From a bacterium (GTDB taxonomy: Bacteria > Patescibacteriota > Patescibacteriia > UBA10025): a stretch of DNA of 64,000 bases. Positions within the stretch are counted from its first letter, which is position 1, and each line of letters begins with the position of its first letter. The DNA lies in assembly GCA_021815445.1 (NCBI GenBank), contig JAKAGM010000002.1, positions 95,511-159,510 on the forward strand, written 5' to 3'. This document shows, piece by piece, positions 1 through 64,000 of this stretch. Under the pieces are notes generated by a model, which did not search any database, was not told where the DNA came from, and worked only from the letters and a program-made list of their open reading frames with translations. The position numbers and the translations under genes were made by a program.

Positions 1-178
1 GCCTCGATGAGGTGGTCGGGGAAGACAAGCTGAGGAAATTACCTCCCGGCATGTTTGATTATAAAAAACTCCGCGTGACGCAGAAATTTTTCGATTATAT
101 GGAGCCGGCCCTCGGGAAATACGCGCCGCCTGATTCTGACTATCATCGCCTCCTGACGCTGGTGAGAAAGGGAAAATA
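1..178 (+). CDS. 3' end of an unknown protein-coding gene (partial, runs off window start)
   Basis: Open frame from window edge to TAA at 176-178; followed by GC hairpin terminator. No recognisable motif. Confidence 0.3.
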
Positions 179-194
179 ATCAGCATAAAGAAAA

Positions 195-226
195 GGGGAC
201 GCACGTTGTACGTCCCCATCGTTTTA
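195..226. terminator. Bidirectional intrinsic terminator hairpin between convergent genes
   Basis: ggggacg-cacgttgta-cgtcccc perfect 7-bp stem followed by T-run (plus) and A-run (minus). Confidence 0.45.
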
Positions 227-244
227 CAGACTTCTGAATCTTCT

Positions 245-1306
245 TCACTTAGGCGCGATGACTTTTCTAATGCGCTGGGTGAGGAAGTCGCGAAGCTCTT
301 GGATCTTGGCATCCGTGAGTGCTTCATGCTGAAAGTGCGAGAGGGAAAAGAATGATTCCAGCTCGCTTTGCACCATGACGCCGCGGTAGGCCAGCTCGCA
401 TGCTCCCGCACGGAGCTTGTAGATATCCTGGAATGTCCATGTTTGGATATCTCTCAGGTAATCGTCGAGGTCCATCTTCTGGAACTCGTCGATGTAGTCC
501 GATACGCCCAGCTGTACATCTCTCAGTAGCCGGTTTTCCGAGAGCATGGCGAGCATTGTCGCTTCAAATGCCCGCTTTAACTCGGGGCGCAGTCGGCAGA
601 GCTGGATCAGGAAGACCCAGAGAATGCCGACTTTGTGGTAATGCCGCCAGCATCCGATGTCATATGTGACTTTATCTTTCGGATGGATGGCCTCCAGGTT
701 GAACATCCCGGTGGTTGTTTGGTAAAGCTTGGGGAAGAAGAAGTCAATGTACTTCATTCGCCTTCCGTCGGCGCACAGATTCCTGGGGATCGGATCGATC
801 CCCACTTCAAGAAATTCACCGACCTGTGATGCCAAGAACATCGGCCTGAAGCAACGAATCATCCGTCTCGTGTGCTCGCAGGCCTCTGTTACCAGCTGAG
901 CTTGCGACAGCAGCGTTTGAGCAGACGGCCCGCTAAATGGGGCTATCTCGACGAGATGGACCATCCCCTCTGTGACCTTAATGGTAAGGCCGAAACGAAC
1001 TTGGTCCGGATCGGGCACATCGACGCCAAGTTTTGCCAATTCCTTCACGTAGTCACGCAGCTGTCTGCAGAGGTCGCGTGCAACCTCCTCCTCGAGCGGC
1101 CTCTGAGATGCTTTGTAGATGAAGTGCTCACCTGGTGGGGTCTGGATGTGGAACACGTCATTGTAGGAACCTTCGTCGCGGCCGTGTACTCTGCATTCTC
1201 CCAGACCTGGAAGAACTATCGTGTGCCCAGTGGCGACATCGGGAGCGAGTATCGGAAAGTCAATCCTTGATGGCATTATGAACTCCTTCGCGTTGTGAAA
1301 GAACAC
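245..1306 (-). CDS. hypothetical protein (353 aa)
   Basis: Long ORF with protein-like composition; no motif I can assign. Confidence 0.5.
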   Translation of the reverse strand: MFFHNAKEFIMPSRIDFPILAPDVATGHTIVLPGLGECRVHGRDEGSYNDVFHIQTPPGEHFIYKASQRPLEEEVARDLCRQLRDYVKELAKLGVDVPDPDQVRFGLTIKVTEGMVHLVEIAPFSGPSAQTLLSQAQLVTEACEHTRRMIRCFRPMFLASQVGEFLEVGIDPIPRNLCADGRRMKYIDFFFPKLYQTTTGMFNLEAIHPKDKVTYDIGCWRHYHKVGILWVFLIQLCRLRPELKRAFEATMLAMLSENRLLRDVQLGVSDYIDEFQKMDLDDYLRDIQTWTFQDIYKLRAGACELAYRGVMVQSELESFFSLSHFQHEALTDAKIQELRDFLTQRIRKVIAPK

Positions 1307-1486
1307 TCTCTCAGGCTAGGCCTTTTTTGAGTGCTTTCGGTCCAAGAACATTGTTGTTTTATCGGGGGAACCTTACACAAATTATCATGTTTTGTCAAGG
1401 GGTAAGCATGAAAAATATTCTTGCGTTTTTTATAAAAAACTTCCGTGTTGACGGAAGTATTTTATAAATCAAAAACAGTCTCAGGA

Positions 1487-1603
1487 CCCCGGCGATGGCC
1501 TACTTTCCCAACGAGCTAAGCTCGAAGTATCATCGGCGCTGGCAGGCTTAACGACCGAGTTCGGAATGGGATCGGGTGTGGCTCTGCCGCTTATATCACC
1601 AGG
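1487..1603 (-). rRNA. rrf: 5S ribosomal RNA
   Basis: Reverse complement aligns along its length with bacterial 5S (e.g. ...CCGAACTCGGTCGTTAAGCC..., ...CCTGGTGATATAAGCGGCAGAGCCACACCCGATCCCATTCCGAAC...). Confidence 0.85.
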
Positions 1604-1942
1604 GTTCTGAGACTGTTTACAGGAATGTAAAGGTAATGTGTTTGTGAAGAGCGTATCTTCTGTGAATACGGTTAAATACTCACGCTCTATTAGTACTCCT
1701 CCGCTTCACTCCTTACGGAGCTTCCACGTAGAGCCTATCAACCCAATAATCTCTTGGGGAGCTTACTGAAATGTAATCTTGAAGGAGGTTTCACGCTTAT
1801 ATGCTTTCAGCGTTTATCCTTGCCGAACGTCGCTACCGAGCAATGCCCCTGGTGGGACAACTCGTCGACGAGAGGTTCGTTCTTCCCGGTCCTCTCGTAC
1901 TAGGGAAGAGTCTTCTCACATTTCTACGCCCGCGACAGATAG

Positions 1943-1994
<52 letters not shown>

Positions 1995-2007
1995 TGGCGA
2001 ACAGCCA

Positions 2008-2038
<31 letters not shown>

Positions 2039-2225
2039 CGATGGGCCGACATCGAGGTGCCAAACCCCCTCGTCGATGTGGACTCTTGGAGGGGATCAGC
2101 CTGTTATCCCCGGAGTAGCTTTTATCCGATGAGCTTCCGCCGTCCTATTTCGTGGACATACTACCTGCTATCCCTTTTGCAAGGAACAACAAGTAATACG
2201 CCGCGTACGGTCGGATCACTAAGTT

Positions 2226-2256
<31 letters not shown>

Positions 2257-2852
2257 TGCAGTAAAGCTGGCTTGTGGCTTTGCCCTATCTCTCGCATTTC
2301 CATCGCGAGATAGCCAACCTTTGTAAACGCCTCCGTTACATTTTGGGAGGCGACCGCCCCAGTCAAACTACCCACCAGACACTGTCCGTTCCCCGGATTC
2401 ACGGGTGAACGTTAGTCATAAAACCATCTCAGCGTGGTATTCCATATTGCGACTCCACCCCATCCAAAGACAGGGTTTCATAGTCTCCCACGTATGCTCG
2501 GCAGAGAAAACTCTATGACAATGCCAAGTTGTAGTAAAGCTTCACGGGGTCTTTTCGTCTAGCCGCGGGTAACGAGCATCTTCACTCGTCTTGCAATTTC
2601 GCCGAGTCCCTCGTTGAGAGAGTTTTCAAGTCGTTATGCCATTCGTGCAGGTCGTAACTTACACGACAAGGAATTTCGCTACCTTAGGACGGTTATAGTT
2701 ACCGCCGGCGTTCGTCAGCGCTTCAGCTCGGAGCTTGCACCCCTCACCTTAACGTTCTGACACTGGCCAGGCATCAGCCCCTATACATCACCTTTCGGTT
2801 TAGCAGGGACCTGTGTTTTTGATAAACAGTCGCTTGAAATCGTTTGCTGTGT

Positions 2853-3156
2853 CCAGCACCACTTTCAGTTGCCAAGCGAATGTTGTATACGTCGATACAA
2901 TTCTTGCTTAGCTCTGCCATGTTGTTTCAATCTACGTTCCCGAAGTATGGCGTCTTGTTTATTGCCATACTGTTCGCAATAGACAAGCTGCCACGCGCCT
3001 GATTGACGGTTCGTTGACGTTTGATTGCCGCTGTTATGTTCCTGCAATCGTCGGTCAAGATTGTGTGTCAGGCCTATATATAACTCCTTACTTACTGAGT
3101 GTCTAATGACGTAGATGTTCCACATAGTATTTGCTCCTTAAACTGAAAGTGGTGCT
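2853..3156 (-). mobile_element. Insertion within 23S (helix 63 variable region): 18-bp inverted repeat stem enclosing a GIY-YIG ORF
   Basis: ccagcaccactttcagtt (2853-2870) and aactgaaagtggtgctgg (3139-3156) are perfect inverted repeats. Flanking sequence aligns to E. coli 23S about 1690 and about 1770, so the insert replaces a variable helix. Confidence 0.55.
2865..3125 (-). CDS. stand-alone GIY-YIG nuclease domain protein (86 aa, YhbQ/Slx1-URI-like) encoded inside 23S insertion
   Basis: N-terminus YVIRHSVSKELYIGLTHNLDRRLQEHNSG matches the GIY-(x10)-YIG...R...E...N signature. The ORF exactly fills the loop of the 18-bp stem. Confidence 0.6.
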   Translation of the reverse strand: MWNIYVIRHSVSKELYIGLTHNLDRRLQEHNSGNQTSTNRQSGAWQLVYCEQYGNKQDAILRERRLKQHGRAKQELYRRIQHSLGN

Positions 3157-4385
3157 GGAGGGCCATGTACCGAAGGTACGGCCGTTGTTTTGCCGAGTTC
3201 CTAAACGAGGGTTCTCTCGTACACCTTAGGCTTCTCGCCTCACCCACCTGTGTCGGTTTCCGGTACGGGTACTACACTGATAATGTCTTCAATCTTTTTC
3301 TAGGCACCACATTTTCGCAAATTGGTATTGCCTTGCGACGCCACCTTTTGCCATCCCCAGCTTTCGCTGAAAACAGCAACGCGCATAACCAGAACACGCC
3401 CGCAATAGCTTGATGCGTCAGAAAGAAGACTCAATGCAGTAGTGCTGGAATATTAACCAGCTGTCCATCGGCTACGCATGTTAAGCCTCACCTTAGGACC
3501 GACTAACCCTGGGTCGATTTGCGTTGCCCAGGAAACCTTGGGTTTTCGGTGGACGGGGTTCTCACCCGTCTTTTTGCTACTTATGCCAACATTCTCACTT
3601 CGAAGCGCTCCACCGCCTCTTGTCGAGACGACTTCATGGCACTTCGAACGCTCCTCTACCACTATCTCGATTCCGAAGAACCGAGATAATTCCCACGATC
3701 GGTACGAAACTTAGCCCCGGTACATTTTTGGTGCACAGAAGCTTGACTAGTGAGCTGTTACGCTTTCTTTAAAGGATGGCTGCTTCTAAGCCAACCTCCT
3801 AGTTGTCAGGACTTCTACACTGCCTTTTACACTTAGTTTCGATTTAGGGACCTTACGTTGGGATCTGGGCTGTTTCCCTTTTGACCGGTGAAGCTTTGAC
3901 CCCACGGTCTGACTCCCCAGATAGTCTGCATCGGCATTCGGAGTTTGGTTTAGTAAAGTAGGCTTACGCCATCTTCACCAATTCAGTGCTCTACCACCGA
4001 TGCGTAGTTACTGGAGGCTAGCCCTCAAGCTATTTCGAGGAGAACCAGCTATCGCCGAGCTCGATTGGAATTTCTCCGCTATCCACGGGTCATCCCCGCG
4101 TGTTGTACGGCGCGTGGGTTCGGACCTCCCCCGCCTTTTACGGCGGGTTCATCCTGCCCATGGATAGGTCGCACGGCTTCGGGTCTTGTCGACAGAATCA
4201 AGGCGCGCTATTAACGCTCGCTTTCACTGTGGCTATTCCCTTCTCGGGCTTCACCAAACTCTGTCGAACAAACTCGTTGGCTCATTCTTCAATAGGCACG
4301 CCGTCACCCGGCTTGCGCCGAGCTCCGACTCCTTGTAAGTATATGGTTTCAGATACTTTTCATCCCCCTCACCGGGGTGCTTTTT

Positions 4386-4416
<31 letters not shown>

Positions 4417-5317
4417 ATCACAAAACGTATTTAGCCTTGGGACGATAGTCGTCCCTGCTTCCCATAAAATTTCACGTGTTTCATGGTACTCGAGAGAAAT
4501 CATCGTAGCTCCCAATCCGTTTCGCTTACGGGACTGTCACCCTCTGTGGTAGAGCTTTCCAGCTCCTTCTGCTACGGACTGAAGAGTGCCTTCACCACCC
4601 CAGCTTGCGCCGGGACGGATAAGGAACTCCCTCTAGGTCTGCTACCTCGAATCTACAGGATTCGAACATAATTTCCTCATCAACGCCCTCTTTCATTGGG
4701 CCTGCACCCATATCCTGCATTGCTGCAGGAAGAGAAGAGAGTTTTGGCTGTTCCCCTTTCGCTCGCCACTACTTAGGGAATGGGCCAAATCACACATTGA
4801 TACCCTGTCTTTCGACAGGAGATCAAACGTGCAATCTGACATTTGTTTCTTTTCCTCTGGCTACTAAGATGTTTCAATTCACCAGGTAGTCTTCACTGTG
4901 CCTATGAATTCAGCACAGGATGGCTGGCTCTTCGCCAGTCGGGTTTCCCCATTCGGACATCTCCGGATCAAAGGTTGGTTGCCACCTCCCCGAAGCTTAT
5001 CGCAGGCTCCTACGTCCTTCATCGTCGTTTTGTGTCAAGGCATCCACCATATACCCTTAAACGAGTATTTAACCGTAATCGCAAATGATACGGTTCTTAC
5101 TATTTGATGCTCATCACTTATGTTACCTCTACTACTACATATTCAGTTGTTAACGTTCATTCCTTGAGCAGAAGTAGAAAGATGAAACTGTTTTCATGCT
5201 TCTATTTCGGTTCTAGGGTTGGAAAGGGCACTCCTTTACCTACAGGACCCTTCGACTTCGCCCCGTGTGACTGTGGGGCTCCGCTCAGGGCAACTCGCTG
5301 ACGCTCGTTGAGTATGA

Positions 5318-5348
5318 AAAATCCCGCTTCCGCGGGACTAAACCAGCC
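5318..5348 (-). terminator. candidate intrinsic terminator (minus strand) upstream of the rRNA operon
   Basis: Minus strand reads tcccgcggaagcggga followed by ttttt. Confidence 0.3.
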
Positions 5349-5522
5349 GATAAAAGCAGTGGCGATTTAGCCTCGCATTTTTGCTGAAGTTAGAGAATTT
5401 TGCGTCATACTGTGGATGATCCGTGGATTATTCCAGCCCTTTTTCAGGGCAGATACGATTATACGCTGATTTGGAGGTGGTGTCAACAGGCGAGTTTTGA
5501 GGGTTAAAAAAGGCTTAGGCTC

Positions 5523-5592
5523 GCGCACCCAGAGCCGGGTGCGCTCGGGGTAATAACCAAACCGAGAGCGGGTCTCCGCGCCCGCGATCGGG
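5523..5592 (+). repeat. Left boundary module of ORF cassette: hairpin gcgcacc(8 nt)ggtgcgc plus repeat aaaccgagagcggg-hairpin-cccgcga
   Basis: Direct repeat partner at 6496-6565 in mirrored order; inner hairpin stem conserved, loop differs (tctccgcg vs ggcct). Confidence 0.5.
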
Positions 5593-5747
5593 AGTTTGAC
5601 ATATTATTGAGTCGGACGTAAAGTTGCATCGTTCGAAATACGTCGTTCGTTACCAATTCACCGTCTGGCTACGCCAGACAAACCAATGACCATTTCACTG
5701 ACTGCGCAGGTTCTCGAAATCCTGAGTGCAGAGTGAAGGAGGAAACA

Positions 5748-6386
5748 ATGGATCTCAATCAGGCAGTCGTCATCCCGGTCGCGCCAACAGATGACTGGCA
5801 GCTGCAAAGAAACGAGTGCGTCATCAGTTTGGGCAGGCACTGGCCATTGCAGTCCATCAAAGATCAGCAGTTTGACGGCTTCGCCGACCCACAGCAGTGC
5901 AGCGGCAGCCTGTATATTTACTTCAGCGGTGGTTTCACCAGCGGCCAGATGTCCGCGATTGAGCTTCGATGCGATAAGTGCCACCTTAACATCAACGCCA
6001 AAACGCACCAGTGCCGTATTCCCGCCTGGGATGTAAAACAGCTAAAGCTCGCCTTGGCCAGGCTGATGCTCGTTTGCGCCCGGGGGAATACGACCTTTCC
6101 GATCAGTTATCCTGGCTCCCATTATCTAGATGGGAAAACTGACCTCGCCACATACATTCCTGTCTGGGATACTGGTTTTTTAACCCCGAACGCTCAGCCG
6201 ATCTGCATTGGACTGTTCCTACCACACAAGATTGGCAGTTGGACCGATGCTGAGCATGAACATGGCGAGCCAGTTTCCAGACGTGCGTTTACCAACCTTA
6301 CCGAATCCAGTGTCCTCATCATCACTGATTTGCTGCATAACAGCCAGATGTTTGAACAGAGGAACAAGCGCACCATTGGCCAGTGA
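5748..6386 (+). CDS. hypothetical protein (212 aa) in a compositionally distinct, repeat-bracketed cassette
   Basis: ATG preceded by AGGAGG (aggaggaaacaATG). ORF lies between direct repeats 5557-5592 and 6496-6529; codon usage and GC differ from flanking genes. Confidence 0.5.
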   Translation: MDLNQAVVIPVAPTDDWQLQRNECVISLGRHWPLQSIKDQQFDGFADPQQCSGSLYIYFSGGFTSGQMSAIELRCDKCHLNINAKTHQCRIPAWDVKQLKLALARLMLVCARGNTTFPISYPGSHYLDGKTDLATYIPVWDTGFLTPNAQPICIGLFLPHKIGSWTDAEHEHGEPVSRRAFTNLTESSVLIITDLLHNSQMFEQRNKRTIGQ

Positions 6387-6495
6387 GCTTCACTTGCTCT
6401 CTTGGGATCTGAACTTTGCACATACCACCCGCTCTCCATCGAGCTCAGCTCGATCGGACGGCGGTTTTTTTATTGAGTAAAAAGCTATATTATTA

Positions 6496-6565
6496 ACAAA
6501 CCGAGAGCGGGCGGCCTGCCCGCGAACGGAGATTATCAAGCCAGCGCACCTTGGAGAAGGTGCGC
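6496..6565 (+). repeat. Right boundary module of ORF cassette (repeat aaaccgagagcggg-hairpin plus gcgcacc(8 nt)ggtgcgc hairpin)
   Basis: See 5523-5592. Confidence 0.5.
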
Positions 6566-6613
6566 TGTGCCTTATTAAACTGAGAGCACACTCTCAAGTG
6601 TGCGATAGTTTTT

Positions 6614-7180
6614 TTATGGAAAAAGCAATTTCTTCAACCGCCGCATCCTTTTCGGGTCGGTTTTTGCTTCGAGGAACTCCAGTTTCATATCTCTTCCGAA
6701 TTTGCCTCTTAAAACCATTACAGAGAATTGCCGAAAGGAAAGCATGTATACCCGGATTTTCTCGCCTTCATCCAAGGTCTGGGGATGAGTCTTTTTGCAA
6801 TCGTAGGCGATGTAGGTATAAATATCCCAGTCAATCTTTGACGTGGCGCGTTTCGACTTCCATTGCTTCCATGAGCGGGATGTATACCCGGTCTCTTCCC
6901 GGAGTTCCCGTTTTGCCGCGGCGAACGGGGTTTCGCCATCGTCAACGCGCCCACCGGGGAGTGAATCAAACACTTTCCCTGGGTGGGGCTGGCTTTGTCG
7001 CTGGGCGATGATTTTCTTATCCGGAGTGATGGCCAACACAACAACCGTATCAGCTCGTGCAAGCATTTCGTATCTTTGGAAGCTTCCGTCGTATACTTTT
7101 TGTTTCCACTGGTAGACGTCAAAAATCTCTCCGTGGAAAACCCGTTTTGCGCCTTTCGGAAGTTTTGGCTTTGTTCTCAT
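6614..7180 (-). CDS. NUDIX hydrolase
   Basis: Nudix box GGRVDDGETPFAAAKRELREETG (GX5EX7REUXEEXGU). Confidence 0.85.
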   Translation of the reverse strand: MRTKPKLPKGAKRVFHGEIFDVYQWKQKVYDGSFQRYEMLARADTVVVLAITPDKKIIAQRQSQPHPGKVFDSLPGGRVDDGETPFAAAKRELREETGYTSRSWKQWKSKRATSKIDWDIYTYIAYDCKKTHPQTLDEGEKIRVYMLSFRQFSVMVLRGKFGRDMKLEFLEAKTDPKRMRRLKKLLFP

Positions 7181-7231
7181 AATGATAGTTTAGCATATTT
7201 AGAAAGAAGGTAAGAGGTTGTAGAAGCGATG

Positions 7232-7376
7232 CCCTCCGGGCGGGCTCCACTTTTCTTTGCTCGTCCAAAGAAAAGTGGAGAGAAAAGAAAAGACGTCGCA
7301 GCGCAAACTCGGCCGTTTGGCCTATATCATTGTTCTATCGCCGGCCTCAGGCAGTGCGCCGCGCAAGGGGAAAATT
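7232..7376 (+). repeat. Structured intergenic repeat family, copy A (about 145 nt; candidate sRNA or MITE-like element)
   Basis: Near-identical to 22456-22589 and 36803-36958. Contains 13-bp hairpin ccacttttctttg/caaagaaaagtgg and a long-range helix with compensatory changes between copies. Confidence 0.6.
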
Positions 7377-7492
7377 TATTAAAGTATTTTTGCAAACTTA
7401 CTTTTTCCACGGTAGCCAGAATTATTCTCGTTCTACATTACACTTGGATTTAGACTGTGGAAGGTTTGATAGCCAGCTGGTAGGATATAGTC

Positions 7493-8143
7493 ATGGGCTA
7501 CTTTTCATCCAAGACAGGCAAACCGAGCGCAGCAGCAATCAAAACGCTGCAAAGTCGAGACCCGGTGATGCGCAAGCTCATACACCGCGTGGGCATTTTT
7601 GAAATACCGCGTTCGGCAAGAACATTCCGGACGCTGGCTGAGTCGATTATGTACCAGCAGCTGTCAGGCAAAGCTGCCGCGACGATTATATCCCGTTGGA
7701 GAAAATTGTGGCCAAAGACTTCATTCCCGTCACCACAGCAGGTTTTGCACATGCGGGCTTCGCGCATGAAGAAGGTCGGGGTTTCCCGGCAGAAAATCAG
7801 TTACCTTAAAGATCTTTCACGGAAGACATTGTCCGGCTACGTTGCTATAAAAACACTCAGCAGTCTCAATGACGAGGCGGTGATCCAGCACCTTGTTGCC
7901 GTAAAGGGGATTGGCCGGTGGACGGCGGAAATGTTCCTTATGTTCGCGCTGGGCCGCCATGACGTGTTTCCTGTCGATGACATGGGTATTCAGAAAGCAA
8001 TTGTCCGTGCCTACGGCCTGCGTTCCAAACCCAGCAAAGATAGGATGCAAAAGATGGCCGAGCGATGGCGGCCGTATCGGACGCTTGCCAGCTTATATCT
8101 TTGGAGAAGCGTGGATCAAACCCCGTTAGAAAAAGTAGAGTAA
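7493..8143 (+). CDS. HhH-GPD family DNA glycosylase (AlkA / endonuclease III-like)
   Basis: Helix-hairpin-helix plus Gly/Pro-Asp motif: LVAVKGIGRWTAEMFLMFALGRHDVFPVDD. Confidence 0.75.
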   Translation: MGYFSSKTGKPSAAAIKTLQSRDPVMRKLIHRVGIFEIPRSARTFRTLAESIMYQQLSGKAAATIISRWRKLWPKTSFPSPQQVLHMRASRMKKVGVSRQKISYLKDLSRKTLSGYVAIKTLSSLNDEAVIQHLVAVKGIGRWTAEMFLMFALGRHDVFPVDDMGIQKAIVRAYGLRSKPSKDRMQKMAERWRPYRTLASLYLWRSVDQTPLEKVE

Positions 8144-8239
8144 TCTGGCAAGGAATGCATGATGCACTGAACCAGAATCTTGAATTGCTGCAGCAACCTT
8201 TACGCTTTTTCTCACGGGAGGATCTCCCCGACTGCGTAT

Positions 8240-8268
8240 TGACATTATATGCATTTATTGTTAACCTG
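8240..8268 (+). promoter_or_regulatory. candidate sigma-70 promoter for the small zinc-ribbon ORF
   Basis: TTGACA, 17-nt spacer, weak -10 TTAACC/TAACCT; about 60 nt upstream of ATG with GGGAGG RBS. Confidence 0.25.
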
Positions 8269-8328
8269 TAGCGAAACAAACACAGATACATTTGATCGTT
8301 AACGCTTTTCCTTGTCGGGAGGCAGGAA

Positions 8329-8544
8329 ATGTCAATAACAACGGTAGTGGCCTGTACTTCCACGAATCGGAATCATACCAGCCGCGGTCCCTTTTGCGGA
8401 TTCTGCGGGATCAAAAAAGAAGGGGAGCCTGATTCTGAGATCACATGCGATCCATTGAATCACGAACGCCTGCCGCGGGTATTCGAATTTTGCCCGCGAT
8501 GCGGACTCCCCAAATCCAGACTCACCTTTGCGCCGGTTAGGTAA
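8329..8544 (+). CDS. small zinc-ribbon protein (71 aa)
   Basis: CGFCG ... CPRCG two CxxC pairs; GGGAGG RBS; followed directly by an intrinsic terminator. Confidence 0.45.
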   Translation: MSITTVVACTSTNRNHTSRGPFCGFCGIKKEGEPDSEITCDPLNHERLPRVFEFCPRCGLPKSRLTFAPVR

Positions 8545-8546
8545 AC

Positions 8547-8576
8547 TCGACAAGTAAAGTCGAGTTTTTTTCTTGT
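8547..8576 (+). terminator. intrinsic terminator
   Basis: ctcgac-aagtaaa-gtcgag followed by ttttttt. Confidence 0.6.
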
Positions 8577-8718
8577 CTCTTACAAAAAGAAGCTCATTGC
8601 TGACCTGCAGAATTTGACCAGTTGACCAAAACAGCTCCACTTGCTAAGGTAATTCAATTCGGTAACGGTGATAAACAGGAAAACACAGAACACACATCCA
8701 AATAAAGGGAGGTGCACT

Positions 8719-10239
8719 TTGGGTGCAGAAAAGCTCTTTACCAAGTTGGAGGCATTAATTCGGCCCTCGGCAGCCGACAGTTATGCCGCCAGTATCACAG
8801 AGTGGTTCGACAAGACTTATGGCGCCACCTGTGAAGCCGCGTCAGCTGAACGCGGTGAAATCGCCGGGCATTTGCGGGCACGATCGCACGACGGCTTCAT
8901 TACGGAAGAGGTCGGCTCATGCCTTGACGCGTTGATGGAGGTCATTGACGATCTGCCTCCGGATCGCGCTGCGTGGGTGCGCAAGCTGGTGGACACCTAC
9001 AAAAGAGAGCGCGCGTTGACCGGTGAATTCATCCAGCGCAAAACGGGAGTAACGACTGCCGCACGTCGCGCATGGGCTGCTGCACGTGCGGAGTCAAACT
9101 TCTCACTCTTTGCCTCCTCCCTGCGGGAGGCGGTCAGCATCATGCGCGAGGAAGCTCAAATGCGCGGTGCCGGCGATCGCAGAGACGACATATACGGCGT
9201 ACTCGTCAATCTATGGGAACCCGGCTTTCCGATGGATCGTCTCGCGGTAATTTTTGACGGAATGCGGGACTTCACTGTACCGCTGCTCCAGCGGATCCGT
9301 GACACTGGAATCAAACCGAACACGTCGTTTCTCGACGGTCGTTTCGATCCGCGTGATCTTCTGCCACTCTCCCTGACGTTGATGCGCACCTTGGGCTTTG
9401 ACATGTCACGGGGGGGTCTCGACGAAACAACGCACCCATTCTGTTCCCGCGTGACACCGTCGGACGTTCGCTCTATGACGCGGTTTACCGAGGGTTTCCG
9501 AAGTTGGTTCTTCGGCATCGTCCATGAGATAGGGCACGCGCTCTATGAGCAGGGTGCGTGCGGTGTCAGTGACTGGATGTCGCCGGACGGTGTGCAGGTG
9601 TCACTCAGTATTCACGAATCTCAGTCACGCACGTGGGAAAACTTCGTCGGCCGCGGATCGTCCTTTTGGGAGTATTTCTACCCGATTCTGTGCAGCCATC
9701 TGCCGCAGTTTGTGGATGTGCCGCTCGACGAGTTTCTCCGGGCAACCAATGCTGTGACGCCGGGCTGTATCCGTACGAATGCCGACGAGGTGACGTACAA
9801 CCTCCACATCATCATTCGCTTCGAACTTGAACGGGCACTCTTCAACGGGGATATCAGCGTCGACGATCTGCCCTCTGAGTTCAATGATCGTATGGATCGA
9901 TACCTCGGCATCAGGCCGCCCAACGCGGCCCAGGGAATCCTCCAGGACATCCAGTGGTCAATCGGCTACTTCGGGTATTTCCCGACGTATACCCTGGGCA
10001 ATCTGTTCATGGCGCAGGTGGCCGAACGTTTCGCCGCGGAAAATCGCTACTATGTCAATGAGTTCCGCACTGGGAACTTCGGCATCCTCCTCGAATATCT
10101 TCGGGAAATGGTCCACAAGACCGGCTACACCGACGACATCGACGGGGCGCTCAGGCGGATTACCGGATCTCCGCTTGATCCGGGATACTGGCGCCGCTAT
10201 ATCATGTCGCGCGTCGGGCCGGTGTACGGGCTCAGCTGA
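8719..10239 (+). CDS. M32 family carboxypeptidase (carboxypeptidase Taq-like zinc metallopeptidase)
   Basis: HEIGHALYE (HEXXH), IHESQSRTWEN and GYFPTYTLGNLFMAQ motifs typical of peptidase M32. Probable TTG start 7 nt after AAGGGAGG. Confidence 0.8.
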   Translation: MGAEKLFTKLEALIRPSAADSYAASITEWFDKTYGATCEAASAERGEIAGHLRARSHDGFITEEVGSCLDALMEVIDDLPPDRAAWVRKLVDTYKRERALTGEFIQRKTGVTTAARRAWAAARAESNFSLFASSLREAVSIMREEAQMRGAGDRRDDIYGVLVNLWEPGFPMDRLAVIFDGMRDFTVPLLQRIRDTGIKPNTSFLDGRFDPRDLLPLSLTLMRTLGFDMSRGGLDETTHPFCSRVTPSDVRSMTRFTEGFRSWFFGIVHEIGHALYEQGACGVSDWMSPDGVQVSLSIHESQSRTWENFVGRGSSFWEYFYPILCSHLPQFVDVPLDEFLRATNAVTPGCIRTNADEVTYNLHIIIRFELERALFNGDISVDDLPSEFNDRMDRYLGIRPPNAAQGILQDIQWSIGYFGYFPTYTLGNLFMAQVAERFAAENRYYVNEFRTGNFGILLEYLREMVHKTGYTDDIDGALRRITGSPLDPGYWRRYIMSRVGPVYGLS

Positions 10240-10393
10240 TCCGCAACATCAACTTGATCTTTCCCCACGCAAGTCTCTCTACGACTTGGGTGGGTTTTTT
10301 CTCATTGACATAGTAACGCCAAACGTCTACAGTGCAGGCAAGTTCAAAGACTTCCGAGGAGTGAAAAGCGAACCCTAACGACTGGAGGAATTT

Positions 10394-10618
10394 ATGGGCG
10401 GACAAATGCCGGATGATGGCGTAAGACCGGCGGAAGAAGTCCCCGCAGAGTGCCCCAATTCTCCCACCAAGCAACATACGAAATGCGGGAGATATTGCGC
10501 CTACAGCGGAGAGGTGGTCAATTCCGGCAACGCTGTGATTCCAGGCTGTGGCCAACGACATTCCGCCAGCAAGGCACACGGCCACATCTACTGCATGGAT
10601 TGCGGCAAGAAGTTGTAA
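10394..10618 (+). CDS. small Cys-rich protein (74 aa), possible zinc finger
   Basis: Strong RBS ggaggaatttATG; Cys spacing C-x9-C-x3-C ... C-x2-C; terminator-like structure about 180 nt downstream (10790-10830). Confidence 0.35.
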   Translation: MGGQMPDDGVRPAEEVPAECPNSPTKQHTKCGRYCAYSGEVVNSGNAVIPGCGQRHSASKAHGHIYCMDCGKKL

Positions 10619-10924
10619 AATCTTACTACATTGGCCGTCTGTGTGTCGTATCGTCTGTACCGTAACATGAAATTGTAACCCACAAGCCGCCAGCTGCTGA
10701 CAATGCAACTCACCATTACTTGGCGTCGGACAGTTTGCGGCACGTCGCCGGGAGCCCTCCCGGTTGAGAGGTCCCTCCGACACTTATGTCCCCTTGTTTC
10801 TCAAGGTCCAGGCACGGTGCTGGAGGGTTTTTTTGTTAAAAAGAAAGGGGTATGACGGGGTAAGAGGGGGCCATAAGAGCAGGTGATTGATTTTTTTGCT
10901 ACCCAAGAGTATTGTGGATACGCT

Positions 10925-11284
10925 ATGTCCACACCGTTGACGGCAAAAAGATGTGTTCCCTGTGAGGGTGGCATTCCACCCCTCACCGACGCGGAAATCG
11001 CGAAACTTTTGCCGCAAGTCCCCGGCTGGCGAGTCGTTGCTATGGAAAAGACTTCACGGGTCATGAACACGCTTCAAAAGACTTTCCAATTCAAAGACTT
11101 CCGCGAGGCTATGGCATTCTTGAGAAAGGTAGGAGACCTCGCCGAATCAGAGGGGCATCACCCGGACTTTTACGTCCACTATAGCCGCGTTGATTTTACC
11201 ATCTGGACGCACGCAATCGGCGGACTGCACGAGAATGATTTTATCCTTGCCGCTAAAATAGATAAGATTATCAAAGGAGGTTGA
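10925..11284 (+). CDS. pterin-4a-carbinolamine dehydratase (PCD/DCoH)
   Basis: Signature E-x3-HHP: AESEGHHPDFYVHYSRVDFTIWTH. Start chosen at MSTPLTAKR. Confidence 0.8.
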   Translation: MSTPLTAKRCVPCEGGIPPLTDAEIAKLLPQVPGWRVVAMEKTSRVMNTLQKTFQFKDFREAMAFLRKVGDLAESEGHHPDFYVHYSRVDFTIWTHAIGGLHENDFILAAKIDKIIKGG

Positions 11285-11811
11285 CATTATATTGCCGGCA
11301 GCTTGTGGTCACCGTTCTTCTGACTCCTGCAGGGGAGGACGCCCCCTCCCCACTCGAGGACTGCAGGCTGCCGCATGCTTTTCCCCTTTTGCGAACCCGG
11401 TATGGTAATCTCGAGCAAAGGATAGACGCCTTCCGTCCTTAATGCTCAGAAAACCATCCTGTAGTTTTACAGGAGGGGTTTTTCTAATACAAAAGCATAT
11501 TCAAGGATGAACGAGAATACATCTAGGGGAGGAGATAGAAAAAAATATTCCAAAAGCACAATCACCTGCATTACTGGTGGGTTGAGCTTTATAACATTTG
11601 ACCGTCTCTACGCTCTGGTGTAAGGTAACGGAAGTTTTGATCGTCGAAACTACGGCGCAGCGCACTCTGCGCCTGTAGCGCCCCCTTACGTTTTTTTGCT
11701 GCAGTGGTATGGGTTCCCCCCATTCCCCACGCCAAGCGTATCGGGGTTTTTTATTTTATCCAAAAAAATAAAAGAATATTTTGGTACTCTAAAATCCACA
11801 ATGTGCCGCCT

Positions 11812-12534
11812 TTAAAGGCCGGTAAATTTTTCTACAATAACCTGCTCCTTGGGAAGCTGAAGATTTTTTAGCAGCGCTACCATGGCATCAACCATCGCCG
11901 GCGGACCGACGATCATATACGTGGGCCGCATGATATCGGGAATCTGGCGACGAAGCAATGCTTCATCGATTAACGTTCTTTCCCCGGTCCATGTGGCCTC
12001 AACGCGTTCCCCTCCCGTTAATGTCGGTACGAAGCGGAAAAAGGTATTTTTCTTTTCCCACGCCTCCAGGTCGGTATAGTAGGCGCATCCTTCCAGGCAA
12101 AAGTTGCTATAGAACAGAGTAATGTGATAGGGAAGCTGCCTGTCAGTAATATATTTGACCATGCTGCGGAACGGGGTAATACCGATGCCGCCGGCAAGGA
12201 AGACTAATTCCTTTGCCGTGTCTTGCGGAAGCACGAATTTTCCCGCAGGCCCGATGGCTAAAAACTCAGTGCCCACGGGGGCTTTAAGGAGACTCTGTTT
12301 ATATGCCGAATCACTCATCCGCATCGCAATCACGAGGTCGGGCTCTGTCGGTGATGAGGCAAACGACATGCTTCTCCGGTTTCCTTTTTTGTCCATTACG
12401 GGCTGGTTCAGGTAAATCCAGTTCATAAACTGCCCGGGCTGGTAATCAAACCCGTCCGGCTTGCTGAACGTGAACTCCATCGTGTTGTGCGCTATCTCGC
12501 GCTTGCCTTTGAGGAAGACGTGAAACTCTGGCAT
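11812..12534 (-). CDS. FAD/NAD(P)-binding oxidoreductase, ferredoxin-NADP reductase-like
   Basis: RSMSFAS (RxYS FAD motif) and LAGGIGITP (NAD(P) GxGxxP) motifs. Confidence 0.7.
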   Translation of the reverse strand: MPEFHVFLKGKREIAHNTMEFTFSKPDGFDYQPGQFMNWIYLNQPVMDKKGNRRSMSFASSPTEPDLVIAMRMSDSAYKQSLLKAPVGTEFLAIGPAGKFVLPQDTAKELVFLAGGIGITPFRSMVKYITDRQLPYHITLFYSNFCLEGCAYYTDLEAWEKKNTFFRFVPTLTGGERVEATWTGERTLIDEALLRRQIPDIMRPTYMIVGPPAMVDAMVALLKNLQLPKEQVIVEKFTGL

Positions 12535-12537
12535 GTT

Positions 12538-13548
12538 TTAGAAATTAATAATTGTTTTTATTCTATTCTCGGTGTAGCTACTTGCATCAATGAATGCCTG
12601 CGCGCCATCCTGAGCTTTGAAGCGGTGGGTGATCAAGCTTTTCAGGTCGACTTTCTCTCTCGCAACAAGCTCTATCGCCTCGGGAAACGTGTTGGCGCAG
12701 GTCCACGAGCCGAACACTCGAAGCTCTTTCTTCACGATGTTCATCATGTTGATCCGTGCGGGGGATGAAAAGACGCCGAGGAGGTACACGCTGCCGTTGC
12801 GCCGCGCTATCTCGAAGCTTGTCTCAGCGGTTGCTTCAGTACCGACTACTTCGTAGACGATGTCATACTTGTCGGGCGTGATTTCCCGGACTCGCTTTTC
12901 CACGTTGTCTTTCTTGGCGTCGATAACGTGCCGGATCCATCCTTTTTTCTTTGCGAAGGCGAGCGTATTATCACGGACGTCGATGCCGGTAACGAGCGCT
13001 CCTGCAGCTGAAAGTATCTGGTCGACGAGCAGGCCTATCGGCCCCTGGCCGACTACCGCTGCCCGCTTGTTCAGTAAAAATCCTGCCTCCTTCACTGCGT
13101 AGACGGCGATTGACAAAGGTTCTATCAGCGCAGCTTCGTCAAAAGAAATCGTCTTTGGAAATCGATAGACAAGGTCTGCGGGGATGGCAAGATATTCCGC
13201 GAGTGCGCCTGGTCTGTGCAGGCCTATTACTTCGGCCTTTGCGCACAGCTCGGGCTTGCCGGTGAGGCAGTAGAAACATTTGTCGCAGGTGACTACATGT
13301 TCGCCGACAACGTGCTCGCCGACCCGGACGTTGGTCACGTTTTTTCCTACAGCTGCGACGATGCCGGAAAACTCGTGGCCGATGATCGCATTACGCGGGA
13401 CTTTCATTCCGCCTTTGTAGATGTGCAGGTCAGTGCCGCAAATACCGACACTCTTGATTTTCATCAAGACCTCTTGTGTGCCTATCTTAGGCTTCGGTGC
13501 GTTTTCGTAACTTATTTTTTCCTTACCGTGAAAGACGAGGGCTTTCAT
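12538..13548 (-). CDS. zinc-dependent alcohol dehydrogenase (MDR superfamily)
   Basis: GICGTDLHIYKG...GHEFSGIVAAVG zinc-ADH signature; start set at MKALVFHGK (six-frame ORF extends further upstream without support). Confidence 0.85.
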   Translation of the reverse strand: MKALVFHGKEKISYENAPKPKIGTQEVLMKIKSVGICGTDLHIYKGGMKVPRNAIIGHEFSGIVAAVGKNVTNVRVGEHVVGEHVVTCDKCFYCLTGKPELCAKAEVIGLHRPGALAEYLAIPADLVYRFPKTISFDEAALIEPLSIAVYAVKEAGFLLNKRAAVVGQGPIGLLVDQILSAAGALVTGIDVRDNTLAFAKKKGWIRHVIDAKKDNVEKRVREITPDKYDIVYEVVGTEATAETSFEIARRNGSVYLLGVFSSPARINMMNIVKKELRVFGSWTCANTFPEAIELVAREKVDLKSLITHRFKAQDGAQAFIDASSYTENRIKTIINF

Positions 13549-13725
13549 GCGTATTCCAAATGTGGGAAATAGTACAAAAAGAAATCGGAAGTAAACTGAT
13601 TCTAACATAAAATGCCCAAAAAGGGGAGTTTGACACCAATCTTGTTGTCGAGGTACGATAATTATCCTCTGTAACAAAGAAAAAGATCGTACACTAGACA
13701 TATCAACCAGAAAGGAAGGTTTACC

Positions 13726-14859
13726 ATGGGACCCTACGGCGATATCGCGGTGTGTGGGGGAAGGTCACATCCCAAGCTCGTGCGTGGCATTTGTAGGCAT
13801 CTTTCTATCAATTCTACTCCCATCGAGTTTGTCGACTTCAGTAACGGTAATCGCAAGGTGAAGATCGGCGGCGATGTACGCAACAGAGATGTATTTGTAC
13901 TCCAAACCGGGGCCCGCGGAGGCGTTGATAATCGGTTCTTCACAAAGATCGCACCGCTTCGCCGAAGAGAAATCTTCGATCGCTGGCGTACCTCGAATGG
14001 CCTCAATGAAGAAGAGGCAGGTTTTGCAAACGCTTTCCTGGACGTTGCGGAGGGATTTCCCGACCTATCAGGCCTTCTCTGTAACGCCGACCTTGTGGAG
14101 CTGTTGATTATCATCAGTGCTTTGCATGACGCATCCGCAGGTCGAATCACTGTGGTCATGCCGTACATGTTCTACGTCCGATCCGACAAGAAAGATGAAG
14201 GACGCATCGCAGTGACGGCAAAACTTGTCGCGGAACTCGTGCAATTGGCCGGCGCCGACCGCGTACTCCTCATGGATCTGCACAAACCCCACATCATGCA
14301 CTACTTCGGTACCCAAGCAGACCAGCTGCTTGCCCAGTCACTCTTTATCGGCCACTTTCGCGCACGCGGCTACAAAGATCTCGTCGTCGTGAGCGGTGAC
14401 GAGGGCGACGGGAAATCAGCGCGCAAGTTTGCCCAAGAAGCCGGCGGTCTCTCTTTTGCGATTATCAGCAAAGATCGTCCAGATGACACAGAAAATGCCA
14501 AGGTCCTGGGTATGATTGGGTCTGTCAGGGGCAAGAACTGTATCATCCATGATGATGAGTTGCTCACAGGCCGTTCTGTAGAACCCACAATTCGACTTTT
14601 GGAACGGGAAGGCGCGGCAAGTATTCATGCATGTATGACGCACTTTATCGCTTCCAATGGCGCCATTCAGCGTCTCGAAAGTCTCCCCATCACCGAGCTG
14701 GTGACGACGAACACAATCCCGATACAGGGAGACCTGCCAGAGAAGATTGTTATTCTCGATACCGCCCCCATCTTTGCCGGCGCGATCCAGCGGGTTCATG
14801 ACGGCCGGTCGGTCAGTGAGCTTATCGAGTTTCTGAGAAAAGAGGCTCTGGGACTCTGA
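13726..14859 (+). CDS. prs: ribose-phosphate pyrophosphokinase (PRPP synthetase), divergent with about 60-aa N-terminal-domain insertion
   Basis: PRPP synthetase-like blocks: VFVLQTG, RITVVMPYMFYVRSDKK, GADRVLLMDLH, IHDDELLTG, VTTNTIP; AAGGAAGG RBS. Confidence 0.75.
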   Translation: MGPYGDIAVCGGRSHPKLVRGICRHLSINSTPIEFVDFSNGNRKVKIGGDVRNRDVFVLQTGARGGVDNRFFTKIAPLRRREIFDRWRTSNGLNEEEAGFANAFLDVAEGFPDLSGLLCNADLVELLIIISALHDASAGRITVVMPYMFYVRSDKKDEGRIAVTAKLVAELVQLAGADRVLLMDLHKPHIMHYFGTQADQLLAQSLFIGHFRARGYKDLVVVSGDEGDGKSARKFAQEAGGLSFAIISKDRPDDTENAKVLGMIGSVRGKNCIIHDDELLTGRSVEPTIRLLEREGAASIHACMTHFIASNGAIQRLESLPITELVTTNTIPIQGDLPEKIVILDTAPIFAGAIQRVHDGRSVSELIEFLRKEALGL

Positions 14860-15049
14860 GGACCATATTACTATCTCATTTTCGGGTTTCCTGGCTCTGC
14901 CACGGGAGCCCTTTTTTTATTATAGGGTAAAAAAATACCCCCGAGAACTGTTTCCGGGGGAAAGACTGATTGCACTGGCTAGGCGTTTACTAAACCTCGG
15001 TTAAGGAGAAGGTCAAAGAAACACCGAATCTTTTTGCCTTCTCTGGATA

Positions 15050-15601
15050 TCAGCGCGAGCCGGGTAGAGAAATTTCGGAGGTCTCTACGAATGGGTCTGC
15101 GCCGAGATCTTGGAGTACTACGACTGCACAGTATGCAGTCTTAAGGTCCCCTTGGTACCAGCTCAGGGGGCCGAAGACCCTTTTCAGAGTCTCATGCCGA
15201 AGTTTGATGCTGGGATCATCCTGTCTGACAGGACATTCCTCGAGACCCGTGCGTTCGGCGAAGCTGACGACGATCCTCCTCATCTCCTCAAGGTGATCCT
15301 GGTATCGGGGATCGTCTGCACACCACGAGTCGAGTCTTTCCATCACGTCAACCATGACGAGCCTTCGCTGTCCGTCGAGGAAAATGATGACATCCATATT
15401 CCCGACTTTCCATCTCACCATGGTATTCCCGTCAATGACGATCCAGCCGGATGTCTCAGTGCCTCCGAGTTCTTCCGGTGTAAGCTGGTAGTCTGGGAAC
15501 TCATTGAGCCTCTTGAGCCGATTCATCGCGTCGTTGATGAGCTCAAAATGCGCGAAGAGCACTTGGACACGACAGCTCCGAGTAACAATTACCTTTGCCA
15601 T
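15050..15601 (-). CDS. hypothetical protein (183 aa)
   Basis: Protein-like composition; the antisense ORF 15110-15676 is rich in P/H/C and judged spurious. Confidence 0.4.
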   Translation of the reverse strand: MAKVIVTRSCRVQVLFAHFELINDAMNRLKRLNEFPDYQLTPEELGGTETSGWIVIDGNTMVRWKVGNMDVIIFLDGQRRLVMVDVMERLDSWCADDPRYQDHLEEMRRIVVSFAERTGLEECPVRQDDPSIKLRHETLKRVFGPLSWYQGDLKTAYCAVVVLQDLGADPFVETSEISLPGSR

Positions 15602-15710
15602 GGGTGTCTCCTTATTCCGAGGGTTGAGAGTACGTTTTTTATGTTTCAGCTTACTCTATCCCTTGGCAAGTACTAATGTCAAGAGCTTGCATTTTTTTGT
15701 CATGAGCAGG

Positions 15711-15727
15711 CCGGATTCTGAATCCGG
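15711..15727. repeat. REP-like palindrome CCGGATTCTGAATCCGG (solo copy)
   Basis: Identical unit occurs in doublets at 46833-46882 and 49026-49073 near RAYT-type transposase genes. Confidence 0.5.
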
Positions 15728-15745
15728 TTTAATAATAAAAAAGCC

Positions 15746-16096
15746 CTAGGCGGATGCGCTAGGGGTGGAAGCCGTGCTGTTTGCTGCTACTTGACGCCTG
15801 AATTCTGCGACGACGGGAAGCAACTCATCGAGCGTAAGGCGATCATCGCCTGTTACTTGTTCCGGGTCCCCGAAGCTTGCAAGTGCAGTCTCTATCAGAT
15901 TCGCTAGGTCCTGCATCTTCGGTACGCTGCGGCGGGAGAAGAAGAAAGCTGTTCGGGCGAGTTCGTTACCCGCATCTCTGATAATGATCGTAGTGCAAAC
16001 CCTGTCCATGTGCTCTTGCCCTGGCGCGATGCGAGCAATGTTTGTTGCGGCATTGGAGTAAAGCTTAAGCCAACGTTCCCAAGTCATTTCTTCCAT
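15746..16096 (-). CDS. hypothetical protein
   Basis: Start MEEMTWERW preceded by GGAGGGG. Confidence 0.4.
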   Translation of the reverse strand: MEEMTWERWLKLYSNAATNIARIAPGQEHMDRVCTTIIIRDAGNELARTAFFFSRRSVPKMQDLANLIETALASFGDPEQVTGDDRLTLDELLPVVAEFRRQVAANSTASTPSASA

Positions 16097-16222
16097 TGAC
16101 CCCTCCTTGCACAATTACGTGGAAGTCCAGAAATACATGACTTCAATAGATTATCTGCTATAACGTACTTTGTCAAAGCAAATAAAGCCCAAGGAACCCG
16201 AATCCCGCCATTGCGGGACTCC

Positions 16223-16786
16223 TCAGGATGACAAGCTATTGGCTACCTGTTCTTTCTGCGCTATCTTATCCAACTTCGCCTCAAGCGCGCGCAGTGTCGT
16301 ATTATTCTCGATGCGGTAATCTGCCAGTTTCATGCACTCAAAGAGTCTTTGAATATGACTACCGCTATTTTCACGTTCCTCGTTTCGTATCATTTCCTCG
16401 ACAGTTTTCGCTTCGCCAAGCCTGCCCCTTGCCTGAGCGCGGTCAAAGCGAACGTCCGGTTTCGCATCGACAGCAACAAGAATTAAGCGGGCGTATCTTT
16501 TCAGGTACCTAATTTGTCCAAGTTGACGCATGCCTGAAATGATTCCAACACGAGTAATTTTCCTTAACAACACTTTTACCAGGTAATCATCTCCAAAATC
16601 TTCAGCGACTTTCGTACCGAATTCAACAAGACTCTCGCGGGTGAGATCAACTTTACCCTCTCGGGCAAGTTCTTTGAGCGCACCGCTGATTTCGTATACC
16701 GGCGCCTGAAGTTTCCGGCCCAAGTATCTGGCCGCGTAGTCTTTGCCGCTCGCAATCGTGCCGATGATGCCGATGACCGTTTTCAT
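16223..16786 (-). CDS. P-loop nucleotide kinase (dephospho-CoA kinase / AAA-type small kinase-like)
   Basis: Walker A GIIGTIASGKD at N-terminus; about 187 aa. Confidence 0.55.
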   Translation of the reverse strand: MKTVIGIIGTIASGKDYAARYLGRKLQAPVYEISGALKELAREGKVDLTRESLVEFGTKVAEDFGDDYLVKVLLRKITRVGIISGMRQLGQIRYLKRYARLILVAVDAKPDVRFDRAQARGRLGEAKTVEEMIRNEERENSGSHIQRLFECMKLADYRIENNTTLRALEAKLDKIAQKEQVANSLSS

Positions 16787-16790
16787 GTCG

Positions 16791-17093
16791 CTAAAAGTTA
16801 TTCATTGAATTTTTGCGGCGTGTTTGAAGTCTAGAGGTGATGAGCGCAATAAGCCAGATACCTATCACCGGCACGAGCATCACGATTCCCAGCACCGATG
16901 CGTTTTGTATCATGCCGCCCGTTGTAGATTCAAAAAATGGACCGCCTTTGTACCCCAACACATGATCAACAGCAATCATAATCGTGGCGCCCCAGAGCAT
17001 CAAACTCAGTAACCCGAGTTTATGTTTTTTGTGCAGCAAAAACCACAACAAGGTTGCCATAAGAGCTGCAACCAGCGTTGTAAGCAGCCACAT
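16791..17093 (-). CDS. small integral membrane protein (paralog of next gene)
   Basis: Hydrophobic segments; shared motif LxxMxWGxxxMxAVxHxxxG..FF with ORF 17098-17436. Confidence 0.45.
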   Translation of the reverse strand: MWLLTTLVAALMATLLWFLLHKKHKLGLLSLMLWGATIMIAVDHVLGYKGGPFFESTTGGMIQNASVLGIVMLVPVIGIWLIALITSRLQTRRKNSMNNF

Positions 17094-17097
17094 ACTT

Positions 17098-17436
17098 CTA
17101 TACGGCTACTACGCGAGCTTTCTTTGCGCGGATGCTCGCAACAGCGTTCGCAACGGCTACCACAACACCCCAGGCGGCGACGATAGCGAGAGTTATACCT
17201 CCGCCGACAATTGCGATTTCTTTCAGCATGATATTGATATCTGCCGGGCTTTTCATTGCCGTCAGGAACGGGGGGAAAAAGACAACCTCGCCATGGGCTA
17301 TGTGCTCTACTGCAAGCATCACCACGCCGCCCCAGAACATCGTGTTTAACCACTCGAGGTGGTATTTCGCGGGGATCTTTTTCCTCATACCCGAGGTGAT
17401 AATTGCCGCAGTCGTCGGCGCTAGAAAGCAAGCCAT
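17098..17436 (-). CDS. small integral membrane protein (tandem paralog)
   Basis: See 16791-17093. Confidence 0.45.
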   Translation of the reverse strand: MACFLAPTTAAIITSGMRKKIPAKYHLEWLNTMFWGGVVMLAVEHIAHGEVVFFPPFLTAMKSPADINIMLKEIAIVGGGITLAIVAAWGVVVAVANAVASIRAKKARVVAV

Positions 17437-17492
17437 AGTTTGTCCTCTTTATTTATTTTAAGCGAGTATTAATCTTCTCATGCATCAGATAT

Positions 17493-19265
17493 CTATTGGA
17501 TTGCAATACTATAGAGTCCTTTATTTGTTCCAATGAAAAGTGTCTGAGAAGCATCGTGAAAAGAAATACCACTTATCACATCATTAGATCCAAGTTTCAC
17601 GGGTAAATTAATTTTATTCCAACTATCGCTGCTGTTTTTTGATACATACACATTATTGTCGAAATCCGTCGCGAAGATCATGCTTTCATTCGATCGACTC
17701 GCCGTTATTTGATATACATGGAATCCGGTATTTTTTATCACCCACGTCTTTCCCATATCTGCACTCCTAAAGAACCGATCAATCCCTGAAGCCGGGTTAA
17801 CTCCATACAGTAGGCCATTGGTCACAATCAAATCCGTCGGGACATACTGCTTTTTAGAGTCATCGCCTTGCAAGATAACATCCCATGTTTTCCCCCCATC
17901 AAGGGATTTATTCAAGTTATTACATACGGCATAAACAATATCTGGGTTCTTTTGGTCCACAACGATATTTGAATAAGAACATTGGTTCGCCTTATTATTA
18001 GCCGCTCCGAGGGATTCATAGACTTTATTCCAATTTTTGCCGCCATCTTGAGACTGGTACAGGTAATAATCAGTTTTTACACCATCATATCCACTGCCGG
18101 ATTTTTTCCAAGTTTCAAATTTTGTCGTCGCGTATGCTACTTTTCCAGTGCTACCCAAACTCAAATTTGTCGTTTGCAGTCCATCTATAATCACCGGCTG
18201 CCAATTTACCCCTCCATCCACACTTTCGATGATTGTATTAATATCCCACTCGCCAGAATCCTTTGGGGGTGTAAACATCCCCCCTACCGCGTAAAGATGG
18301 TCTGAATTATCGGGATCAATCACGAGGTTGTCAAAAGATAAATTCACTGGAACGTTATTAACATTTACTCTTTTCCAGTTCGCTCCGCTGTCGGTGCTTT
18401 TGTAGAGGCAATGGCCCTCTCGTATGCCGGCGTACATCAAAGCCGGCTTTACACGAGTAGTAAAAACAGACTGAGCACTCTCTCCTTCAAATGCGACAGT
18501 TGTCATTGAGACGCTCTCCGGGATGTCGCTACAGGTAGCAATGTCGGAAGCAACTTTCTCAAGCTGGTCAAGGTACACTAGAACATCTTCTTGAGAACTT
18601 ATGCTTTTCCAGGTAGCACCACTATCAGTAGTTCTATACAAACATCCATCGCCAAAGCCAGTCTGGGCGTACATCTCAGTTTGGGCTTTATCAACAGCTA
18701 GGACTGGGCCCAATTGGAAGTTGGCAGGTAACTGAGCGCTATTCAGCTGACTGCTATTAACCAAGGTAGGTAATCCACTGCATGTCGCGATCAGATTTTG
18801 CACTTCTAGAGTAGTCTCTTCTCTCATCTTAGCTGCAAAATCTGCCAATTCAGTTTCAGTGGCGTCCGGCTTGGTAAGCTTATATTTTTGAACATTTGCT
18901 GCAACATACTCCTCCAAAGTTATTTGTCCACTTTGAGTATTAACCGCCGGTGAGTTCGATATACTATTCTTTATACTATACGGAGTACTTTTTTTTGTGC
19001 CATTCCACCACCAGTAGAATCCTCCACCAGCCAAAATCAAAACTAACAATCCACAACCTAAGATTAATTTGTAATTATATTTCTTAACCTGGTTCTCCTG
19101 AAACATACCCAGAGCTGCATCAATTTCACCCATCTGCCAGCCGACTTGGGCTAAGGTTTTTCGTATCTCATCCTTGCCCACTCCTTGTTCCAAGGAGTTT
19201 TTAATGTAGCCTACTAGCTCTTGATTTGGCATAAAATAACGAGTTAATTTGTGAATGAATTTCAT
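17493..19265 (-). CDS. membrane-anchored BNR/Asp-box repeat (sialidase-like beta-propeller) protein
   Basis: At least six SxDxGxTW Asp-box repeats (TTDSGATWKS, STDSGANWKR, SVDGGVNWQP, SQDGGKNWNK, SLDGGKTWDV, SADMGKTWVI); N-terminal soluble domain followed by a TM helix. Confidence 0.75.
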   Translation of the reverse strand: MKFIHKLTRYFMPNQELVGYIKNSLEQGVGKDEIRKTLAQVGWQMGEIDAALGMFQENQVKKYNYKLILGCGLLVLILAGGGFYWWWNGTKKSTPYSIKNSISNSPAVNTQSGQITLEEYVAANVQKYKLTKPDATETELADFAAKMREETTLEVQNLIATCSGLPTLVNSSQLNSAQLPANFQLGPVLAVDKAQTEMYAQTGFGDGCLYRTTDSGATWKSISSQEDVLVYLDQLEKVASDIATCSDIPESVSMTTVAFEGESAQSVFTTRVKPALMYAGIREGHCLYKSTDSGANWKRVNVNNVPVNLSFDNLVIDPDNSDHLYAVGGMFTPPKDSGEWDINTIIESVDGGVNWQPVIIDGLQTTNLSLGSTGKVAYATTKFETWKKSGSGYDGVKTDYYLYQSQDGGKNWNKVYESLGAANNKANQCSYSNIVVDQKNPDIVYAVCNNLNKSLDGGKTWDVILQGDDSKKQYVPTDLIVTNGLLYGVNPASGIDRFFRSADMGKTWVIKNTGFHVYQITASRSNESMIFATDFDNNVYVSKNSSDSWNKINLPVKLGSNDVISGISFHDASQTLFIGTNKGLYSIAIQ

Positions 19266-19266
19266 A

Positions 19267-19338
19267 TGCCCTCGACAGGAATCGAACCTGTATCCCAGGC
19301 TTCGGAGGCCTGTGCACTATCCTTTGTGCTACGAGGAC
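19267..19338 (-). tRNA. tRNA-Arg (anticodon CCG)
   Basis: Manual cloverleaf fold: acceptor GTCCTCG/CGAGGGC, D stem GCAC/GTGC, anticodon stem CAGGC/GCCTG with loop CTCCGAA, T arm ACAGG-TTCGATT-CCTGT; no encoded CCA. Confidence 0.75.
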
Positions 19339-19595
19339 ATGCTAGATGGGTTGTCTACATACTGTCTAATAAATTCCTTCTTTACGGAGGAACTGCGCTT
19401 AATCTGATACTCTCGCCATCGTGCCTTTTCCCGTGTTGGATACTCTTCGAATCCAATCAGTTTCCATGGAACTTTCCGTTGTGTTGTCTGGACGTGCCCT
19501 TCATTGTGCCGGACTAACCTTGCCCGAATATTTCCCGTCTGCCCAATGTAGAAAGTGTTATCTTTCTGACTCTGAAGTAGGTATACGTAGTACAT
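19329..19595 (-). CDS. stand-alone GIY-YIG nuclease domain protein (88 aa) overlapping the 5' end of tRNA-Arg
   Basis: YYVYLLQSQKDNTFYIGQTGNIRARLVRHNEG = GIY-YIG signature; stop codon TAG lies inside the tRNA acceptor/D region (GTCCTCGTAGCAC). Confidence 0.65.
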   Translation of the reverse strand: MYYVYLLQSQKDNTFYIGQTGNIRARLVRHNEGHVQTTQRKVPWKLIGFEEYPTREKARWREYQIKRSSSVKKEFIRQYVDNPSSMSS

Positions 19596-19603
19596 AAACT
19601 TTC

Positions 19604-19679
19604 GGCTTCGGCCTCCGGCCCAGAGGGCCGTACGGCCCGGAGGGAGGCCTGTGCACTATCCTTTGTGCTACGAGGACAG
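19604..19679 (-). repeat. Partial duplicate of tRNA-Arg 5' half (positions 1 to about 43) interrupted by a 33-nt GC-rich palindromic insert in the anticodon loop
   Basis: 35-nt exact repeat of 19305-19339 (ggaggcctgtgcactatcctttgtgctacgaggaca) plus ggcttc beyond a 33-nt insert containing the perfect palindrome GGGCCGTACGGCCC. Confidence 0.6.
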
Positions 19680-19687
19680 GTTGGCTA

Positions 19688-20416
19688 TCATTGTTGACAC
19701 TGCTCCGTTTTTAACAATTCGGCCATTCTTTCAACATCTTCCGGCTTGCCAAAATCCATCCAACTGTCTTTGATGTGTTCAACGCGCACCTTGCCCCGCT
19801 GAGCGAGCGCGGAAAGCGCGTCGGTAATCTCATATTCGCCGCGCGGGGACAATCCGACGTTATGGATTGCCGTGAAAATGTCCGGTGTAAATTTATACAA
19901 GCTTGAGTTGATTACGTTGCCGACATGCTCCTGCGATTTCTCCGCTATCCGTTCCAAAATATTCTCTTTATTCACAACGAGAACGCCGTGCTGTTCGGGA
20001 TGGTCGTGGCGCAAACCCCCGACGTAGCAGAGCTCGTCGTTATGAGCCATCATTACCCGCAGATCGCTTTGCGCATAGTAATTATCTCCCGCAATGGAGA
20101 TAAACTGTTTGTCCGAGAGATACTCTTCGGCGCATATCAAGGGGCATGCAGTTCCGTATTTATCAGGTAAAGCGCCGAATTGGTCGATAAGGGTGATAGG
20201 GTATTCCGGGTGCTGGGCGGCAAACCGCTCTATGTTCTCCTTCTTATACCCGACGACCAAGTAGATTTTTTTAAAACCGGCTTTCATTACATTATCAAGC
20301 AGGTAATGCAAAAAAGGCCTGCCCTGCACGTCAATCATGTGCTTGGGCATATTCTGGCTGAGATGCTTCATCCGCGTGCCTTTGCCGCCTGCGGAAATAA
20401 GAATGTCAGTAATCAT
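19688..20416 (-). CDS. sugar-phosphate nucleotidyltransferase (NTP-sugar pyrophosphorylase family)
   Basis: N-terminal ISAGGKGTRM (GGxGTR nucleotide-binding motif). Confidence 0.75.
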   Translation of the reverse strand: MITDILISAGGKGTRMKHLSQNMPKHMIDVQGRPFLHYLLDNVMKAGFKKIYLVVGYKKENIERFAAQHPEYPITLIDQFGALPDKYGTACPLICAEEYLSDKQFISIAGDNYYAQSDLRVMMAHNDELCYVGGLRHDHPEQHGVLVVNKENILERIAEKSQEHVGNVINSSLYKFTPDIFTAIHNVGLSPRGEYEITDALSALAQRGKVRVEHIKDSWMDFGKPEDVERMAELLKTEQCQQ

Positions 20417-20454
20417 GAACGTAGTGTAATGAAAAACAGCTTTTTGGTAAAATG

Positions 20455-21456
20455 CTATGTCAGTTTGCGGATAAACGTATATGCGCCGTACATTGCGGAC
20501 TTTAGCGGATAGTCATAGGTGCCGGCATAATGAACCTGCGTACCGCCGAAACCTTTTTTGAATCTTGTAATTCCAGCCCAGGAGTGGGTTTCAGCGCTCG
20601 ACTCGGGCGCTATGCCCCAAAAGTCATACCACCGGAACCCGGCTTTTTTCGCGTCGAGAATCTGCTGCCACTGAAGTAGATGTGGCGCCATGACGTTGCG
20701 CGAAACATTCGATGACGCACCGTGGACATACGTTGCCGTGTCTCCGTAATGCATAACGATGTTTGCCGCTATCACCTGTCCTTCGTATTCAGCGCAGTAG
20801 AGATATGCCATATCCCGTGGAAGTGTGCCCAACATCTTTTCATAATACGAGAGACCATGGGACTGGAATTTGTCGCGCGTTACTGTCTCCATGTTTATTC
20901 TCCAGAAGTGCCTGAGGTCGTCAGACGTTCCGCGTCTTACCGTCACTCCTTTTTTCTGAGCGAGACGGATATTATACCTAGTTTTTTCATGCATGCTGCT
21001 AAGCAGATTCGCTTCATCGAGGGAAAGATCGAGGTGCAATGTGTCAGCGGGTTGCTGCGGTTTAGTTTGTTTGAAGCCGTGGAGACTTTCTCCCATATCC
21101 GCAAATGTAAATGGCGGCTCAACTCTGACAAACAACGCTTCCGCTTCCCGCGCCCTTTCCACGATTTTGGCTAGGGCTTCACTTAACATCTTTATTTTTT
21201 CATTCTTATCCTTTATCTCATCAACCACCGGTCCTCTTGGTACGTACCAGTATGACTGTCCGAGGGGCATGCGGTGGATGAAAACCGTTGCCAAACCAGC
21301 CATCCGTCCGCCAATGAAAAAACCAAGCCGTAGTACGGAACGACCTGCGGCTTTTTGGAATTCTCCCCACGCCCATGATTGTAAAAACTGGCTTCGCAGC
21401 TGCGAGCTGACAAGCTTATCAATTTCACCCTCCTCTTTAAGCAGCTGTACGTCCAT
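20455..21456 (-). CDS. FemAB-family aminoacyl-tRNA-dependent peptidoglycan peptidyltransferase
   Basis: Acyltransferase of about 330 aa with FLQSWAWGEFQ-type N-terminal region characteristic of the Fem/MurM family; start set at MDVQLL. Confidence 0.65.
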   Translation of the reverse strand: MDVQLLKEEGEIDKLVSSQLRSQFLQSWAWGEFQKAAGRSVLRLGFFIGGRMAGLATVFIHRMPLGQSYWYVPRGPVVDEIKDKNEKIKMLSEALAKIVERAREAEALFVRVEPPFTFADMGESLHGFKQTKPQQPADTLHLDLSLDEANLLSSMHEKTRYNIRLAQKKGVTVRRGTSDDLRHFWRINMETVTRDKFQSHGLSYYEKMLGTLPRDMAYLYCAEYEGQVIAANIVMHYGDTATYVHGASSNVSRNVMAPHLLQWQQILDAKKAGFRWYDFWGIAPESSAETHSWAGITRFKKGFGGTQVHYAGTYDYPLKSAMYGAYTFIRKLT

Positions 21457-21472
21457 ATTGCAAACTGTGCGG

Positions 21473-22030
21473 TTAGCTCCCGAGAACTTTGAGAGCGGCG
21501 CGGACGCGTTCCTCTGCATTTTTCAATTTCTTCGGCACCTGTTCAAGGGCATTCCTGGCTTCGCCAGATGAATATCCGAGATTTACCAGCGTCTCAAGCT
21601 CGTCGGCGCCGGCAGATCCGCTTTTTTTCGCATTTGGAAATGTATGCTTGAGTTCAAGCACAAGGCGTTCCGCAGTTTTTTTCCCGATGCCTGGGTATTG
21701 CTCGAATGCCTTAGGGTCTCCGCGGGAAATTTTCGCTTGCAATTCTGTAATTGGCGCGATCGCCATAATCCCGAGAGCGGTTTTGGGTCCGATACTTTTT
21801 ACCTTCAGCAACGTTTTAAAGAAATTCAGCTCGTCAGTTGTTCTAAAACCGTAGAGTTCCATGAGGTTCTCGCGGACAACAAGATGGGTAAAGAGTTCAA
21901 TTGTCTCGCCGACTGCCGTAAGCTCAGCAAGCGGTTTCGCCACCCCGACAGCATACCCGACGCCGTGAGTTTCGACGATGAGATGCTTGTCACTTTTATA
22001 TCGGATTGTTCCTGAAAGATATGCAATCAT
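21473..22030 (-). CDS. ruvA: Holliday junction branch-migration protein RuvA
   Basis: MIAYLSGTI... OB domain, two HhH motifs (SIGPKTALGIM, YPGIGKKTAERLVLEL), C-terminal domain III. Confidence 0.85.
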   Translation of the reverse strand: MIAYLSGTIRYKSDKHLIVETHGVGYAVGVAKPLAELTAVGETIELFTHLVVRENLMELYGFRTTDELNFFKTLLKVKSIGPKTALGIMAIAPITELQAKISRGDPKAFEQYPGIGKKTAERLVLELKHTFPNAKKSGSAGADELETLVNLGYSSGEARNALEQVPKKLKNAEERVRAALKVLGS

Positions 22031-22097
22031 ATATGCCAGTATAGCAGATAATCGTCTTCCTCAGGAGCCGAAAAAAGAAAATGCCGCGTTACATATT

Positions 22098-22334
22098 TTA
22101 TTGCGTACGCGGCACCGCTATTCTCCGTTTTTTCCATGAACCCAGCGACTCGAGTGAAACAAATTGCTCTTCAGGTGCGTCAGGTTGCAGCGCGTGGTTA
22201 TGTTCGTAAACCTTTAGACGCATTCTTTCTAAGGCTTCGCGGGCGCCTGACCCTGTCACAATTCGGTCAAATGGGTTAATGAGTGCGCGAGTCTTGGGAT
22301 CACGATGATATATTCTGGCGACGAATTTCGCCAT
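22098..22334 (-). CDS. hypothetical small protein (78 aa)
   Basis: GGGAGG RBS 5 nt upstream of ATG. Confidence 0.4.
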   Translation of the reverse strand: MAKFVARIYHRDPKTRALINPFDRIVTGSGAREALERMRLKVYEHNHALQPDAPEEQFVSLESLGSWKKRRIAVPRTQ

Positions 22335-22455
22335 GATACCTCCCTAGTCAAAAGGGCAAAAGAGATATTTGACCTTATCAAGAGATGCGGCGTTCGTCAA
22401 GTTATCAATAATTGAATGGCTCAGTGGTTCAGCACAAAATTATATCGAAACCGTG

Positions 22456-22589
22456 CCCTCCGGGCGGGCTCCACTTTTCTTTGCTCGTCCAAAGAAAAGT
22501 GGAGAGAAAAGAAAAGACGTCGCAGCGCAAACTCACCCTGCACCATCAGATGGTGCAGGGCTCAAACATGCGCAGCGCGAGGGGGAATT
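22456..22589 (+). repeat. Structured intergenic repeat family, copy B
   Basis: First about 80 nt identical to copy A; middle hairpin replaced by ccctgcacca-tcaga-tggtgcaggg; 3' conserved block gcgcagcgcgagggg. Confidence 0.6.
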
Positions 22590-22673
22590 CTAGAAATTTA
22601 CAAGCTTGCCGCTTAAGAAATGCCAAACGACTGCCGGGAAGATACAGAGCGGTGGGCCGTTGAAATTTTTCAA

Positions 22674-23057
22674 TTACATAAAACGCCTCTGGGATATTTC
22701 GCCGAGTTCCAATTTTACGGCTTGACGGTAGAAGTACACATAGAGAGCGAGTACCACCACGCTGACGCCAAAGGTGAATAAGCTCGTGAGGAACGCAAGA
22801 ATAGTGTAGACCCCGAGGTACCATTGTGCCCATGAACGGACTCGAAACACGCCGATGCAGTTAACGAGGCCGATGACGATCTGGAGGCCGAGAGAAACAA
22901 CATAAACGACGGTTGAGAAGGTGCTTTTGCCAAAATCACTCACTACCTGCATGAAGTTTAGTACTCCAAAAACGACGCTCAGGATCACCCAGAGCAATAA
23001 GACAAACCAAATCAAGAGGAGGACGGGTTGCTGTTTGAGGGTGGAAAAAGTATCCAT
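22674..23057 (-). CDS. hypothetical integral membrane protein
   Basis: Three to four predicted TM helices; start chosen at MDTFST downstream of the candidate promoter. Confidence 0.45.
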   Translation of the reverse strand: MDTFSTLKQQPVLLLIWFVLLLWVILSVVFGVLNFMQVVSDFGKSTFSTVVYVVSLGLQIVIGLVNCIGVFRVRSWAQWYLGVYTILAFLTSLFTFGVSVVVLALYVYFYRQAVKLELGEISQRRFM

Positions 23058-23087
23058 CTTGATTTCTGGAAGTAAGTGCATGCATTA

Positions 23088-23116
23088 TAGCATTTTTTTC
23101 AGGAAAAAGCAACATA
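23088..23116 (-). promoter_or_regulatory. candidate sigma-70 promoter (TTGCTT-17-TATAAT)
   Basis: Minus strand: ttgctt tttcctgaaaaaaatgc tataat about 25 nt upstream of ATG. Confidence 0.4.
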
Positions 23117-23152
23117 TATAGTAATAACTGCAACTCCTTCAAGTATTATTAT

Positions 23153-23258
23153 CTCCCCAAGTCGGGCTAAAGGAGAGAGTCATCGGGTAATATCGCAAAA
23201 GCGAAACTGCCTGATGTATTTAGCCCGGCTTGTGGAGACAAATCCCTTTTTCACATCA
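23153..23258 (-). repeat. Structured about 105-nt element, copy 1 (paralog of 26430-26537)
   Basis: Minus strand: GAAAAAGGGATTTGTCTCC...CCGACTTGGGGAG with closing helix TCTCC/GGAGA, CAAG/CTTG and inner stem GCCGGGCTA/TAGCCCG. Copy 2 has the inner stem replaced by GCCGGACCAG/CTGGTCCG (covariation). Confidence 0.55.
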
Positions 23259-23272
23259 TCAAATAGTTCGAT

Positions 23273-23316
23273 GGGGTGGAAAAGAGAGAGGAGGCCTTGG
23301 TTGTGCGAACCAAGGC
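23273..23316 (-). terminator. Terminator-like hairpin with conserved loop GTTCGCACAA followed by CCTCTCTCTTTTCC (family member i)
   Basis: Minus strand ccttgg-ttcgcacaa-ccaagg then pyrimidine/T tract; immediately 3' of the radical-SAM gene. Confidence 0.5.
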
Positions 23317-23373
23317 TTTTTATCCGGCATGCGCCAGATAATGGGCCCTCCTCTGATTGACCTGGAAAAAGAA

Positions 23374-24615
23374 CTACTCAATCACCCTTTCCCAACCGTC
23401 CGGAAGAGAAAGCAGGTGATTCGTTGCATAGAATCGTAGGTCGCCCAAGGTCGGAGCAAGGCGATGGTTATTGAACAGTACAGAAGTTTGAAACTCCGTA
23501 CCCACCGTCATGGCCACATCCTCCGTGGCCACCTCCTCTGCCGGGAGCTGGACGAAATATCCATCCGCAGTCTCCCGGACACCGAGGGGATGAAAGCCCA
23601 GCCAGCGAAGATATTTGCCGATTTTTTCAGGATCGGCTTTCCCCCACTGGCCGAGCTCGTCTGTGCGCGGTCGGTTGTTCCGGTTGTACGGGACGGGCAT
23701 ACCAAATTCGTCTCGATACAAAGTGCCAGTGTGGCGATGCACACGGACACCACATTCCGCCGCGGTGGCCAGAATTGCCCTCTCAACCTCGGGAGCGAGC
23801 CAGTTTTTCATCCGGTAGTACGAATGCCCTGCCGGGTGTGCTTTCTCGTCTTGGCCGCCGTCGAGAAAACCTAACCTGCGAAGCTGGTCGTCTTCGGGCG
23901 CCACGCCGAAGTTTCCAACCGAACAGCCCCGATAGGTCAAGAACTGAATCCCGAGCTCGGCGAGCTCACGGATCAGCCGAACCCCCGCTTCGATGTTATT
24001 CGAGTTGAGAGGACCAAGCATCACCGAGATCCGACCGGCGGGGATACCAGCAGAGAACACCCGTTTTAGGCCAGCCATTTGCGCGGGCGGCTTAACGGGA
24101 CTCCCTTCGAACTCGGGGCAGGAGGGGGTAATCGTCGTGCAGAAAATCGCGCGGCGATCCGGCCCCCACTCCTTTATTTGGCGCCAGCCGAACGGCGCCC
24201 GGTGCAGGATAAACACTGGATTTCCATGCGGAAAAATCCGCAGGAACTCGGTGATCTCCGGCACCTGCATGGAGCCGTCGCTCCGGGCGCAGAGCATGAC
24301 GATGTCACGCTCCGGCTTGAACAGGCGACTCTGGTCCAGCCATTGGATCATCTCCTCCGGGGTGCAAATCCGGCGCAAGCCCTTCTGCCCTGTGCCGATG
24401 GTATCAACAGAATTGTTGATCCACCGGTAGTAGCAGAAGGAGCACCCGATCGTGCATCCCATAACGAGATCACCGTCCCAGGTGTAACGCCGCTTGTAAA
24501 ACGGTGCCGGGGCTACCGGGACGCTCTTCCAGCCGGGCGGCGTGCCACCAAGCAGAAGGTGTTCTCCATTAACAATTGCCGCATCTCGGGCGGCGGAAAG
24601 TTCATCAAAACCCAT
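23374..24615 (-). CDS. radical SAM enzyme (CxxxCxFC cluster motif; SplB/COG1533-like or ThiH/MqnC-like)
   Basis: GCTIGCSFCYY = C-x3-C-x2-C with aromatic residues, about 60 aa from N-terminus; 413 aa; high-GC codon usage. Confidence 0.65.
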   Translation of the reverse strand: MGFDELSAARDAAIVNGEHLLLGGTPPGWKSVPVAPAPFYKRRYTWDGDLVMGCTIGCSFCYYRWINNSVDTIGTGQKGLRRICTPEEMIQWLDQSRLFKPERDIVMLCARSDGSMQVPEITEFLRIFPHGNPVFILHRAPFGWRQIKEWGPDRRAIFCTTITPSCPEFEGSPVKPPAQMAGLKRVFSAGIPAGRISVMLGPLNSNNIEAGVRLIRELAELGIQFLTYRGCSVGNFGVAPEDDQLRRLGFLDGGQDEKAHPAGHSYYRMKNWLAPEVERAILATAAECGVRVHRHTGTLYRDEFGMPVPYNRNNRPRTDELGQWGKADPEKIGKYLRWLGFHPLGVRETADGYFVQLPAEEVATEDVAMTVGTEFQTSVLFNNHRLAPTLGDLRFYATNHLLSLPDGWERVIE

Positions 24616-25346
24616 TATACCTCCTTCCGCCCTAAAATGGGGGCGATTTTGGTCTTAAGTTCACGGCCTCGGCGAATTGCCTCTTCAGCGGATACGCCAT
24701 ACGCTCGCATGTAAGTCAGCCGGTCGAGTTTCTCGTCAGAGTTCTCGACACGGCCATCCTTGCCATGCAGAGCAGAAAGGCCGTCATCCAACATCTGGGC
24801 GGCTATGCCGTCCAGCCGTGCCGCCTCGCAAACTTGAGGCGGACAGCCAAGTGCCGCGGCAATAAACAGCCGAAAGGCGCTTTCTTTTTGCACTACACGC
24901 CACCAAGTTATTGTCGGCTCGAGTAGCGCATAGCCGGGATTTTCCAGCTCAACCTCCAAACGCGCGCCCTCAATTACCTCACGCAAGCGCTGTTCAAAGA
25001 GGAGTAGGATTTCCAACCGTGCGGCGATCTGGCGGGCTTGGGCAATATCCCATGCCGCCTGCTCAATCGCCGCCGCTCCGCTCCGAGTGAACCAGAAAGC
25101 CGGTGATCCGTCACGGACGGTATCCTCGTCAATGAGGTCGTCCATGACTTTAAACGCCCGGCGCAGGTGCTCCACCTGGCTGCACAAGAGGTCAACCTCT
25201 GTGGCAGTACGCGTGCCAAGCCGAGCCAAAGCCCGAACTTTTTTCGCATAACTGCCGGAGGTGACAACTTTTTCTATAAATCGCGGCGTCTGGAAACTAC
25301 GCTGATAAAACTGTTCCAGTGCCGCGAGTTTTTCACGCCAGTTCAT
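24615..25346 (-). CDS. isoprenyl diphosphate synthase-like protein (class I terpenoid synthase fold; short, divergent second Asp motif)
   Basis: VMDDLIDEDTVRDGSPA matches first aspartate-rich motif DDxxD-x4-RRG-xP of trans-prenyltransferases; stop overlaps start of radical-SAM gene. Confidence 0.5.
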   Translation of the reverse strand: MNWREKLAALEQFYQRSFQTPRFIEKVVTSGSYAKKVRALARLGTRTATEVDLLCSQVEHLRRAFKVMDDLIDEDTVRDGSPAFWFTRSGAAAIEQAAWDIAQARQIAARLEILLLFEQRLREVIEGARLEVELENPGYALLEPTITWWRVVQKESAFRLFIAAALGCPPQVCEAARLDGIAAQMLDDGLSALHGKDGRVENSDEKLDRLTYMRAYGVSAEEAIRRGRELKTKIAPILGRKEV

Positions 25347-26394
25347 CGAGCACCTCCGTTTGGAAGCCTATCGATTCACTGATGTACCGACACTGCCCAC
25401 TAACCATCTCCCGCGTCTGCTCCAGCGAACTGGAAACAAACAGCCAGGAGAAAAGCTCGTGAATGCCGGCGATGAAGTCCATACCGAAGTTAACTCGGCA
25501 TGTATGAGCCAGTCCGTCATAAACAACGCTGTTACCCGTGGTTTTCACCACAAAGTCAGCGAAGTCCATGACATCTAGGGCGCCCATGTCGCGCAGCAGC
25601 TCCTGTCGCCTGGCATCTTGCCAGTCATCAAAGTCGCCGCGCTTAAGACATTCCGCCTGTCGTTCGGTTTCATCCCTCTCCACCCGAACGACAATCGCGG
25701 GTCGGCGAGTGGCGTAGGAAGCATAAATGATTTGCTCCCGCCGCTTGATCCCGTCAACCACAGCAAATGTGGCCGGGTCCTGGCGGATTCCTGATTGCTC
25801 AAGAAACCGCCGTGCCACCGCTATCCGGTCCCTCGACTCCACCTCATTGGTGAATCGCTGAACCAGACTCCAGCTGTTTTCCGAAGTCATCGAGCCAAAA
25901 TTCGACTCGATTATCCCCTGGGCATACTCTCCCCACTTATAGCAAGAGAAATACGGAAGACTAGAAAATATCTTCCGCAACATCGTCTTGCCGCTGGCAG
26001 GGAGCCCCACCAGGCACACCATATACTTATTCAAAGTATATGGCTCACTGGGGAGATCGGGACGAGTTTTTGTAAACAACCCCTCCCTTCCCAGTAAATA
26101 GTGCTGGTGAAGATACGCCAATCGTGTCATGGTATTTCCGGCGTAATGAACCGGCCCCTCGACCCCCATGCCCTGCAACGCCAGCTCAACTTTGCGTTGA
26201 GTGAGCGCCGTGGTGACATTTTGGTCAAGGATCACAATCTCGTCGTACCGACGCCGGTGCGGGAGATTCCAAAACTCCACTCCGCGCTGGTCCAACCGCG
26301 AATGGTCGCTGATGACCACCTCCCACTCGCGTGGAAGAAGGTCAAGCAGTGCCACTCCTGATTTGGCTATAAGAATAGCCAAAATATTTTTCAC
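25333..26394 (-). CDS. two-domain P-loop kinase (N-terminal unknown domain plus polynucleotide-kinase/AAA_33-like kinase domain)
   Basis: Walker A CLVGLPASGKT; probable GTG start (VKNILAIL) 6 nt after AAAGGAGG; overlaps next gene by 14 nt. Confidence 0.55.
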   Translation of the reverse strand: MKNILAILIAKSGVALLDLLPREWEVVISDHSRLDQRGVEFWNLPHRRRYDEIVILDQNVTTALTQRKVELALQGMGVEGPVHYAGNTMTRLAYLHQHYLLGREGLFTKTRPDLPSEPYTLNKYMVCLVGLPASGKTMLRKIFSSLPYFSCYKWGEYAQGIIESNFGSMTSENSWSLVQRFTNEVESRDRIAVARRFLEQSGIRQDPATFAVVDGIKRREQIIYASYATRRPAIVVRVERDETERQAECLKRGDFDDWQDARRQELLRDMGALDVMDFADFVVKTTGNSVVYDGLAHTCRVNFGMDFIAGIHELFSWLFVSSSLEQTREMVSGQCRYISESIGFQTEVLDELA

Positions 26395-26429
26395 GCATTC
26401 CTCCTTTTTGCTTTTTGTCTTTGTCTTTT

Positions 26430-26537
26430 CTCTCCCCAAGTCGGACCAGTGGAGAGAGTGCTTCGTCTGACATTTAGTAATATCAGAAGAAGCGTCTGGT
26501 CCGGCTTTGGAAGACAAATCCCTTTTTCAACAATAAA
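26430..26537 (-). repeat. Structured about 105-nt element, copy 2 (immediately upstream of kinase gene RBS)
   Basis: See 23153-23258. Confidence 0.55.
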
Positions 26538-26587
26538 TAAACATGTGGGTAGTCGAGGCTTTTATGCCTTGGCAGTTATTTAATGTT

Positions 26588-26636
26588 AGAAAAGAGAGGG
26601 AAGCCGCCGCGATTGTGCGAACCACAGCGGCTTCCC
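26588..26636 (-). terminator. Hairpin family member ii (loop GTTCGCACAA, tail CCTCTCTTTTCT)
   Basis: Minus strand ggaagccgctgtg-gttcgcacaa-tcgcggcggcttcc. Confidence 0.5.
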
Positions 26637-26657
26637 GGAAAGTGCAGTCAAGTAGAC

Positions 26658-27002
26658 TTACGCCTCCTTGACCTCCGCGGCGGAGATCACATCTCCGACC
26701 GCGTAGTCACCACCGTGCGAGGAGGCGACGATGTAGGCCACCATCTTCGGATCGAAGACGGCGACCATTCCGAACCGGTGGACCAAGTGATGCGTCAGCA
26801 CCGCAACCACCGGCAGGGTGGCGGGCCCGTTGACCAGCGCCAGCTGGCCACCGAGCTCGCCCGCTTCGAGCTCGACCATCCGGGACTCCGCGTCCTGGAC
26901 GATCGCATTGTTCTTGGCCGGGTCGCCAAACCCGACCGTGAACAATGTAACAGGTTTCCCTGCGACGGAAACCTGTGATGTTTCAATCTTGTAAGTCGCC
27001 AT
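26658..27002 (-). CDS. hypothetical protein (114 aa)
   Basis: Start MATYKIETSQ after GAAGGGAGGG RBS; no motif assigned. Confidence 0.45.
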   Translation of the reverse strand: MATYKIETSQVSVAGKPVTLFTVGFGDPAKNNAIVQDAESRMVELEAGELGGQLALVNGPATLPVVAVLTHHLVHRFGMVAVFDPKMVAYIVASSHGGDYAVGDVISAAEVKEA

Positions 27003-27138
27003 TTTCCCTCCCTTCGAGAGGTAGCCCTTCTCACCAGCCAAAGCATGGCTACTTTAGCAAGGGCGGCCTTATTTTTCAGGCCTGGTTTGAATTTGAACCA
27101 ACCGCACCGGTGAGGCACGCGGTCAGTATGTTATTTAT

Positions 27139-27726
27139 TTACTTTTTTTCCTCGAGAGCAACTTGTTCCACGAGGAATTGGGCGAGTGCGGCCACGCATG
27201 GCCGCTGAGAAACATCCTCACCTCTTTCGAGGTAGTGAACGCTCCCCTTAAAGACTCCATCCTCGCCTACGCCTTGGACGGAGTCCTCCTGACCGTGGTA
27301 GTCCGAGAAAATCTCGGCTACCACTTTTATCCCAAGCTCTGTGCAAAACGCGCGCCACTCGGAAACCCGGCTCAAGTCGCCCGCCAGAATGACGGCGTGA
27401 GTCGCGGCGGCGCAAATCTTTTTATTCTCTGCACTGGGAATACCGCCAATATCCACCAGCGTCATGGGGAGTGTGCAGCTGGCGACCGAGTCGGCCACCC
27501 TCTCCACAAACAGTGGCGTGAACTTGGTCTTATAGGCCGCCTTGCACGCCGCCGCCAAGGCAGGATCTGCCTCAACGGTCTCCTGGAACCATGCGCCCTC
27601 CCCATCCGGACACGCGGTGATCACATATGGATACGGCGATCCAGGAATGCGCCGCACCGCCCGCTTGAGTCCTTCCCTCAAACAGGATTTGCCGGACCGT
27701 GGTGGTCCGCAGAGCACGATTTTCAT
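27139..27726 (-). CDS. small P-loop NTPase (195 aa; CobU/MobB-like architecture)
   Basis: Walker A LCGPPRSGKS at residues 6-15; Walker B-like hhhD (TLVDIGG). Confidence 0.5.
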   Translation of the reverse strand: MKIVLCGPPRSGKSCLREGLKRAVRRIPGSPYPYVITACPDGEGAWFQETVEADPALAAACKAAYKTKFTPLFVERVADSVASCTLPMTLVDIGGIPSAENKKICAAATHAVILAGDLSRVSEWRAFCTELGIKVVAEIFSDYHGQEDSVQGVGEDGVFKGSVHYLERGEDVSQRPCVAALAQFLVEQVALEEKK

Positions 27727-27799
27727 CGCCACTCCTTTCCTGCTTGGGAACGCCCAAGCTTGTTTTCTCCGCATCCAACTCACAAACCATTTGCGAGCT

Positions 27800-27848
27800 G
27801 GAAAAGAGAGGGAAGGTTCATAAGTTGTGCAAACTTATCATCCTTCCC
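27800..27848 (-). terminator. Hairpin family member iii (loop GTTTGCACAA, tail CCTCTCTTTTCC)
   Basis: Minus strand ggaaggatgataag-tttgcacaa-cttatgaaccttcc. Confidence 0.5.
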
Positions 27849-27995
27849 TTAAGTGCAAGCATTATGGGCTCAGACCACCCTTATAAGATGCCGGCCATCC
27901 GGACATCCACTTAAGGTAGCTTTCCCATTCAGGCATCTGCCAATGCCGCCCGATATTTCCCTCGATGCCAGGTTTTAGGGGAGAAGTCAGCAGTC

Positions 27996-28421
27996 CTAGG
28001 ACTGCTGAAAAATCTTGATCTCCACCCGCATGTATGTGACATACACGCGAAACTGACGAAATTTTTCCGCCAGTTTGGAGGCAAGATCTTCCACCATCAG
28101 CTTCCACTCCTCGTCGGATTCGCCCGAATACAATGGGCTTTTGTCCGCGAAGAGGGTCAGCGACGGCTCATCCTCGGCGTGCACGCCACCTTTACTCGGG
28201 TAAGCGTACACCAGCACCGTCTCCTGAATCCCGACCGGAATGTAATTCCGTCCGGCTTTAAGAGCGGCCCGGTATTCCTCCTTAAGAAAAGCGACTACCG
28301 CCGCCTTCTCTTGGAGAAATCCTTCGTAGCCCTGCTTCAGGCCAAGATTGATCTCGGCCCGCAGGGTGGAGGATGCCTCTCCTTTACGATCGCCCTCTTG
28401 GGCAATCGCATACTTTGCCAT
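27996..28421 (-). CDS. hypothetical protein (141 aa)
   Basis: GGAAGGAGG RBS; no motif assigned. Confidence 0.45.
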   Translation of the reverse strand: MAKYAIAQEGDRKGEASSTLRAEINLGLKQGYEGFLQEKAAVVAFLKEEYRAALKAGRNYIPVGIQETVLVYAYPSKGGVHAEDEPSLTLFADKSPLYSGESDEEWKLMVEDLASKLAEKFRQFRVYVTYMRVEIKIFQQS

Positions 28422-28527
28422 AATTTCACCTCCTTCCGGCTGGTTTATGGCTCGACCGTCGCACCGCGTCGTCCGGTTTGTGGGTATTTTCCACTTTCAG
28501 CTAGCAAATTATTTCTACGGGCTGAAA

Positions 28528-28566
28528 AAAACTAGGAACCGACGAAAAGCAAAACTGCCGGTTCCC
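28528..28566 (-). terminator. intrinsic terminator after exonuclease gene
   Basis: Minus strand ggaaccg-gcagttttgcttttcgt-cggttcc followed by tagttttttt. Confidence 0.5.
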
Positions 28567-28573
28567 AAAAAAG

Positions 28574-29128
28574 CTACATTTGTCCGAGTTGCTTGAGCGC
28601 TTTGATCGCGCACAAGCCGCTCACCCACGCATCATAGCGCGGGTCATGCTTCCGGCGCTGATCCGCTGGAATGTTTACCCAGTCCTCACCGTGAATCTGG
28701 TGAGGGACCAGGCCGCACGCCAGCTGTAAGCTGGCGCAGTCTATTAGCGGGAACGGGCCTTTGAACTCCCGTTCCTTGAAGTCATCCCGCTGGCAAGCCA
28801 GCAGGAAACCCGCTTCAACTGGATAGCCGTTGTCGGCTATCACGATCAGGCGGCCTTCCTTCTCGGCCGCCTTGTCCCTCTGGGTCTGAAGCCAAGCCCA
28901 GAAGGTGTCACGGAGTTCCCGGCCGTTGCCGAAATTCTCCGTGATCTGCATCCCTGGCAGCACGTTCTGTGCAACCCAGGGATCAACCGGGCCCTCAATC
29001 GGGCACCGGCCGACGAATTCAGAGAGCACATTGCCCTCCGAATCCATTGTAATAGCTCCCACGGCAAACGCAGCGCCGAGGAGCGAGTTGGTCTCGCAGT
29101 CAAACACAATAATGTTTTCTACCTTCAT
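28574..29128 (-). CDS. DEDD-family 3'-5' exonuclease (DnaQ/RNase T-like)
   Basis: Exo I motif IIVFDCETNSL; size and later acidic/His residues consistent with DEDDh. Confidence 0.65.
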   Translation of the reverse strand: MKVENIIVFDCETNSLLGAAFAVGAITMDSEGNVLSEFVGRCPIEGPVDPWVAQNVLPGMQITENFGNGRELRDTFWAWLQTQRDKAAEKEGRLIVIADNGYPVEAGFLLACQRDDFKEREFKGPFPLIDCASLQLACGLVPHQIHGEDWVNIPADQRRKHDPRYDAWVSGLCAIKALKQLGQM

Positions 29129-29417
29129 TACAACCTCCCTTTCCAAGTGTATGTCTTGTGATTAGAATCATTTCACCAACTGCAACCCCCACCTTAGTTA
29201 CAAGATGAGGGAGCGCACTTGGTGCTAGTGATCGCCGTCTCGTTACATCGCCTCGAAAAAAATCGAAGCTTTTAGATTCCTGATAGCGGCTAGCGAAGTT
29301 GATGCGAACTCACCGGACCATCTCTCTCCAAACCAACTGTTCCGGTCAGGTGATCTCGCATACATACCTATAAAGAACAAATGAAAGAACGATACTGCAA
29401 AAGAACAAACTCCTTCT

Positions 29418-29565
29418 CTCCGAAAGAGCGTAGAGAAGAGACAGATGCGACCTTTCAATTGAATATGATTATGAGGTCGTCTGCTTCTCTCTCCTCTCTA
29501 CGCGCTTTAGGTGATACCAATAAAAAGGGACTCTGCTCGTTAACTGCGAGAGAGTCCCTTTTATT
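29418..29565. repeat. Long imperfect inverted repeat (about 30-bp arms) plus adjacent perfect 12-bp palindrome aaaagggactct/agagtccctttt in an 850-nt AT-rich intergenic region
   Basis: gagcgtagagaagagacagatgcgacct ... aggtcgtctgcttctctctcctctctacgcgct; palindrome 29523-29565. Confidence 0.4.
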
Positions 29566-29992
29566 GATCCAAGGTCATATCGTGAATAATTACTATAGCT
29601 CTTCGGCAGTTTTCACCGCCGCGTTCACCGTTCCCACTGTTTGAGCGGGGGAAGGTGCTCTCTCCATGCCCGCCCCGATTGCTATGAAGGGCGGCGCATA
29701 TCATTGATTCAATTTTCAAAGTTCGCTCGCTTCTCAGGTAACCATTTCTAGCGTAACGAGAGATTATATACCTAAAACAGAAACATGTCAATGCTTTTCG
29801 TCAAAAAATTACCAATATTATCAAAGTATAATGACTCCAACTATATTTTTATATGTCTGCTAAACTATGTTTGTCACTTTACGTTGACAAAGCTTACTAC
29901 CTATGATATACTTGATGTGGAAACAGATGTTTTGAGACGATCCAGAAAGTACAAGTGATAAATAGGTTATCCACAGGGTATAGACAATAAAA

Positions 29993-30760
29993 ATGGCGGA
30001 AAAAACGTCGGTAACAATAAAGACACTTGCCCAAGTAGGTCTCTCAGAAAAGGAGGCAACGATTTACGAGGCGCTCCTTCAGCTTGGTAAAGCTGGCATG
30101 GGTCAGCTCCTTGCCCGTGTCCCCTACAAACGAGGCAACGCCTATGACCTTGTTTACGAGCTTATGAGAAAAGGGCTTATTTCCGAAACGGAGGAACGGG
30201 GAAAAAAGGTATTTGCCATTGAGCCGCCGTCAGCATTAAAGGTACTCCTTGAAAACAGAGAGCAAGAGCTGAGACGCCAGCAGCAAACCTTGAGCGCAAG
30301 TCTCGATCAATTGCAATCAGCCTATCGATTGGCAATGAATAAGCCCGGCGTCAGATACTACGAAGGAAAAGAAGGGATAATAAAAATCTACGAGGAACTG
30401 CTCGAGAATAACCAGCCAATAGATAGCATTGAGGAAAAAGGCGATCTCCTTACCTACATTCCCGACTATGCGCCTCAGTACGTGAAAAAGCGCGTACAAA
30501 AAAAACTTTTTAATCGTGTCATTTCTCCAGATACCAACACACTCAACAAAACTGATAAAAACAAATTCATCGAGGCGCACCGCCTACCAGCCGATCAGTT
30601 TCCTTTCCGTATGGACATCAAAATCAGTGGAAACAAAATTTCCCTGATCACGTTCCAAAAAGAAAATGCCGTCGGCGTGCTGATGGATAATCCGGAGATT
30701 GCCGATAACTTCAAAATACTTTTTGAGTTTCTCTGGAGAAAAACAGCACCGTCAACCTAA
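29993..30760 (+). CDS. TrmB-family transcriptional regulator
   Basis: N-terminal winged HTH (LSEKEATIYEALLQLGKAGMGQL) plus C-terminal domain, about 255 aa. Confidence 0.65.
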   Translation: MAEKTSVTIKTLAQVGLSEKEATIYEALLQLGKAGMGQLLARVPYKRGNAYDLVYELMRKGLISETEERGKKVFAIEPPSALKVLLENREQELRRQQQTLSASLDQLQSAYRLAMNKPGVRYYEGKEGIIKIYEELLENNQPIDSIEEKGDLLTYIPDYAPQYVKKRVQKKLFNRVISPDTNTLNKTDKNKFIEAHRLPADQFPFRMDIKISGNKISLITFQKENAVGVLMDNPEIADNFKILFEFLWRKTAPST

Positions 30761-33750
30761 GCGGCCTTGTCGTGCTGGACGCTTTGCTCCACTCCGCCTT
30801 CCGCATCGAGACTACGAAGGTAATTTTTGTTGAGCAGGACATCATCGAGCGGAACTATCCGGCAACCTGGTTGGAGATTGGAGGTGATGGCATCCATCGG
30901 AGCCGTACCTCGGGCGATGACGACTGAAAGTGGAGCATCCTCTTGTTTGTAATCCTCCCCCTCTATGCCTTTACCGATAATGATAAATATTGAGATATCG
31001 AAATCGATGGCTCGATCCTGACGAAGCCGCTGTAAATCTTTTTCTACCTGTTGAAGTTCGGTGAATCGGTAATACCTCCCGAAATTCTCCCGGACGTTGT
31101 CATCGATATAGATACCGCCGTCTTTTAACTTTGCACAAACGTCCTGGATAAATTGGCCGTAGCGTTTTCGTTCCACATACACGGTCGAACGAACGCCGAG
31201 AGCGACATCTATCTGTTCGTCCTTCAGCCTAGCAACTTCATTAAATTCACCGAGGATAATGCCTGCAGGGTGGGCATTCAAGTGATCATAAAGATCAATG
31301 CCATCAAGGTTGTTTTTCGTGTATGCTTTCATATCTTGAGTCAGCAGTTCTCGCGCCCGCTGAACAGCCGGTGAAAGTTGCTGGATTGTTCGTTTTTTTA
31401 AATATCTCGGACCATCGGGAGTCTCTACTGCGTCGGAAGTTGGGATAGTTTCGGCGTCAGAAATCTTAGCTCCCATCTCAGCCATAATCTGTTTAAACGC
31501 ATTCGGATTCTGTTCCAGCCTCTGCCGGGTGTTTTCATCATAGGTGAGGGTATCATCTCCGGTCTTGCCTTGCTCGATGGCCATCACGGTCTTGAGGTAC
31601 TCAACGAGCTCACGCCGCTCATCGTGGGTAAGCGAGGTTCCAAGAGCTTTTTCCATCTTTTCATAATCAAGGAGGGCGTCCATAGGTACACTCGGATCGT
31701 AATACACCGCGTCACTCATTGCGAAATCTGCGTATTCATGACCTGTTCTATTGGCAATTCGCTGGTGTTTGGCTACGCCGCTCCCTGGGCCGAACTCTAC
31801 AAGAGTTTTGTCGCCTGGCCGAGATCGTCCGACGTCAGCCAAAAACTTCGTCGTATCGATGCCCAATCGGCGGTCATAGTCCTGAACACGACGGTCAACA
31901 CGCCAAAAAAGTTCTGGCATAGGCCTGAGTTTTCCCATAGCGGAGAGTGCACGGAGATACAGTCCCTCACTGCTCCACTGGGGATGCTCTGGCGTTGACT
32001 GAAGGCTTTCAAGGATGAGCTCCTGTCTCTGTCTGTAGCTGTTCAGGTCAACGTGATCTCCGCCGAGCGTTTCGGCAATTTTAATGAATTGCACCCTGAG
32101 CATCTCCTGCAGGGCATTCTCTTTTTTAAGTTCTACCAGCACTTCATCGATATCCGCCGGCCCCTTGTCCAGCTGATGGCGTACCTCTGTTAATAGGGAC
32201 TTGGCACGCAACATGAGACTCTCATACATTTCCTGCTCGGAGAATTTGAATTGCGGAAACATCGGCGCAAAATCGGTATGGATCCACTCCGCTTTTGCAC
32301 GCGCATCTTGAGACATCGTGGCGTACCGTGAAAAGAGTTTTTTTGCGTCTGCATCGTCGAGTCGCTCTGCTATGGCGAGCACCGTGTTGCCCATCGCGGA
32401 ATCTTGTTCAATGGATAAAAATGACTGTGCAATTTCATTCTTTGCGGCTGGGTGAGAGGCCAAGGCGTCTTTCATTCGTGAAAAACCTTCATGCTTACTC
32501 CCCGCAAGGTATTTTAAGAAATATACCTGTGAACGCAGCGGGAGCTCTGAGAAAGAGATCCTGACGTTTTGTTCTATCTTTTGCCTTAATGCAGGACGAT
32601 GAAGATGTTGCAGTAACAGTGAGGCCTCCTCTTCGCGCGTTTCGGCAAATGGATTGAGCTCCGTATCAGTCTCCAAAGACTCGGCCGGTTGGACATGCAC
32701 AGTTTGCGGATGTTTTTCCGAAAAGACACCTGGGTCGACTTTTCCCCAAAAACGAAGGATGTCGCTATGGTCAAAAACCCCAATTGCATTTTGCGCGATG
32801 CGCTGAACGCGTCCTTGGTGTCCCGTTGGCGCATCTGTTTCCAACTGCTGAGTGAGGTCTGGGTATGCCTCGCCACCGGCCTGGAGTGAATCAACAATCC
32901 TGCCCTCTCGCCGATCCCCGTGGTACTTTAACAAGCCTACTGATGGATTCTCTGCCTCATCGCGTACGCGCTCGAGAGCCAGCTCCGCCGTGTACCCAAG
33001 TATAGGGGAGTCATTGCGACGCTCAAGCTCTTGAATAATTTTCGAGACCCGCTGGTAGGCCCCCTCAGCCCAGTCTCCGTTGGCAACAGCTTGAGCTGCC
33101 ACAGTTTGCAGCTGATGGATTACATCGAGCTTGAGGGGCAGTGGTTGTTCGTCGACACGGTCGATGAGTTTCTTGATTGCGCCCTCGCCAGAAAAGCGAA
33201 GCCCGTACACAACCTCTCCGATCATGGCCTGTCCGAACCATCCTTGAACCTCAGGGACACGGGTCGCCTCAGCAGCCGCCAAAAGCTGATTGTCCAATGA
33301 AAGATGATTTGTGATATTAGGCGAGTACGAGAAAAGAAGCCCCTGTACTGAATCGAGGAAGTTGAGCAACTGTTCCCGCTTTTCCGGGTCTCCTGACCGC
33401 TGATTAACAAATTGTGTTAACTCATGAAAAAAAATTGCTACTCCATTGCTGTAGCGGGGAGTAAGTACACCCTGTTGGTATTCCGCACTGTCGCCGGTGA
33501 GGCGGGCAATTGAATCACCGACGATATCCGTTCCTATCATATCTCTGCCATGCCGATCTGACGAATTCGTGTAGAGTTCATCTAACCACTGGCGCGACCA
33601 AGAGCTGACACGCTCTTGAGCTTCACCGTCGAGCTCTGGTGACGAAGTGGTGTCTTTCTCCTTTTTCTCTTCCTTATCTAAGGAATCTCCATGAGTTTCT
33701 TGAGGTTGTTCCGGAAAGCCTATGTTTCTCATTGCTTCGTGGTGATCCAT
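30757..33750 (-). CDS. large (997 aa) protein with C-terminal class I SAM-dependent methyltransferase-like domain
   Basis: LVEFGPGSGVAK (motif I, E/DxGxGxG) and LKDGGIYIDD (motif IV-like) near C-terminus; N-terminal 600 aa helical, unassigned. Confidence 0.55.
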   Translation of the reverse strand: MDHHEAMRNIGFPEQPQETHGDSLDKEEKKEKDTTSSPELDGEAQERVSSWSRQWLDELYTNSSDRHGRDMIGTDIVGDSIARLTGDSAEYQQGVLTPRYSNGVAIFFHELTQFVNQRSGDPEKREQLLNFLDSVQGLLFSYSPNITNHLSLDNQLLAAAEATRVPEVQGWFGQAMIGEVVYGLRFSGEGAIKKLIDRVDEQPLPLKLDVIHQLQTVAAQAVANGDWAEGAYQRVSKIIQELERRNDSPILGYTAELALERVRDEAENPSVGLLKYHGDRREGRIVDSLQAGGEAYPDLTQQLETDAPTGHQGRVQRIAQNAIGVFDHSDILRFWGKVDPGVFSEKHPQTVHVQPAESLETDTELNPFAETREEEASLLLQHLHRPALRQKIEQNVRISFSELPLRSQVYFLKYLAGSKHEGFSRMKDALASHPAAKNEIAQSFLSIEQDSAMGNTVLAIAERLDDADAKKLFSRYATMSQDARAKAEWIHTDFAPMFPQFKFSEQEMYESLMLRAKSLLTEVRHQLDKGPADIDEVLVELKKENALQEMLRVQFIKIAETLGGDHVDLNSYRQRQELILESLQSTPEHPQWSSEGLYLRALSAMGKLRPMPELFWRVDRRVQDYDRRLGIDTTKFLADVGRSRPGDKTLVEFGPGSGVAKHQRIANRTGHEYADFAMSDAVYYDPSVPMDALLDYEKMEKALGTSLTHDERRELVEYLKTVMAIEQGKTGDDTLTYDENTRQRLEQNPNAFKQIMAEMGAKISDAETIPTSDAVETPDGPRYLKKRTIQQLSPAVQRARELLTQDMKAYTKNNLDGIDLYDHLNAHPAGIILGEFNEVARLKDEQIDVALGVRSTVYVERKRYGQFIQDVCAKLKDGGIYIDDNVRENFGRYYRFTELQQVEKDLQRLRQDRAIDFDISIFIIIGKGIEGEDYKQEDAPLSVVIARGTAPMDAITSNLQPGCRIVPLDDVLLNKNYLRSLDAEGGVEQSVQHDKAA

Positions 33751-33911
33751 GAATGCATTTTACTATTAATAAACAAATAAGAATACTGCAAAATTGGAAA
33801 AAAGTCAAGGTACCGCGCAAAAGGTTGACATCATTCATTCCCCCTGATACTATGCACCATCGATCTTTTTTCAAATTATCCTCCGGCAGAATAGGCAGAA
33901 AGGAGCGGTCA

Positions 33912-34274
33912 GTGATACATATTTGTCAATCTAACGCGGCCTGGACTGTAAAGCAGGGGTACAGCAAAAAAGTCCTGCTCACGGGTGACCAGATAGGCGT
34001 TCCCGGCGTATTGGTGCAGATGGTACGAGTCCGCCCCGGTGAAAAGGCTGAGATCCACTATCACAAGGGCTGTACGGAGATCTTTTTCTTTCCCGCCGGG
34101 ACCGGTGAATGGACCGTCAACGGCAAGAAAATCGAAATCTGGCCCGGTGATTTCCTGGTTATCCAGCCTGGTGACCGCCATTGCGTTCACAATCCGAACG
34201 CCCACGACTTGGTTTACACCGCCTTCAAAGTCAACGTGTCGCCGGAGAACGACTACTTCGAAGATAAGCCATGA
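33912..34274 (+). CDS. cupin-domain protein
   Basis: HYHKGCTEIFFFPAGTGEW...GDFLVIQPGDRHCVHN cupin motifs; GTG start after AAAGGAG. Confidence 0.6.
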   Translation: MIHICQSNAAWTVKQGYSKKVLLTGDQIGVPGVLVQMVRVRPGEKAEIHYHKGCTEIFFFPAGTGEWTVNGKKIEIWPGDFLVIQPGDRHCVHNPNAHDLVYTAFKVNVSPENDYFEDKP

Positions 34275-34400
34275 CGCTATCTTTGATTGGGCATACACGC
34301 TTCCTTAAGCACGGGGAGCGTTTTTTTTACCGGAGAATGTCCCATTTTTTGGATCCAACTAGAAAAAAATCAAGATTAGCGGTACAGTGGGTATTACCCT

Positions 34401-36410
34401 ATGAAATTCCAGCTTACCTCAACCTTTAAACCCACAGGTGACCAGCCCCGAGCAATTGCCAAGCTTTCAGCAGGTCTGAAAAAAGGTTTTAAAGAACAAA
34501 CACTTCTCGGAGTTACCGGTTCCGGCAAGACATTCACTATGGCAAATGTCATCCAGAACCTTCAGCGGCCCACGCTGATTATTTCTCATAACAAAACACT
34601 CGCCGCCCAGCTCGCGAGCGAGTTCCAGGATTTTTTCCCAAAAAACGCTGTAAACTATTTCGTGTCGTACTACGATTACTATCAGCCTGAGGCGTATATT
34701 CCACGGACTGATACGTATATAGAGAAAGAGACGAGCATCAACGAGGAAATCGACAGGCTCCGCCACGCATCGACGCAAGCGCTTCTCTCGCGTCGCGATG
34801 TCATCATCGTTGCGTCAGTCTCATGTATTTACGGCTTAGGCTCGCCGGCGGAGTATAAGCGCGGGGCGGTCACCCTGCAGAAAGGCAAAAGTTTTTCCCG
34901 CCAAGCGCTCCTTGAACAGCTTGTCCGCATGCAGTTCGAACGGAACCAGATCGACCTGTGGCGGGGCAGGTTCCGCGTGACAGGGGAGACTGTCGACATT
35001 TTTCCGGCTCTCGCGGAGGACAGTTATTACCGGCTCAGCTTTTTCGGCGACAAACTCGATTCGATTGAAGAAGTGGACGCAATTACCGGAAAAACGCGCT
35101 CCTCGCTCCCCGCTGTCGACATTTACCCTGCAACGCACTATTTAGCTCCGACGGACAATCTGGACAAAACTTTTAAAAAAATACGCGAAGACCTCGATAC
35201 CCAGGTAAAAAAATTCACGAAAGAAAATAAGCCCCTCGAGGCGGAACGGCTCCAGCAGCGGGTGAACTTTGATCTCGATATGATCAAACAGACCGGCTTC
35301 TGCAGCGGCATCGAGAACTACTCTCGGTACTTTGACGGGAGGAAGCCGGGGACGCCGCCCTACACGCTGATGGACTTTTTTCCCAAAGACTACCTGCTTT
35401 TTATAGACGAGTCGCACATGACTGTCCCGCAAATCAGGGGTATGTACGCGGGTGACAGGGCGCGTAAGCAGACTTTGGTTGATTACGGTTTCAGGCTCCC
35501 GGCAGCGTATGATAACCGGCCGCTGAATTATCCCGAGTTTAGCAAACATATCCACCAGGTAGTGTACGTATCGGCAACGCCCGATGAGTATGAAAAAAGG
35601 CGGTCCCAGCAAATTGTGGAGCAGATTATCAGGCCGACGGGTTTGATTGATCCGACTATTGAGATACGGCCGACCAAACACCAGATTGATGATTTGATAG
35701 ATGAAATTCGGAAAAATACCAAGAAAGGACAACGGGTATTGGTCACAACATTGACGAAACGGATGGCCGAGGATCTCGCCGACTACCTCGAGGAATTAAA
35801 TATCAAGGTTCACTATCTCCATTCTGAGATAGATACGTTCGAACGGCTCGAGATCCTGCGTGACCTGAGGCTCGGGGTCTACGACGTCGTTGTCGGGATT
35901 AACCTGCTCAGAGAAGGACTCGACCTGCCTGAAGTGTCATTAATAGCGATTCTGGATGCCGATAAAGAGGGATATTTACGGTCGACAACGGCGCTCATGC
36001 AGGTGATGGGCAGAGCCGCACGGCACCTCGAGGGCAGGATCATTATGTACGCCGACACGATCACAGGATCAATGAAGCGAGCTATCACCGAGACCGAAAG
36101 ACGGCGAAAGATCCAGGAGCAGTATAATACGAAACACCACATTACGCCGGTATCCATCCGCAAGGCGATCAAAGAATCGCGGCTCGCGGGAAAGAAAACT
36201 GAGTCTGCACACGTTGTCGATGTTAAAGCGGTGCCCAAAGAGGAGCTTCCGCATATTCTCAAGGATCTCCAAAGCCAGATGGACATTGCTGCCAGAAATT
36301 TGGAATTCGAAAAAGCGGCTGAAATCAGGGATGAAATCGCCGCCTTGAAAGAAGTTCTCGGCGCAGGCCACAAAAAGTCAACACTTGCCAAACGTCGAAG
36401 TACGCAGTAA
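34401..36410 (+). CDS. uvrB: excinuclease ABC subunit B
   Basis: [11 protein letters not shown]..., GVTGSGKT Walker A, DESH box, helicase motifs and C-terminal UVR domain ([12 protein letters not shown]). Confidence 0.95.
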
Positions 36411-36802
36411 ACTCATTTTCATCCGTTCTTTGGTAAGTTTGCTAGCATAAAAAAACAGGTGTCCTCTTTGCGGACGCCTTCTTGGCTCTACTCCGTTCCA
36501 GGCAAGCGGAGCGAGCTTCTTGGCCCTCGCCGATCGCGCGTGCGAAATTTCCAGGTTTCTCCTGAGCCCTGCATAGCAGGGGCGTTGACGGAGATAATTC
36601 TCTAGTTATCTGCTTACCATACTGGGAATAACCCCTGGAGCTCGCATCTATGACCGGCGAGTTTTTTTGTTACCTGTAAAGGTCAGCCCGCTTAGCCAGG
36701 TGTGTTTTTTAGAATACCTAGTGTGCGCTGCAATTACCAATCAATTTATTGAAAAAAAAGAAGATTATTACCGCATAACTTATTGAAGTATTTTCATCTT
36801 TC

Positions 36803-36958
36803 CCCTCCGGGGTGGGCTCCACTTTTCTTTGCTTGTCCAAAGAAAAGTGGAGAGAAAAGAAAGGACAGCACGGCGCAAACTCGGCCGTTTGGAAAATATC
36901 TCCCTTTTTTCGCCGGCCTCAGACAGTGCGCCGTGCGAGGGAAAAATCCTTTTCTGGC
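36803..36958 (+). repeat. Structured intergenic repeat family, copy C
   Basis: Aligns to copy A over 150 nt with compensatory substitutions (gtcgcagcgc/gcgccgcgc vs agcacggcgc/gcgccgtgc). Confidence 0.6.
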
Positions 36959-37089
36959 ATTTACAAACCAGTCGTTTTCAAGACGGCAAGATAGAGAGCA
37001 CCAGTGAGAGCTGATGGTAGTTAATTTTTTGCCGATTAGTTTGAAAATAAAAAAAAGACCGTCTTTTTCCTCCTGGGAAAGACGGTTGA

Positions 37090-38439
37090 CTACACAAGGT
37101 ACGGTCGAAGATTTTTCGATCTGCTGTTGTGGCGAAGGCGTCTGATAGCCTTCTCCTTGATCTGGCGAATCCGTTCGCGGGTAAGGTTGAATCGTACGCC
37201 GATCTCTTCAAGCGTCAACGACTTCTCGTGGGAGAGCCCGAAATAGAGATCAATGACCTCAGCCTCCCGAGGCGTAAGAGTCTCCATCGATCTCTCGATC
37301 TCTACGCGAAGTGATTTCTTGAGAAGATCGTCTTCCGGTGACGGAGCGTTCTCATCCGGGAGCACATCGATGAGTGAATTGTCCTCGGAGGTGGAGAAGG
37401 GTGTATCCAAAGACAGGTGCGTGTTGGAAATTTTCATCGTGTCGGACACTTCAGACTCCGAAATCTCCATTTCCTTGGCGATTTCTTCCGGCGTCGGTTC
37501 GCGTCCGAGTTCCTGTTCGAGAGCCGAAGATGTTTTGCCGATTTTGTGAAGAGTGCCTACTCGATTTAAGGGGAGACGCACGATGCGCGAGTGCTCGGCG
37601 AGCGACTGAAGGATCGCCTGGCGGATCCACCAAACAGCGTAACTGATGAACTTGAAACCGCGAGTTTCATCAAAGCGTTTCGCGGCCTTTATGAGTCCGA
37701 TGTTGCCATCATTGATGAGGTCGGCCAAAGACAAACCCTGTTTTTGATACTGTTTAGCGACTGATACGACAAACCGCAGATTCGCTTTTGTCATCCGTTC
37801 GAGTGCAGTTCGGTCACCCTGGTGGATGCGTTTTGCCAATGAGACTTCCTCTGCGGCTGTCAGTAACGGGGTGTCTCCAATTTCTTTCAGGTAGATATCA
37901 AGCGAGCGGTCCTCATCTTTGTAGCGTCTGCTAACCCGTATCGATACTGATGTCGTTGGTTCACTTGAATGTCCACGACCGGATCGAGAACTCCCGACAC
38001 TGGATTGTACGGGCATCGGTGCGAGGCGAGCCCGAACTACTTTTTTCGCGAGGATGACAACGGTCACCTGTGCATGTTCTTGGGCATTCCGCATCCAGAC
38101 ATAGAGCTTTGCGACTTTTAAGAAAAGCTTGTCGCTCAGCTCTTCATGATAGTCGGGCGGGAGGGCCGCGTAGATTTCATCCCAGTCGATTTGCCGGTGA
38201 TCTCCGTTTTGGGGCAGAAGCGCCAGGAGCCAGGCATGTTTACCCACCAATCCCCAGAACTCGTCCGGACCGATCTGTTGAAAGATGACGAACAGACGGT
38301 CTTCGTGTCGGCTTACAAAGGGTTCGAGGGGCTCGAGATCCTCCCGGCTTCCGTAAAAGCCGCGAAAGGCGGACATGGATATCCCGTCCATTCCCTTCAG
38401 CATTTCTCGAAGCAATTCAGCTCCCGTCATGTTCATCAC
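37090..38439 (-). CDS. rpoD: RNA polymerase sigma-70 factor with an unusual about 170-aa non-acidic N-terminal extension
   Basis: Regions 1.2-4.2 present (DIYLKEIG..., [38 protein letters not shown]); start uncertain. Confidence 0.8.
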
Positions 38440-38572
38440 CTCCTTATGAACGGGAAAAAACGAGGGTTTAAGAATACAAATAATGTGAAAGACCTGTTTT
38501 CAGCACTACTGTACCATATGGCAAAAAAAATAAAAACCCCGTCTCTCGTATATTCCGAGAGCGGGGCGGGTA

Positions 38573-39445
38573 TTACAAGTCATCCTCAGCGGCCGCTACA
38601 GCTTCTTTCTGTACCGGCAGTGTGCCGCCTGAATAGTGCTGGATGAGCAGAAGGTACACGTTTGTGCCAATACCGAGTTTTCTCGCAGTTGCATAGGCCT
38701 TTTCAGGATCGAATTCGGCAAACAGTTCCGGCTCCGTGCATCCTTTTGCCCGGCATGCCGCGGCGATCATCCTCTCAGCATCCCGTGACAGAATGATTCC
38801 CGGGGGTCTCTGGTCCCGTGTTAGCACATCGCAATCCGTGTTGACAGGATCGGGCAGATTATTCGGCTGGTCTGCCGACGGCTCCGCCGGCTGAGGTGCG
38901 GAAGGATGGAGAAAACCATTCAGTTCGACGCTAGGAATCAATGTCTGGGAAAGCTGTTCGAGATGAGCAAGCATCCACTCGCGGAGCTCATCCACTGGAG
39001 CGTTGACCGCTTCAGCGACATTATCCCATAGCTTTGTTTTCTGCCACGCATTCGCGATTGCTTGAATGATAGTTCCCAGTGCGCTGGTGGTCAGCCGGAC
39101 TTGTGATCCGGGCTTCGGCGGTGCGGGAGGAGTCGGTTGCCTCCTCCCGCTCTTTCCTTGCCCGCGTTGGCGCTTGCGAGCCGCCGGCTGGGCAAGTTCG
39201 GCGATACCATACCAGGTCATCCATCGGCGAAGACGGTCAGCATCAATGTCCCAACTCGATGCAAGCGCATCGGCTGGAACCCGTTGGTCGTGAAGTCGCT
39301 GGCGAAGAAGATCCGCCATGTTGCCGGGACAGCCGAAGAAATCTTCGAAACGTCGGATTGCCTCCAAATCTTCCCGGGACGGAATACCCCCCAACGCGCG
39401 CCAGGACCCTCCCGGACTGCGTGCGTTTGTGAAAAACACGATCAC
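38573..39445 (-). CDS. hypothetical protein (GC-rich, Pro/Ala-rich middle)
   Basis: High-GC ORF pair 38573-40128 contrasts with flanks. Confidence 0.4.
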   Translation of the reverse strand: MIVFFTNARSPGGSWRALGGIPSREDLEAIRRFEDFFGCPGNMADLLRQRLHDQRVPADALASSWDIDADRLRRWMTWYGIAELAQPAARKRQRGQGKSGRRQPTPPAPPKPGSQVRLTTSALGTIIQAIANAWQKTKLWDNVAEAVNAPVDELREWMLAHLEQLSQTLIPSVELNGFLHPSAPQPAEPSADQPNNLPDPVNTDCDVLTRDQRPPGIILSRDAERMIAAACRAKGCTEPELFAEFDPEKAYATARKLGIGTNVYLLLIQHYSGGTLPVQKEAVAAAEDDL

Positions 39446-40128
39446 CTCCCGCGCTTCGGTTTCTCGATGGCTTCCCTCAGAGCTCTCATGATGTACGTCA
39501 GGTTGCCTGGGGTTACGGCAATTCCATACTTTGTCTTGACCGCCCTTGCAAGCTCTTGGATTGATCCGACATCAGGATCGCTCTTGACTTCAGAAAGAAC
39601 TTCAAGGGCCAGCTGCTTGTCCCCCTTCCCTGTGGCCTCGATGATCCGTGAAGCAATAGATCCTTTGCGCCGTCCGTCCGTCTGGTCACCTGTGGTAGCA
39701 CTTTTCTTTGGGCGGCCGCCACGGCGCTTTGTGTTTGTGGCAGGTGTCGCGTCCGTGTCCGTCGATGGCGGGTGCTGGTCGGTCGAATCGGTGTCCGAAC
39801 TGTAGTCGATAGGCACACCCCACTGCGATGCCTGGTTTTCCAAGAAACGGAAGACGCTCATCGCGGCTGCAATTCCTTCATTGCCGGTCAGACCAGCCAT
39901 CACCGGAAGGTGATGGATGACTGTGGGCAGGGTGATTTTCCCGTCGCGACCGCTGGCCGAGGCAAGCTGCAGGAGCTCGCCGGGGTTTTGACTGAAGAAC
40001 CCAGCATTGTCGAACGTTGTACCACCAGCCGCAAACAGCGCTCGCAGTGTTGATACGAACGTTGTTTCGGCCACCGGTTGCTTTTTCTTCCCTCGTGGCA
40101 TGTAAACAAACCTCCTCTCCCTAGCCAA
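39442..40128 (-). CDS. hypothetical protein with AT-hook-like KRRGGRPKK segment
   Basis: Stop/start overlap with previous gene; possible C-terminal HTH. Confidence 0.4.
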   Translation of the reverse strand: MARERRFVYMPRGKKKQPVAETTFVSTLRALFAAGGTTFDNAGFFSQNPGELLQLASASGRDGKITLPTVIHHLPVMAGLTGNEGIAAAMSVFRFLENQASQWGVPIDYSSDTDSTDQHPPSTDTDATPATNTKRRGGRPKKSATTGDQTDGRRKGSIASRIIEATGKGDKQLALEVLSEVKSDPDVGSIQELARAVKTKYGIAVTPGNLTYIMRALREAIEKPKRGR

Positions 40129-40380
40129 GCTAGGATGAATTGTGAAGTGAACGGTTATTCCCTTGTGTTTTTGATGTTGACCCCCGTTGGATAGTTTCTT
40201 ACGAGAGCGGACGATTACCTTACTAAAAAGAGGGGCTTAAGTCAATAATGCGCGCATTTGTCTTCTGTCGTCAGGCATGTTCGGTGTCGCAAATCCACAG
40301 AAAAAACTAGTTGCCGTGCCGACGGACACGTTCGTCGCGTTACCCCAACAAGTTGCCGTCAAACTGCTATACTATAGCCA

Positions 40381-41312
40381 TGAAAACAGTTCTCATCACC
40401 GGAACGTTCGATTTTTTACACCCGGGGCATCTGTGGTTTTTTAGGCAGGCCAGACGTTATGGAGACCGTCTTGCCGTCATTGTCGCAAAGGATATAACAG
40501 TCAAAAGAGTCAAAGGCCGTATGCCATTTCATAAAGAGCGGGAGCGGCTCGCCATGGTCAAGAACGTCGGCTTCGTCGACGACGCCGTACTCGGGAGAGC
40601 GGGCGACAAGTACACTATTGTGGAAAAAATTAATCCCGATGTCATTTGCCTGGGATATGACCAGCTGGCATTTACTCAAAATCTTGCCAAGGAGTTTAAA
40701 GAACGCGGACTCACTGTTCGGGTCGTCCGGTTGAAGGCATATAAACCACAACAGTACAAAAGCTCAATTTTCCGTGCCGCGAACTTGATTGATGTCCACA
40801 CGTTAGACCCGACATTACACATCGACCTGCCCTATGCCACGACGCGGAATTTTACGAAAAGAAAACTTTACTTTCACGCGCGGGCATTTCTCCGGTACGA
40901 TGTCGCTAAGCGACTCCTCCGCGTTCACAAGCTTCTCAAACGCCGCGGGTACCATATAAAAATCTGGGACGCGTACCGGCCGCTTGCAGTGCAAAAAATC
41001 CTGTGGAAGGTGAAGCCTGACGCCCGGTATGTCATACCCCCCCGGATTGGTTCGCCTCACAATAGGGGTGCGGCGATAGACTGCACGCTTATCGACCGAC
41101 GGGGCAAGGAGCTTGATATGCCTACCGGGTACGACGAGTTCAGCACCCGTGCCCACCGGATGTCGACACACATGACAAAGATTCAGCATACAAACATGTT
41201 GATACTCGAACGGGCCATGCGAAGCTCAGGCTTTATTCCTCTACCCACAGAGTGGTGGCACTTTTCAGCTCCCGGCTGGAAAGAATTGCCGCTCTTGGAT
41301 ATCCCGTTGTAG
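40381..41312 (+). CDS. fusion protein: N-terminal cytidylyltransferase-like (HxGH) domain plus C-terminal VanX-like D-Ala-D-Ala dipeptidase (peptidase M15D)
   Basis: GTFDFLHPGH nucleotidyltransferase motif; SPHNRGAAIDCTL and EWWHF zinc-binding motifs of VanX/M15. Confidence 0.65.
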
Positions 41313-41371
41313 CCCTGTTAGCCGTACCCCTTGCCATGATTCAAAGCTTTTGCTAGACTGCACCCAACACT

Positions 41372-41632
41372 ATGCCAACAACCAAATCTTCAGCGAAACA
41401 CTTGCGGCAGACCAAATGGAGGACCGCTCACAACCAAAAGATTCTCAATGAGATCAAATCGTTGCTCAAAAAGAGCCGTCTCCTCATCGTGGCAAAGAAA
41501 AAAGACGAAGCACAGGCAAACACCGCGCTCCTGATTAAAGCCGTCGACAGAGCGAGCCGGAAAAACGTCATCACCAAAAACAAAGCAGCCCGTATCAAGT
41601 CTCGGATCATACTCCAGCTCAATAAGCTCTAG
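41372..41632 (+). CDS. rpsT: 30S ribosomal protein S20
   Basis: Basic 86-aa protein, KSAKK...IKNKAARIKSR pattern typical of S20. Confidence 0.85.
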   Translation: MPTTKSSAKHLRQTKWRTAHNQKILNEIKSLLKKSRLLIVAKKKDEAQANTALLIKAVDRASRKNVITKNKAARIKSRIILQLNKL

Positions 41633-42663
41633 ACGCAGACGCTTGCGGCAAAAAGATCGAAGAGGAGCCCGGGGTTCCCCTGCGATGTTTTCAGTTTCCG
41701 GTCCAAAATGACCAGCTGTTGAAATACTTCTCTGAGCTCATCAGAGGTAAATTTTTTCGCTTGCCTCATGAGCTGCTGCGCGATAAACGGCGGGAGTCTC
41801 AACCGCGCGGCAACCGTCGCGGGATGAGGTTCCTGCTCAATAATGTTATGCGTCTGAACCAAAAGCCTGCATTGCCGTATAAGCATGGTGAGGATATAGA
41901 GTTCATTGAGTCCGTTAGCCAACAGCTCGCCAAAAAGACGAAGCGTTTCCCGAAGGTTCCGGTCTGCCAAAGCATCCGTGAGGTGGAAGATATTGTCATC
42001 GAACGACGTGAGGACAAGCTTGCGGACGTCATCAGTCGTGGCCGGCTTAGGGTAGCTGTACGCGACGAGCTTGGCGACTTCATGCGTGATCTGCCACGTG
42101 TCCGAACCGGCACGGTTAATAAGCTCATCCACGGCTGCTTCCTGCAGGGATCCGTGCAACTCTCGCGCTCTGTCGCGGATGAACTTCTTAAGCTCTCCGC
42201 CGGTCAATAAGGCAAAAGACTCCGCATGCTCACCTTCACCCAGCATCTTAAGGAGGGGTTTGGGCGACTTTTTCTCAGCAGTTTTTTTCTTTGCAGGTTT
42301 ACGGAGCCGCTTCCGTGATTCGCTTAGCACATCAGCCTCCCAAAAAATAAGGATGTTATTGTCCTTCCAGTCTTTGCTTCCCAGGTAGTCGACTATTTCC
42401 TGCTGGATGTCTTTTCGCTTGTTTTTGCCGATTATCTGCTCGACGACAATCATCCGTTTGGGCGCCAGGAAACCGGAGGCTCCGACAGCTCTGCGAAACT
42501 CTTCAAACGACAGCTTTTCACCGTCGAGCACGAGGGTATTCATGTTCGAAGGGTCAAACTTTGTATGGTACGCTTCCTTGAGCTGATGGAGGCGTTCCCG
42601 GGATCGGTAGGTGTCCGGGCCGTAAAGAAAGATGATCATAAGAGGATTGACAACATACATCAT
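41629..42663 (-). CDS. holA: DNA polymerase III delta subunit
   Basis: IFLYGPDTYRSRE N-terminal signature and length (about 340 aa). Confidence 0.7.
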   Translation of the reverse strand: MMYVVNPLMIIFLYGPDTYRSRERLHQLKEAYHTKFDPSNMNTLVLDGEKLSFEEFRRAVGASGFLAPKRMIVVEQIIGKNKRKDIQQEIVDYLGSKDWKDNNILIFWEADVLSESRKRLRKPAKKKTAEKKSPKPLLKMLGEGEHAESFALLTGGELKKFIRDRARELHGSLQEAAVDELINRAGSDTWQITHEVAKLVAYSYPKPATTDDVRKLVLTSFDDNIFHLTDALADRNLRETLRLFGELLANGLNELYILTMLIRQCRLLVQTHNIIEQEPHPATVAARLRLPPFIAQQLMRQAKKFTSDELREVFQQLVILDRKLKTSQGNPGLLFDLFAASVCV

Positions 42664-42740
42664 AGCATGTACATTGCAGTATCAAAACAACGATAAAGAT
42701 TGTTCACCACAACCTGCGCATATGCGCGTAAAAGGAGGCA

Positions 42741-43473
42741 AATGCCCGAGACACAGTCGCTCATTATAAGGACTATCAGCCAGTTACTGGCCGAGAAGCC
42801 ATGGGTTCGTGCAAGTCTTGTAGAACCCATGCCTCTTGAAGTGCGGATCAAGGGGATCCTGATCCTTGAAAATATCACCTTGACCCATCTCCGTATTGTG
42901 GCCTCAGTCTGGCTGTTTGAACACCTTGGGGAAAGGCATCCAACCGCGGCTGACATTGTTGACCTCTTGTCAGATATCGACGAATTCAGATGGCCGAGCG
43001 AGCGGACTGAACACATCACTGAGCTCCAGACGCGCATCGAGATCATGACAACCAAAAGACACACTCTGGAGCAATCAGGAAACGGCGGCCTGATGCTGAA
43101 CCATTACATCAGGAACGCAGTTGACCGGACACCTGATCAGATCAGGGAGGTGCTCAATAAGTTTAACAGGGGCACATTGCCGGATCAGCCTTTGAGTCCC
43201 GGCAAAGCGATCACCCGCGTGCGAGAAATCCTTGAATCACTCCCTCATATGACCGAGAGAGTACAGATCGGCGTGGCAGCGTGGCTGTACAGGCAAGTGA
43301 GCGGCATGTGGCCGACACGTGAACCGCTTCTGGACATCTTTGCCGTCGGGAAAGGTAAGATTTCTATACGTGCCAAGACGGTGGATGATCTCCTTGAATT
43401 CGGCACGCTGCGTATGCGCAATATTAACCAAATTGCGCTTTCTCGCGCGATTGATCCGACTCGTGAGCCATAA
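42741..43473 (+). CDS. hypothetical protein (244 aa)
   Basis: AAGGAGG RBS 5 nt before ATG; the overlapping minus ORF 42660-43064 is judged spurious. Confidence 0.45.
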
Positions 43474-43499
43474 GTTATTTCCACGAGTCTTTTTTTATT

Positions 43500-46311
43500 C
43501 TATTTCATTTCTTCCATCTCTCCCCAGTTTTTTCCTACAGCTACTTCAGTTTCAATAGGAACCTTCAGTTTATACACCGTATCCATAGTCTCCGCGACAA
43601 ACCGGGCGACTTTTTTCGCATCAGCATCGGGGACTTCGAGGACAAGCTCGTCGTGCACCTGGAGAAGCAAGCGACTTTTTGGGCTGACGTTCGACAGTTT
43701 ATGAAATACCTCCATCATCGCCAGCTTCATAATATCCGCGGCCGTTCCCTGCACGGGCATGTTGATCGCCATGCGCTCAGCCTGCGCGCGTACCTGCGGC
43801 ATTGAAGAGTTGATTTCCGGCAAATATCTCCGGCGCCCCAGCAACGTTTCCACATACCCGATCTTATGCGCCAGCGCTTTTGTCGAATCGACGTATTCTT
43901 TTATCCAATGGTGGACGGCGAAATACTTGTCGATAAACTCCCGCGCGTGTTCTCGGGTAATGCCCTTCCGCGAAGCCAGGCCTATGACGCCCATGCCGTA
44001 GAGCACGCCGAAGTTCACTTCCTTCGCCGCGTACCGTTGTTCCTTGGTCACTTCGTCGAGCGGTATCTCGTACACGTCAGCGGCGGTACGTTTATGAATG
44101 TCTTCGCCTTTTTGGAAAGACTCGATCATTTTCTCGTCGTTTGCCAGGCTGGCGACAATACGCAGTTCAATCTGGGAATAATCGGCGGAGATAAGCGTAA
44201 AGCCACGTTCAGCGATAAACGCTTTTCTGATTTCGTTTCCCAGCTCGGTTCTGATAGGAATGTTTTGGAGGTTAGGGTCGGACGAGGAAAGCCTGCCCGT
44301 AGCCGCCACAGTCTGGTTGAACGACGTGTGGACGCGGTCGGTCTTTTTGTTCACCAGCTTCGGTAACGCCTCGGCGTAGGTCGATTGCAGTTTAGAAAGT
44401 TCCCGATACTCCATGAGCGGTTCGATAATAGGATGCTGGCCGGCAAGCTTTTCAAGTTCGCTTGCAGCCGTCGAAAGTCCTGTCTTTGTCCGCTTGATTT
44501 TCATGTCAACGCCCACTTGCAAATCTTCAAAGAGCACCTCCTTGAGCTGGAGAGGGGAGTTGATGTTAAATTCTTTTCCCGCGTGTTTGTAAATCTCCGC
44601 TGTCAGCTTTGTGAGCCGCTCCGCAAGTTTTTTCTTTAATACATCGAGAAATGGCACGTCAATTTTTATGCCCGCTAATTCCATGTCGGTGAGCACAGGC
44701 ACGAGCGGCATTTCAATCTTCTCAAAAAGCCCGGCCATGTTGTTTTTCACCAGCATTTTCGACAGTTTTTCGTAAATGCGGTAGGTGTAATCGGCGTCCT
44801 CGCAGGAATACCACGAAAGCTTGTCTTGGGGCACTCTGTCCATCGTAATCTGTTTTTTCCCCACGCCGATCAGCGCCGTCGTCGGAATCATCTGATGGCC
44901 GAATTCCTGGAAAGCCAGCGAATCGAGATTGTGTTGTCGCGTGCCGGGGTTGAGCACGTAAGAGGCGATCATGGTGTCGAAAGAAATAGGGTTCACTTCA
45001 ATTCCGGCAAGTTTCAAAATCTGCACGTCATACTTCAAATTGTGTCCGATCTTTTTCACCCCCTGGTCTTCAAGCACCTGTCTGATCTTAGCAAACGTTT
45101 TTTTGTCATCAATGACGGGTAGTCCTACGTACCAAGCCTGTTCACCTCTCCATGAAAAGCTGATCCCAAGCAATCGAGCGTCGTGCGGCTCCAAGCTGGT
45201 CGTCTCAGTATCGATGACTATTTCTTTCTGCTTTTTTAACTCTTTGTAAAAAGTGTCAAACTTCTCATCGGTATCAACAAGCGTGTATTCAACATCCTCA
45301 TCCTGAGGTATCTCGAATTTCGGCAAGGGTTTCCTCGCGGTAATCTTCTCGTATACCGGTTCGTCTGTCGGTGCGTCTGTTGAACTGGTTTGGGAATCCT
45401 CTTTGGTGAAGATAGTGCTCTGTTGGGAAGGCAGCCGGCTTAGGAGTGTCTTGAACTCAAGTTTTTGGAAAAGGGAGAACACCTTATCATGATCATACGG
45501 CTGTGCCGCTGTATCTTCGAGAGCAAAGTTCACCGGCGCATCAAACACGATAGTCGCCAGCTTCTTGCTCATGAATGCATTTTTCTTGTCCTTTGAAAGT
45601 TTTTCCTTCACCCCGCTCTTCAGCTTTTCAGCTCTTGGGCTATTCCGCTCTAATTCCTCATACAGCGTTTCAATATCGCCAAACTCTTTAAGTAATTCAG
45701 TGGCCGTCTTTTCACCGACGCCCTTGACGCCCGGAATGTTGTCAGATGCGTCGCCGGCAAGCGCTTTGTAATCGATAATTTGTTTCGGGGTAAGCCCGTA
45801 GCGTTCTTTAACAGCTGCGGAATCATATACCACAGTATCACTCATACCTTTTCGCAGTGTGAACACTTTAATGTGGTCGTCTATGAGTTGGAGCGCATCC
45901 ATGTCTCCTGTTGCTATAATCACGTTCGCTTTATCCTCGGTCTGTTTTGCCATCGTGCCGATCACGTCGTCAGCCTCATACCCGTCTTTTTCAAAAACAG
46001 GTATACGAAAGGCATCGAGCACATCGTGCGCGAGCGGTATCTGGTCGTAAAATTCCTGCGGCGCTTTGACTCGCGTCGCCTTGTATTCCTTGTACTGTTC
46101 GTGCCGGAATGTCGGGCCTTTCTTGTCAAATGCGACTGCCACATAGCTGGGCTTGAATTCTTTCAACGCCTTAAGAAGCGTCGTGATGAATCCATATACG
46201 GCGTTGACCAGCGTTCCGTCTTTCGTCTGCAACGGCGGCAGAGCGTGGAACGACCGGTGCAGAATCGCATTCGCATCGAGTATCAGGAATGTTTTGTTCT
46301 TTTGTGGCATA
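43500..46311 (-). CDS. polA: DNA polymerase I
   Basis: 5' nuclease (FLILDANAILHRSFHA), 3'-5' exo and polymerase motifs (DYSQIELRI, QVHDELVLE); start set at MPQKNKTF. Confidence 0.9.
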
Positions 46312-46440
46312 GGGCACAGGGTATTGTAACATGGGCAGCAGTACAGTAGAAGCTTGACAAGAAGATGTATAAGTATGTATTCTATCCTATCAAAACAAAC
46401 CCAGTTGTCTCGAAAACCCCGTTTCATGAGGAGGTAACGA

Positions 46441-46737
46441 ATGATCGCAATCATTGACCCGTCGACAGGTAAGCCAACGAGACTACGTCCGGGTGACGTG
46501 ATTGAAGTCCGTCAAGGCGGTGGGACTGTCTCAATCAAGCGTGGCGGCGTTCCCTTACACTTCAAGCCGTCTCGCGGGAGTGCTGTCAAGGGCATCGCTC
46601 CCACAGAGATTGCTATCTCATTGTCGGGGTACTTGATGGAGCATGGTCTTATCGAGCTGATTGCCTGTCTCACAGGCAAGCCTGGCGAAGGTCGAGTCAG
46701 AGAATGCACGCGTACCTATCGGGCTACCGTTGGTTGA
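46441..46737 (+). CDS. hypothetical small protein (98 aa)
   Basis: Strong RBS tgaggaggtaacgaATG. Confidence 0.45.
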   Translation: MIAIIDPSTGKPTRLRPGDVIEVRQGGGTVSIKRGGVPLHFKPSRGSAVKGIAPTEIAISLSGYLMEHGLIELIACLTGKPGEGRVRECTRTYRATVG

Positions 46738-46832
46738 TCTCAGCACGTTTTACCTAGTTCCGAAGCCGGACATATCACGTTCGGCCTCGTTTTCTTTTTG
46801 GTTGAAACTTTGCTTTCCCCACGCCGAGCAGG

Positions 46833-46882
46833 TGGGATTCTGAATCCCGCTGCGATTTCATTTACCGGATTCTGAATCCGGC
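46833..46882 (+). repeat. REP-like palindromic doublet A: GGGATTCTGAATCCC - 17 nt - CCGGATTCTGAATCCGG
   Basis: Same architecture as doublet B at 49026-49073; solo unit at 15711. Confidence 0.6.
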
Positions 46883-46940
46883 CTCAGCGGTTTGGTTTGA
46901 TATTTAGAGGGTAAGTAGATAAGATAGTAAAGCCATAACT

Positions 46941-47684
46941 ATGAAACTTAAGGAAACCTTCAGAACCATCCCTCAGCACTACGACAGGTCGCGGATCGGG
47001 TATCCACTTGCTGTATTCAGTGATGTCATCTCCTATGCATGGTTACAAAAGACCGATCCGATCCTCGAAGTAGGCGCCGGCACCGGAATTGCCACGGTTC
47101 CATTTGCCCGCACGGGCAACCCGCTCATTGTCAACGACCTGAGCCGGTCATTACTCAGTGTCGCAAAGAAAAAATTAAAACACTACCACAACGTGCAATA
47201 CGCCGTCGGACAATATGAGGACGCTCGGCTTCCAAAGAATTATTTCGCGCTCATCACCTCGGCTCAAGCATTTCACTGGATAAAACCAAGCATACGATTT
47301 ACGAGAACCCTTCAGCTGCTCAAAAAAGGCGGGGTAGTAGCATTGTTTTGGAACTTTAGCTATTACAATAAAGGCGTGGGAAGGATGGCCATGCGACTCC
47401 ACAAGAAATATGCCCGTTCGCAAGACGGCAAAGCAAACATCATCATCGACCAGCTGAAACGGAATCGCCATTTTACCGGCGCTGTCCTGAAAATATATCG
47501 CCGGAACCTGCACATGACAAAGCAAGAATACATCAACATGCAGACGTCGTTCTCCTGGTATTTAGCGTTATCCGAAACACGAAAACGGCAAGCGCTTGCG
47601 GAACTGAAAGACGGGCTCAAAAGATTTCCTGATCGAATGCCGATGCCCATCAAAACCAAACTTATTCTCGCGAGGAAAAAATGA
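46941..47684 (+). CDS. class I SAM-dependent methyltransferase
   Basis: ILEVGAGTGIATVPFA motif I. Confidence 0.7.
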   Translation: MKLKETFRTIPQHYDRSRIGYPLAVFSDVISYAWLQKTDPILEVGAGTGIATVPFARTGNPLIVNDLSRSLLSVAKKKLKHYHNVQYAVGQYEDARLPKNYFALITSAQAFHWIKPSIRFTRTLQLLKKGGVVALFWNFSYYNKGVGRMAMRLHKKYARSQDGKANIIIDQLKRNRHFTGAVLKIYRRNLHMTKQEYINMQTSFSWYLALSETRKRQALAELKDGLKRFPDRMPMPIKTKLILARKK

Positions 47685-47729
47685 CCACACCAACTATCGA
47701 GTCACTCCAAAAAGCAATAATTTCTTTTG

Positions 47730-47810
47730 GATAAGAAAAAGCCCCACTCCAGAATTGCTTGGAGAGGGCCCGGCTGGCTATTTGATTCGCCGCGTATCTC
47801 AAGCCGGTTT
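47730..47810 (-). repeat. about 80-nt repeated 3'-UTR/terminator module (copy 1) behind membrane-protein gene
   Basis: About 85% identical to 48270-48350; hairpin ctcca..tggag then gggctttttc on minus strand. Confidence 0.5.
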
Positions 47811-48269
47811 TGTGCGACTTCTCTGGTACTCGATGCCAAGGCGATGGGCCGATTCCGCAATCATCAGACACCCGGCGGTAGCCCGCAGATGGTCGGTCCC
47901 TCTGCGGAAGTTTTCTGCGGCCATCACCAGTACGACGGCGACCAAGATGACTGTCACGCCGAAGGTGATCATGAATGGAAACGCGAAGGCATCCCAGTCG
48001 ACACCGAATGACCTCAGCCAGAATGCCGATACGTCCTGTTTCAGTCCGGTCGTTTCAACCATGAGTAGCGAGATAAGCATCGACGCGCATGTCACCACAA
48101 ACCCAATCGAGATGCGATTGATACGCCGAGACCAACGCTCATTGAACGCCAACCGATCTTCGAGCTTCAGTACATCTGCACTTTTTTGCATATCCATCCT
48201 CCTATGGGTTAGAATGTCACGAACGATTTTCACAGCTACCTTACCTGAGGACAAGTTTGGTGTCAACAA
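47799..48269 (-). CDS. hypothetical membrane protein
   Basis: TM helices; ends inside repeat copy 1. Confidence 0.4.
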   Translation of the reverse strand: MLTPNLSSGKVAVKIVRDILTHRRMDMQKSADVLKLEDRLAFNERWSRRINRISIGFVVTCASMLISLLMVETTGLKQDVSAFWLRSFGVDWDAFAFPFMITFGVTVILVAVVLVMAAENFRRGTDHLRATAGCLMIAESAHRLGIEYQRSRTKPA

Positions 48270-48350
48270 GATAAGAAAAAAGCCCCACTCCAGAATGGCT
48301 TGGAGAGGGCATGGCCGGCTACTTGATCTACCGTGTATTCAGCCGGCAAC
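48270..48350 (-). repeat. repeated 3'-UTR/terminator module (copy 2)
   Basis: See 47730-47810. Confidence 0.5.
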
Positions 48351-48737
48351 TTCGCAGGTCTGTCTTTTGCGCTTGAGGTCGTTCCAGCGATCCGTGATAC
48401 CGTAGTACAAAGCTCCCATTGGGCAGACAACCACGAAGAAGATGAGGGCCCCGACCATGAATGCCGGACTGGCAAGGATAAAAACGACGTCCGTGAGATG
48501 GACGAGCCATGCCCAGCAATTCCGTGGGAGAAACTTCATGCGGATCACCCCGAGATAGCCAGTTGCGATGCAAGACGGGAAATCGCTCGACTCCTCACCT
48601 TCCATGTTGCGCTCCGCTCTCCAGCCAGGCGCGGTAAATTTCGCGAAAAAGGCTGCGACGTAGTGGGCGAGCAGTAGCAGGCCCAGCATGAACAGCAACG
48701 CTATCGTTTGCTGATGAACATACTTACAGCAATCCAT
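48339..48737 (-). CDS. hypothetical membrane protein
   Basis: TM helices; ends inside repeat copy 2. Confidence 0.4.
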   Translation of the reverse strand: MDCCKYVHQQTIALLFMLGLLLLAHYVAAFFAKFTAPGWRAERNMEGEESSDFPSCIATGYLGVIRMKFLPRNCWAWLVHLTDVVFILASPAFMVGALIFFVVVCPMGALYYGITDRWNDLKRKRQTCEVAG

Positions 48738-48804
48738 TGAAAACCTCGCTTGTTGAAGGGTGCAGTGTTACCTCCGTTGTATGTTTTGCGTTACTATGGC
48801 GGGT

Positions 48805-49371
48805 TTATAGGAAACTGTCAAACGCTGACGAATATGGAAAATCCTCCGGGTTGATTACAAAGCCGGCCCGAACTGGGTTGTCGTGGATGTAGTTGAGCTT
48901 TTGCTCGAGGAAACGCTCAGAGTAAATATTTTCAACCCAGTTGTTCGGTTGCCAAACTCTGAACTCTTGTTTTGATGAGTTGAGATAAAATGTATTGAGC
49001 ATAGTTTTTGTCCATTCTGAAGAGGCGGGATTCGGAATCCCGCGGGGTAATTGGTATGCCGGATTCTGAATCCGGCCTTCTCGTTTATCGTATTTTAACT
49101 GCTCGATGATTTGTTTGGCAGTATGTTTTTTGAAATCCCGGAGAATATTCGAGATGAAGTATTTACTCTCAGGCCAGATGATGTAGTGAAGATGGTTTGG
49201 CATTATTACATAGCCAATTACATCAAACTTTTTGCTTTTGGAATAGAAACGCAGATTGTCTAGGATTATTCGACAATATGCATCACTAACAAATATCGGC
49301 ATGTCATGCCAAACCTTCGTTGTCACGAAATACGTATGACCATGAACATTAATTGTCCGCAATCGGGACAT
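48805..49371 (-). mobile_element. RAYT/IS200-like HUH tyrosine transposase gene (copy 1) carrying an in-frame REP-doublet-containing insertion
   Basis: HUH motif VIMPNHLHYII, RVWQ, catalytic-Tyr helix NYIHDNPVRAG, PEDFPYSS. About 38 extra aa relative to copy 2 coincide with palindromes at 49026-49073 that encode GRIQNPA/RGIPNPA. Confidence 0.65.
49026..49073 (+). repeat. REP-like palindromic doublet B (inside RAYT copy 1 coding sequence)
   Basis: GCGGGATTCGGAATCCCGC - 12 nt - CCGGATTCTGAATCCGG. Confidence 0.6.
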
Positions 49372-51379
49372 TGCGCGATTTTGCCCTACTTTTCTTGTAC
49401 TTTGTCCACGCCACTGCGCCGCACGCACTTATTATTGCCGTTGCGCCTATCGCATACCACACTGGGTTGTCATTCTTTTTCCTGGTCTCAATCGGGATAA
49501 CTTCTGGAGCATTCTCGACAGCTTGACCGAGAACCTCGGGTTTGACTAAATCTCCGTCTTCACGGGGGACAAGCCGGGCTGCGCCGCTTACTATTTCGAC
49601 GATGCCCGTGACTATTACTTTATCGCCTTCTTTCCAGTCCGGCTTTTTTATATTTGTTGTCCGTTTGAAGAACACATCTGCTATGAAACCATCATCGCCT
49701 GTTATTGAGAATTTTAATGGCCCTGTAGCCGAGATGCTCCCCTGGATTCTGACAAACTGGGCCGGGTAATCTGCCATCTTGCCAACCGCGATGTCTTTTG
49801 GTGATAACCCCTGTGATCCTGCAACAGTTACATCATCTCTGTTTTTGACATTGATCTTCGGCTGGCCTTGTTCTGTCCCTATAGTGCCGTGGATGGTGAC
49901 GGTATCTCCGGCGGAAATCTCCGGAAAGCCGGCCGAGGAAACTACTTTGATTCCGGCGGTATTGTCCTGAATATATAGAATCCCACTTCCCAAAAGATCC
50001 GGCTCAGCAAGAGCTACGCCCGAGATTTCAACTGACACGCCGTGTTCGGCCCGACGAGCTTCGGCGATTGTCATATTTTTTATTTCCGCATCAACGCTTT
50101 TCTTCTTCTCCTCCTGAGCAGGCGCGGCAGGCAGTGTCGAAGAACCGGCATTTTCGACCAGACTGTTTTCACTGTTCGGCGAAGGTTCGGTCCATTTCCA
50201 CCCGCCATTTGTAAAGAAAGCAAAAGCCCTGTCTTTCGGAGCTTTTTCGTATTTGACTCCCTGTACCACCTTGTCAAGCGGATTGATGAGATAAATCGCG
50301 TCTCCTTCGTTATTAAGCGTGATTTTAGTTTTTGATTTTGGGAAAGCGATAACGTCGTCCACTTCCAAGGCGAGCTGGCTCTGGATGATGAATGTTTTTT
50401 TAGTATCAGTCAGCCGCCAGCCGCGCAGCTGGATTGTTTTTGATGATATATTCATCAGTTCAATGTATTCTTCCTGCGTCGCGTCGCCCGGCGCGGGTAA
50501 AAGTTCATTGAGGCGTATCCCGCTGGTATCAGGTGATGATGGCAGAGGCGGAGGAGTCGGTGCAGGCGTATTCACCGTTGGAGTTGGTACGGGTTGCACG
50601 GTGCTTGGTGTCGTCGATGAAGGGGAAGACGGAGCAGATGGAGAGATTGCCGGCGACTCGGCAACTGTTGGAACGGGGGACAGAGGCGTTACTTTCGGAT
50701 TATTCATAGTTACGAATTCAGCTTCACTCCGCGAGTTTTGTGGTTCAGGAATGTTACGTGTGACGAAATCAGCGCCGTTATGGTCAGTATCTTCGCTGTT
50801 TCCCTTAAAGTAATCTTCGCCTCCGTCCAGCATGGCCTCTGACGTTGAGCTTGTGACTGCTTTACGCTCAATACTTTTGTTCGAAGCGGGATTTGCTACA
50901 GCTTCACCTTCATATACCGTTGAGGTTCCAAAACCTACTACGTCAACCACTGTTCCCATTTGATCATAGAGAATGACCGTGTTGTTTGTGGCGATAGAAT
51001 TTGCCGTAGAATACACTGCATCAGGCACTATCGATCCCGTATACCCCGAAGGATGCGCGATAAGGAAAAAACTTCCGGGCGGAAGTGTTCGTTCCCCAAT
51101 GGCGGTTACCAGATCGTATTCGTTTCCCGAAGCGGTTTTCTTTGTCAGGCGGTACCCAGCGATTGATACATCAACAGCCGTCGGGTTATACAGTTCGACG
51201 AATTCGTCGGTCGATTGGCCGGTGCCGCCGCCGACTTTTATCTCGCTGATCACAAGATGACTGCTTTGAGCTGCGCGGACTGACATCTGGCAGCATGTAA
51301 GAATCAACACCGAGGATAAAATGAAAATAAAAAAGAGTCTCATAATGTTATTGTGATATAGACAACGCAGAGTTTTCAC
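49349..51379 (-). CDS. secreted/cell-surface protein with two lamin-tail domains, Pro/Ser/Thr-rich linker and C-terminal membrane anchor
   Basis: Two EF(V/I)ELYNP LTD signatures (DEFVELYNPT, EEYIELMNIS), about 60-aa PT-rich linker, C-terminal TM helix then KYKKSRAKSR. Confidence 0.65.
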   Translation of the reverse strand: MKTLRCLYHNNIMRLFFIFILSSVLILTCCQMSVRAAQSSHLVISEIKVGGGTGQSTDEFVELYNPTAVDVSIAGYRLTKKTASGNEYDLVTAIGERTLPPGSFFLIAHPSGYTGSIVPDAVYSTANSIATNNTVILYDQMGTVVDVVGFGTSTVYEGEAVANPASNKSIERKAVTSSTSEAMLDGGEDYFKGNSEDTDHNGADFVTRNIPEPQNSRSEAEFVTMNNPKVTPLSPVPTVAESPAISPSAPSSPSSTTPSTVQPVPTPTVNTPAPTPPPLPSSPDTSGIRLNELLPAPGDATQEEYIELMNISSKTIQLRGWRLTDTKKTFIIQSQLALEVDDVIAFPKSKTKITLNNEGDAIYLINPLDKVVQGVKYEKAPKDRAFAFFTNGGWKWTEPSPNSENSLVENAGSSTLPAAPAQEEKKKSVDAEIKNMTIAEARRAEHGVSVEISGVALAEPDLLGSGILYIQDNTAGIKVVSSAGFPEISAGDTVTIHGTIGTEQGQPKINVKNRDDVTVAGSQGLSPKDIAVGKMADYPAQFVRIQGSISATGPLKFSITGDDGFIADVFFKRTTNIKKPDWKEGDKVIVTGIVEIVSGAARLVPREDGDLVKPEVLGQAVENAPEVIPIETRKKNDNPVWYAIGATAIISACGAVAWTKYKKSRAKSRNVPIADN

Positions 51380-51441
51380 TCTGCTAAGCCCAAGACTGAT
51401 CCACGGGGGCTAAGCGAAGCGTATGCCTCGCGACGCTAGTA

Positions 51442-51966
51442 TTAATTAGTTTTAAAATAATCAATGATAGGATAATACTCGAAGTAAGAATCAAGCAATT
51501 CCTGTCCGTAAGTTTTTTGAAAATGGAGGTAACTAGAAAAGGGATATGACTCCATCCGCTCTGCGACGCCATGTTTAATACAGTTATGATGGATATAGTT
51601 AACTCGTTTCCAAAAATCTGTTTCAGTCCGCACGCATGTGTCCCAGTATTGGTAAAAAACTCTCCTATTTTTCTTATGATCTATCACGTTGAGAGCCAAC
51701 GCAACCTTACTGTGGAATGTCCGGACAAATCGCGGCAGGGATTCAGCCGCGGACACTCTTATTAAAAGATGGTAGTGCGTACTCATGATAACCCATGCAT
51801 AGAGGCATATGTTGTTCCGAGCTGCAACCGAAAAAAGTGTTGCAAGTATCAATCTTTTTTTAAAATCTGTTTCCATGAAGAAATAATGCCGAAATGTCGT
51901 ACCGGTAATAAAATATACCTGATTATCAAGGTAGAGATGCGGCGGCCGGTGAATTTCCATCCTCAT
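51442..51966 (-). mobile_element. RAYT/IS200-like HUH tyrosine transposase gene (copy 2)
   Basis: VIMSTHYHLLI (HUH), LPRFVR, NYIHHNCIKHGV. Confidence 0.65.
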
Positions 51967-52079
51967 ACCGGAGTATTGATTACGCGAAGCTTATGCTTCG
52001 CTAAGCCTAGGACTGATTTGCGTGGCTTAGCCAAGCGTACGCTTGGTGATGTTAGTAGTTTGTTATATATTCCGAATCC

Positions 52080-52298
52080 CTAATACACCTTCAAAACCTT
52101 CGTTTCCACTACTCGCGAAGGCGTCTGGATTTCAATAATATCACCCTCCTCATGCCCGAGTAATGCCTTGCCGACAGGCGAGCCAAACGAGATGCGGCCC
52201 GTTTCGGGGTCGCCGCGCGACTCAACTATCGAAAATTTCTGCCGCCGCTCCGAAAGTAGTAGTTCGACCTCGGAGCCGATGAAAATGCTTTTTGACAT
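52080..52298 (-). CDS. GreA/GreB C-terminal (FKBP-like) domain-only protein, 72 aa
   Basis: ISFGSPVGKALLGHEEGDIIEIQTPSRVVETKVLKV matches Gre-factor C-terminal domain; no N-terminal coiled coil in any frame. Confidence 0.55.
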   Translation of the reverse strand: MSKSIFIGSEVELLLSERRQKFSIVESRGDPETGRISFGSPVGKALLGHEEGDIIEIQTPSRVVETKVLKVY

Positions 52299-52398
52299 AG
52301 TATATTAGACAGATTTCCCTGTTAGTAACTTGATCCATCACGTCGAATGAAAACAGTCGAGAGTGACAGATCAAGATCATTACCAGAGAAACGTGACG

Positions 52399-52821
52399 TT
52401 ACGCTTCCGATTCAATCGGAATCTTCGCGACTGTCACATCCTCGGGAGCAACTTCTGTGTTCACCTTATCGCTCTTGTCCGCTTTGCCGCTCTTGCCGCC
52501 GAGCATGATAAGCTGGTTGGCGACAATCTCGGTGCGGTATCGCTTGGCTCCGTGCTTGTCCTCCCAGTTTCTGGTGTTGAGACGGCCTTCAATATAGACG
52601 CGGTCACCTTTCTTGAGGTATTTCGCGACGATATTTCCGAGGCGTCCCCACGCAACTACAGGGTGGAATTCGGTTGCCTGCTGCCGCTCCTTCGACTCGG
52701 CGTCTTTCCACGTATAGTTTGTAGCGACGGTAAACGTGGTCAACGACGCGCCGGACGGAAGCGCCCGTACTGCGGGATCCTGCGTCAGGTTGCCGATCAA
52801 CGACACTTTGTTGAGGTTCAT
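52399..52821 (-). CDS. ssb: single-stranded DNA-binding protein
   Basis: MNLNKVSLIGNLTQDP...OB fold...C-terminal acidic tail; start set at MNLNKV. Confidence 0.8.
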   Translation of the reverse strand: MNLNKVSLIGNLTQDPAVRALPSGASLTTFTVATNYTWKDAESKERQQATEFHPVVAWGRLGNIVAKYLKKGDRVYIEGRLNTRNWEDKHGAKRYRTEIVANQLIMLGGKSGKADKSDKVNTEVAPEDVTVAKIPIESEA

Positions 52822-53043
52822 ACGCTTGATTTTCTCCCTCCAAAAATTAATGATTAAAGCTGTTTCGACCTTGTATTGACAAAAATAAATTGATCTGCAT
52901 AATACAAAGCAGGTGCATGAAACCATTTACGCTGCTTAAAAACAGCAGTAGTGTGGATTCACCAATTGCAGCAAGTGCACACTGCGGTTGACCTCAAACC
53001 TCCAAAGGACGACCGGCCCGCAAAAGCTAAGGTCGTTTTTTGG

Positions 53044-53307
53044 TTATCTGCTGCGGAACTTTTTTAACAGAAAATTGTATATCAACACTGTCGGAAGAAA
53101 TATCGCCAAAATCGCCAGATTCCAGCTTGGCGACAGCGAGTCACGGTAAATGTACTGAAGCATAACAAATGTTTCTATCATTACACCTATGCCAAGTACG
53201 AGAAATGCTGCCCTGTTTTTTTGAAATTTTGCATAACTTCGTAGTACAAAAAACATTACGATCATGTAGGCCGTACTTGTTAAGTATACGAAGACGCTGT
53301 CGCTCAT
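53044..53307 (-). CDS. small hydrophobic membrane protein
   Basis: Three predicted TM helices. Confidence 0.35.
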   Translation of the reverse strand: MSDSVFVYLTSTAYMIVMFFVLRSYAKFQKNRAAFLVLGIGVMIETFVMLQYIYRDSLSPSWNLAILAIFLPTVLIYNFLLKKFRSR

Positions 53308-53401
53308 AGTAGTAAGTTATTAAGGGTTAATATTACCTGATAGATGTTAAAAAATCTGGGAGGAAATCTTGATCAACACAGATCTCCTCCCTATCCGATT
53401 C

Positions 53402-53956
53402 TCAGGATGCCGAAATCCACATGCCGCCGACCCATGTGTGGTAGATGCAAAACTGGCCATAGTGGTAGTAATAGTACTTGGCCCACACGTATGCTGGGTA
53501 TCCGTACACACTCACCTGCGCCAAATCAAGCATATACTCGGCGGAGAGCTGGGAGTAACACTCCTTGTATCCCCACCAGTACCATTGGAACCAAATCTTT
53601 GCTGCTCCGCCGGACGGCACAGATTCTTTGACCTTCGCATTCACGACCGGGATGCACTTCTGCAGGCCGGTGACAACGATACGGTCGGAGTCGGCCAGTC
53701 TGCCATACATATCGGCGAATGCAGCTTCATTGAACATGTACGTTCCGTCGGCGTTCTGTGTTACATACGGATCCATCCTGGCGATCCAAGCTTCGTAGAG
53801 CCGGGCCTGAGCTTCCTGGGCCTCCGTATCCGTGATCGGTTGTTGAACAGCCTCAAGTGTTACCGGGGCATTGACCGGTGTTTTTTCGCCGCAACCCGCA
53901 GATATCAGAGCGCCGATGAAGCACACCAGCATCAAAATAACAACTTGTTTCTTCAT
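53402..53956 (-). CDS. lipoprotein (signal peptide plus lipobox LISAGC), aromatic-rich C-terminus
   Basis: MKKQVVILMLVCFIGALISAGCG lipoprotein signal. Confidence 0.5.
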   Translation of the reverse strand: MKKQVVILMLVCFIGALISAGCGEKTPVNAPVTLEAVQQPITDTEAQEAQARLYEAWIARMDPYVTQNADGTYMFNEAAFADMYGRLADSDRIVVTGLQKCIPVVNAKVKESVPSGGAAKIWFQWYWWGYKECYSQLSAEYMLDLAQVSVYGYPAYVWAKYYYYHYGQFCIYHTWVGGMWISAS

Positions 53957-54640
53957 GACTCCACTCCTTTCACGTTTTGACTTGCATCAGAAGAAGAAGA
54001 TGTTTGTTGTTGGAAACCTCGCGCTTGGGGAGAGACCCACGTATCTTCCAAGCGTTTTAGTGGGATACTTCTGCAGAGCATTGGGGCATACTGCCTCCTT
54101 TCAAAGAGCGTTTTCCGGGTTTGCTCACCACTTTTTCTGACGGCTGAATTCTGCGACGGCTGGTTGTCTTTCTCTTCACTCGCCAGCAAGAAACTTGAGG
54201 ATTTTTTTGTGGAGAATTTATTTCATATCGCCGTCGCTTGTAAAGAACATCACCTCGATTTCTACACTAAGTATAGCAAAAAAATGGACTCTTTGCATCC
54301 TAAAAAAATCACAAAATTTCTCCGCATCAATCACTTCTTATTCAAAAAACCGCCGCGCATTTGTTTGGAATGCGGACGGATTATTGCGGCGGCCATTCGG
54401 GTGAAGGATGTGCTGTAGCGGATGCAGAATTTCCGCCTGCCTCAGAAGGCAGTATCTCCTCCCCGGGCATTTTGTGAGCCCCCACCAGGCCGCCAGATAT
54501 CGGGATCCTCTGGTACCATATGCGCACAGTCTGTGGTTTCCCGCCGACAGAGCGTGTCCACACATATGGGACGTACGAGTTGTCCCCCATGGCTTCCTCC
54601 CTGATGCCGGAAAATGTTTAACGAATACGAAATTGTAAAA

Positions 54641-55138
54641 TTATGGCGCTGCTACCCCCTCGGGTGTTGCTGAATGCTGTCCGGGCCCTACGCCTTCTGC
54701 TCCAAGTTCCAAAACATAGCTCAGGTCGTAGAAAGTATACGGGGACGTGCCGATTGGGGTATAGGTATACGTTATTCCACCGGGAGCAGGGTTGCCCGGG
54801 AGTCCGGAAATATATTTAGGCACGAGGTCGATCAGCTGAGTCGGATACGCGCCGCTATTATCCGCCTTGTACTTTTCAAGCGCGGCTTGTAATTTCCGCA
54901 TATCACTGAGTCTTTTACTGTCACGGACTTCAATTTGCTGGCGCTCTGCCTGGCTCAAGTTGGCATTTACGAGAGGATCCACTGGGACATTTTCTGCCGT
55001 ATTTATGTTGCTGTCGTCCGTCGTAAGGAGGGTATTGTCGTTTTTAGTCGAACTTTTTTGCCCGGAAAGAAAAACATATGAAAAAATACCCAGCGTGATG
55101 ACTAAGGCGATGAACAGAAGAATGTAGTTGCGTTTCAT
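54641..55138 (-). CDS. pilin/pseudopilin-like protein lacking canonical prepilin GFxxxE motif
   Basis: N-terminal TM helix then RDSKRLSDMRKLQAALEKYKADNGAYP resembling the GspG/type IV pilin alpha-beta core. Confidence 0.45.
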   Translation of the reverse strand: MKRNYILLFIALVITLGIFSYVFLSGQKSSTKNDNTLLTTDDSNINTAENVPVDPLVNANLSQAERQQIEVRDSKRLSDMRKLQAALEKYKADNSGAYPTQLIDLVPKYISGLPGNPAPGGITYTYTPIGTSPYTFYDLSYVLELGAEGVGPGQHSATPEGVAAP

Positions 55139-55311
55139 ATGCAGATATAGTATACAAAATGTTCCCCCATGTGTCACGGTGGATACTTGCTTATCTATTA
55201 TGTACTCTCGTATACTTTAATTGCATATATAACATAAGCACTGTGACTGGTAGACGCGGATCGAATGTGCAAAAACTTAGTCACAAATGAAAAGAAGGCA
55301 GTTAATGATAT

Positions 55312-55395
55312 GCTGGAGTGGCGGAATTGGCATACGCGCTAGCCTTAGGAGCTAGTGGGAGCAATCCCTTGAGAGTTCGAGTCTCTCCTCCAGCA
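55312..55395 (+). tRNA. tRNA-Leu (anticodon TAG), long variable arm
   Basis: Acceptor GCTGGAG/CTCCAGC+A, anticodon arm CTAGC-CTTAGGA-GCTAG, variable arm GGGAGCAATCCC, T arm GAGAG-TTCGAGT-CTCTC. Confidence 0.8.
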
Positions 55396-55495
55396 ATTAA
55401 TAAACAGTTTGGTGCCTCCTGCCAAAAGGGGATGGCGAGAAGCGAATGGGCAACTTCGTGTGTAAACGAAAAAAATTTATAAACGAACAAAAACT

Positions 55496-55864
55496 ATGGG
55501 AAGCATGATTGAAATCAACGACACCTTACAGCTTACGAAAGAGCAGGGCTTTCCTTTCGAGCTCGACCTTGAGCATCATTTAAAAACCCCATACGTAGCA
55601 GAGGATTTTGATGGCAAGATTTTTGAATTTAGGAATAAACCAAAAATCAGAATATACCACGTGCCGCCAATAAGGAATTTTTTGGTCGAGAATAAGGCCG
55701 GCAAATGGATTTACTGGGGATTGGTCCATATACTCGAAGTGCACCATGACTATACAGCTCAAACAACCGGCGGCAAATTTACAATTTTATACATCTATTC
55801 ACCTGATGAAATGAAAAAGGCTCAGGAACTGGTAGACAGAAACAAAGAGACTAAATTTTTTTAA
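55496..55864 (+). CDS. hypothetical protein (122 aa)
   Basis: ORF with protein-like composition. Confidence 0.4.
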   Translation: MGSMIEINDTLQLTKEQGFPFELDLEHHLKTPYVAEDFDGKIFEFRNKPKIRIYHVPPIRNFLVENKAGKWIYWGLVHILEVHHDYTAQTTGGKFTILYIYSPDEMKKAQELVDRNKETKFF

Positions 55865-55974
55865 CCAGAGCACCGGCGTATTGCGCCAGGAGTCTTTTTT
55901 GATTTTACGAAAAAATTCTGGTATATTGCCATCAATATATCGCTCACTCACAATTCAATGATGGAGGTGTAGTC

Positions 55975-56625
55975 ATGAGTAAAAGTATCGATGTGCACCC
56001 TGGCACCTTACAATGGCGATTCTATTGCTTACGCTTTACTCTCGACGGACTGGAAGTCGAATCGCCCAGAAATCTCTGCCGCTATTTCTGGATATCAGTC
56101 CATGGCTTCGGCATGTGGCTCAGCCGGGAAGCCAAGCTCCTTATGCTTTGGCTTGTTGCAATGGCGGCTACAGCGTTGCTGTTAGCTGTAGTGCGGGTTC
56201 TTCCTAAGAGCTATGTCCTGACCCAGGCGGTATTCTGGGTTATTACGCCACTCTGGTATCTCGTGCTCCTGGTTGCTCTGTTTGCCACGGTGACTCGGGC
56301 GCAAAGGATCATTGATGCTCGGATACCATGGGCAAAAAATCTCATTGTCGGCAGCATCTTTTCCACCTTTGTCATATATGCTGTTTCACACGTCGGCTTA
56401 AGCACACTGCTGCGTCAGCTCTATGAGGAGGCGAAAGGAGCAATGAAGCTCGCTGCTATAATGGTTGCGGCCATGATTGTTCTCGGGATTATCCTGATTA
56501 TCGTCCCGCAAACGTGGTTGCAAAGGGTATCGTGTTTCTTTCGTGCGCTCAGCGCGCGGGCGAGTGCGGGTAAGCGCAGCGCCTGTCCCCAAGTGAACCC
56601 TCCCCCCGGATTCACAGAACAGTGA
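55975..56625 (+). CDS. hypothetical integral membrane protein
   Basis: Multiple TM helices. Confidence 0.45.
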   Translation: MSKSIDVHPGTLQWRFYCLRFTLDGLEVESPRNLCRYFWISVHGFGMWLSREAKLLMLWLVAMAATALLLAVVRVLPKSYVLTQAVFWVITPLWYLVLLVALFATVTRAQRIIDARIPWAKNLIVGSIFSTFVIYAVSHVGLSTLLRQLYEEAKGAMKLAAIMVAAMIVLGIILIIVPQTWLQRVSCFFRALSARASAGKRSACPQVNPPPGFTEQ

Positions 56626-56809
56626 CTCGTTATGGTTTGCCAGTTGGCCTCAACAACTGGTTTTTTTATTATGTATTCTAAAAGCGACAACGCAGAGTTG
56701 GGCAGATCTATGATCCTTCTTGACGTTCTTCCATTGAATCTGTAAGGTATCGTTGCAAAAGGAATAGGAAATAAAAAACGTTCACGCACTCTTACGCAGG
56801 AGAAGCTTC

Positions 56810-57199
56810 ATGTCACAAAAAGTGGTCCCAAAAGTGTACCAAGCTGAAGCAGCCACGAGACGCATCATGTCGGCGATGGAACAAACAGCCCTCGCGAAAA
56901 CTTCAATGCCTGATCCGCTCGAAACGCATATCGAGGTTCTCATCACTCTGGGGATGCTCGATGCGCCCGGATCTCGTGTAACGTTCGCCATTGATTCTAA
57001 AAAACCCGATGAATTGCAGGTGGTTGTTTGGGACGCGGCGGATATGCGAATCCTCGAATGTCTCGGGCGGTGGAGCTTCGGCTTCATAACACGCGGCACA
57101 CAGGCGTGGGCGTCTGTCCCGATGGATGACACCTTCGAATCGATGAGAATCTTCATCAGCACGTTCGCGGAATGCGTCGGGGAGCTGGCCGTAGCGTAG
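56810..57199 (+). CDS. hypothetical protein (129 aa)
   Basis: AGGAG RBS before ATG. Confidence 0.45.
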   Translation: MSQKVVPKVYQAEAATRRIMSAMEQTALAKTSMPDPLETHIEVLITLGMLDAPGSRVTFAIDSKKPDELQVVVWDAADMRILECLGRWSFGFITRGTQAWASVPMDDTFESMRIFISTFAECVGELAVA

Positions 57200-57317
57200 C
57201 CCATGTTCATGGACATGTAGCTGGCGCCAGGTAGCTAATACCGGCGCTTTTTCTTTTATTACCGTTGACATGAGTCTTATTCATGGTACGCTCATATAAC
57301 CATTCTCGAGGATTCAT

Positions 57318-58211
57318 ATGGAAGGCAAAAGTATTGACCGTGAACAGCCGCGCGATGCCCGTGAAATCACGGAAGGGCTTTTTGGGCGTTTACCGGAGAT
57401 TGCAAAACAACTGTCCGCCAAATATTTAGACCAAACGATTGAAACGAACCGGCGGCTGACGGAAAACCCGGATGACCCGGCGGAACATCAGCCGAATTGG
57501 CATCAATGGGGCATTATTACGCATTCGCAAAAGGTCGGCCAGTACTTTCGCGAGGATGTTCCCCAGTACCTCAAGCAGTGGGGCGTGGATGAGAAAGTGA
57601 CGGAACACATGGATGAAAGGATTGGTAATCGGACTAAATGGGAGCTGGTGGAAATCTCGGTTCCGCTCCATGATCTGGGCAAATTTGTCGAGCGGCAGGT
57701 GCGCGAGAAAAAGGGCAAGCAGGCTAAATGGAACTACGTGGGTCATGAAAAGAAATCGGGAGAAATAGTCCGTTGGCCCGCGTTTACCGATATGCTTCAA
57801 CGCGAGTATGGGTTGACGCGGGAGCAGATTGAATATGTCGCCCAGTGCGTCGAGCGGCATTACGAGCTCGCAAATATCCGGGATGCAGCTATACAGTCGA
57901 AAAAAGGATTTTCTCTTGAGTTTGTCGAAAGCGATGATTTTGCCCGGGCATCCGAGAAACTTGCAGGCAACTTTAAGGAATTCGAACCGGAGCTAGGCAT
58001 CTATTATCTCGCCGACTCTCTGGCAAAGACCGATGTTCGCATCACGGCAGAACGCGACGAAGACATTCCGCCGCAGGAGCCGATGATCCTCCAAACACTC
58101 AGTGAACGAGGATTAAGTCCGAAATTGGCAAACGCGGTTAAGCAAAATCCGGTTTCAATCGCATCTGCAAGAAAATTTTTGCAGACCTGGGCTGAATCAC
58201 AGGAGTCATAA
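57318..58211 (+). CDS. HD-domain phosphohydrolase
   Basis: H...HD motif: ITHSQKV ... VPLHDLGK. Confidence 0.6.
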   Translation: MEGKSIDREQPRDAREITEGLFGRLPEIAKQLSAKYLDQTIETNRRLTENPDDPAEHQPNWHQWGIITHSQKVGQYFREDVPQYLKQWGVDEKVTEHMDERIGNRTKWELVEISVPLHDLGKFVERQVREKKGKQAKWNYVGHEKKSGEIVRWPAFTDMLQREYGLTREQIEYVAQCVERHYELANIRDAAIQSKKGFSLEFVESDDFARASEKLAGNFKEFEPELGIYYLADSLAKTDVRITAERDEDIPPQEPMILQTLSERGLSPKLANAVKQNPVSIASARKFLQTWAESQES

Positions 58212-58341
58212 AATACATTTTCTCCAAGAAGCAAATTTCTGTAATGCCCGGCAAGTTTTGCGGGGTTATCGTGTAATAAAAAAACCATCCATACGCGGTA
58301 CGGATGGGAAAGATCGGAGAAGCTCTCAGAAAGCCGGGGAA

Positions 58342-58749
58342 CTAATCTATTCCTGAAGCCCCTCGACACTCACTCGGTGGATTCGGGATCAGGCACATAA
58401 AGAACCCATCACATGCTTCTCCCCGAGTCGGAATCATGTTCAGAATGCCGAAGACCATCATCTGGCACACAAACGCCGTAAGTGCCGTAGCCTGCCAGCT
58501 CCATACATGGTGAGGGGCATTGAGGACCGTTTCAGCGCCGATAACCCACGCTATTCCGCCGTAGATGATTACGGCGGCGACAACCTTTGAATCTTGGCTG
58601 GGGCAGAAAAAGGCCAAGAGCGCGATGAGCAGGGAGAATGTCCCATAGAATATCTCTGCCGATTTCCAGTGTCCGGTGAAGTGTCCCACTAGTAAGATAG
58701 CAAGGCATCCGACAACGATGAAAAGCATGCTTTTGCAAAGTGCATTCAT
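58342..58749 (-). CDS. hypothetical membrane protein
   Basis: TM helices; start set at MNALCKS. Confidence 0.4.
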   Translation of the reverse strand: MNALCKSMLFIVVGCLAILLVGHFTGHWKSAEIFYGTFSLLIALLAFFCPSQDSKVVAAVIIYGGIAWVIGAETVLNAPHHVWSWQATALTAFVCQMMVFGILNMIPTRGEACDGFFMCLIPNPPSECRGASGID

Positions 58750-58932
58750 GGTAGCTCCTTCCCGACAAAAGAGGTTTGTTTTTTTATTGGATTGGATTAT
58801 GGTACCAAACGGCAGAAGAGGATGCAAGCGAGCCGATCATCAAATGGATATTTGCGTATATCGGAGGTGTGTATGCCCTAGGTTTCCTACTGGGGAAGAT
58901 GAGAAAAATGTGATAAAGTAAGGGCATATCAT

Positions 58933-59895
58933 ATGAATTTCGGTCAAAACTTTATCGTCATTTTCGGGCTCATGCTGTTCGAGATCATCTCGAGTGTTGA
59001 TAACGCCGTGGTTAACGCGCACGTCCTCAGGACCATGCCCGAAAAGTACAGGAAAATTTTCCTTTTCTGGGGCATCCTTTTCGCCGTGTTTATCGTCCGG
59101 GGCGTGTTGCCCTTCATCATCGTCTGGATCGCCAACCCCTCATTGTCGCTGGGGGAGCTCCTATCTTTTGTATTTAAAAACGCGCCTGAAATCAGCACCT
59201 ACGTCGAACACTCCAAACCGCTCCTCCTGCTGGGCGGGGGCGTCTACCTGGTGATGGTTTTCTTGAGCTGGCTTTTTCTCGAGGAAAAGAAATACGCGTT
59301 CTTCGTTGAACACTTTATCCATCGTCGGGGATTTTGGTTTTATGCCATTTCCTCGCTTTTTCTCACCGTTACGATTTTTCTTTCACTCCGTCATAACCCA
59401 TTGCTTGCATTCTCGGCCTCCATCGGTGCGTCGGCATTTTTCATTACCGACGGGTTTAAAAAGAACGCCGAGGAAAAAGAAAAGAAACTCCTCGATCCGG
59501 CCTTAAGCGCATGGAGCAAGATTCTCTACTTAGAGATTCTTGATGCGTCATTCTCCATAGACGGTGTCATCGGCGCGTTCGCGTTTACTATCGCCATCCC
59601 GCTTATTCTCATCGGCAACGGTTTGGGCGCATTTGTGGTCCGGGAATTTACTGTGCGGGGGATTAATCTCATTTCAAAATTTGCCTATCTTAAAAATGGC
59701 GCCATGTATTCCATCGGCATGCTCGGCATTCTGATGGTCCTCGAAAGTTTCGGGCGCGAGTATCCTTTTTGGCTGGCACCGCTCAACACCTTCCTTCTCC
59801 TGGGCATTTTCTTTTACCTCTCATGGCGGGAGATAGAAAAAGCTAAAAGACTACCCGAGAACAGCGCATCGACGACGGCTGGTCCATCTGTCTAG
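58933..59895 (+). CDS. TerC/DUF475-like integral membrane protein
   Basis: EIISSVDNAVV motif typical of TerC-family first helix; eight or more predicted TM segments. Confidence 0.5.
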   Translation: MNFGQNFIVIFGLMLFEIISSVDNAVVNAHVLRTMPEKYRKIFLFWGILFAVFIVRGVLPFIIVWIANPSLSLGELLSFVFKNAPEISTYVEHSKPLLLLGGGVYLVMVFLSWLFLEEKKYAFFVEHFIHRRGFWFYAISSLFLTVTIFLSLRHNPLLAFSASIGASAFFITDGFKKNAEEKEKKLLDPALSAWSKILYLEILDASFSIDGVIGAFAFTIAIPLILIGNGLGAFVVREFTVRGINLISKFAYLKNGAMYSIGMLGILMVLESFGREYPFWLAPLNTFLLLGIFFYLSWREIEKAKRLPENSASTTAGPSV

Positions 59896-60165
59896 CTTGT
59901 CCGGAATTTGATTTTTGCTGCGATAGGCATATACTTACTTTAGTTAAGTACTTTGACTATCCGGGAGGGGGTTCACGGCCCTCTTAGTTGGTGAAGCGAG
60001 CGTTTAAAGGCTCTTTGTCCACGGTGACACCTCCAGCATTTTTGTTCGGATGGGGAACTTTAAGCGGCTCAGCGCAGGAATCACGGATGATTCCTGCGCT
60101 TTTTCTTATGGACCTTGACTGATTTTATCTACGTGGTATCATCTATCTATTACTTTTTCTTATAA

Positions 60166-60320
60166 GGAGCGGAGCGAGGGAATTGGCCCAAAGACCTCCC
60201 GGCAGCCTGTCCCACAAGGGATGTACGGTGCCACGTCCAACCTCTTCATCGGCAAGGGGAAGATAAGAAGAATGCAGAGTCTTCTTATCAACGATAAGAA
60301 TTCTTTTATATATTATTAAC
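60166..60320 (+). promoter_or_regulatory. SAM-I (S-box) riboswitch with terminator/antiterminator expression platform controlling metK
   Basis: TTCTTATAAGGAGCGGAGCGAGGGAATTGGCCCAAAGACCTCCCGGCAGCC ... GGTGCC ... GAAGATAAGAAG matches S-box consensus. Antiterminator GATAAGAAGA/TCTTCTTATC competes with P1 and with terminator TCTTATC-aac-GATAAGA then TTCTTTT. Confidence 0.75.
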
Positions 60321-60335
60321 GCATCAAGCACGACA

Positions 60336-61481
60336 ATGAGAAAGCACATATTTACCTCGGAATCAGTCACCGAAGGACATCCCGATAAAGTCTGTGACCA
60401 GATATCGGATGCCATCTATGACGCGATGCTTAAGCAGGATCCTAAGGCCCACGCGGGCATAGAATGTTTTGCCACGACCGGTTTAGTGATGGTAGGCGGA
60501 GAAGCCCGGACAAGGGCGTATGTCGATATCCAGGAGATTGTTCGAAATACATTAAAACGCATCGGCTATGACAAGCCTGAATATGGATTTTGTTATAAAG
60601 ACATCGGAGTTATCAGCACGCTCCACGAGCAATCGCCCGATATCGCCCAGGGCGTCGACGGTACGGGAGAATCCAAAGAGCAGGGTGCCGGCGACCAGGG
60701 TTTGATGTTCGGCTTTGCGTGCGACGAGACGCCTGAGCTCATGCCGCTCCCTATTTCTCTCGCCCACAAGCTTGCGAAGAGATTATCGGAGGTGCGGAAA
60801 GACGGAACGCTCGCATACCTGCGTCCTGACGGAAAGTCCCAAGTCAGCATTGAATATGTGGATGGGAAGCCGACGAGAGTCATGGCCGTCGTCATTGCCG
60901 CGCACCATTCCGAAAATGTCGAAATGAAAAAACTGAGAGCTGACATCACTAAGCATGTGATACAGCCCGTGCTTGGCAAATTGCTTACCGATGAGACGAA
61001 GATGTTCATCAACTCTACCGGCAAGTTCGTTATCGGCGGCCCGCCCGCAGACGCCGGTCTCACCGGGCGAAAAATAATCGTAGATACCTACGGCGGTTCA
61101 GCGCCCCATGGAGGCGGATGTTTCTCGGGGAAATGCGTCACCAAGGTTGATCGAAGCGCGGCATACGCCGCTCGGTACATGGCGAAACATGTGGTTGCCG
61201 CAGGACTCGCGAAGAAATGTCTTATCCAGCTCGCGTATTCTATCGGAGTTGCAAAGCCTGTCTCCATCATGGTGGACACCTATGGTACCGGTGTGAAGTC
61301 TGACGAGGAAATCGAACAGCTCGTCGAGAAGCATTTCCCGGTGAAGCCCGCTGACATCATTCGTGTTCTTGATCTCGAGCATCCCATCTATGAAAAAACA
61401 GCCGCATACGGGCACTTCGGCAGGACCGATGTAGAGTTCCCGTGGGAAAAGTTGGATAAAGTTGATTTGCTGAAGGGCTAA
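60336..61481 (+). CDS. metK: S-adenosylmethionine synthetase
   Basis: [36 protein letters not shown] signatures. Confidence 0.95.
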
Positions 61482-61666
61482 ACATTTCAAATAGAAAGCC
61501 TGCAAACGCTGTGGTATACTGGTGATACCGCAGGCTTTTTTATTCCCATGTATCATATGAAATATTCACGCCGTTCGCAGAGTCACGCGCGATATGCGAC
61601 GCAAACCTCGTATCACCGGGGCAAGATTCGGTCTATCCGGTCTAAAAAGTCCTCACAGCCAAGCAA

Positions 61667-62071
61667 ATGGGCAAAGTAAAATTTTTCATTATTCCCGCTT
61701 TACTTTTTGTCCTTACTGGGTGCAGTAAAACCGCTTCGAATACCAATAGCTCTCTTGCTAACGATATTACCGGCACCGTCGATGCGGCGACCGGGATCGG
61801 GGCGATAAAGATAAAAGAAAAGACCGACCGCGACCTTGCCATCGCACAGGCAAAAGAGCTATGGCGCGCCAGGTTCTTAAGCGGAACCGACCTGTCGAAC
61901 GGCCCATGTTTATCAAATGAAGCAATCCCCGGTTGGGTTGCGGATATTGCCCATAATCCGCGGACTGCCGTGGATGACGATCCGAGCAACCAATGTTCCG
62001 TATACCGCGGCGGCACGGCGAAGCACTTTGTCGAGCTTGACCCGAGCGGGAATCTTATCAGAGCGGAGTAG
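61667..62071 (+). CDS. lipoprotein (lipobox LTGC)
   Basis: MGKVKFFIIPALLFVLTGCSK signal. Confidence 0.5.
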   Translation: MGKVKFFIIPALLFVLTGCSKTASNTNSSLANDITGTVDAATGIGAIKIKEKTDRDLAIAQAKELWRARFLSGTDLSNGPCLSNEAIPGWVADIAHNPRTAVDDDPSNQCSVYRGGTAKHFVELDPSGNLIRAE

Positions 62072-62084
62072 TAAAAAATAAGAA

Positions 62085-62723
62085 GTGATGAGAATATACC
62101 CAAGCTATTATGATATAGCCATTGTACCGTCGGTGGAAATTCGCGACGTGTCAATTATGCTAAGTAAACGCGCAGCGTCAATTGCGAAAGTAAAATTTGT
62201 TCTGTCAGCACGACAGTGTAAACCGCATATTTCCCTTTTCCATGTTGCAGTCCCACGATCACAAATGCGGATGCTTCGCACGTTGTTGAGCAAAATCGTC
62301 AATTCCCGGAAGTTTGGTTCACTCTCTGTCCGGAGCGTTGAAAATCCTGGTAACGCCTTTTGGCTTACGTTTTCCAAACCAGTTTGGGTACGTAAGCTTC
62401 ATGAAGATATTGTCCAAGGAACCCAACATCTTCGAAGTCGTCGACGAAGTATGTCTGACCTCTGGGGCGAATCAAAAACAGCATTGCAGGGAAAGTATAT
62501 TGCACAATACGGGAGTCCGTATGTAAAAAAGCTTTTTTCGCCTCACATTACCATTACTTCTATAAACCGAACAACTGCGCATATGAAAGCAGACTTACGC
62601 ACTGCCCTTACTCAACGCCTTGCAATAAGTTCTTTCCAGCCATTACAGATAGCAGTGTATCAACTCGGGTCGTTTCACACCTGCCATCGAAAAGTATTCT
62701 CGGTCCAGAAAAGACATCAATAA
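62085..62723 (+). CDS. 2H phosphoesterase family protein (LigT / 2'-5' RNA ligase-like)
   Basis: Two H-x-S/T-x motifs (PHISLFH, PHITITS) spaced about 90 aa apart. Confidence 0.55.
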   Translation: MMRIYPSYYDIAIVPSVEIRDVSIMLSKRAASIAKVKFVLSARQCKPHISLFHVAVPRSQMRMLRTLLSKIVNSRKFGSLSVRSVENPGNAFWLTFSKPVWVRKLHEDIVQGTQHLRSRRRSMSDLWGESKTALQGKYIAQYGSPYVKKLFSPHITITSINRTTAHMKADLRTALTQRLAISSFQPLQIAVYQLGSFHTCHRKVFSVQKRHQ

Positions 62724-62729
62724 TGTTGT

Positions 62730-63359
62730 ATGGTACACTTGAATTTATCTATGAAACATAACAAAGTCATTACCGTTATTCGGTGCGGGTTTGCCGGGTG
62801 GATTATTTTTGAGCTTCTTAACTGGCTCACAATCCTCCACTTCACGCTCGATTTTTCATGGCTCGGGCTTGTCCTGACGGCGACATTTGTTTGGGTTTCC
62901 ATCGAGCTTATCTCCAAAAACCTGCGTAAGAAAACGGGAAGCGGTTTCCCATGGGTTGTGTACTTGGTAAGTTTCGCCGGCACGAGCTGGGACGCTCTCG
63001 GAGACGTAGGGCACCTGTATAGCCGGTTCTCGTGGTATGATCAGGCAGCCCATTTTGCCGGCGGCGCTTCACTCGGGCTCATATTTTTTATGTACCTTTG
63101 GCGCCTGCACTCGTCGCGCATCATTACGCTCACGCCGGGTTTGATGGGATTTTTGGCTTGGTCAGCAGCGAATATCATCGGCGTCTTTTATGAGCTGGAG
63201 GAATATACGGAAAGCGTGCTCGTGCATAACAACCGCCTTGGGGATGCTTTTGACACGCCGAATGATCTGATGTGGAATATTATCGGGAGTCTTATTGTGA
63301 TAGTAATCGCTTCCAGGTATGTTCGACGCCTTCAGGTATTCGCTAAAAAATCTAGTTAA
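62730..63359 (+). CDS. hypothetical integral membrane protein
   Basis: Five to six TM helices. Confidence 0.45.
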   Translation: MVHLNLSMKHNKVITVIRCGFAGWIIFELLNWLTILHFTLDFSWLGLVLTATFVWVSIELISKNLRKKTGSGFPWVVYLVSFAGTSWDALGDVGHLYSRFSWYDQAAHFAGGASLGLIFFMYLWRLHSSRIITLTPGLMGFLAWSAANIIGVFYELEEYTESVLVHNNRLGDAFDTPNDLMWNIIGSLIVIVIASRYVRRLQVFAKKSS

Positions 63360-64000
63360 AAAGATTCTCCCTCCGGGAATCTTGCCCTCGTACCACAGAG
63401 TTCTCGCCGTGCTTGCTGCCGCGTGGTACGGTTTCCCGTCGAAAAAAATGATCATCATCGGCGTGACGGGGACAAAGGGAAAAACGACAGTTGTCCATCT
63501 CATTGCTCACATACTCAGGTGTCATAGGAGCAAAGTCGGTTATACTTCTGGTCTTGAATTCTCCTGGCACGACGGTTCTTTGCCGAATCTGACTAAGATG
63601 ACTATGCCCGGACCTTTTATCCTCCAGCGGATGATGAGCAAGATGGTTCAGTCCGGATGCGCGTACGCCGTCATCGAGACAACTTCAGAGGGCATTGTCC
63701 AATCCCGGCATCTTGGAATTGATTATGATATTGTCGCTCTCACAAACCTGTCACCTGAGCATATTGAGTCCCACGGGTCGTTCGAAGCTTACCGTGCAGC
63801 GAAAGGCAAACTTCTCGCCTCGCTTGCCACGCGAAAAAAGAAATCTTCTTTCCCATTCTCGGTCAAGGTGCTCAACCGCGACGATGATTCATATGAATTT
63901 TTCTCCCAATTTTATTCCGACCGCACTGTTGCCGTAAGTCGAGATAGCACACGCAGGGGAACCGAAGATATGCTTGTAGCCGAGCATGTAGCCGTCACAG
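63319..64000 (+). CDS. Mur ligase (MurE-like), 5' portion; continues beyond window
   Basis: LAVLAAAWYGFPSKKMIIIGVTGTKGKTT (Mur ligase P-loop), VIETTSEG, LTNLSPEHIESHG; no stop before window end. Confidence 0.7.
   Translation, partial: MFDAFRYSLKNLVKKILPPGILPSYHRVLAVLAAAWYGFPSKKMIIIGVTGTKGKTTVVHLIAHILRCHRSKVGYTSGLEFSWHDGSLPNLTKMTMPGPFILQRMMSKMVQSGCAYAVIETTSEGIVQSRHLGIDYDIVALTNLSPEHIESHGSFEAYRAAKGKLLASLATRKKKSSFPFSVKVLNRDDDSYEFFSQFYSDRTVAVSRDSTRRGTEDMLVAEHVAVT

What the first reader, a model, noticed from the sequence alone, without database searches (positions are those of the whole stretch)
2853..3156. GIY-YIG ORF sitting in the loop of an 18-bp stem inserted into 23S rRNA (helix-63 region)
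Seen in sequence: the 23S gene (1670-5083, minus) is about 500 nt longer than E. coli. A 304-nt insert is bounded by perfect inverted repeats ccagcaccactttcagtt / aactgaaagtggtgctgg. The 86-aa ORF starts MWNIYVIRHSVSKELYIGLTHNLDRRLQEHNSG and fills the loop. Established knowledge: this is the GIY-YIG catalytic module. rRNA introns with homing endonucleases are documented in reduced-genome bacteria. Helix 63 is a variable expansion site, not a classic group I site. Inference: the non-coding remainder (about 45 nt) is far too short for a group I ribozyme core. This looks instead like an IVS/expansion segment that has captured a minimal endonuclease, or a novel tiny mobile element that uses an rRNA hairpin as its vehicle. 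A second GIY-YIG ORF of the same type is fused to a tRNA gene (next finding), so the association with stable-RNA genes is recurrent.
Basis: partly seen in the sequence, partly recalled or inferred. Interest (0 to 1): 0.65.

Follow-up and report, generated by a model that had tools for sequence, protein, structure and literature searches.

The report
Hairpin-bounded nuclease gene inside 23S rRNA
A 306-base selfish element, consisting of a tiny nuclease gene enclosed in its own 19-base-pair hairpin, takes the place of a surface helix of this bacterium's 23S ribosomal RNA gene; relatives with the same hairpin ends sit in other rRNA helices, in RNase P RNA and in pilin leader peptides, all places where an insertion can be tolerated or trimmed off.

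Summary
Window 2853-3158 (minus strand) is a 306-nt insert at helix 63 of the 23S gene. It is closed by a perfect 19-bp inverted repeat and holds an intact 86-aa GIY-YIG ORF. No intron signal was found.

The interpretation needs one correction: the stem is not native helix 63. I collected about 90 relatives from genomes and metagenomes. The same hairpin ends (CCAGC.../...GCTGG) enclose the ORF at six or more sites in 23S and 16S, inside RNase P RNA, and at non-RNA sites. A genome whose H63 is empty has an ordinary 9-bp hairpin there, so the hairpin travels with the ORF.

- **Stem:** it covaries strongly, and its mismatches in RNA genes are sense-strand G.U.
- **Orientation:** all 72 rRNA copies are co-oriented with the rRNA.
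- **ORF:** it is under purifying selection (dN/dS about 0.15). It is a minimal UPF0213/Slx1-type nuclease domain, not an I-TevI-type homing enzyme.

Best reading: an IVS-like mobile hairpin element, probably excised by RNase III or tolerated as an expansion segment, and spread by its nuclease.

GIY-YIG ORFs in non-intron rRNA insertions of CPR bacteria are already published (30 cases). The portable hairpin and the RNase P and prepilin-leader sites appear undescribed.

The parts
2853..3158 (-). Whole element (306 nt; 308 nt if the extra T/A pair at 2852/3159 is counted). It occupies the position of 23S helix 63.
   Evidence: Inverted repeat; cmscan insertion of 283 nt in the hairpin loop; E. 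coli coordinates 1704-1770; RNA fold closed by the 19-bp stem, z = -5.07.
3141..3159 (-). 5' arm of the hairpin in the RNA sense, UCCAGCACCACUUUCAGUU. The outer CCAGC is the family-wide conserved end.
   Evidence: It is 19/19 identical in the closest relative L091, although synonymous sites there have diverged 56%.
3134..3139 (-). Shine-Dalgarno-like AAGGAG, 8 nt upstream of the ATG, in the 15-nt leader between the arm and the ORF.
   Evidence: Read directly from the sequence. Only 7 of 73 distinct relatives have such a motif.
2865..3125 (-). 86-aa GIY-YIG nuclease ORF (stop codon included). A minimal catalytic domain of UPF0213/Slx1 type.
   Evidence: ORF list; Pfam E=1.5e-17; PDB sequence hits 1zg2, 1ywl and SLX1; AlphaFold2 pLDDT 88.5; Foldseek top hits UPF0213, Slx1, I-TevI catalytic domain; dN/dS about 0.15 among relatives.
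2852..2870 (-). 3' arm of the hairpin, AACUGAAAGUGGUGCUGGA. It contains the last two sense codons and the TGA stop of the ORF.
   Evidence: In most relatives the stop codon lies 6-20 nt from the outer end of the right arm.
1669..5073 (-). Host gene, 23S rRNA. The element is co-oriented with it and has no promoter-like site of its own.
   Evidence: Rfam RF02541, 2438 bits; no sigma-70-like site in 2700-3400; all 72 rRNA-embedded relatives share the rRNA's orientation.

Best explanation
This is a small selfish element of the intervening-sequence (IVS) type. It consists of an element-borne terminal inverted repeat and a minimal 86-aa GIY-YIG nuclease gene, and it has taken the place of helix 63 of the 23S rRNA gene. 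How it most likely works: (1) It has no promoter of its own and is transcribed as part of the pre-23S rRNA, always in the sense orientation. (2) In the transcript the two arms zip into a 19-bp perfect stem. This brings the flanking rRNA ends together exactly where H63 would be, so the ribosome still folds. (3) The long perfect duplex is then most likely cut by RNase III, as in classical 23S IVSs, which removes the loop and leaves a fragmented but functional 23S. Alternatively it stays as a surface expansion; H63 is the root of eukaryotic ES27L. (4) The ORF is translated from this abundant RNA. (5) The nuclease, a structure-specific Slx1/UPF0213-like domain with no DNA-binding domain, makes a DNA break or nick. 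That break promotes copying of the whole hairpin unit into unoccupied rRNA genes of other cells, where conserved rRNA flanks provide the homology, and rarely into new hairpin tips or other tolerated sites. The conserved CCAGC.../...GCTGG ends are the likely recognition feature. Shown here: the anatomy, the element-borne nature of the stem, multi-site distribution, orientation bias, stem covariation with a sense-strand G.U bias, purifying selection on the ORF, occasional ORF decay, and the fold and catalytic residues. Inferred only: RNase III excision, translation, and the DNA substrate and mobility mechanism of the nuclease.
For: Element-borne stem: an unbiased inverted-repeat search around about 89 homologous ORFs finds 13-26 bp perfect repeats. 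They begin (C)CCAGC and end GCTGG(G) at 23S H63 (54 loci), 23S about 228 (4), 23S 533-560 (4), 23S about 1870 (2), 16S 1115-1156 (1), 16S 69-243 (7), and at loci without rRNA. Two of the latter lie inside RNase P RNA (L053 E=3e-21, L046 E=7e-11). An empty H63 in L035/L071 is a 9-bp GCAA hairpin. Stem function: across 54 distinct arm pairs, 97.6% of cells are paired and 14 of 18 pairs show changes on both sides. No shuffle out of 500 reached the observed value for percentage paired, double-change cells, pair types or covariation score (4 of 500 did for the count of pairs with a double change), and slid controls give 32-50% paired. Mismatches in rRNA/RNase P copies are 13 G.U, 0 A.C and 2 other, which points to selection on the sense strand. 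Sequence-level constraint: the window and L091 share 19/19 nt in both arms, while the leader is unrelated, ORF pS is 0.56 and rRNA flanks are 79-89% identical. Orientation: 72 of 72 copies are co-oriented with the rRNA across at least 6 sites, and there is no promoter-like site. Functional ORF: median dN/dS is 0.15, and Y5, Y16, G18, R26, H30 and E63 are invariant in 62 sequences. The fold is confirmed. Selfish life cycle: about 10 of 89 ORFs are truncated or frameshifted. ORF-less hairpins with the same ends occur at H25, the H45 region and other sites in the same contigs. Host and element divergence correlate poorly, r=0.31. L012 (H63) and L003 (site 228) share 77% aa identity and an identical TIR. 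Precedent: the Coxiella IVS has a 28-bp terminal stem with an ORF in the loop and is excised by RNase III (PMC4990558). CPR genomes retain rnc (PMC12641178).
Against: There are no RNA data, so excision versus retention is undecided. No consistent target-site duplication flanks the element. No closely related filled/empty allele pair was found, and the closest cross-site pair is only about 75% identical in DNA, so no recent movement is documented. Only 7 of 73 relatives have a Shine-Dalgarno-like motif, so the route to translation is unclear for most of them. In Coxiella the IVS ORF appears not to be translated. A hydrolytic GIY-YIG domain cannot by itself perform strand transfer. At 86 aa it has no DNA-binding domain, so its specificity is unexplained. 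The ORF-less hairpins are extended stem-loops rather than obvious deletion remnants; the conserved stem base could therefore be a host processing signal rather than a nuclease site. No relatives were found in IMG/VR viral contigs. The host lineage of the window could not be assigned.
Confidence: 0.55

Rival explanations
1. Palindrome homing. The CCAGC hairpin is a pre-existing ORF-less IVS or MITE-like hairpin family. The GIY-YIG gene is a separate rider that homes into the centre of such hairpins. A dimer of the minimal nuclease would recognise the two juxtaposed half-sites of an empty, short-loop hairpin, as GIY-YIG restriction enzymes recognise palindromes. Insertion of the ORF separates the half-sites by 270 bp and so protects the occupied copy.
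For: ORF-less hairpins with the same ends occur in the same contigs. They include a perfect 30-bp palindrome (L071 4728-4757) and short-loop forms (L035, L003, L025, L082, L023, L026, L046). In L005 the ORF is flanked by two complete hairpins instead of sitting inside one. The arms are conserved in sequence, not only in pairing. TIR class tracks ORF clade.
Against: The loops of the ORF-less hairpins are unrelated to each other and 0-93 nt long, so there is no uniform empty site. Arms of 13-20 bp are short for homology-directed copying. This model does not explain how the hairpins themselves reach new sites.
Confidence: 0.2
2. Retained expansion segment. The hairpin and ORF stay in the mature 23S as a surface expansion of H63. 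The element is now essentially vertically inherited, and the protein has a host-beneficial or neutral role.
For: H63 and the other occupied helices are known variable or expansion sites (established knowledge; ES27L grows from H63). 54 of 89 relatives sit at H63, and 60 of 71 nearest-neighbour ORFs share the same site, which is compatible with long residence.
Against: The same hairpin occurs at many other sites, including non-RNA ones. ORF decay is seen in about 10% of copies. Element and host divergence correlate weakly. A translated mRNA embedded in an assembled ribosome is awkward, and a 19-bp perfect duplex is a standard RNase III substrate.
Confidence: 0.15
3. RNA-level self-removal signal. 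The conserved CCAGC/GCUGG stem base is a signal for a host RNA-processing enzyme, or for the GIY-YIG protein acting on RNA, that excises whatever lies in the hairpin. The nuclease would serve RNA processing rather than DNA mobility.
For: The stem base is invariant across hosts and is shared by ORF-less hairpins. There is a sense-strand G.U bias. Relatives sit in a prepilin leader that is removed by a host peptidase, which suggests a general strategy of sitting where the host trims.
Against: To my knowledge, characterised GIY-YIG enzymes are DNA nucleases. The arms are kept at non-RNA sites, where no RNA processing is expected. RNase III needs no such sequence.
Confidence: 0.07
4. Degenerate group I (or II) intron carrying a classical GIY-YIG homing endonuclease of the I-TevI type.
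For: rRNA introns with homing endonucleases are common in CPR bacteria. Relatives' contigs contain them elsewhere in 23S: LAGLIDADG in L001 and Intron_gpI in L007.
Against: No intron model matches the insert at E<=10 or the region at the gathering threshold. Only about 45 nt are non-coding. TIGR01453 scores 20 bits against a cutoff of 56. There is no DNA-binding domain. The published survey found no GIY-YIG ORF in any intron-like insertion.
Confidence: 0.02

Closest known systems
GIY-YIG-encoding, non-intron insertion sequences in rRNA genes of CPR/Patescibacteria (Brown et al. 2015, as cited by Tsurumaki et al. 2024, J Bacteriol, PMC11270868)
   Same: An insertion of at least 100 bp relative to E. 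coli inside an rRNA gene, carrying a Pfam GIY-YIG ORF with no group I or II intron signature. That survey lists 30 such ORFs (15 in 16S, 15 in 23S), 'sparsely at several sites', mostly at tops or bases of stem-loops.
   Different: A term search of that paper found no occurrence of 'inverted repeat', 'hairpin', 'helix 63' or 'H63'. [quoted passage not shown] The shared CCAGC/GCTGG hairpin, the H63 hot spot, the RNase P and prepilin-leader sites and the ORF-less hairpins do not appear in the passages I read. It reports that 64 of the 66 Saccharibacteria rRNA insertions are short (<=250 bp) and lack introns or homing-endonuclease genes, whereas four of my genome hits are Saccharibacteria MAGs.
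Classical 23S rRNA intervening sequences (IVS) of Salmonella, Leptospira and Coxiella, some with an S23p ORF (Pfam 23S_rRNA_IVP)
   Same: An insert at the tip of a variable 23S helix, bounded by complementary termini that form a long stem, with an ORF in the loop and no ribozyme. The Coxiella IVS has a 28-bp stem and is excised by RNase III without religation (PMC4990558). ORF-less relatives of the present hairpin occupy the classical IVS sites at H25 and the H45 region.
   Different: The cargo is a nuclease rather than the four-helix S23p. The ORF is under purifying selection, whereas Coxiella's is decaying. The site in this window is H63. The same hairpin also occurs in 16S, in RNase P RNA and outside RNA genes. 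Excision is untested here.
UPF0213 (YhbQ / BH0048 / EF2693) stand-alone GIY-YIG proteins and the Slx1 structure-specific nuclease domain
   Same: These are the best sequence and fold matches: 1zg2 E=6.9e-9, 1ywl, and SLX1 6seh; Foldseek returns 1zg2, 4xm5, 6seh and 7cq4. The size is the same, about 90 aa, with a bare catalytic domain.
   Different: To my knowledge UPF0213 genes are ordinary free-standing chromosomal genes of unknown role, and Slx1 needs Slx4 and a RING/PHD domain. Neither is known to sit inside a hairpin in an RNA gene.
Intron-encoded and free-standing GIY-YIG homing endonucleases (I-TevI, T4 Seg proteins)
   Same: The same catalytic superfamily, residence in or next to stable-RNA or conserved genes, and a gain-decay life cycle.
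   Different: No linker or DNA-binding domain. TIGR01453 scores below its cutoff. There is no intron. Many unrelated insertion sites share one conserved element end, which is the opposite of one enzyme with one target site.
Hairpin- or TIR-bounded minimal mobile elements (MITEs; REP elements with RAYT; IS200/IS605)
   Same: Very small size, terminal or subterminal hairpins, co-occurrence of ORF-bearing and ORF-less copies with the same ends, and (in L005) a gene flanked by two hairpins, as in REP-RAYT.
   Different: The enzyme is a hydrolytic GIY-YIG nuclease, not an HUH, DDE, serine or tyrosine transposase. No target-site duplication is seen. Copy number per genome is unknown.

Membership tests
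GIY-YIG nuclease superfamily | Match to Pfam PF01541 above the gathering score | tested here: met
   64.1 bits against a cutoff of 22.6, E=1.5e-17, residues 1-72.
GIY-YIG nuclease superfamily | Catalytic motif residues conserved (GIY Tyr, YIG Tyr/Gly, Arg, His, metal-binding Glu) | tested here: met
   Y5, Y16, G18, R26, H30 and E63 are invariant in 62 relatives, and N31 is at least 90% conserved. The assignment of these residues to catalytic roles rests on established knowledge of the fold.
GIY-YIG nuclease superfamily | Three-stranded sheet flanked by helices (GIY-YIG fold) | tested here: met
   AlphaFold2 pLDDT 88.5, with elements E2-9, E15-20, H23-31, E45-53, H56-67 and H71-79. Foldseek hits to 1zg2, Slx1 and I-TevI have probability 0.96-1.0.
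I-TevI-type GIY-YIG homing endonuclease | Catalytic domain joined to a C-terminal DNA-binding domain; NCBIfam TIGR01453 above cutoff | tested here: not met
   The protein is 86 aa in total. TIGR01453 scores 20.3 bits against a cutoff of 56, matching residues 4-37 only.
I-TevI-type GIY-YIG homing endonuclease | Cleaves the insert-free allele near the insertion site | not testable with these tools
   Requires a biochemical assay.
Group I / group II intron | Ribozyme core detectable by covariance model and enough non-coding RNA to build it | tested here: not met
   No Intron_gpI or group II hit at the gathering threshold or at E<=10 within the insert. Only about 45 nt are non-coding.
23S rRNA intervening sequence (IVS) | Insert at the tip of a variable 23S helix, absent from other bacteria | tested here: met
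   H63, E. coli 1704-1770. An empty H63 is seen in L035/L071.
23S rRNA intervening sequence (IVS) | Complementary termini that form a long stem enclosing the insert | tested here: met
   19-bp perfect stem. The minimum-free-energy fold is closed by it, z = -5.07. Covariation is seen across 54 arm pairs.
23S rRNA intervening sequence (IVS) | Excised from pre-23S by RNase III without religation, giving fragmented 23S | not testable with these tools
   No RNA data are available. The only indirect support is that CPR genomes retain rnc (PMC12641178).
GIY-YIG-bearing rRNA insertion of CPR bacteria (Tsurumaki et al. 2024) | Insertion of at least 100 bp in an rRNA gene relative to E. coli, with a Pfam GIY-YIG ORF and no intron model | tested here: met
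.
GIY-YIG-bearing rRNA insertion of CPR bacteria (Tsurumaki et al. 2024) | Host belongs to CPR/Patescibacteria | tested here: inconclusive
   The window's proteins are not on record. Its 23S is at most 80% identical to any fetched locus, and 72-75% identical to labelled Saccharibacteria and Giovannonibacteria MAGs. Relatives also occur in rRNA genes that look non-CPR (L025, L078) and in Spirochaetota-labelled MAGs.
TIR DNA transposon / insertion sequence | Terminal inverted repeats | tested here: met
TIR DNA transposon / insertion sequence | Target-site duplication flanking the TIRs | tested here: not met
   No consistent direct repeat lies outside the arms in the window or in most loci. One possible 6-bp repeat, ATTTAC, was seen in L079 only.
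TIR DNA transposon / insertion sequence | Encodes a transposase (DDE, HUH, serine or tyrosine) | tested here: not met
   The only ORF is a GIY-YIG hydrolase.

The most novel reading that the evidence does not exclude
The window's insert belongs to an uncharacterised class of minimal (about 300 bp) mobile elements. In this reading an 86-aa Slx1-like GIY-YIG nuclease works on its own conserved hairpin ends (CCAGC.../...GCTGG). The element persists by lodging only where the host removes or tolerates it after expression. Such places are tips of rRNA and RNase P RNA helices, where the hairpin restores the fold and is probably cut out by RNase III, and the leader peptide of type IV prepilins, where prepilin peptidase would cut the nuclease off the pilin. 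This would be a DNA element that achieves the phenotypic silence of introns and inteins without any self-splicing activity, by borrowing host RNA and protein processing.
Probability: 0.35. Interest if true: 0.85.

Novelty: new variant of a known kind. Interest (0 to 1): 0.62.

Why it matters
The origin and spread of rRNA intervening sequences have been unexplained since 1990; 'remnants of transposition' is one old guess (PMC4990558). Here an IVS-type hairpin carries an intact nuclease gene under purifying selection, and the same hairpin ends recur at many sites. This makes the mobility of such inserts directly testable: one small protein, one defined hairpin, and defined empty sites. It also bears on three other questions. 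The first is why CPR rRNA genes are so insertion-rich. The second is rRNA-based surveys of these organisms, since inserts break primers and models; RNase P RNA fell below Rfam's threshold because of the insert. The third is how small an autonomous mobile element can be. The prepilin-leader relatives suggest a general strategy of hiding in parts of a gene product that the host trims away.

Tried and rejected
- **Exact-sequence look-ups.** The window ORF and a neighbouring 354-aa protein are not on record, so the host could not be identified.
- **First homologue search.** The single-sequence search found only 2 proteins because of the word index. Profile searches were needed.
- **Whole-gene MAFFT of 23S sequences.** This was unusable because of the many large inserts. 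I replaced it with anchor motifs and BLAST against E. coli rRNA.
- **Intron hypothesis.** Rejected.
- **Internal promoter.** None found.
- **Other copies in the window.** There are no other copies of the hairpin ends in the 64-kb window.
- **Phage carriage.** No relatives in IMG/VR.
- **Target-site duplications.** None consistent.
- **Recent transposition between sites.** The best cross-site pair is about 75% identical in DNA, so no recent event is documented.
- **The other ~200 extra nt of the window's 23S (4450-4846).** These are ordinary expansion hairpins without the CCAGC ends.
- **Literature searches.** Searches for a described hairpin/GIY-YIG element, for UPF0213/YhbQ function, and for GIY-YIG with pilin or RNase P returned nothing relevant beyond Tsurumaki et al. 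2024. The library lacks most subscription journals, so absence there is not proof of novelty.
Full report
**1. What is in the window**

Rfam finds a bacterial 23S rRNA gene at 1669-5073 on the minus strand, followed by 5S at 1487-1603. No 16S gene is present anywhere in the 64 kb.

Within 2700-3300 there is a single inverted repeat: 19 nt, perfect, with arms at 2852-2870 and 3141-3159. Between the arms lie three things:
- a 15-nt leader with AAGGAG 8 nt upstream of an ATG;
- an 86-aa ORF at 2865-3125, whose last two codons and stop codon lie inside the 3' arm;
- nothing else.

The ORF matches Pfam GIY-YIG at E=1.5e-17.

The covariance-model alignment places a 283-nt insertion in the terminal loop of the hairpin that follows the CUUCGG hairpin. 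BLAST against E. coli rrlH brackets the insert between positions 1704 and 1770, which is helix 63.

The insert folds with the 19-bp stem closing it (-104 kcal/mol, z = -5.07). No Rfam family matches the insert even at E<=10, and there is no sigma-70-like promoter in 2700-3400.

**2. Relatives show the hairpin belongs to the element, not to the rRNA**

I collected about 90 loci:
- two close homologues (64-65% aa), both inside 23S genes at the same place;
- 7 loci from a scan of one genome per species: four Saccharibacteria MAGs, one Giovannonibacteria MAG and two Spirochaetota/Leptospirales-labelled MAGs;
- 80 loci from a metagenome scan;
- the closest relative of all (71% aa, L091), found later.

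I mapped each ORF against E. coli rRNA and searched for inverted repeats around it without any sequence assumption. Nearly every ORF is enclosed by a 13-26 bp perfect repeat that starts (C)CCAGC and ends GCTGG(G).

| Site (E. coli coordinates) | Loci |
|---|---|
| 23S H63 | 54 |
| 23S about 228-232 | 4 |
| 23S 533-560 (helix 25, a classical IVS site) | 4 |
| 23S about 1866-1875 | 2 |
| 16S 1115-1156 | 1 |
| 16S between 69 and 243 | 7 |
| No rRNA nearby | 17 |

(Counts.)

Two of the 17 loci without rRNA lie inside RNase P RNA. That RNA only became detectable with relaxed thresholds because the insert splits it (L053 E=3e-21, L046 E=7e-11).

In L035/L071 the element sits at site 228. Their H63 is a plain 9-bp hairpin with a GCAA loop, unrelated in sequence to the element's arms.

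So the element brings its own stem and substitutes for H63. It was not dropped into the loop of a pre-existing 18-bp rRNA stem.

**3. The stem is functional, and at least partly at the RNA (sense-strand) level**

- **Covariation.** Across 54 distinct arm pairs, 97.6% of positions pair and 14 of 18 pairs show compensatory double changes (241 cells). None of 500 shuffles reaches the observed value on four of the five measures; for the count of pairs with a double change, 4 of 500 do. Sliding the partner by 1-3 columns drops pairing to 32-50%. One caveat: I anchored the arms on CC[ACT]GC, so the outer five pairs are invariant by construction in that alignment. Their conservation rests on the unbiased search.
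- **Mismatch type.** In copies inside rRNA or RNase P RNA the mismatches are 13 G.U, 0 A.C and 2 other. At non-RNA sites there is no such bias: 4, 3 and 9.
- **Orientation.** All 72 rRNA-embedded copies have the orientation of the rRNA, across at least six independent sites.
- **Sequence-level conservation.** The window and L091 share both 19-nt arms exactly. Meanwhile the leader is unrelated, synonymous sites of the ORF differ at 56%, and the adjacent rRNA is only 79-89% identical. Something reads the sequence of the arms, not just their complementarity.

**4. The ORF is a working gene for a minimal nuclease**

- **Selection.** Pairwise dN/dS among relatives is 0.05-0.21, median 0.15.
- **Conserved residues.** In 62 aligned relatives Y5, Y16, G18, T20, R26, H30, E63 and K67 are invariant.
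- **Sequence relatives in the PDB.** The closest are the stand-alone UPF0213 proteins BH0048 (E=6.9e-9) and EF2693, then SLX1.
- **Fold.** An AlphaFold2 model (pLDDT 88.5) has the GIY-YIG fold. Its best structural matches are UPF0213, Slx1 and the I-TevI catalytic domain.
- **No homing-endonuclease features.** There is no DNA-binding domain, and the group-I-intron endonuclease model TIGR01453 scores far below its cutoff.

This is therefore a bare catalytic module of the Slx1/YhbQ kind, not an I-TevI-type homing endonuclease.

**5. Signs of a selfish life cycle**

- About 10 of 89 ORFs are frameshifted, truncated or internally deleted, for example L007, L009, L058-60, L069 and L086.
- ORF-less hairpins with the same ends occur in the same contigs. 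They are found at helix 25 (L025, L082), in the helix 45 region (L023, L026), elsewhere in 23S (L026), inside another insertion at 1931 (L035, L071, including a perfect 30-bp palindrome), in RNase P RNA (L046) and upstream of 23S (L003). In L005 two of them flank the ORF.
- Element and host-flank divergence correlate weakly, r=0.31. The window's nearest 23S relatives carry a different arm class.
- Nearest-neighbour ORFs usually share a site (60 of 71), but there are cross-site pairs. L012 (H63) and L003 (site 228) share 77% aa identity with identical arms.
- One 16S gene (L044) holds three different intact GIY-YIG ORFs.
- The subfamily is large: 2276 clusters at 90% identity with E<=1e-5 to the profile, and 3594 clusters at 50% identity with E<=1e-3.

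**6. Mechanism**

What is shown is anatomy, distribution and selection. What follows is inference.

The closest working model is the classical 23S IVS: a terminal stem, an ORF in the loop, excision by RNase III without religation, and a fragmented but functional 23S. This has been demonstrated for Coxiella, Salmonella and Leptospira (PMC4990558). CPR genomes retain RNase III (PMC12641178).

A 19-bp perfect duplex in a highly expressed precursor is a natural RNase III substrate. I therefore favour excision over retention. H63 does tolerate large expansions in eukaryotes, so retention is not excluded.

The nuclease presumably drives spread, but how it does so is open. A hydrolase cannot transpose DNA by itself, and there is no target-site duplication. 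The many unrelated target sites argue against site-specific homing; Tsurumaki et al. reached the same view.

Two variants fit the conserved ends:
- cleavage at the hairpin or cruciform, followed by host repair;
- cleavage of short-loop palindromes ('palindrome homing').

Weak points:
- most relatives lack a Shine-Dalgarno motif (7 of 73);
- no recent movement is documented;
- the ORF-less hairpins do not look like simple deletion products.

**7. Comparison with what is known, and novelty**

GIY-YIG ORFs in rRNA insertions of CPR bacteria are on record. Tsurumaki et al. 2024 cite Brown et al. 2015 for their first identification. Their own survey lists 30 such ORFs, none in intron-like insertions, scattered over several sites. 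The window's insert is one more case of that phenomenon.

The following appear in neither that paper nor any paper the searches returned:
- the portable, sequence-conserved hairpin;
- the covariation and sense-strand bias of the stem;
- the H63 hot spot;
- occupancy of RNase P RNA;
- the ORF-less hairpin copies;
- the Slx1/UPF0213 affinity of the protein.

The searchable library omits most subscription journals, so this is not proof of novelty. I rate the finding a new variant of a known kind: an IVS-type insert whose cargo is a nuclease and whose hairpin also moves outside rRNA.

**8. A side result that strengthens the general picture**

Among the more distant relatives, many proteins are 200-514 aa long. 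They carry the GIY-YIG domain at residues 1-80, followed by ...SGAGFTLIE and a hydrophobic helix, which is the type IV prepilin cleavage/methylation motif. Pfam confirms GIY-YIG plus N_methyl.

In L079 and L074 the CCAGC/GCTGG arms are present, and the right arm itself encodes the Gly-Ala-Gly before the cleavage site. The nuclease thus sits in the leader that prepilin peptidase removes.

Together with the RNA-gene sites, this suggests elements that survive where host processing trims them away. That is the basis of the novel case, which I put at about one in three.

**9. Limits**

- The host lineage is unassigned.
- The metagenome sample is biased toward sequences most similar to the query. 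The 72-of-89 share in rRNA describes this subfamily, not all small GIY-YIG genes.
- Helix names other than H63, H25 and H45 are approximate, inferred from E. coli coordinates.
- There is no experimental evidence on RNA processing, translation or nuclease activity.

Noticed in passing
window 19266-19676 (minus strand): The second GIY-YIG ORF (19329-19595, 88 aa, 32% identical to the 23S one) is flanked by a 35-nt direct repeat that is the 5' half of tRNA-Arg(CCG). A partial tRNA copy at about 19642-19676 carries a GC-rich hairpin (19612-19643) just before the anticodon. It is followed by the ORF and then the intact tRNA (19266-19339), into which the ORF's last codons run. This looks like an insertion into the tRNA gene that restored a 5' half. 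It has no CCAGC arms.
   Followed up: partly
L079 2472-3184; L074 282-1046; proteins P0141, P0144, P0149, P0151, P0155, P0157, P0160, P0168, P0169, P0171, P0183, P0186, P0216: Relatives of the ORF are fused in frame to type IV prepilins or pseudopilins. The order is GIY-YIG domain, then ...SGAG|FTLIE (Pfam N_methyl; GspH in L074). The right hairpin arm encodes the Gly-Ala-Gly before the peptidase cleavage site. About 35 of the top 150 cluster representatives have this length and layout. No paper linking GIY-YIG with pilins was found.
   Followed up: partly
L053 2261-2871 (element 2469-2773); L046 2476-2772 and 2346-2394: The same kind of element sits inside RNase P RNA. The insert pushes the RNA below Rfam's gathering score (76 and 45 bits against 100). 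L046 also has an ORF-less hairpin with the same ends next to the conserved GAGGAAAGUCC region.
   Followed up: partly
L023 1834-1934; L026 1731-1833 and 2239-2340; L025 1093-1161; L082 918-987; L035 4733-4762; L071 4728-4757; L003 3423-3446; L005 3909-3973 and 4254-4315: ORF-less hairpins with the same CCAGC.../...GCTGG stems and loops of 0-93 nt occur at classical IVS sites (helix 25, helix 45 region) and elsewhere. In L005 two of them flank the ORF instead of enclosing it. Whether they are non-autonomous copies, decayed elements or empty targets is unresolved.
   Followed up: partly
L044 1190-2392: A single 16S rRNA gene carries three separate intact GIY-YIG ORFs of different subfamilies (36%, 50% and 32% identical to the window ORF). 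They lie after E. coli position 66, before position 243, and between positions 452 and 480.
   Followed up: no
L006 3850-4400: In a Leptospirales-labelled MAG the element interrupts what reads like the zinc-finger N-terminus of an IS91-family transposase (…FSCKSRLL|element). This is an element nested in another mobile element. The domain assignment is from memory and was not tested.
   Followed up: no
window 4450-4846 (minus strand); whole window: The remaining roughly 200 extra nt of the 23S lie between E. coli positions 223 and 411. They are ordinary expansion hairpins without the CCAGC ends. The 23S-5S pair has no 16S gene within the 59 kb upstream, so the rRNA genes are unlinked.
   Followed up: partly
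L001 2473-3099; L007 1797-2078 and 137-220; L003 5955-6232: Relatives' 23S genes carry further inserts: a LAGLIDADG_2 ORF (L001), a group I intron and a tRNA-like hit inside the 23S region (L007), and a 165-nt AT-rich ORF-less hairpin insert at H63 with different arms, CCGAGCGCATCAC... (L003).
   Followed up: no

Follow-up and report, generated by a model that had tools for sequence, protein, structure and literature searches.

A three-copy repeat family in a patescibacterial contig as a candidate structured RNA with a proposed triple-helix pseudoknot

Three related stretches of about 140 nt lie far apart in a 64,000-nt patescibacterial contig segment (the window, meaning the whole stretch of DNA analysed), raising the question of whether they are genes for a structured RNA or copies of a mobile DNA element.

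The repeat family and its copies

The repeats are confirmed as real copies of one structured family, far beyond what chance would produce. A repeat search of the window returned one 138-nt family (7238–7375, 22462–22599 and 36810–36947; ungapped identity 86% and 64%) and, together with alignment, bore out the three copies proposed by the initial annotation, delimited here as A (7232–7370), B (22456–22583) and C (36803–36941), all in the same orientation. A and B run for 79 nt, from CCCTCC through AAACTC, without any difference. The flanking genes were confirmed as NUDIX and HhH-GPD glycosylase, UvrB and sigma-70, and RuvA and a membrane protein, and the family still matches no known RNA: Rfam gave no family at the gathering threshold and, at E up to 10, junk miRNA matches only, with no riboswitch among them. 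Phage and viral searches gave no matches, and the plasmid search one at chance level. The hairpins required revision. The stem described as a perfect 13-bp hairpin is a perfect 15 bp (CTCCACTTTTCTTTG / CAAAGAAAAGTGGAG) with a 6-nt loop, the 10-bp substitute hairpin of copy B has 11 bp, and the small GGCC-GTTT-GGCC hairpin is missing from copy C and hence not conserved, the conserved pairing at that place being the outer GGCCG/CGGCC (P4). The compensatory changes noted between A and C are real and both fall in helix P3 (G-C to A-U, A.C to G-C). The earlier plus-strand description thus had the repeats right but overlooked the defining architecture, a loop pseudoknot and a mirror-repeat tract.

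On balance, and with a confidence only a little better than even, we read the three repeats as paralogous genes for a structured ncRNA of about 140 nt on the minus strand, members of a multicopy family with a triple-helix pseudoknot. The elements of the three copies are as follows.

7232–7370, minus strand: whole RNA unit of copy A, from P1 3' strand to P1 5' strand (RNA sense 7370 down to 7232); CM R1, 171 bits on the minus strand
7245–7280, minus strand: copy A stem S2, a 15-bp hairpin (S2a 7266–7280, S2b 7245–7259)
7260–7265, minus strand: copy A S2 loop; 7262–7265 (RNA GACG) is pseudoknot strand S1b
7281–7291, minus strand: copy A loop L1, proposed third strand UUUUCUUUUCU; U2–C10 over S2b A2–G10, nine Hoogsteen-compatible triples, gap 1
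7292–7295, minus strand: copy A pseudoknot strand S1a (CGUC), pairing with loop nucleotides 7262–7265
7297–7304, minus strand: copy A helix P3, 3' strand GCGCUGCG, partner 7356–7363; one G.U pair, on the minus strand only
7356–7363, minus strand: copy A helix P3, 5' strand CGCGGCGC, partner 7297–7304
7305–7355, minus strand: copy A asymmetric internal loop, conserved; RNA 5'-ACUGCCUGA at 7347–7355 and 5'-GAGUUU at 7305–7310
7311–7315 with 7342–7346, minus strand: copy A P4, inside the internal loop; variable apex 7316–7341
7365–7369, minus strand: copy A helix P1, 5' strand (CCCUU), partner 7232–7236 (RNA GAGGG); one G.U pair, on the minus strand only
7386–7396, minus strand: copy A upstream box TTTGCAAAAAT, extended -10-like, also found upstream of the L004 homologue; no call by the sigma-70 scanner
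22456–22583, minus strand: whole RNA unit of copy B; 143 bits on the minus strand
22469–22504, minus strand: copy B S2 hairpin; loop 22484–22489, S1b 22486–22489
22505–22519, minus strand: copy B L1 third strand (proposed; 22505–22515) and S1a (22516–22519)
22521–22577, minus strand: copy B P3, internal loop and P4; P3 22521–22528 with 22570–22577, one U.U mismatch
22536–22546 with 22550–22560, minus strand: copy B P4, an 11-bp hairpin, from structure prediction and covariation
22596–22603, minus strand: copy B upstream box TTGTAAAT, from alignment; no call by the sigma-70 scanner
36803–36941, minus strand: whole RNA unit of copy C; P1 36803–36807 with 36937–36941, in the MFE structure; 169 bits on the minus strand
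36817–36852, minus strand: copy C S2 hairpin; loop 36832–36837, S1b 36834–36837 (RNA GACA)
36853–36867, minus strand: copy C L1 third strand (proposed; 36853–36863) and S1a (36864–36867, UGUC)
36868–36936, minus strand: copy C P3, internal loop and P4; P3 36868–36876 with 36928–36936, nine perfect bp
36883–36887 with 36914–36918, minus strand: copy C P4, variable apex
36959–36966, minus strand: copy C upstream box TTGTAAAT, from alignment; no call by the sigma-70 scanner

Body helices, loop pseudoknot and proposed triplex

In the proposed fold a short helix, P1, would join the RNA ends and enclose two arms, the first consisting of GC-rich P3, the conserved asymmetric internal loop (5'-CUGYYYGA / 5'-GAGUU) and the variable hairpin P4. 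P1 is predicted in copy C and has counterpart helices of different sequence at homologous loci L004, L001 and L006; at L001 and L004 further structure lies between the pseudoknot module and the P1 closure, the module there not being the literal 3' terminus. Covariation in P3, P4 and S1 is well-founded. Pairing holds in 98.1% of body-helix cells, with two-sided changes at six pairs, a result equalled by none of 500 shuffles, and sliding the partners against each other lowers pairing to 39–51%. The interior of P4 has been freely swapped while the junction nucleotides were retained, which, together with copy divergence that obeys RNA pairing including G.U, indicates selection on the folded product and not on the ends alone.

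The second arm would be an H-type pseudoknot in the order S1a (4 nt), L1 (UUUUCUUUUCU), S2a (CUCCACUUUUCUUUG), S1b (the first four loop nucleotides), L3 (AG) and S2b (CAAAGAAAAGUGGAG). The hairpin loop pairs with the four nucleotides beyond the adjacent purine tract, and this S1 pairing recurs, in fixed register, in seven sequences over six genomes of Patescibacteria and MAGs labelled Margulisiibacteriota (CGUC/GACG, UGUC/GACA, UGCC/GGCA, GGCC/GGCC, CUUGAU/AUCAAG, CCGG/CCGG and GCCAG/CUGGU). Own partners form 3–6 bp, against 0–1 bp for 79 of 100 mismatched combinations; in copy C the pair 83/116, C-G in A and B, has become U-A, the loop change compensating.

The purine tract is, moreover, a mirror repeat of the purine arm of the hairpin. 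By the triplex pairing rules, a third strand of pyrimidines runs parallel with the purines of the duplex and forms U.A-U and C+.G-C triples (PMC13541005). Because ordinary H-type topology puts L1 in the deep groove of S2, it would run there parallel to the purine strand (AAAGAAAAG), in exact register with S2b, to form nine Hoogsteen layers (seven U.A-U and two C+.G-C), the final 5 bp of S2 being bridged by one nucleotide. The two C+.G-C triples depend on cytosine protonation. In the parallel register all nine positions match in class I modules (n=17 instances), 10/10 at L012, where the stem has one added A-U pair, 8/8 in class II, where one A-U pair is lost from the stem and one U from L1, 7/7 in class III despite different stem ends, and 11/11 in the G-rich L019 hairpin of unrelated sequence. 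At sequence level, then, duplex and third strand change together in the variant modules, an observation we regard as well-founded. The class I modules all carry an identical 36-nt hairpin since the collection scan demanded it, so that the evidence for S2 and the triplex rests on few independent variants (I', II, III and L019). Triplex-register designs number three in the window and none in 30 dinucleotide shuffles of it. By sequence, mirror symmetry also fits a plus-strand purine-motif arrangement or DNA-level H-DNA.

Mobility, strand and competing readings

The most serious rival holds that the repeats are non-autonomous mobile DNA (a MITE, a REP/REPIN or an IS200/IS605 derivative) in which any RNA is incidental, and hairpin, pseudoknot and mirror repeat serve, as ssDNA or H-DNA, for recognition by a transposase, for example the RAYT encoded in the window. 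A bona fide RAYT is indeed encoded at 51442–51966 (NCBIfam 89.5 bits, cutoff 80), and close relatives lack copies B and C at the orthologous sites: their uvrB–rpoD spacers measure 86 and 194 bp, compared with 680 bp for the one that contains copy C, and their membrane protein–ruvA spacer 72 bp, compared with 643 bp for the one with copy B. These absences make a mobile or duplicative history of the family likely. Further points of this kind are at least seven near-identical class I copies in the JBAYHI MAG, a 36-nt core identical between MAGs labelled as different phyla, inverted pairs of class I and class II modules about 330 nt apart, and half-modules beside some copies. Yet no target-site duplications were seen, and the 5-bp P1 is the sole terminal inverted repeat. 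The RAYT has hairpin repeats of its own on either side, unrelated to the family and found nowhere else in the window, and the surroundings of the copies contain no TnpB, IscB, IS200 TnpA or reverse transcriptase. Copy divergence that follows RNA-pairing rules, G.U pairs included, also argues against this reading, which we consider improbable. It is compatible with an RNA function. Of the "sRNA or MITE" first proposed, the sRNA half is thus favoured by covariation of P3, P4 and the pseudoknot stem, and the MITE half weakened by the lack of target-site duplications and long terminal inverted repeats.

REPs and MITEs resemble the family in being short, structured, multicopy intergenic repeats of lineage-specific presence, with inverted pairs in one genome and, here, a RAYT gene in the window. 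REPs, however, are imperfect palindromes of 20–40 nt that also flank their RAYT gene, unlike the unrelated hairpins flanking the window RAYT, and a MITE is bounded by terminal inverted repeats and target-site duplications, neither seen in the window family; covariation of pseudoknot and body helices with G.U pairs is a property of the family and of no REP or MITE. As an RNA, the family would spread via duplication or horizontal transfer. Portability of the module is well-founded, as it is joined to at least four unrelated RNA bodies, and in the JBAYHI genome the RNA alone is the repeated unit. A scan of 241 million metagenome records yielded one further instance only, so that either the family is rare or the search pattern was over-strict.

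If the product is RNA, its strand has to be decided, and the minus strand appears most likely from sequence. G.U pairs occur in P3 and P1 of copy A, P4 of copy B, the class II S1 stems and RNA I of L002 (pair 43/101), each becoming an A.C mismatch on the opposite strand, with no reverse case. Minimum free energies in the three copies are lower on the minus strand (-56.3 vs -52.5, -67.4 vs -65.1 and -66.1 vs -63.3 kcal/mol), as is the consensus energy of the JBAYHI family (-48.1 vs -41.8 kcal/mol). Terminators consisting of a hairpin and U-run follow the module in this sense at L002 class II (after 11 nt), L001 (about 45 nt) and L012 (about 55 nt), and an upstream box is common to copies A–C and the L004 homologue. 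At the window copies themselves no canonical terminator was found, and the sigma-70 scanner called no promoter upstream of any of the three.

A plus-strand RNA, slightly less probable still than the mobile element, would use the 15-bp hairpin as stem 1, pair its loop with downstream GACG and lay the A-rich tract AGAAAAGAAAA along the minor groove of that stem as loop 3, the arrangement of frameshifting and telomerase-type pseudoknots with A-minor triples. An A-rich loop 3 in the shallow groove is a known motif (the BWYV and SRV-1 pseudoknots, telomerase loop 3), 11 nt suffice to span 15 bp, pseudoknot covariation is neutral as to strand, and plus-strand fold z-scores are strongly negative for copies B and C. 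Against it stand five G.U pairs that turn into A.C mismatches with none reversed, the weaker plus-strand MFE in all three copies, a z-score of only -0.86 for copy A, and terminators at L001, L002-II and L012 that follow the module in the opposite sense. A-minor contacts, moreover, leave the base-by-base mirror symmetry, the class II/III co-variation and the G-rich L019 unexplained, and the topology of loop 3 disfavours a purine-motif triplex in the major groove, which RNA strands, to our knowledge, tolerate poorly.

Considerably less credible is a cis-acting leader that controls the downstream minus-strand gene in the manner of the SAM-II, SAM-V and preQ1-II triple-helix pseudoknots. In its favour, the NUDIX start codon lies about 50 nt beyond the end of copy A, a 78-aa ORF that precedes ruvA begins about 120 nt beyond the end of copy B, S2b contains a GGAG sequestered in the stem, and known riboswitch pseudoknots use U-rich L1 triplexes. 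But at copy C, L002-I, L004, L006 and L003 class III the gene that follows in RNA sense is convergent, as would suit a stand-alone unit, between copy B and the 78-aa ORF lie a promoter-like site and a Shine-Dalgarno sequence belonging to that ORF, the downstream genes are mutually unrelated, the sequestered GGAG has no start codon after it, Rfam yields no riboswitch even when E values up to 10 are admitted, and a perfect 15-bp stem leaves no ligand-dependent switch. Hardly any credence attaches to an intrinsic terminator or a small protein (74-aa plus-strand ORFs), suggested by the strong stem and by a plus-strand frame open across the conserved core in all three copies, since on neither strand is the hairpin followed by a U-run, the scanner found nothing meaningful, normal terminators lie close by (e.g., after rpoD), ORF starts and stops differ in relative position between copies, the L006 frame meets a TAG five codons before the hairpin, without an intervening start codon, and has its upstream part shifted by a 2-nt indel, and substitutions track pairing and not codon positions.

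Known triple helices and a candidate function

The minus-strand pseudoknot recalls that of telomerase RNA (human P2b–P3; the pyrimidine-motif triple helix of Kluyveromyces lactis), likewise H-type, whose U/C-rich loop 1 occupies the major groove of stem 2 and runs parallel to the purines there; the K. lactis triples are U.A-U plus C+.G-C (PMC13541005). The telomerase pseudoknot, however, is eukaryotic, belongs to a reverse-transcriptase RNP and has 3–6 triples and a long A-rich loop 3, whereas the present family is bacterial and multicopy, lacks an associated RT gene, and combines 9–10 consecutive proposed triples on a 15-bp stem with a loop 3 of 2 nt. SAM-II, SAM-V and preQ1-II are bacterial H-type pseudoknots that also place U-rich strands in major-groove triples, but as 5'-UTR aptamers of about 50–80 nt with a ligand pocket and a Shine-Dalgarno sequence sequestered beside the start codon; the family has no Rfam match, no consistent downstream gene, a long perfect stem, and unrelated RNA bodies carrying its module. 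The ENE, MALAT1 and PAN elements share the long run of U.A-U triples (about 10 triples in MALAT1) with an interspersed C+.G-C, and are modular and near the 3' end of ncRNAs. In an ENE a U-rich internal loop clamps a downstream A-rich tail, two U strands flanking one A strand, whereas in this family a hairpin contributes the A-rich strand, as its 3' arm, and the pseudoknot would fix the register of a third strand drawn from upstream. Known examples of the latter elements are eukaryotic or viral, unlike the bacterial family here, and a 2026 review lists no bacterial ENE-type example and names riboswitches and group II introns as the only prokaryotic RNAs with triple helices (PMC13541005). A triple-helix pseudoknot in a free-standing bacterial RNA would be a design not described so far.

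We infer that the module is probably a stabilising or protein-docking element. The preferred candidate function is to give stand-alone sRNAs, near their 3' end, a hyper-stable fold that blocks nucleases (or docks a protein); protection from 3' exonucleases would be, by analogy with the ENE-type elements, the most likely role, and the conserved internal loop would be the likely partner-binding site.

A structured repeat family in the window and beyond

The three-copy structured repeat proposed in the initial annotation is borne out by a repeat search of the window, which returned a single 138-nt family at 7238–7375, 22462–22599 and 36810–36947, and by the sequences and their alignment, in which a common core is visible in all three copies. 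The copies (three in 64 kb) share the same orientation, and the neighbouring genes are also those originally named. The window was placed in assembly GCA_027341205.1 (contig DAIENG010000002.1), a genome of the Patescibacteria/Parcubacteria type.

Copies of the element in the window (strand is that of the probable RNA sense)
7232–7370, minus strand, copy A, beside NUDIX and HhH-GPD glycosylase genes
22456–22583, minus strand, copy B, beside RuvA and membrane protein genes
36803–36941, minus strand, copy C, beside UvrB and sigma-70 genes

Copies A and B are identical over 79 nt. The hairpin, first described as 13 bp long, is actually a perfect 15-bp stem, CTCCACTTTTCTTTG / CAAAGAAAAGTGGAG, closed by a 6-nt loop. 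The element matches no Rfam family: covariance models of Rfam 15 at the gathering threshold found nothing at the elements of the window or of 12 loci from other genomes and a metagenome (L001–L012), and copy A searched at E up to 10 attracted only miRNA-hairpin noise. A covariance model of the whole RNA unit (R1) found no further copy within the window. Outside it, searching 185,579 species genomes for the exact hairpin arms located the hairpin in five other genomes.

Genomes carrying the hairpin
JBAYHI01, Patescibacteria, at least seven copies
JBAZCI01, Patescibacteria, hairpin present
JBHPFX01, Patescibacteria, single-cell genome, hairpin present
Two MAGs labelled Margulisiibacteriota (loci L001 and L003), hairpin present

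A purine/pyrimidine-degenerate pattern scan of a metagenome collection added one locus only (L012), and viral, phage and plasmid collections yielded nothing, or a chance match only. The copies are judged to represent a real, previously undescribed family of structured small RNAs.

Pseudoknot and predicted triple helix

On the plus strand every instance of the hairpin is followed by a purine tract, AGAAAAGAAAR, which is a mirror repeat of the hairpin's own purine arm, and the next 4–6 nt can pair with the 3' portion of the hairpin loop. The resulting stem, S1, varies by genome in seven covarying sets of fixed register (CGUC/GACG, UGUC/GACA, UGCC/GGCA, GGCC/GGCC, CUUGAU/AUCAAG, CCGG/CCGG and GCCAG/CUGGU), each segment forming 3–6 bp with its own partner at that register, while 79 of 100 mismatched combinations form 0–1 bp. 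Within the window, copies A and B differ from copy C by one compensated S1 change (alignment pair 83/116). Two crossing helices are thus present and both are supported, S1 by covariation and the hairpin stem, S2, by its perfect 15 bp in all copies. Read on the minus strand as 5'-S1a-UUUUCUUUUCU-CUCCACUUUUCUUUG-S1b-AG-CAAAGAAAAGUGGAG-3', with the tract (L1) followed by the first arm of the hairpin (S2a) and the AG dinucleotide by the second (S2b), the module is predicted to fold as an H-type pseudoknot, with the tract as its loop 1.

In such pseudoknots loop 1 spans the deep groove of stem 2, running parallel to its 3' strand and ordinarily bridging 6–7 bp. Counted from the junction, L1 positions 2–10 (UUUCUUUUC) lie over S2b positions 2–10 (AAAGAAAAG) in a predicted register that follows the pairing rules of pyrimidine-type triple helices (PMC13541005), with seven combinations of U.A-U and two of C+.G-C. 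The other 5 bp of S2 (CUCCA/UGGAG) would be spanned by one nucleotide. In the four module classes the pyrimidine-rich, parallel L1 is Hoogsteen-compatible at 9 of 9, 10 of 10, 8 of 8 and 7 of 7 positions. A custom scan for this design over about 290 kb, comprising the window and the loci, recovered exactly these designs and no others, and 30 dinucleotide-shuffled versions of the window contained none. Among variant modules, duplex and third strand vary jointly.

Variant modules and a related hairpin
L012 (metagenome locus), stem lengthened to 16 bp by an additional A-U pair, 10 matching L1 positions
L002, L007 and L009 (class II modules), one A-U pair lost (AAAGAAAG) and one L1 U lost (UUUCUUUC)
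L003 (class III module), stem ending CCUAC/GUAGG with a different S1, 7 matching positions
L019 (locus from a relative of the window organism), 2320–2370, plus strand, between DUF1003 and metK, hairpin UCCCUCUCCUU-CAC-UUCCUCUCCCU-AUCA-AGGGAGAGGAA of unrelated sequence and no pseudoknot, 11 of 11 positions Hoogsteen-compatible

Because one triple constrains three nucleotides at once, a triple helix would also account for the invariance of the core beside the drift of S1 and the remaining RNA. The comparative evidence, drawn from few independent variants, points to an architecture with the signature of a pseudoknot-locked triple helix. As a separate observation, the independent pyrimidine-pyrimidine-purine triplex hairpin of L019 suggests that hairpins of this kind are a recurring feature of these genomes.

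RNA bodies and transcribed strand

The remainder of the RNA was analyzed in an alignment, in RNA sense, of five close homologues (copies A, B and C and loci L004 and L006), in which 98.1% of cells in the body helices are paired and six pairs have changed at both positions. Not one of 500 shuffles did as well, and sliding the partners left 39–51% paired. The fold proceeds from P1, which joins the RNA ends, through P3 (8–10 GC-rich bp), an asymmetric internal loop, P4 and the pseudoknot arm to the 3' strand of P1. Whereas the internal loop is conserved (5'-CUGYYYGA / 5'-GAGUU), the P4 apex is freely variable, and the sequence of P1 differs per genome (CCCUC/GAGGG in the window, GUAUC/GAUAC in L004, CUCUUGC/GCAAGAG in L001). 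The L001 RNA and the class III RNA of L003 share this body with one additional hairpin. The module also terminates at least three unrelated bodies, namely two distinct RNAs of the JBAYHI genome (RNA I and RNA II) and the class I RNA of L003. In both JBAYHI and L003 two module RNAs are divergent, with the modules at their outer ends.

Several lines of comparative evidence indicate that the family is most likely transcribed from the minus strand. G.U pairs in P3 and P1 of copy A, in P4 of copy B, in class II S1 stems and in L002 all become A.C mismatches on the plus strand, and the reverse case was not seen. Each of the three copies reaches a lower minimum free energy when folded as minus-strand RNA, and the fold of copy A is significant on this strand only (z-score −2.4 vs −0.9). 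For the JBAYHI family the consensus energy is −48.1 kcal/mol in the minus-strand sense vs −41.8 kcal/mol, as given by a MAFFT/RNAalifold alignment whose misaligned 5' half confined its use to this comparison and a few pairs. Terminators (a hairpin and U-run) lie downstream of the module in the minus-strand sense in class II of L002, in L001 and in L012. A plus-strand RNA would instead place the tract, A-rich on that strand, in a minor groove, an arrangement that we regard as improbable. Upstream of the minus-strand RNA by 15–30 nt lies a conserved extended −10-like box, TTTGCAAAAAT in copy A and identically in L004, TTGTAAAT in copies B and C; a sigma-70 promoter scanner made no call at these boxes in copies A, B and C, and the box is therefore counted as weak evidence and the promoter claim downgraded.

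Other readings of the element itself fare worse. For a K-turn at the internal loop, tandem G.A pairs beside P4 are possible, but the C-stem pairing is unlike that of a canonical K-turn, and none is claimed. An intrinsic terminator, which would be a GC-rich hairpin running straight into a U-run, is rejected: no U-run follows the hairpin on either strand, and the tract comes before it in the minus-strand sense and is A-rich on the plus strand. The CUGYYYGA motif recalls a hammerhead core, but lacks the essential A6 and has no Rfam match, and a small-ORF reading is rejected because its frame is not conserved in L006.

Genomic history, known systems and neighbouring features

A leader function is unlikely, given that the next gene in RNA sense is convergent at copy C, L004, L006, RNA I of L002 and the class III module of L003, and that the 78-aa ORF following copy B (22098–22334, minus strand) has its own promoter-like site and strong Shine-Dalgarno sequence. 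This ORF, which has no Pfam match, is missing in relatives, where the orthologous spacer upstream of ruvA lacks it; it adjoins copy B and may have been gained jointly with it.

Relatives were found through UvrB homologues, sigma-70 (rpoD) being too conserved for this purpose. In the window the uvrB–rpoD spacer, which contains copy C, measures 680 bp, vs 86 and 194 bp in close relatives (82% UvrB identity). The spacer that separates ruvA from the membrane protein gene, which contains copy B, measures 643 bp, vs 72 bp in the relatives. Since these spacers are short in relatives, and R1 detected no copy in the uvrB loci of ten of them, the copies are judged from these comparisons to be gains of this lineage. 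The family was likely spread by mobility, for which duplication or horizontal transfer is proposed. Only the RNA itself is repeated in JBAYHI, and inverted module pairs occur there and in L003. The suggestion that the repeat might be a MITE did not hold, as the copy boundaries show neither target-site duplications nor long terminal repeats, and the only inverted repeat is the 5-bp P1. In the JBAYHI MAG, units of class I RNA have half-copies of the hairpin arm of class II (AAAGAAAGTGGAGATAAC) beside them (L002 at 3966–3992, and the flanks of L005 and L007), which hint at nested insertion or recombination between modules.

The window does contain a REP-associated tyrosine transposase (RAYT), the sole Y1 protein in the window and in the loci beside other copies.

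RAYT locus
51442–51966, minus strand, RAYT gene (NCBIfam NF047646 at 89.5 bits, Pfam Y1_Tnp, PDB 4ER8)
51357–51441 and 51974–52057, inverted hairpin repeats flanking the RAYT gene, GCGAAGC-N4-GCTTCGC plus ATCAGTCYTRGGCTTAGC

Its flanking repeats are unrelated to the predicted triplex RNA and, within the window, confined to that locus; a RAYT–REP link is not supported, the element being unlike these hairpins. TnpB, IscB, IS200 TnpA and reverse transcriptase were absent near every copy in the window and other loci, and an IS200/IS605 PATE or a TnpB/IscB guide RNA is dismissed for want of an associated tnpA, tnpB or iscB and of element ends.

Several known systems resemble the module, although it is a member of none. 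In structure it comes nearest to the telomerase RNA pseudoknot, above all to the pyrimidine-motif triplex of K. lactis, and among bacterial RNAs to the riboswitch pseudoknots of SAM-II, SAM-V and preQ1-II. In these riboswitches, however, the RBS of a cognate biosynthesis or transport gene lies inside a 5'-UTR pseudoknot, whereas here the downstream genes are unrelated or convergent and no start codon follows GGAG. Closest in triplex length and transcript position are the ENE and MALAT1 stability elements, but an ENE clamps a 3' A-rich tract or poly(A) in a stem-flanked U-rich internal loop, whereas the element combines an upstream pyrimidine strand, a hairpin and a pseudoknot and has no U-rich internal loop. 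The module may be a stabilising or docking element, with partner binding at the internal loop of the body.

A 2026 review confines natural prokaryotic RNA triple helices to riboswitches (pockets) and group II introns. We put forward tentatively, at somewhat short of an even chance, that the family is the first free-standing bacterial sRNA family with a portable triple-helix pseudoknot of MALAT1 length (9–10 consecutive U.A-U and C+.G-C triples), carried on at least four unrelated bodies, with an invariant 36-nt core common to Patescibacteria and MAGs labelled Margulisiibacteriota, and spread by duplication or horizontal transfer. If true, the family would be the counterpart in bacteria, built on a different architecture, of the triple-helix stability elements of eukaryotes and viruses. 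A long, sequence-programmed pyrimidine-motif triplex that is fixed by a pseudoknot and serves several small RNAs in ultra-small bacteria as a portable module would lengthen the prokaryotic list. It would also offer a natural scaffold, compact in size, with which RNAs might be stabilised or engineered, and a first handle on the non-coding RNA biology of Patescibacteria, about which, to our knowledge, almost nothing is known. Mirror-plus-inverted repeat signatures could be used in genome searches for RNA triplexes.

Further non-coding features were observed in the window. A second two-copy family (23149–23312 and 26428–26624, minus sense, about 165 nt, 76–90% identity in blocks), with no Rfam match, lies just upstream of minus-strand genes, a membrane protein gene from 23081 and a 353-aa gene from 26394, and resembles a 5' leader common to both. 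Between uvrB and copy C, the spacer (36440–36700) holds a bidirectional terminator (36452–36485) and a plus-strand terminator (about 36633–36672); the structured GC-rich stretch of about 180 nt between them, also with no Rfam match, could be another small RNA. A family of short palindromes in four copies could represent terminator stems or elements of REP type.

Short palindromes, CCGGATTC-T-GAATCCGG or CCCG variant
15699–15727
46821–46849
49014–49042
49047–49075

The 23S rRNA gene (1487–5073, minus strand, about 3.4 kb) contains several insertions and has an adjacent 5S; because no 16S gene follows within the window, the rRNA operon is considered unlinked, as is common in Patescibacteria. Finally, 36 nt of the 5' part of tRNA-Arg(CCG) are exactly duplicated (19304–19339 and 19643–19678) 339 nt from the gene, which could represent an integration scar or att-like duplication.

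Follow-up and report, generated by a model that had tools for sequence, protein, structure and literature searches.

How did a small nuclease gene come to lie between a partial and an intact copy of the same tRNA gene? The question is raised by a locus in a 64-kb stretch of Patescibacteria DNA, called the window hereafter. On the minus strand, a 5' tRNA fragment with a hairpin is followed by a spacer, a GIY-YIG ORF and an intact tRNA-Arg(CCG). The features of the locus are the following:

19643..19679, minus strand: displaced 5' tRNA-Arg(CCG) fragment, first part (position -1 through 35), identical to 19338-19303
19610..19642, minus strand: 33-nt GC-rich hairpin module in the anticodon loop of the fragment, CTCCGGGCCGTACGGCCCTCTGGGCCGGAGGCC
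19604..19609, minus strand: fragment continuation GAAGCC, equal to tRNA positions 36-41 (the fragment covers tRNA 1-41)
19596..19603, minus strand: 8-nt spacer GAAAGTTT from the end of tRNA homology to the ATG, conserved in the related locus L117 as GAAAGTCTT
19329..19595, minus strand: 88-aa stand-alone GIY-YIG ORF, UPF0213/Slx1-like (PF01541, E 9e-16)
19267..19338, minus strand: intact tRNA-Arg(CCG), regenerated 3' of the ORF (Rfam, 65.5 bits)

A first reading made from the sequence only had reported the partial tRNA copy, the 33-nt palindromic insert, the ORF and the intact tRNA, and all four are present at these positions. The first part of the fragment holds the acceptor 5' strand, the D arm, the 5' strand of the anticodon stem and the loop bases CTCC. 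It matches the intact tRNA in 35/35 positions by BLAST (E 4e-15) and in 36 identical columns of a MAFFT alignment. Over the whole fragment, 41/41 tRNA positions match the intact gene, and an exact 36-nt repeat in 64 kb cannot arise by chance. The fragment begins 8-9 nt past the stop codon of the upstream NTP-transferase gene. In comparison with the relatives L116, L110 and L117, this is the position where the single tRNA of L116, which has an empty site, starts. The tRNA 3' end adjoins the start of a BNR-repeat protein ORF (17493-19265), and the flank junction 'tatgaaatt' at the tRNA-Arg(CCG) is also present in L110. ARAGORN places the same tRNA at 19339-19266, with a 1-nt offset from Rfam. 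The inserted DNA amounts to 340 bp and consists of the hairpin, tRNA positions 36-41, the spacer, the ORF and a second copy of tRNA positions 1-35. The end of the ORF reads ATG TCC TCG TAG, with the last G of ATG as tRNA position 1 and TAG as U8-A9-G10. The sequence-only reading had placed the last three codons and the stop inside the tRNA. This is accurate for the stop and two full codons, while the third codon reaches into the tRNA by one base only. A promoter scan of the locus returned weak consensus matches only.

The nuclease gene and its protein

An exact look-up of the window ORF gave no record because the gene, unannotated in the source assembly, was never called there. The 88-aa protein shows the hallmarks of the GIY-YIG superfamily, namely its motifs, conserved Arg, catalytic Glu and alpha/beta fold. 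The catalytic residues Y5, Y16, G18, R26 and E62 are intact and invariant among 21 homologues, with Y16-I-G18 as the motif and nearly invariant H30/N31. The AlphaFold2 model (pLDDT 93) has a beta-beta-alpha-beta-alpha topology, and Foldseek searches with this model matched GIY-YIG structures only. Architecture (domain only), size (about 80-110 aa in the subgroup) and the nearest sequences and folds all assign the protein to the UPF0213/Slx1-like subgroup. The best sequence matches are 1ZG2 (E 7e-13) and 1YWL (E 5e-11), with Slx1 at E 3e-4. Structural matches include 1ZG2 (E 2e-4) and Slx1 (TM 0.64-0.67 at 28-33% identity), and Foldseek E values range from 2e-4 to 9e-3 for UPF0213/Slx1 compared to 0.35-0.5 for I-TevI. 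A DNA-binding module for a long recognition site (14-40 bp) is absent from the 88 residues, which comprise the catalytic domain only. The missing module lowers the claim to a classical homing endonuclease and leaves the claim that the protein works like one. The ORFs of relatives are under purifying selection, with dN/dS values of 0.05-0.27 in nine informative pairs, which marks them as functional.

Distribution across tRNA genes

The protein belongs to a family of 279 clusters at 50% identity (E <= 1e-10). The search for loci used the 10 closest sequences because the 21-sequence alignment was too divergent. With the ORFs clustered at 90% identity, a tRNA lies no more than about 130 nt away in 42 of 66 clusters, with an expectation from tRNA density of about 1-2%. 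All 42 tRNAs are co-oriented with the ORF, 32 being downstream or overlapping and 10 upstream, and the partners cover 12 amino-acid types. Upstream of the ATG, 30 of the 31 loci with a downstream tRNA carry a 5' tRNA fragment that is 20 nt or longer, and 24 of these 30 fragments are at least 95% identical to the tRNA of their own locus. The same interruption of the 5' fragment by a hairpin is found in 30/31 loci with a downstream tRNA. The ORF stop falls inside the tRNA in 20/31 lineages, and the weld between ORF and tRNA is therefore a trait of the family. A mirror-image class also exists, in which an intact tRNA is followed by a terminator, the ORF, the hairpin and a 3' fragment. The nearest protein neighbour resides at the same tRNA type in 23/27 cases, and the closest relatives of the window ORF are all at tRNA-Arg(CCG).

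Some relatives are inserted elsewhere, including a Y1-transposase-like gene, a DGR cassette, RNase P RNA and, in the window itself, an intervening sequence of the 23S rRNA gene, which contains a second GIY-YIG ORF. Solo hairpin-bearing fragments without an ORF occur upstream of intact tRNAs (L075, L106, L065 and L102), and tandem copies are also known among relatives. Three loci (L001, L030 and L032) hold both 5' and 3' fragments, the acceptor strands of which are non-complementary. The idea that one element split one tRNA there, with the hairpins as its two ends, was rejected on account of these unpaired acceptor strands, and a simple single-insertion model does not fit the three loci. Viral contigs gave no sign of a phage-borne family. 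They contain four distant relatives only, three of them without a tRNA in 3 kb, and the viral relative L120 has two tRNAs about 300 nt downstream of a partial match. The cassette family is large, spread over many different tRNA genes and apparently undescribed. The literature searched holds no description of tRNA-linked small GIY-YIG cassettes, and with most subscription journals outside it this absence is no proof.

Presence-absence polymorphism and movement

Comparing the tRNA-Arg locus with its empty counterpart in related genomes had been proposed from the sequence, and the orthologous locus (RuvA-FemAB-NTP-transferase-tRNA) gave a clear outcome. The closest relative, L116, has one clean tRNA and hence an empty site. 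L117 carries the same cassette with the hairpin. L110 retains relics only, with an intact tRNA, a 3' fragment and a hairpin-filled pseudo-tRNA with window-type acceptor ends, and has no ORF. The locus thus shows the presence-absence polymorphism of a free-standing homing endonuclease gene.

Recent movement is indicated by L027 and L042, which are 99.5% identical over 408 bp, from the 5' end of the fragment exactly to the tRNA CCA, and have unrelated flanks; this is the single pair that close, and both are metagenome contigs. In L089/L090, L081/L087 and L093/L101, the 3' end of the tRNA likewise marks the limit of homology. The ORFs of the window and L117 are 64% identical, with neighbouring housekeeping genes at 50-65%. 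The cassette at the window locus looks old and may now be mostly inherited vertically. The possibility had been raised that the arrangement is ancient, fixed and without polymorphism. The age stands, as the cassette is common to a relative at 64% protein identity, but the arrangement is not a fixed feature because it is polymorphic among relatives.

The hairpin module

The hairpin reads CTCC-GGGCC-GTAC-GGCCC-TCT-GGGCC-GGAG-GCC, with the architecture X-A-l1-A'-l2-A-X', and carries a perfect 14-nt palindrome, GGGCCGTACGGCCC. With regard to the putative cleavage-site mimic that the sequence-only reading had considered, the insert closes with 7 nt (GGAGGCC) that reverse-complement tRNA positions 29-35, and the stem CTCCG equals anticodon-loop positions 32-36. 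This architecture has one copy only in the window. Folding is unremarkable for such a GC-rich sequence (RNA z = -1.9, DNA z = -1.4), and the case for the importance of the hairpin is comparative. In L117 and L042 the hairpin matches at 30/33 positions, despite saturation of synonymous sites in the ORF. Across 222 kb of ORF-centred loci, 55 GC-rich hairpin copies were found compared to 0-5 in shuffles, some of them solo, nested or intragenic. The complementarity of l1 and l2, for which the motif finder made no demand, covaries with double changes in 12/21 sequences. Inserts come in size quanta of 16, 32/33 and 64 nt and are seated at cloverleaf loops. The 29-mer can be parsed into a hairpin of 13 nt (P-V-P') whose triloop harbours a nested inverted copy, and a 3-nt repeat. 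A tandem form is found in L044 and nested forms in L082 and L105.

Hairpins occur in both orientations, and copies lie in frame within an RT-like gene. The family is also found in D loops, at the 6/7 junction and beside the ORF in non-tRNA contexts, and the copies concentrate 42-62 nt upstream of the ORF. Hairpin insertions in tRNAs show no consistent target-site duplication, and a 3-nt repeat accompanies hairpin-in-hairpin nesting only. By comparison among loci, the hairpin is a conserved, modular and evidently selected part of the cassette and not a mini-intron. A role of the GGAGG in its 3' arm as Shine-Dalgarno sequence was rejected, as its spacing from the ATG varies (about 12 to 38 nt) and is often too wide. 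Another idea, that the hairpin stem copies the target's anticodon loop, fits Arg(CCG) and fails at the Ile(TAT) locus L038 with its Arg-type hairpin. The resemblance to the anticodon loop is therefore historical at best. A scan of 185,579 species genomes for the motif CTCYGGGCCGGAGGCCGAAG returned 13 chance-like matches, mostly in high-GC genomes and none near a tRNA.

Proposed mechanism of spread and alternative explanations

We suggest that the locus probably represents a resident selfish homing-type GIY-YIG cassette in Patescibacteria tRNA genes, with tRNA sequence serving as portable homology arms. The earlier proposal of an insertion footprint in a tRNA gene that left an intact tRNA, as for homing endonucleases, gains from the recurrence of the layout in dozens of independent loci and tRNA types. 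The 340 bp of cassette DNA would have entered a formerly single tRNA-Arg(CCG) gene. With its 5' part duplicated, the tRNA would be restored in full directly 3' of the ORF at no loss to the host, while the displaced 5' fragment would remain upstream. The tRNA sequence on both sides of the ORF is the only DNA conserved between genomes, so fragment and tRNA could act as the homology arms. A break in an unoccupied tRNA-Arg(CCG) would be repaired by homologous recombination with an occupied copy, which would copy the cassette in. Alternatively, a circular excision product could integrate via a single crossover. Recombination between the direct repeats would precisely remove the cassette and restore a single tRNA. 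We infer the homing step from the architecture and the distribution of the cassettes.

The 88-aa protein most likely makes the break and would probably read a DNA structure rather than a long sequence. The hairpin would most likely prevent the displaced tRNA copy from acting as target or substrate, or else provide the binding or cleavage site of the nuclease itself. Lacking a stop codon of its own, the ORF extends into the tRNA, suggesting that the two are co-transcribed, with a putative coupled expression. In such a transcript, cleavage by RNase P would take away the stop codon and could restrict expression of the nuclease. Several points speak against homing. The intact tRNA beside the ORF would stay a target if recognition were wholly within the tRNA, which would make immunity of the occupied allele hard to account for, and, with regard to classical homing, the protein lacks the DNA-binding domain that gives I-TevI-like enzymes long recognition sites. 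The apparent age of the cassette at the window locus and the loci with both 5' and 3' fragments (L001, L030 and L032) also weigh against it.

An alternative that overlaps with the homing-type cassette, differing in what the engine is, seems rather doubtful to us. Here, the hairpin would be the primary mobile agent, a miniature palindrome of 13/16/32 nt invading the loops of hairpin-forming DNA. Its targets would include the D and anticodon loops of tRNAs, the loop of the hairpin itself and, in frame, even coding sequence. The structure-specific nuclease or 'transposase' of this element would be the Slx1-like GIY-YIG protein, and loop-targeted cutting and repair would account for the tRNA fragments and for where the ORF lies. 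The quantised inserts at cloverleaf loops (16, 32/33 and 64 nt) fit this view, as do the nested and tandem forms (L044; L082, L105) with their 13-nt unit and its inverted copy, the l1:l2 covariation (12/21 double changes), both orientations, the in-frame copies in the RT-like gene, the excess of copies (55 in 222 kb of loci against 0-5 in shuffles), and the structure-specific Slx1 nucleases as nearest solved structures. However, a single copy in the 64-kb window suggests that the hairpin may be no dispersed repeat in this genome, and the tRNA insertion sites show no clean target-site duplication. The clustering 42-62 nt upstream of the ORF fits a fixed cassette component equally well, and we know of no GIY-YIG enzyme that catalyses transposition. 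A related and similarly tentative possibility is that the hairpin (13/16/32 nt) and the Slx1-like mini-nuclease form a new mobile system recognising folded DNA, not sequence. The targets would be hairpin loops or the cloverleaf that the displaced strand of a tRNA gene can adopt. Such recognition could explain why structured-RNA genes (tRNA, RNase P RNA, 23S rRNA) are colonised, why hairpins sit at cloverleaf loops and nest in 16-nt quanta, and how an 88-aa domain finds its target. As a by-product, tRNA alleles would be replaced horizontally by the copy of the cassette, as the reciprocal live and dead tRNAs of L110 and the window suggest.

Loss of mobility and domestication into a vertically inherited, tRNA-linked gene with a host function, such as DNA repair at highly transcribed tRNA genes, is improbable. 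The fragment and hairpin would then be a cis-regulatory 5' leader. In favour of domestication, the cassette is shared with L117 at the orthologous locus, the 64% ORF identity resembles that of neighbouring genes, and the hairpin-ATG distance is constant. Strong purifying selection acts on the ORF and on the hairpin (30/33, with synonymous sites saturated), and UPF0213 proteins are widespread in ordinary bacteria. Against this stand the empty site in the closest relative (L116) and the relics in another (L110), the 99.5% identical unit in unrelated flanks, the 12 tRNA amino-acid types together with insertions in protein genes, rRNA and RNase P RNA, and the existence of tandem copies and ORF-less relics. 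It is hardly credible that the upstream copy is a decayed tandem tRNA with the ORF between the copies by coincidence. Tandem tRNA duplicates do occur in bacteria, and the copy is truncated and pseudogene-like, yet the order of fragment, hairpin, ORF and tRNA in 30/31 independent lineages and many tRNA types contradicts this view. Decay would also not leave 41/41 identity alongside a conserved 33-nt insert. An intron-like or split tRNA has a negligible probability as well. The hairpin, likened to a mini-intron by the sequence-only reading, would be a bulge-helix-bulge or group I intron, or else the fragment would supply one of the two halves from which a tRNA is assembled in trans. The insert does lie in the anticodon loop near 35/36, a site enriched for group I introns (PMC13011429). 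But the fragment lacks the entire 3' half of the tRNA, with none downstream in the window, and folding of the upstream copy, a check proposed with that reading, forms no bulge-helix-bulge. No group I/II intron family matched in 18800-20200 even at E <= 10, the ATG follows the fragment after just 8 nt, and the ORF adjoins the tRNA. The same hairpin family moreover occurs in D loops, at the 6/7 junction, beside the ORF in non-tRNA DNA and in frame in a protein gene, and the 5' and 3' fragments that coexist in relatives have non-complementary acceptor strands.

Comparison with known systems

Free-standing GIY-YIG homing genes resemble the homing-type cassette in several ways. The ORF lies in an essential gene, a replacement gene part is brought in while the displaced fragment is left, presence-absence polymorphism exists and GC-rich hairpin elements are nearby. 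Many endonuclease insertions in fungal mitochondria leave duplicated gene fragments, partial duplication being a theme that recurs in the literature on them, and the mitochondrial atp6/ORF360 element of Allomyces macrogynus reportedly adjoins 'double-hairpin elements'. Unlike in the fungal elements, the target in the window is a bacterial tRNA gene of about 75 bp with homology arms of only 35-45 nt, and the protein consists of nothing but an 88-aa catalytic domain. A further difference is the weld of the ORF to the tRNA, with U8-A9-G10 as stop, and the hairpin of the family is a fixed, quantised module inside the displaced fragment.

I-TevI and the Seg enzymes share the GIY-YIG catalytic fold and selfish spread by double-strand-break repair. 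Unlike I-TevI, the window cassette has no ribozyme intron, linker or DNA-binding domain and is nearer to UPF0213/Slx1. UPF0213 proteins (YhbQ-like; 1ZG2, 1YWL) are the best matches and have the same size and domain-only architecture. To our knowledge, they have no assigned role in mobile elements. Slx1 is a structure-specific endonuclease that needs Slx4 and has a RING domain, and by analogy the window protein might also cleave in a structure-specific manner. SegB, a Seg GIY-YIG enzyme of phage T4, acts in the T4 tRNA gene cluster (PMC13096335), which is a precedent for GIY-YIG enzymes able to target tRNA gene regions.

In CPR/Patescibacteria, rRNA genes hold insertion sequences with ORFs for LAGLIDADG or GIY-YIG proteins (PMC11270868), and tRNA genes of Patescibacteria are enriched for group I introns at position 35/36 (PMC13011429). 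Phylum, selfish ORFs in structured-RNA genes and the anticodon-loop hot spot are shared with the window cassette. Unlike the rRNA insertions, which are removed at the RNA level, the cassette is unspliced and function is kept by partial gene duplication. Neither PMC11270868 nor PMC13011429 mentions tRNA-linked GIY-YIG ORFs, tRNA fragments or the hairpin. Integrative elements such as tyrosine-integrase islands and prophages also insert into tRNA genes, with a partial duplication that regenerates the intact gene. The sequence-only reading had likened the locus to integrative elements as well, but an integrase-type element is not supported. There is no integrase, the GIY-YIG gene being the sole ORF between the repeats, and only 340 bp instead of kilobases are inserted. 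The duplicated part is the 5' half of the tRNA (the 3' half in the mirror-image class), whereas att repeats of integrative elements duplicate the tRNA 3' end, and no short att core forms the junction. REP/BIME elements and Rickettsia palindromic elements are alike in being short GC-rich palindromes with a dedicated nuclease gene, nested or tandem forms and in-frame insertion. REP/BIME elements pair with RAYT transposases (HUH/Y1). The window family differs from REPs in its GIY-YIG rather than HUH/Y1 enzyme, its 16-nt quantum and its A-A'-A architecture, and the hairpin is single-copy in the 64-kb window. Background on REP elements is given in PMC3733652.

Implications

A homing-type cassette in tRNA genes would represent a third lifestyle in a very short essential RNA gene, namely a selfish gene with neither intron nor integrase. 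Partial gene duplication, with the gene itself as portable homology arms, would suffice. Such cassettes could account for a class of odd tRNA fragments, and for small ORFs left uncalled, in genomes of Patescibacteria, and they may be able to swap tRNA alleles horizontally. An 88-aa minimal nuclease with a conserved DNA or RNA hairpin partner of about 30 nt would have a measurable specificity and might be useful. At the level of genome assembly, the cassette duplication breaks assemblies.

Organization of the tRNA-Arg(CCG) locus

The GIY-YIG cassette in the window is an insertion within a tRNA gene, and its partial duplication leaves one tRNA intact. The sequence-only reading had described this arrangement at 19267-19679, read on the minus strand, and its coordinates and sequence are exact to the base. 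The observation was confirmed and the interpretation held in part.

Layout of the cassette and its flank
19688, minus: stop codon of the NTP-transferase gene (Pfam)
19687-19680, minus: 8 nt between this stop codon and the tRNA fragment
19679-19643, minus: 5' tRNA fragment, TGTCCTCGTAGCACAAAGGATAGTGCACAGGCCTCC, equal to position -1 through 35 of the downstream tRNA
19642-19610, minus: 33-nt insert, CTCCGGGCCGTACGGCCCTCTGGGCCGGAGGCC
19609-19604, minus: GAAGCC, tRNA positions 36-41
19603-19596, minus: 8-nt spacer
19595-19329, minus: 88-codon GIY-YIG ORF (PF01541, E 9e-16)
19338-19267, minus: intact tRNA-Arg(CCG) (Rfam, 65.5 bits)

The ORF ends in ATG-TCC-TCG-TAG, and the TAG coincides with U8-A9-G10 of the tRNA in standard numbering, which is the Rfam register (discriminator A73). 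ARAGORN places the tRNA ends at 19266-19339, 1 nt away from Rfam (19267-19338) at either end. CCA is not encoded here and is encoded in several relatives; a single nucleotide separates the final base of the tRNA from the first ATG of the following ORF. Chance cannot account for either the repeat or the ORF.

The same plan recurs in relatives. In the locus of a close homologue (L001, 62% identity), a 5' tRNA fragment with CTCTGGGCCGGAGGCC within the anticodon loop precedes the ORF and an intact tRNA-Arg(CCG), and a 3' tRNA fragment bearing the same motif is also present. Further homologues repeat the plan at tRNA-Arg, tRNA-Pro and tRNA-Glu, and at a tRNA truncated by the contig end (L023). An alignment built from the ten closest proteins retrieved 80 metagenome loci, to which ARAGORN and scripts were then applied. 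Among 66 clusters (90% identity), a tRNA overlaps or lies just downstream of the ORF in 32 and just upstream in 10, against an adjacency of about 1-2% expected from the tRNA density in these sequences. The tRNA and ORF are co-oriented in 42/42 clusters with an adjacent tRNA, and 12 amino-acid types are represented (Arg, Asp, Ala, Gln, Glu, Pro, Ile, Val, Ser, His, Cys and Trp). Of 31 "downstream" lineages, 30 have a 5' tRNA fragment, 20 nt or longer, 0-40 nt ahead of the ATG; its identity to the adjoining tRNA is 95% or more in 24 of these. The stop codon lies within the tRNA in 20 of the 31, seven times at position 10. The "upstream" class mirrors this plan, with intact tRNA, terminator, ORF, hairpin, 3' tRNA fragment and terminator in succession. 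The cassette is tRNA-type-specific by lineage. Protein similarity tracks tRNA identity, the nearest protein neighbour having the same tRNA type in 23/27 cases, and, among the relatives closest to the window ORF, all that have a detectable tRNA are at tRNA-Arg(CCG). The whole unit of tRNA fragment, hairpin and ORF occurs in tandem, two or more times, in four loci (L024 1903-2400, L063, L070 and L067), which indicates repeated insertion or unequal recombination.

Polymorphism and recent movement

The cassette is polymorphic at the orthologous site, consistent with the insertion proposed in the sequence-only reading. The window derives from a Patescibacteria genome. GCA_027341205.1 encodes an NTP-transferase 100% identical to that of the window, and relatives go by the names Kerfeldbacteria or Parcubacteria. 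Three relatives retain the order RuvA-FemAB-NTP-transferase. The closest, L116 (72/57/58% identity to the window NTP-transferase/FemAB/RuvA), has a single clean tRNA-Arg(CCG) 6 nt past the stop codon, with neither ORF nor fragment, and represents the empty site. L117 (65/50/54%) carries the same cassette with an ORF 64% identical, a hairpin 30/33 identical to that of the window and an additional hairpin nest in the D arm. In L110-L115 (65/52/54%; L110 3236-3545), an intact tRNA adjoins the NTP-transferase gene without an ORF, a stray 3' tRNA fragment is present and a pseudo-tRNA adjoins the BNR gene. The L110 pseudo-tRNA retains acceptor ends of the window type, CTCGTAGC...CTGTCGAGGGCA, together with the "tatgaaatt" flank that follows them in the window, and its interior is replaced by A-A'-A hairpins (GCGGGG/CCCCGC/GCGGGG). 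The live copy, whose acceptor stem differs, is gene-proximal and the dead copy BNR-proximal, the reverse of the window. This pattern suggests serial invasions, with the tRNA of an incoming cassette replacing the resident allele.

One lineage has moved recently. Loci L027 and L042 share 408 bp at 99.5% identity between unrelated flanks, and the block runs from 3 nt ahead of the fragment to the CCA of the tRNA. Homology is lost exactly at the tRNA 3' end in three further pairs. The ORFs are under purifying selection (dN/dS 0.05-0.27 in nine informative pairs). Fragments without an ORF are a decay stage expected of selfish endonuclease genes, and hairpin-bearing fragments of this kind lie upstream of intact tRNAs in four loci (L075, L106, L065 and L102).

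An exact look-up of the GIY-YIG ORF returned nothing on record. The ORF at 3322-3588 of L108 (GCA_027341205.1, DAIENG010000002.1) is uncalled in the public assembly, and a same-species short-read contig breaks within the 36-nt repeat (end of L109). Such cassettes are probably under-annotated and probably fragment assemblies.

The hairpin module

The window insert is built as X-A-l1-A'-l2-A-X' (CTCC-GGGCC-GTAC-GGCCC-TCT-GGGCC-GGAG). We searched for this architecture with a finder that placed no constraint on the l1 and l2 loops; it returned 55 GC-rich matches in 222 kb of loci vs 0-5 in shuffles, and exactly one in the window. Matches are most frequent 42-62 nt ahead of the ATG and occur in either orientation. 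Segment A is variable (GGCTC, GGGCC, GGCCC, GGGTC, GACCC, GCTCC, GATTC and others) and A' compensates, while l1 and l2 are complementary and covary, with double changes in 12/21 distinct sequences. The 29-mer can alternatively be parsed as P-V-U-V'-U'-V-P', a 13-nt hairpin (CTCCG-NNN-CGGAG) whose triloop holds a nested inverted self-copy and whose loop triplet is repeated. Such nesting explains why insert sizes are quantised at 16, 32/33 and 64 nt, and it accounts for the short 16-nt form in L001 and tandem short forms in L044, and for the hairpin-within-hairpin in L082 and L105. In the Pro, Val, Ala, Asp and Glu lineages, a hairpin of a second family, TCCCGA-loop-TCGGGA, takes the place of the anticodon arm or of a portion of the D arm. 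Insertion points are loops and junctions of the cloverleaf (6/7, 14/15, 18/19, 22/23 and 33-36).

Hairpin conservation is far above that of the surroundings, with 30/33 positions identical among the window, L117 and L042 and synonymous sites of the ORF saturated (pS 0.81). The hairpin persists while the fragment stays near-identical to a hairpin-free intact tRNA, which speaks for selection on the hairpin. In the Arg(CCG) lineage, the stem CTCCG is the same as anticodon-loop positions 32-36 and the insert terminates in GGAGGCC, the reverse complement of positions 29-35, so that tRNA and insert pair with each other in the predicted fold. The resemblance looks historical rather than required, because an Arg-type hairpin is present at an Ile(TAT) locus (L038). 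The mini-intron proposed from the sequence was rejected, as the predicted fold of the upstream copy contains no bulge-helix-bulge, no intron ribozyme is detectable at the locus and the fragment lacks a tRNA 3' half. Rather than an intron, the hairpin is one of the parts of the cassette.

Nuclease and proposed mechanism

The catalytic residues of the GIY-YIG ORF are invariant, and the AlphaFold2 model of the window protein is confident (pLDDT 93). The nearest solved structures are UPF0213 (1ZG2, 1YWL), followed by the nuclease domain of the structure-specific endonuclease Slx1; the catalytic domain of I-TevI matches less well. At 50% identity the family comprises 5,495 clusters with E <= 1e-3 and 279 with E <= 1e-10. 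The 88-aa window protein has no DNA-binding domain and, being Slx1-like, may recognize DNA structure.

We suggest that the tRNA-derived stretches on either side of the ORF act as homology arms. A broken empty tRNA gene would be repaired from an occupied copy, transferring everything between the arms, which predicts the observed homology limits at the tRNA ends. The break would probably be made by the nuclease. Alternatively, a circular excision product might integrate via a single crossover, a route from which the "downstream" architecture, its mirror "upstream" form and, in reverse, a clean empty site would all be expected. The hairpin could disable the displaced copy or be a site for the enzyme itself. 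The welding of ORF and tRNA makes co-transcription probable, and RNase P processing would then remove the stop codon, a possible brake on expression.

The cassette follows the logic of those free-standing homing-endonuclease genes, known in fungal mitochondria and phages, that bring a replacement piece of their target. It also fits a habit of Patescibacteria, whose rRNA genes carry selfish ORFs and whose tRNA genes carry group I introns (PMC11270868, PMC13011429). Unlike these systems, the cassette has an intron-free bacterial tRNA gene as its target, encodes a minimal enzyme, has its ORF welded to the tRNA and bears a quantised hairpin module. Full-text literature searches, with most subscription journals outside their coverage, found no description of the cassette, and the window copy appears to be an ordinary member of a widespread, undescribed family. 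The question of the hairpin and a structure-specific nuclease is the part that could prove really new.

Other targets and further observations

Other structured-RNA genes are also targeted by the GIY-YIG family. In L103, an ORF relative (564-821) overlaps the 5' end of a bacterial RNase P RNA gene (790-1172; Rfam 228 bits), and a segment complementary to that 5' end lies upstream of the ORF. Within its 23S rRNA gene (1669-5073, minus), the window itself holds a second GIY-YIG ORF (2865-3125, minus) of 86 aa that shares 32% identity with the first. A 17-bp inverted repeat (TCCAGCACCACTTTCAG / CTGAAAGTGGTGCTGGA) flanks this ORF in the manner of an RNase III-excised intervening sequence. Further 23S insertions may be present because the gene measures 3405 nt vs a 2925-nt model.

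In L045 (763-1043) and L046 (1501-1781), the ORF lies inside a gene that by eye resembles a Y1 (IS200/RAYT-like) transposase and stops at the TAG within the hairpin motif CCGTAGG, paralleling the tRNA-linked copies that use the TAG of the tRNA. In about 24 contigs (L002-L009, L047), the ORF occupies a diversity-generating retroelement, with the target gene on one side and bAvd/RT on the other. These copies (e.g. L002 1244-1272, 1306-1560, 2163-2191) have one hairpin upstream of the ORF and a flipped hairpin, with A and A' swapped, about 860 nt downstream, ahead of the RT gene.

The SAM riboswitch (60157-60269, plus; 56.7 bits), 5S rRNA (1487-1603, minus; directly downstream of the 23S gene) and tRNA-Leu(TAG) (55312-55395, plus) of the window are ordinary and unrelated to the cassette. 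Hairpin modules of 30-33 nt also occur in frame inside an RT-like gene (L050 1895-1923, 2485-2514; also L049, L051). In L050, whose RT reading frame is broken into two ORFs, they encode ASGSTSRRLGE and GPRPYGAGGPEG, and the modules recall the in-frame palindromic elements of Rickettsia.
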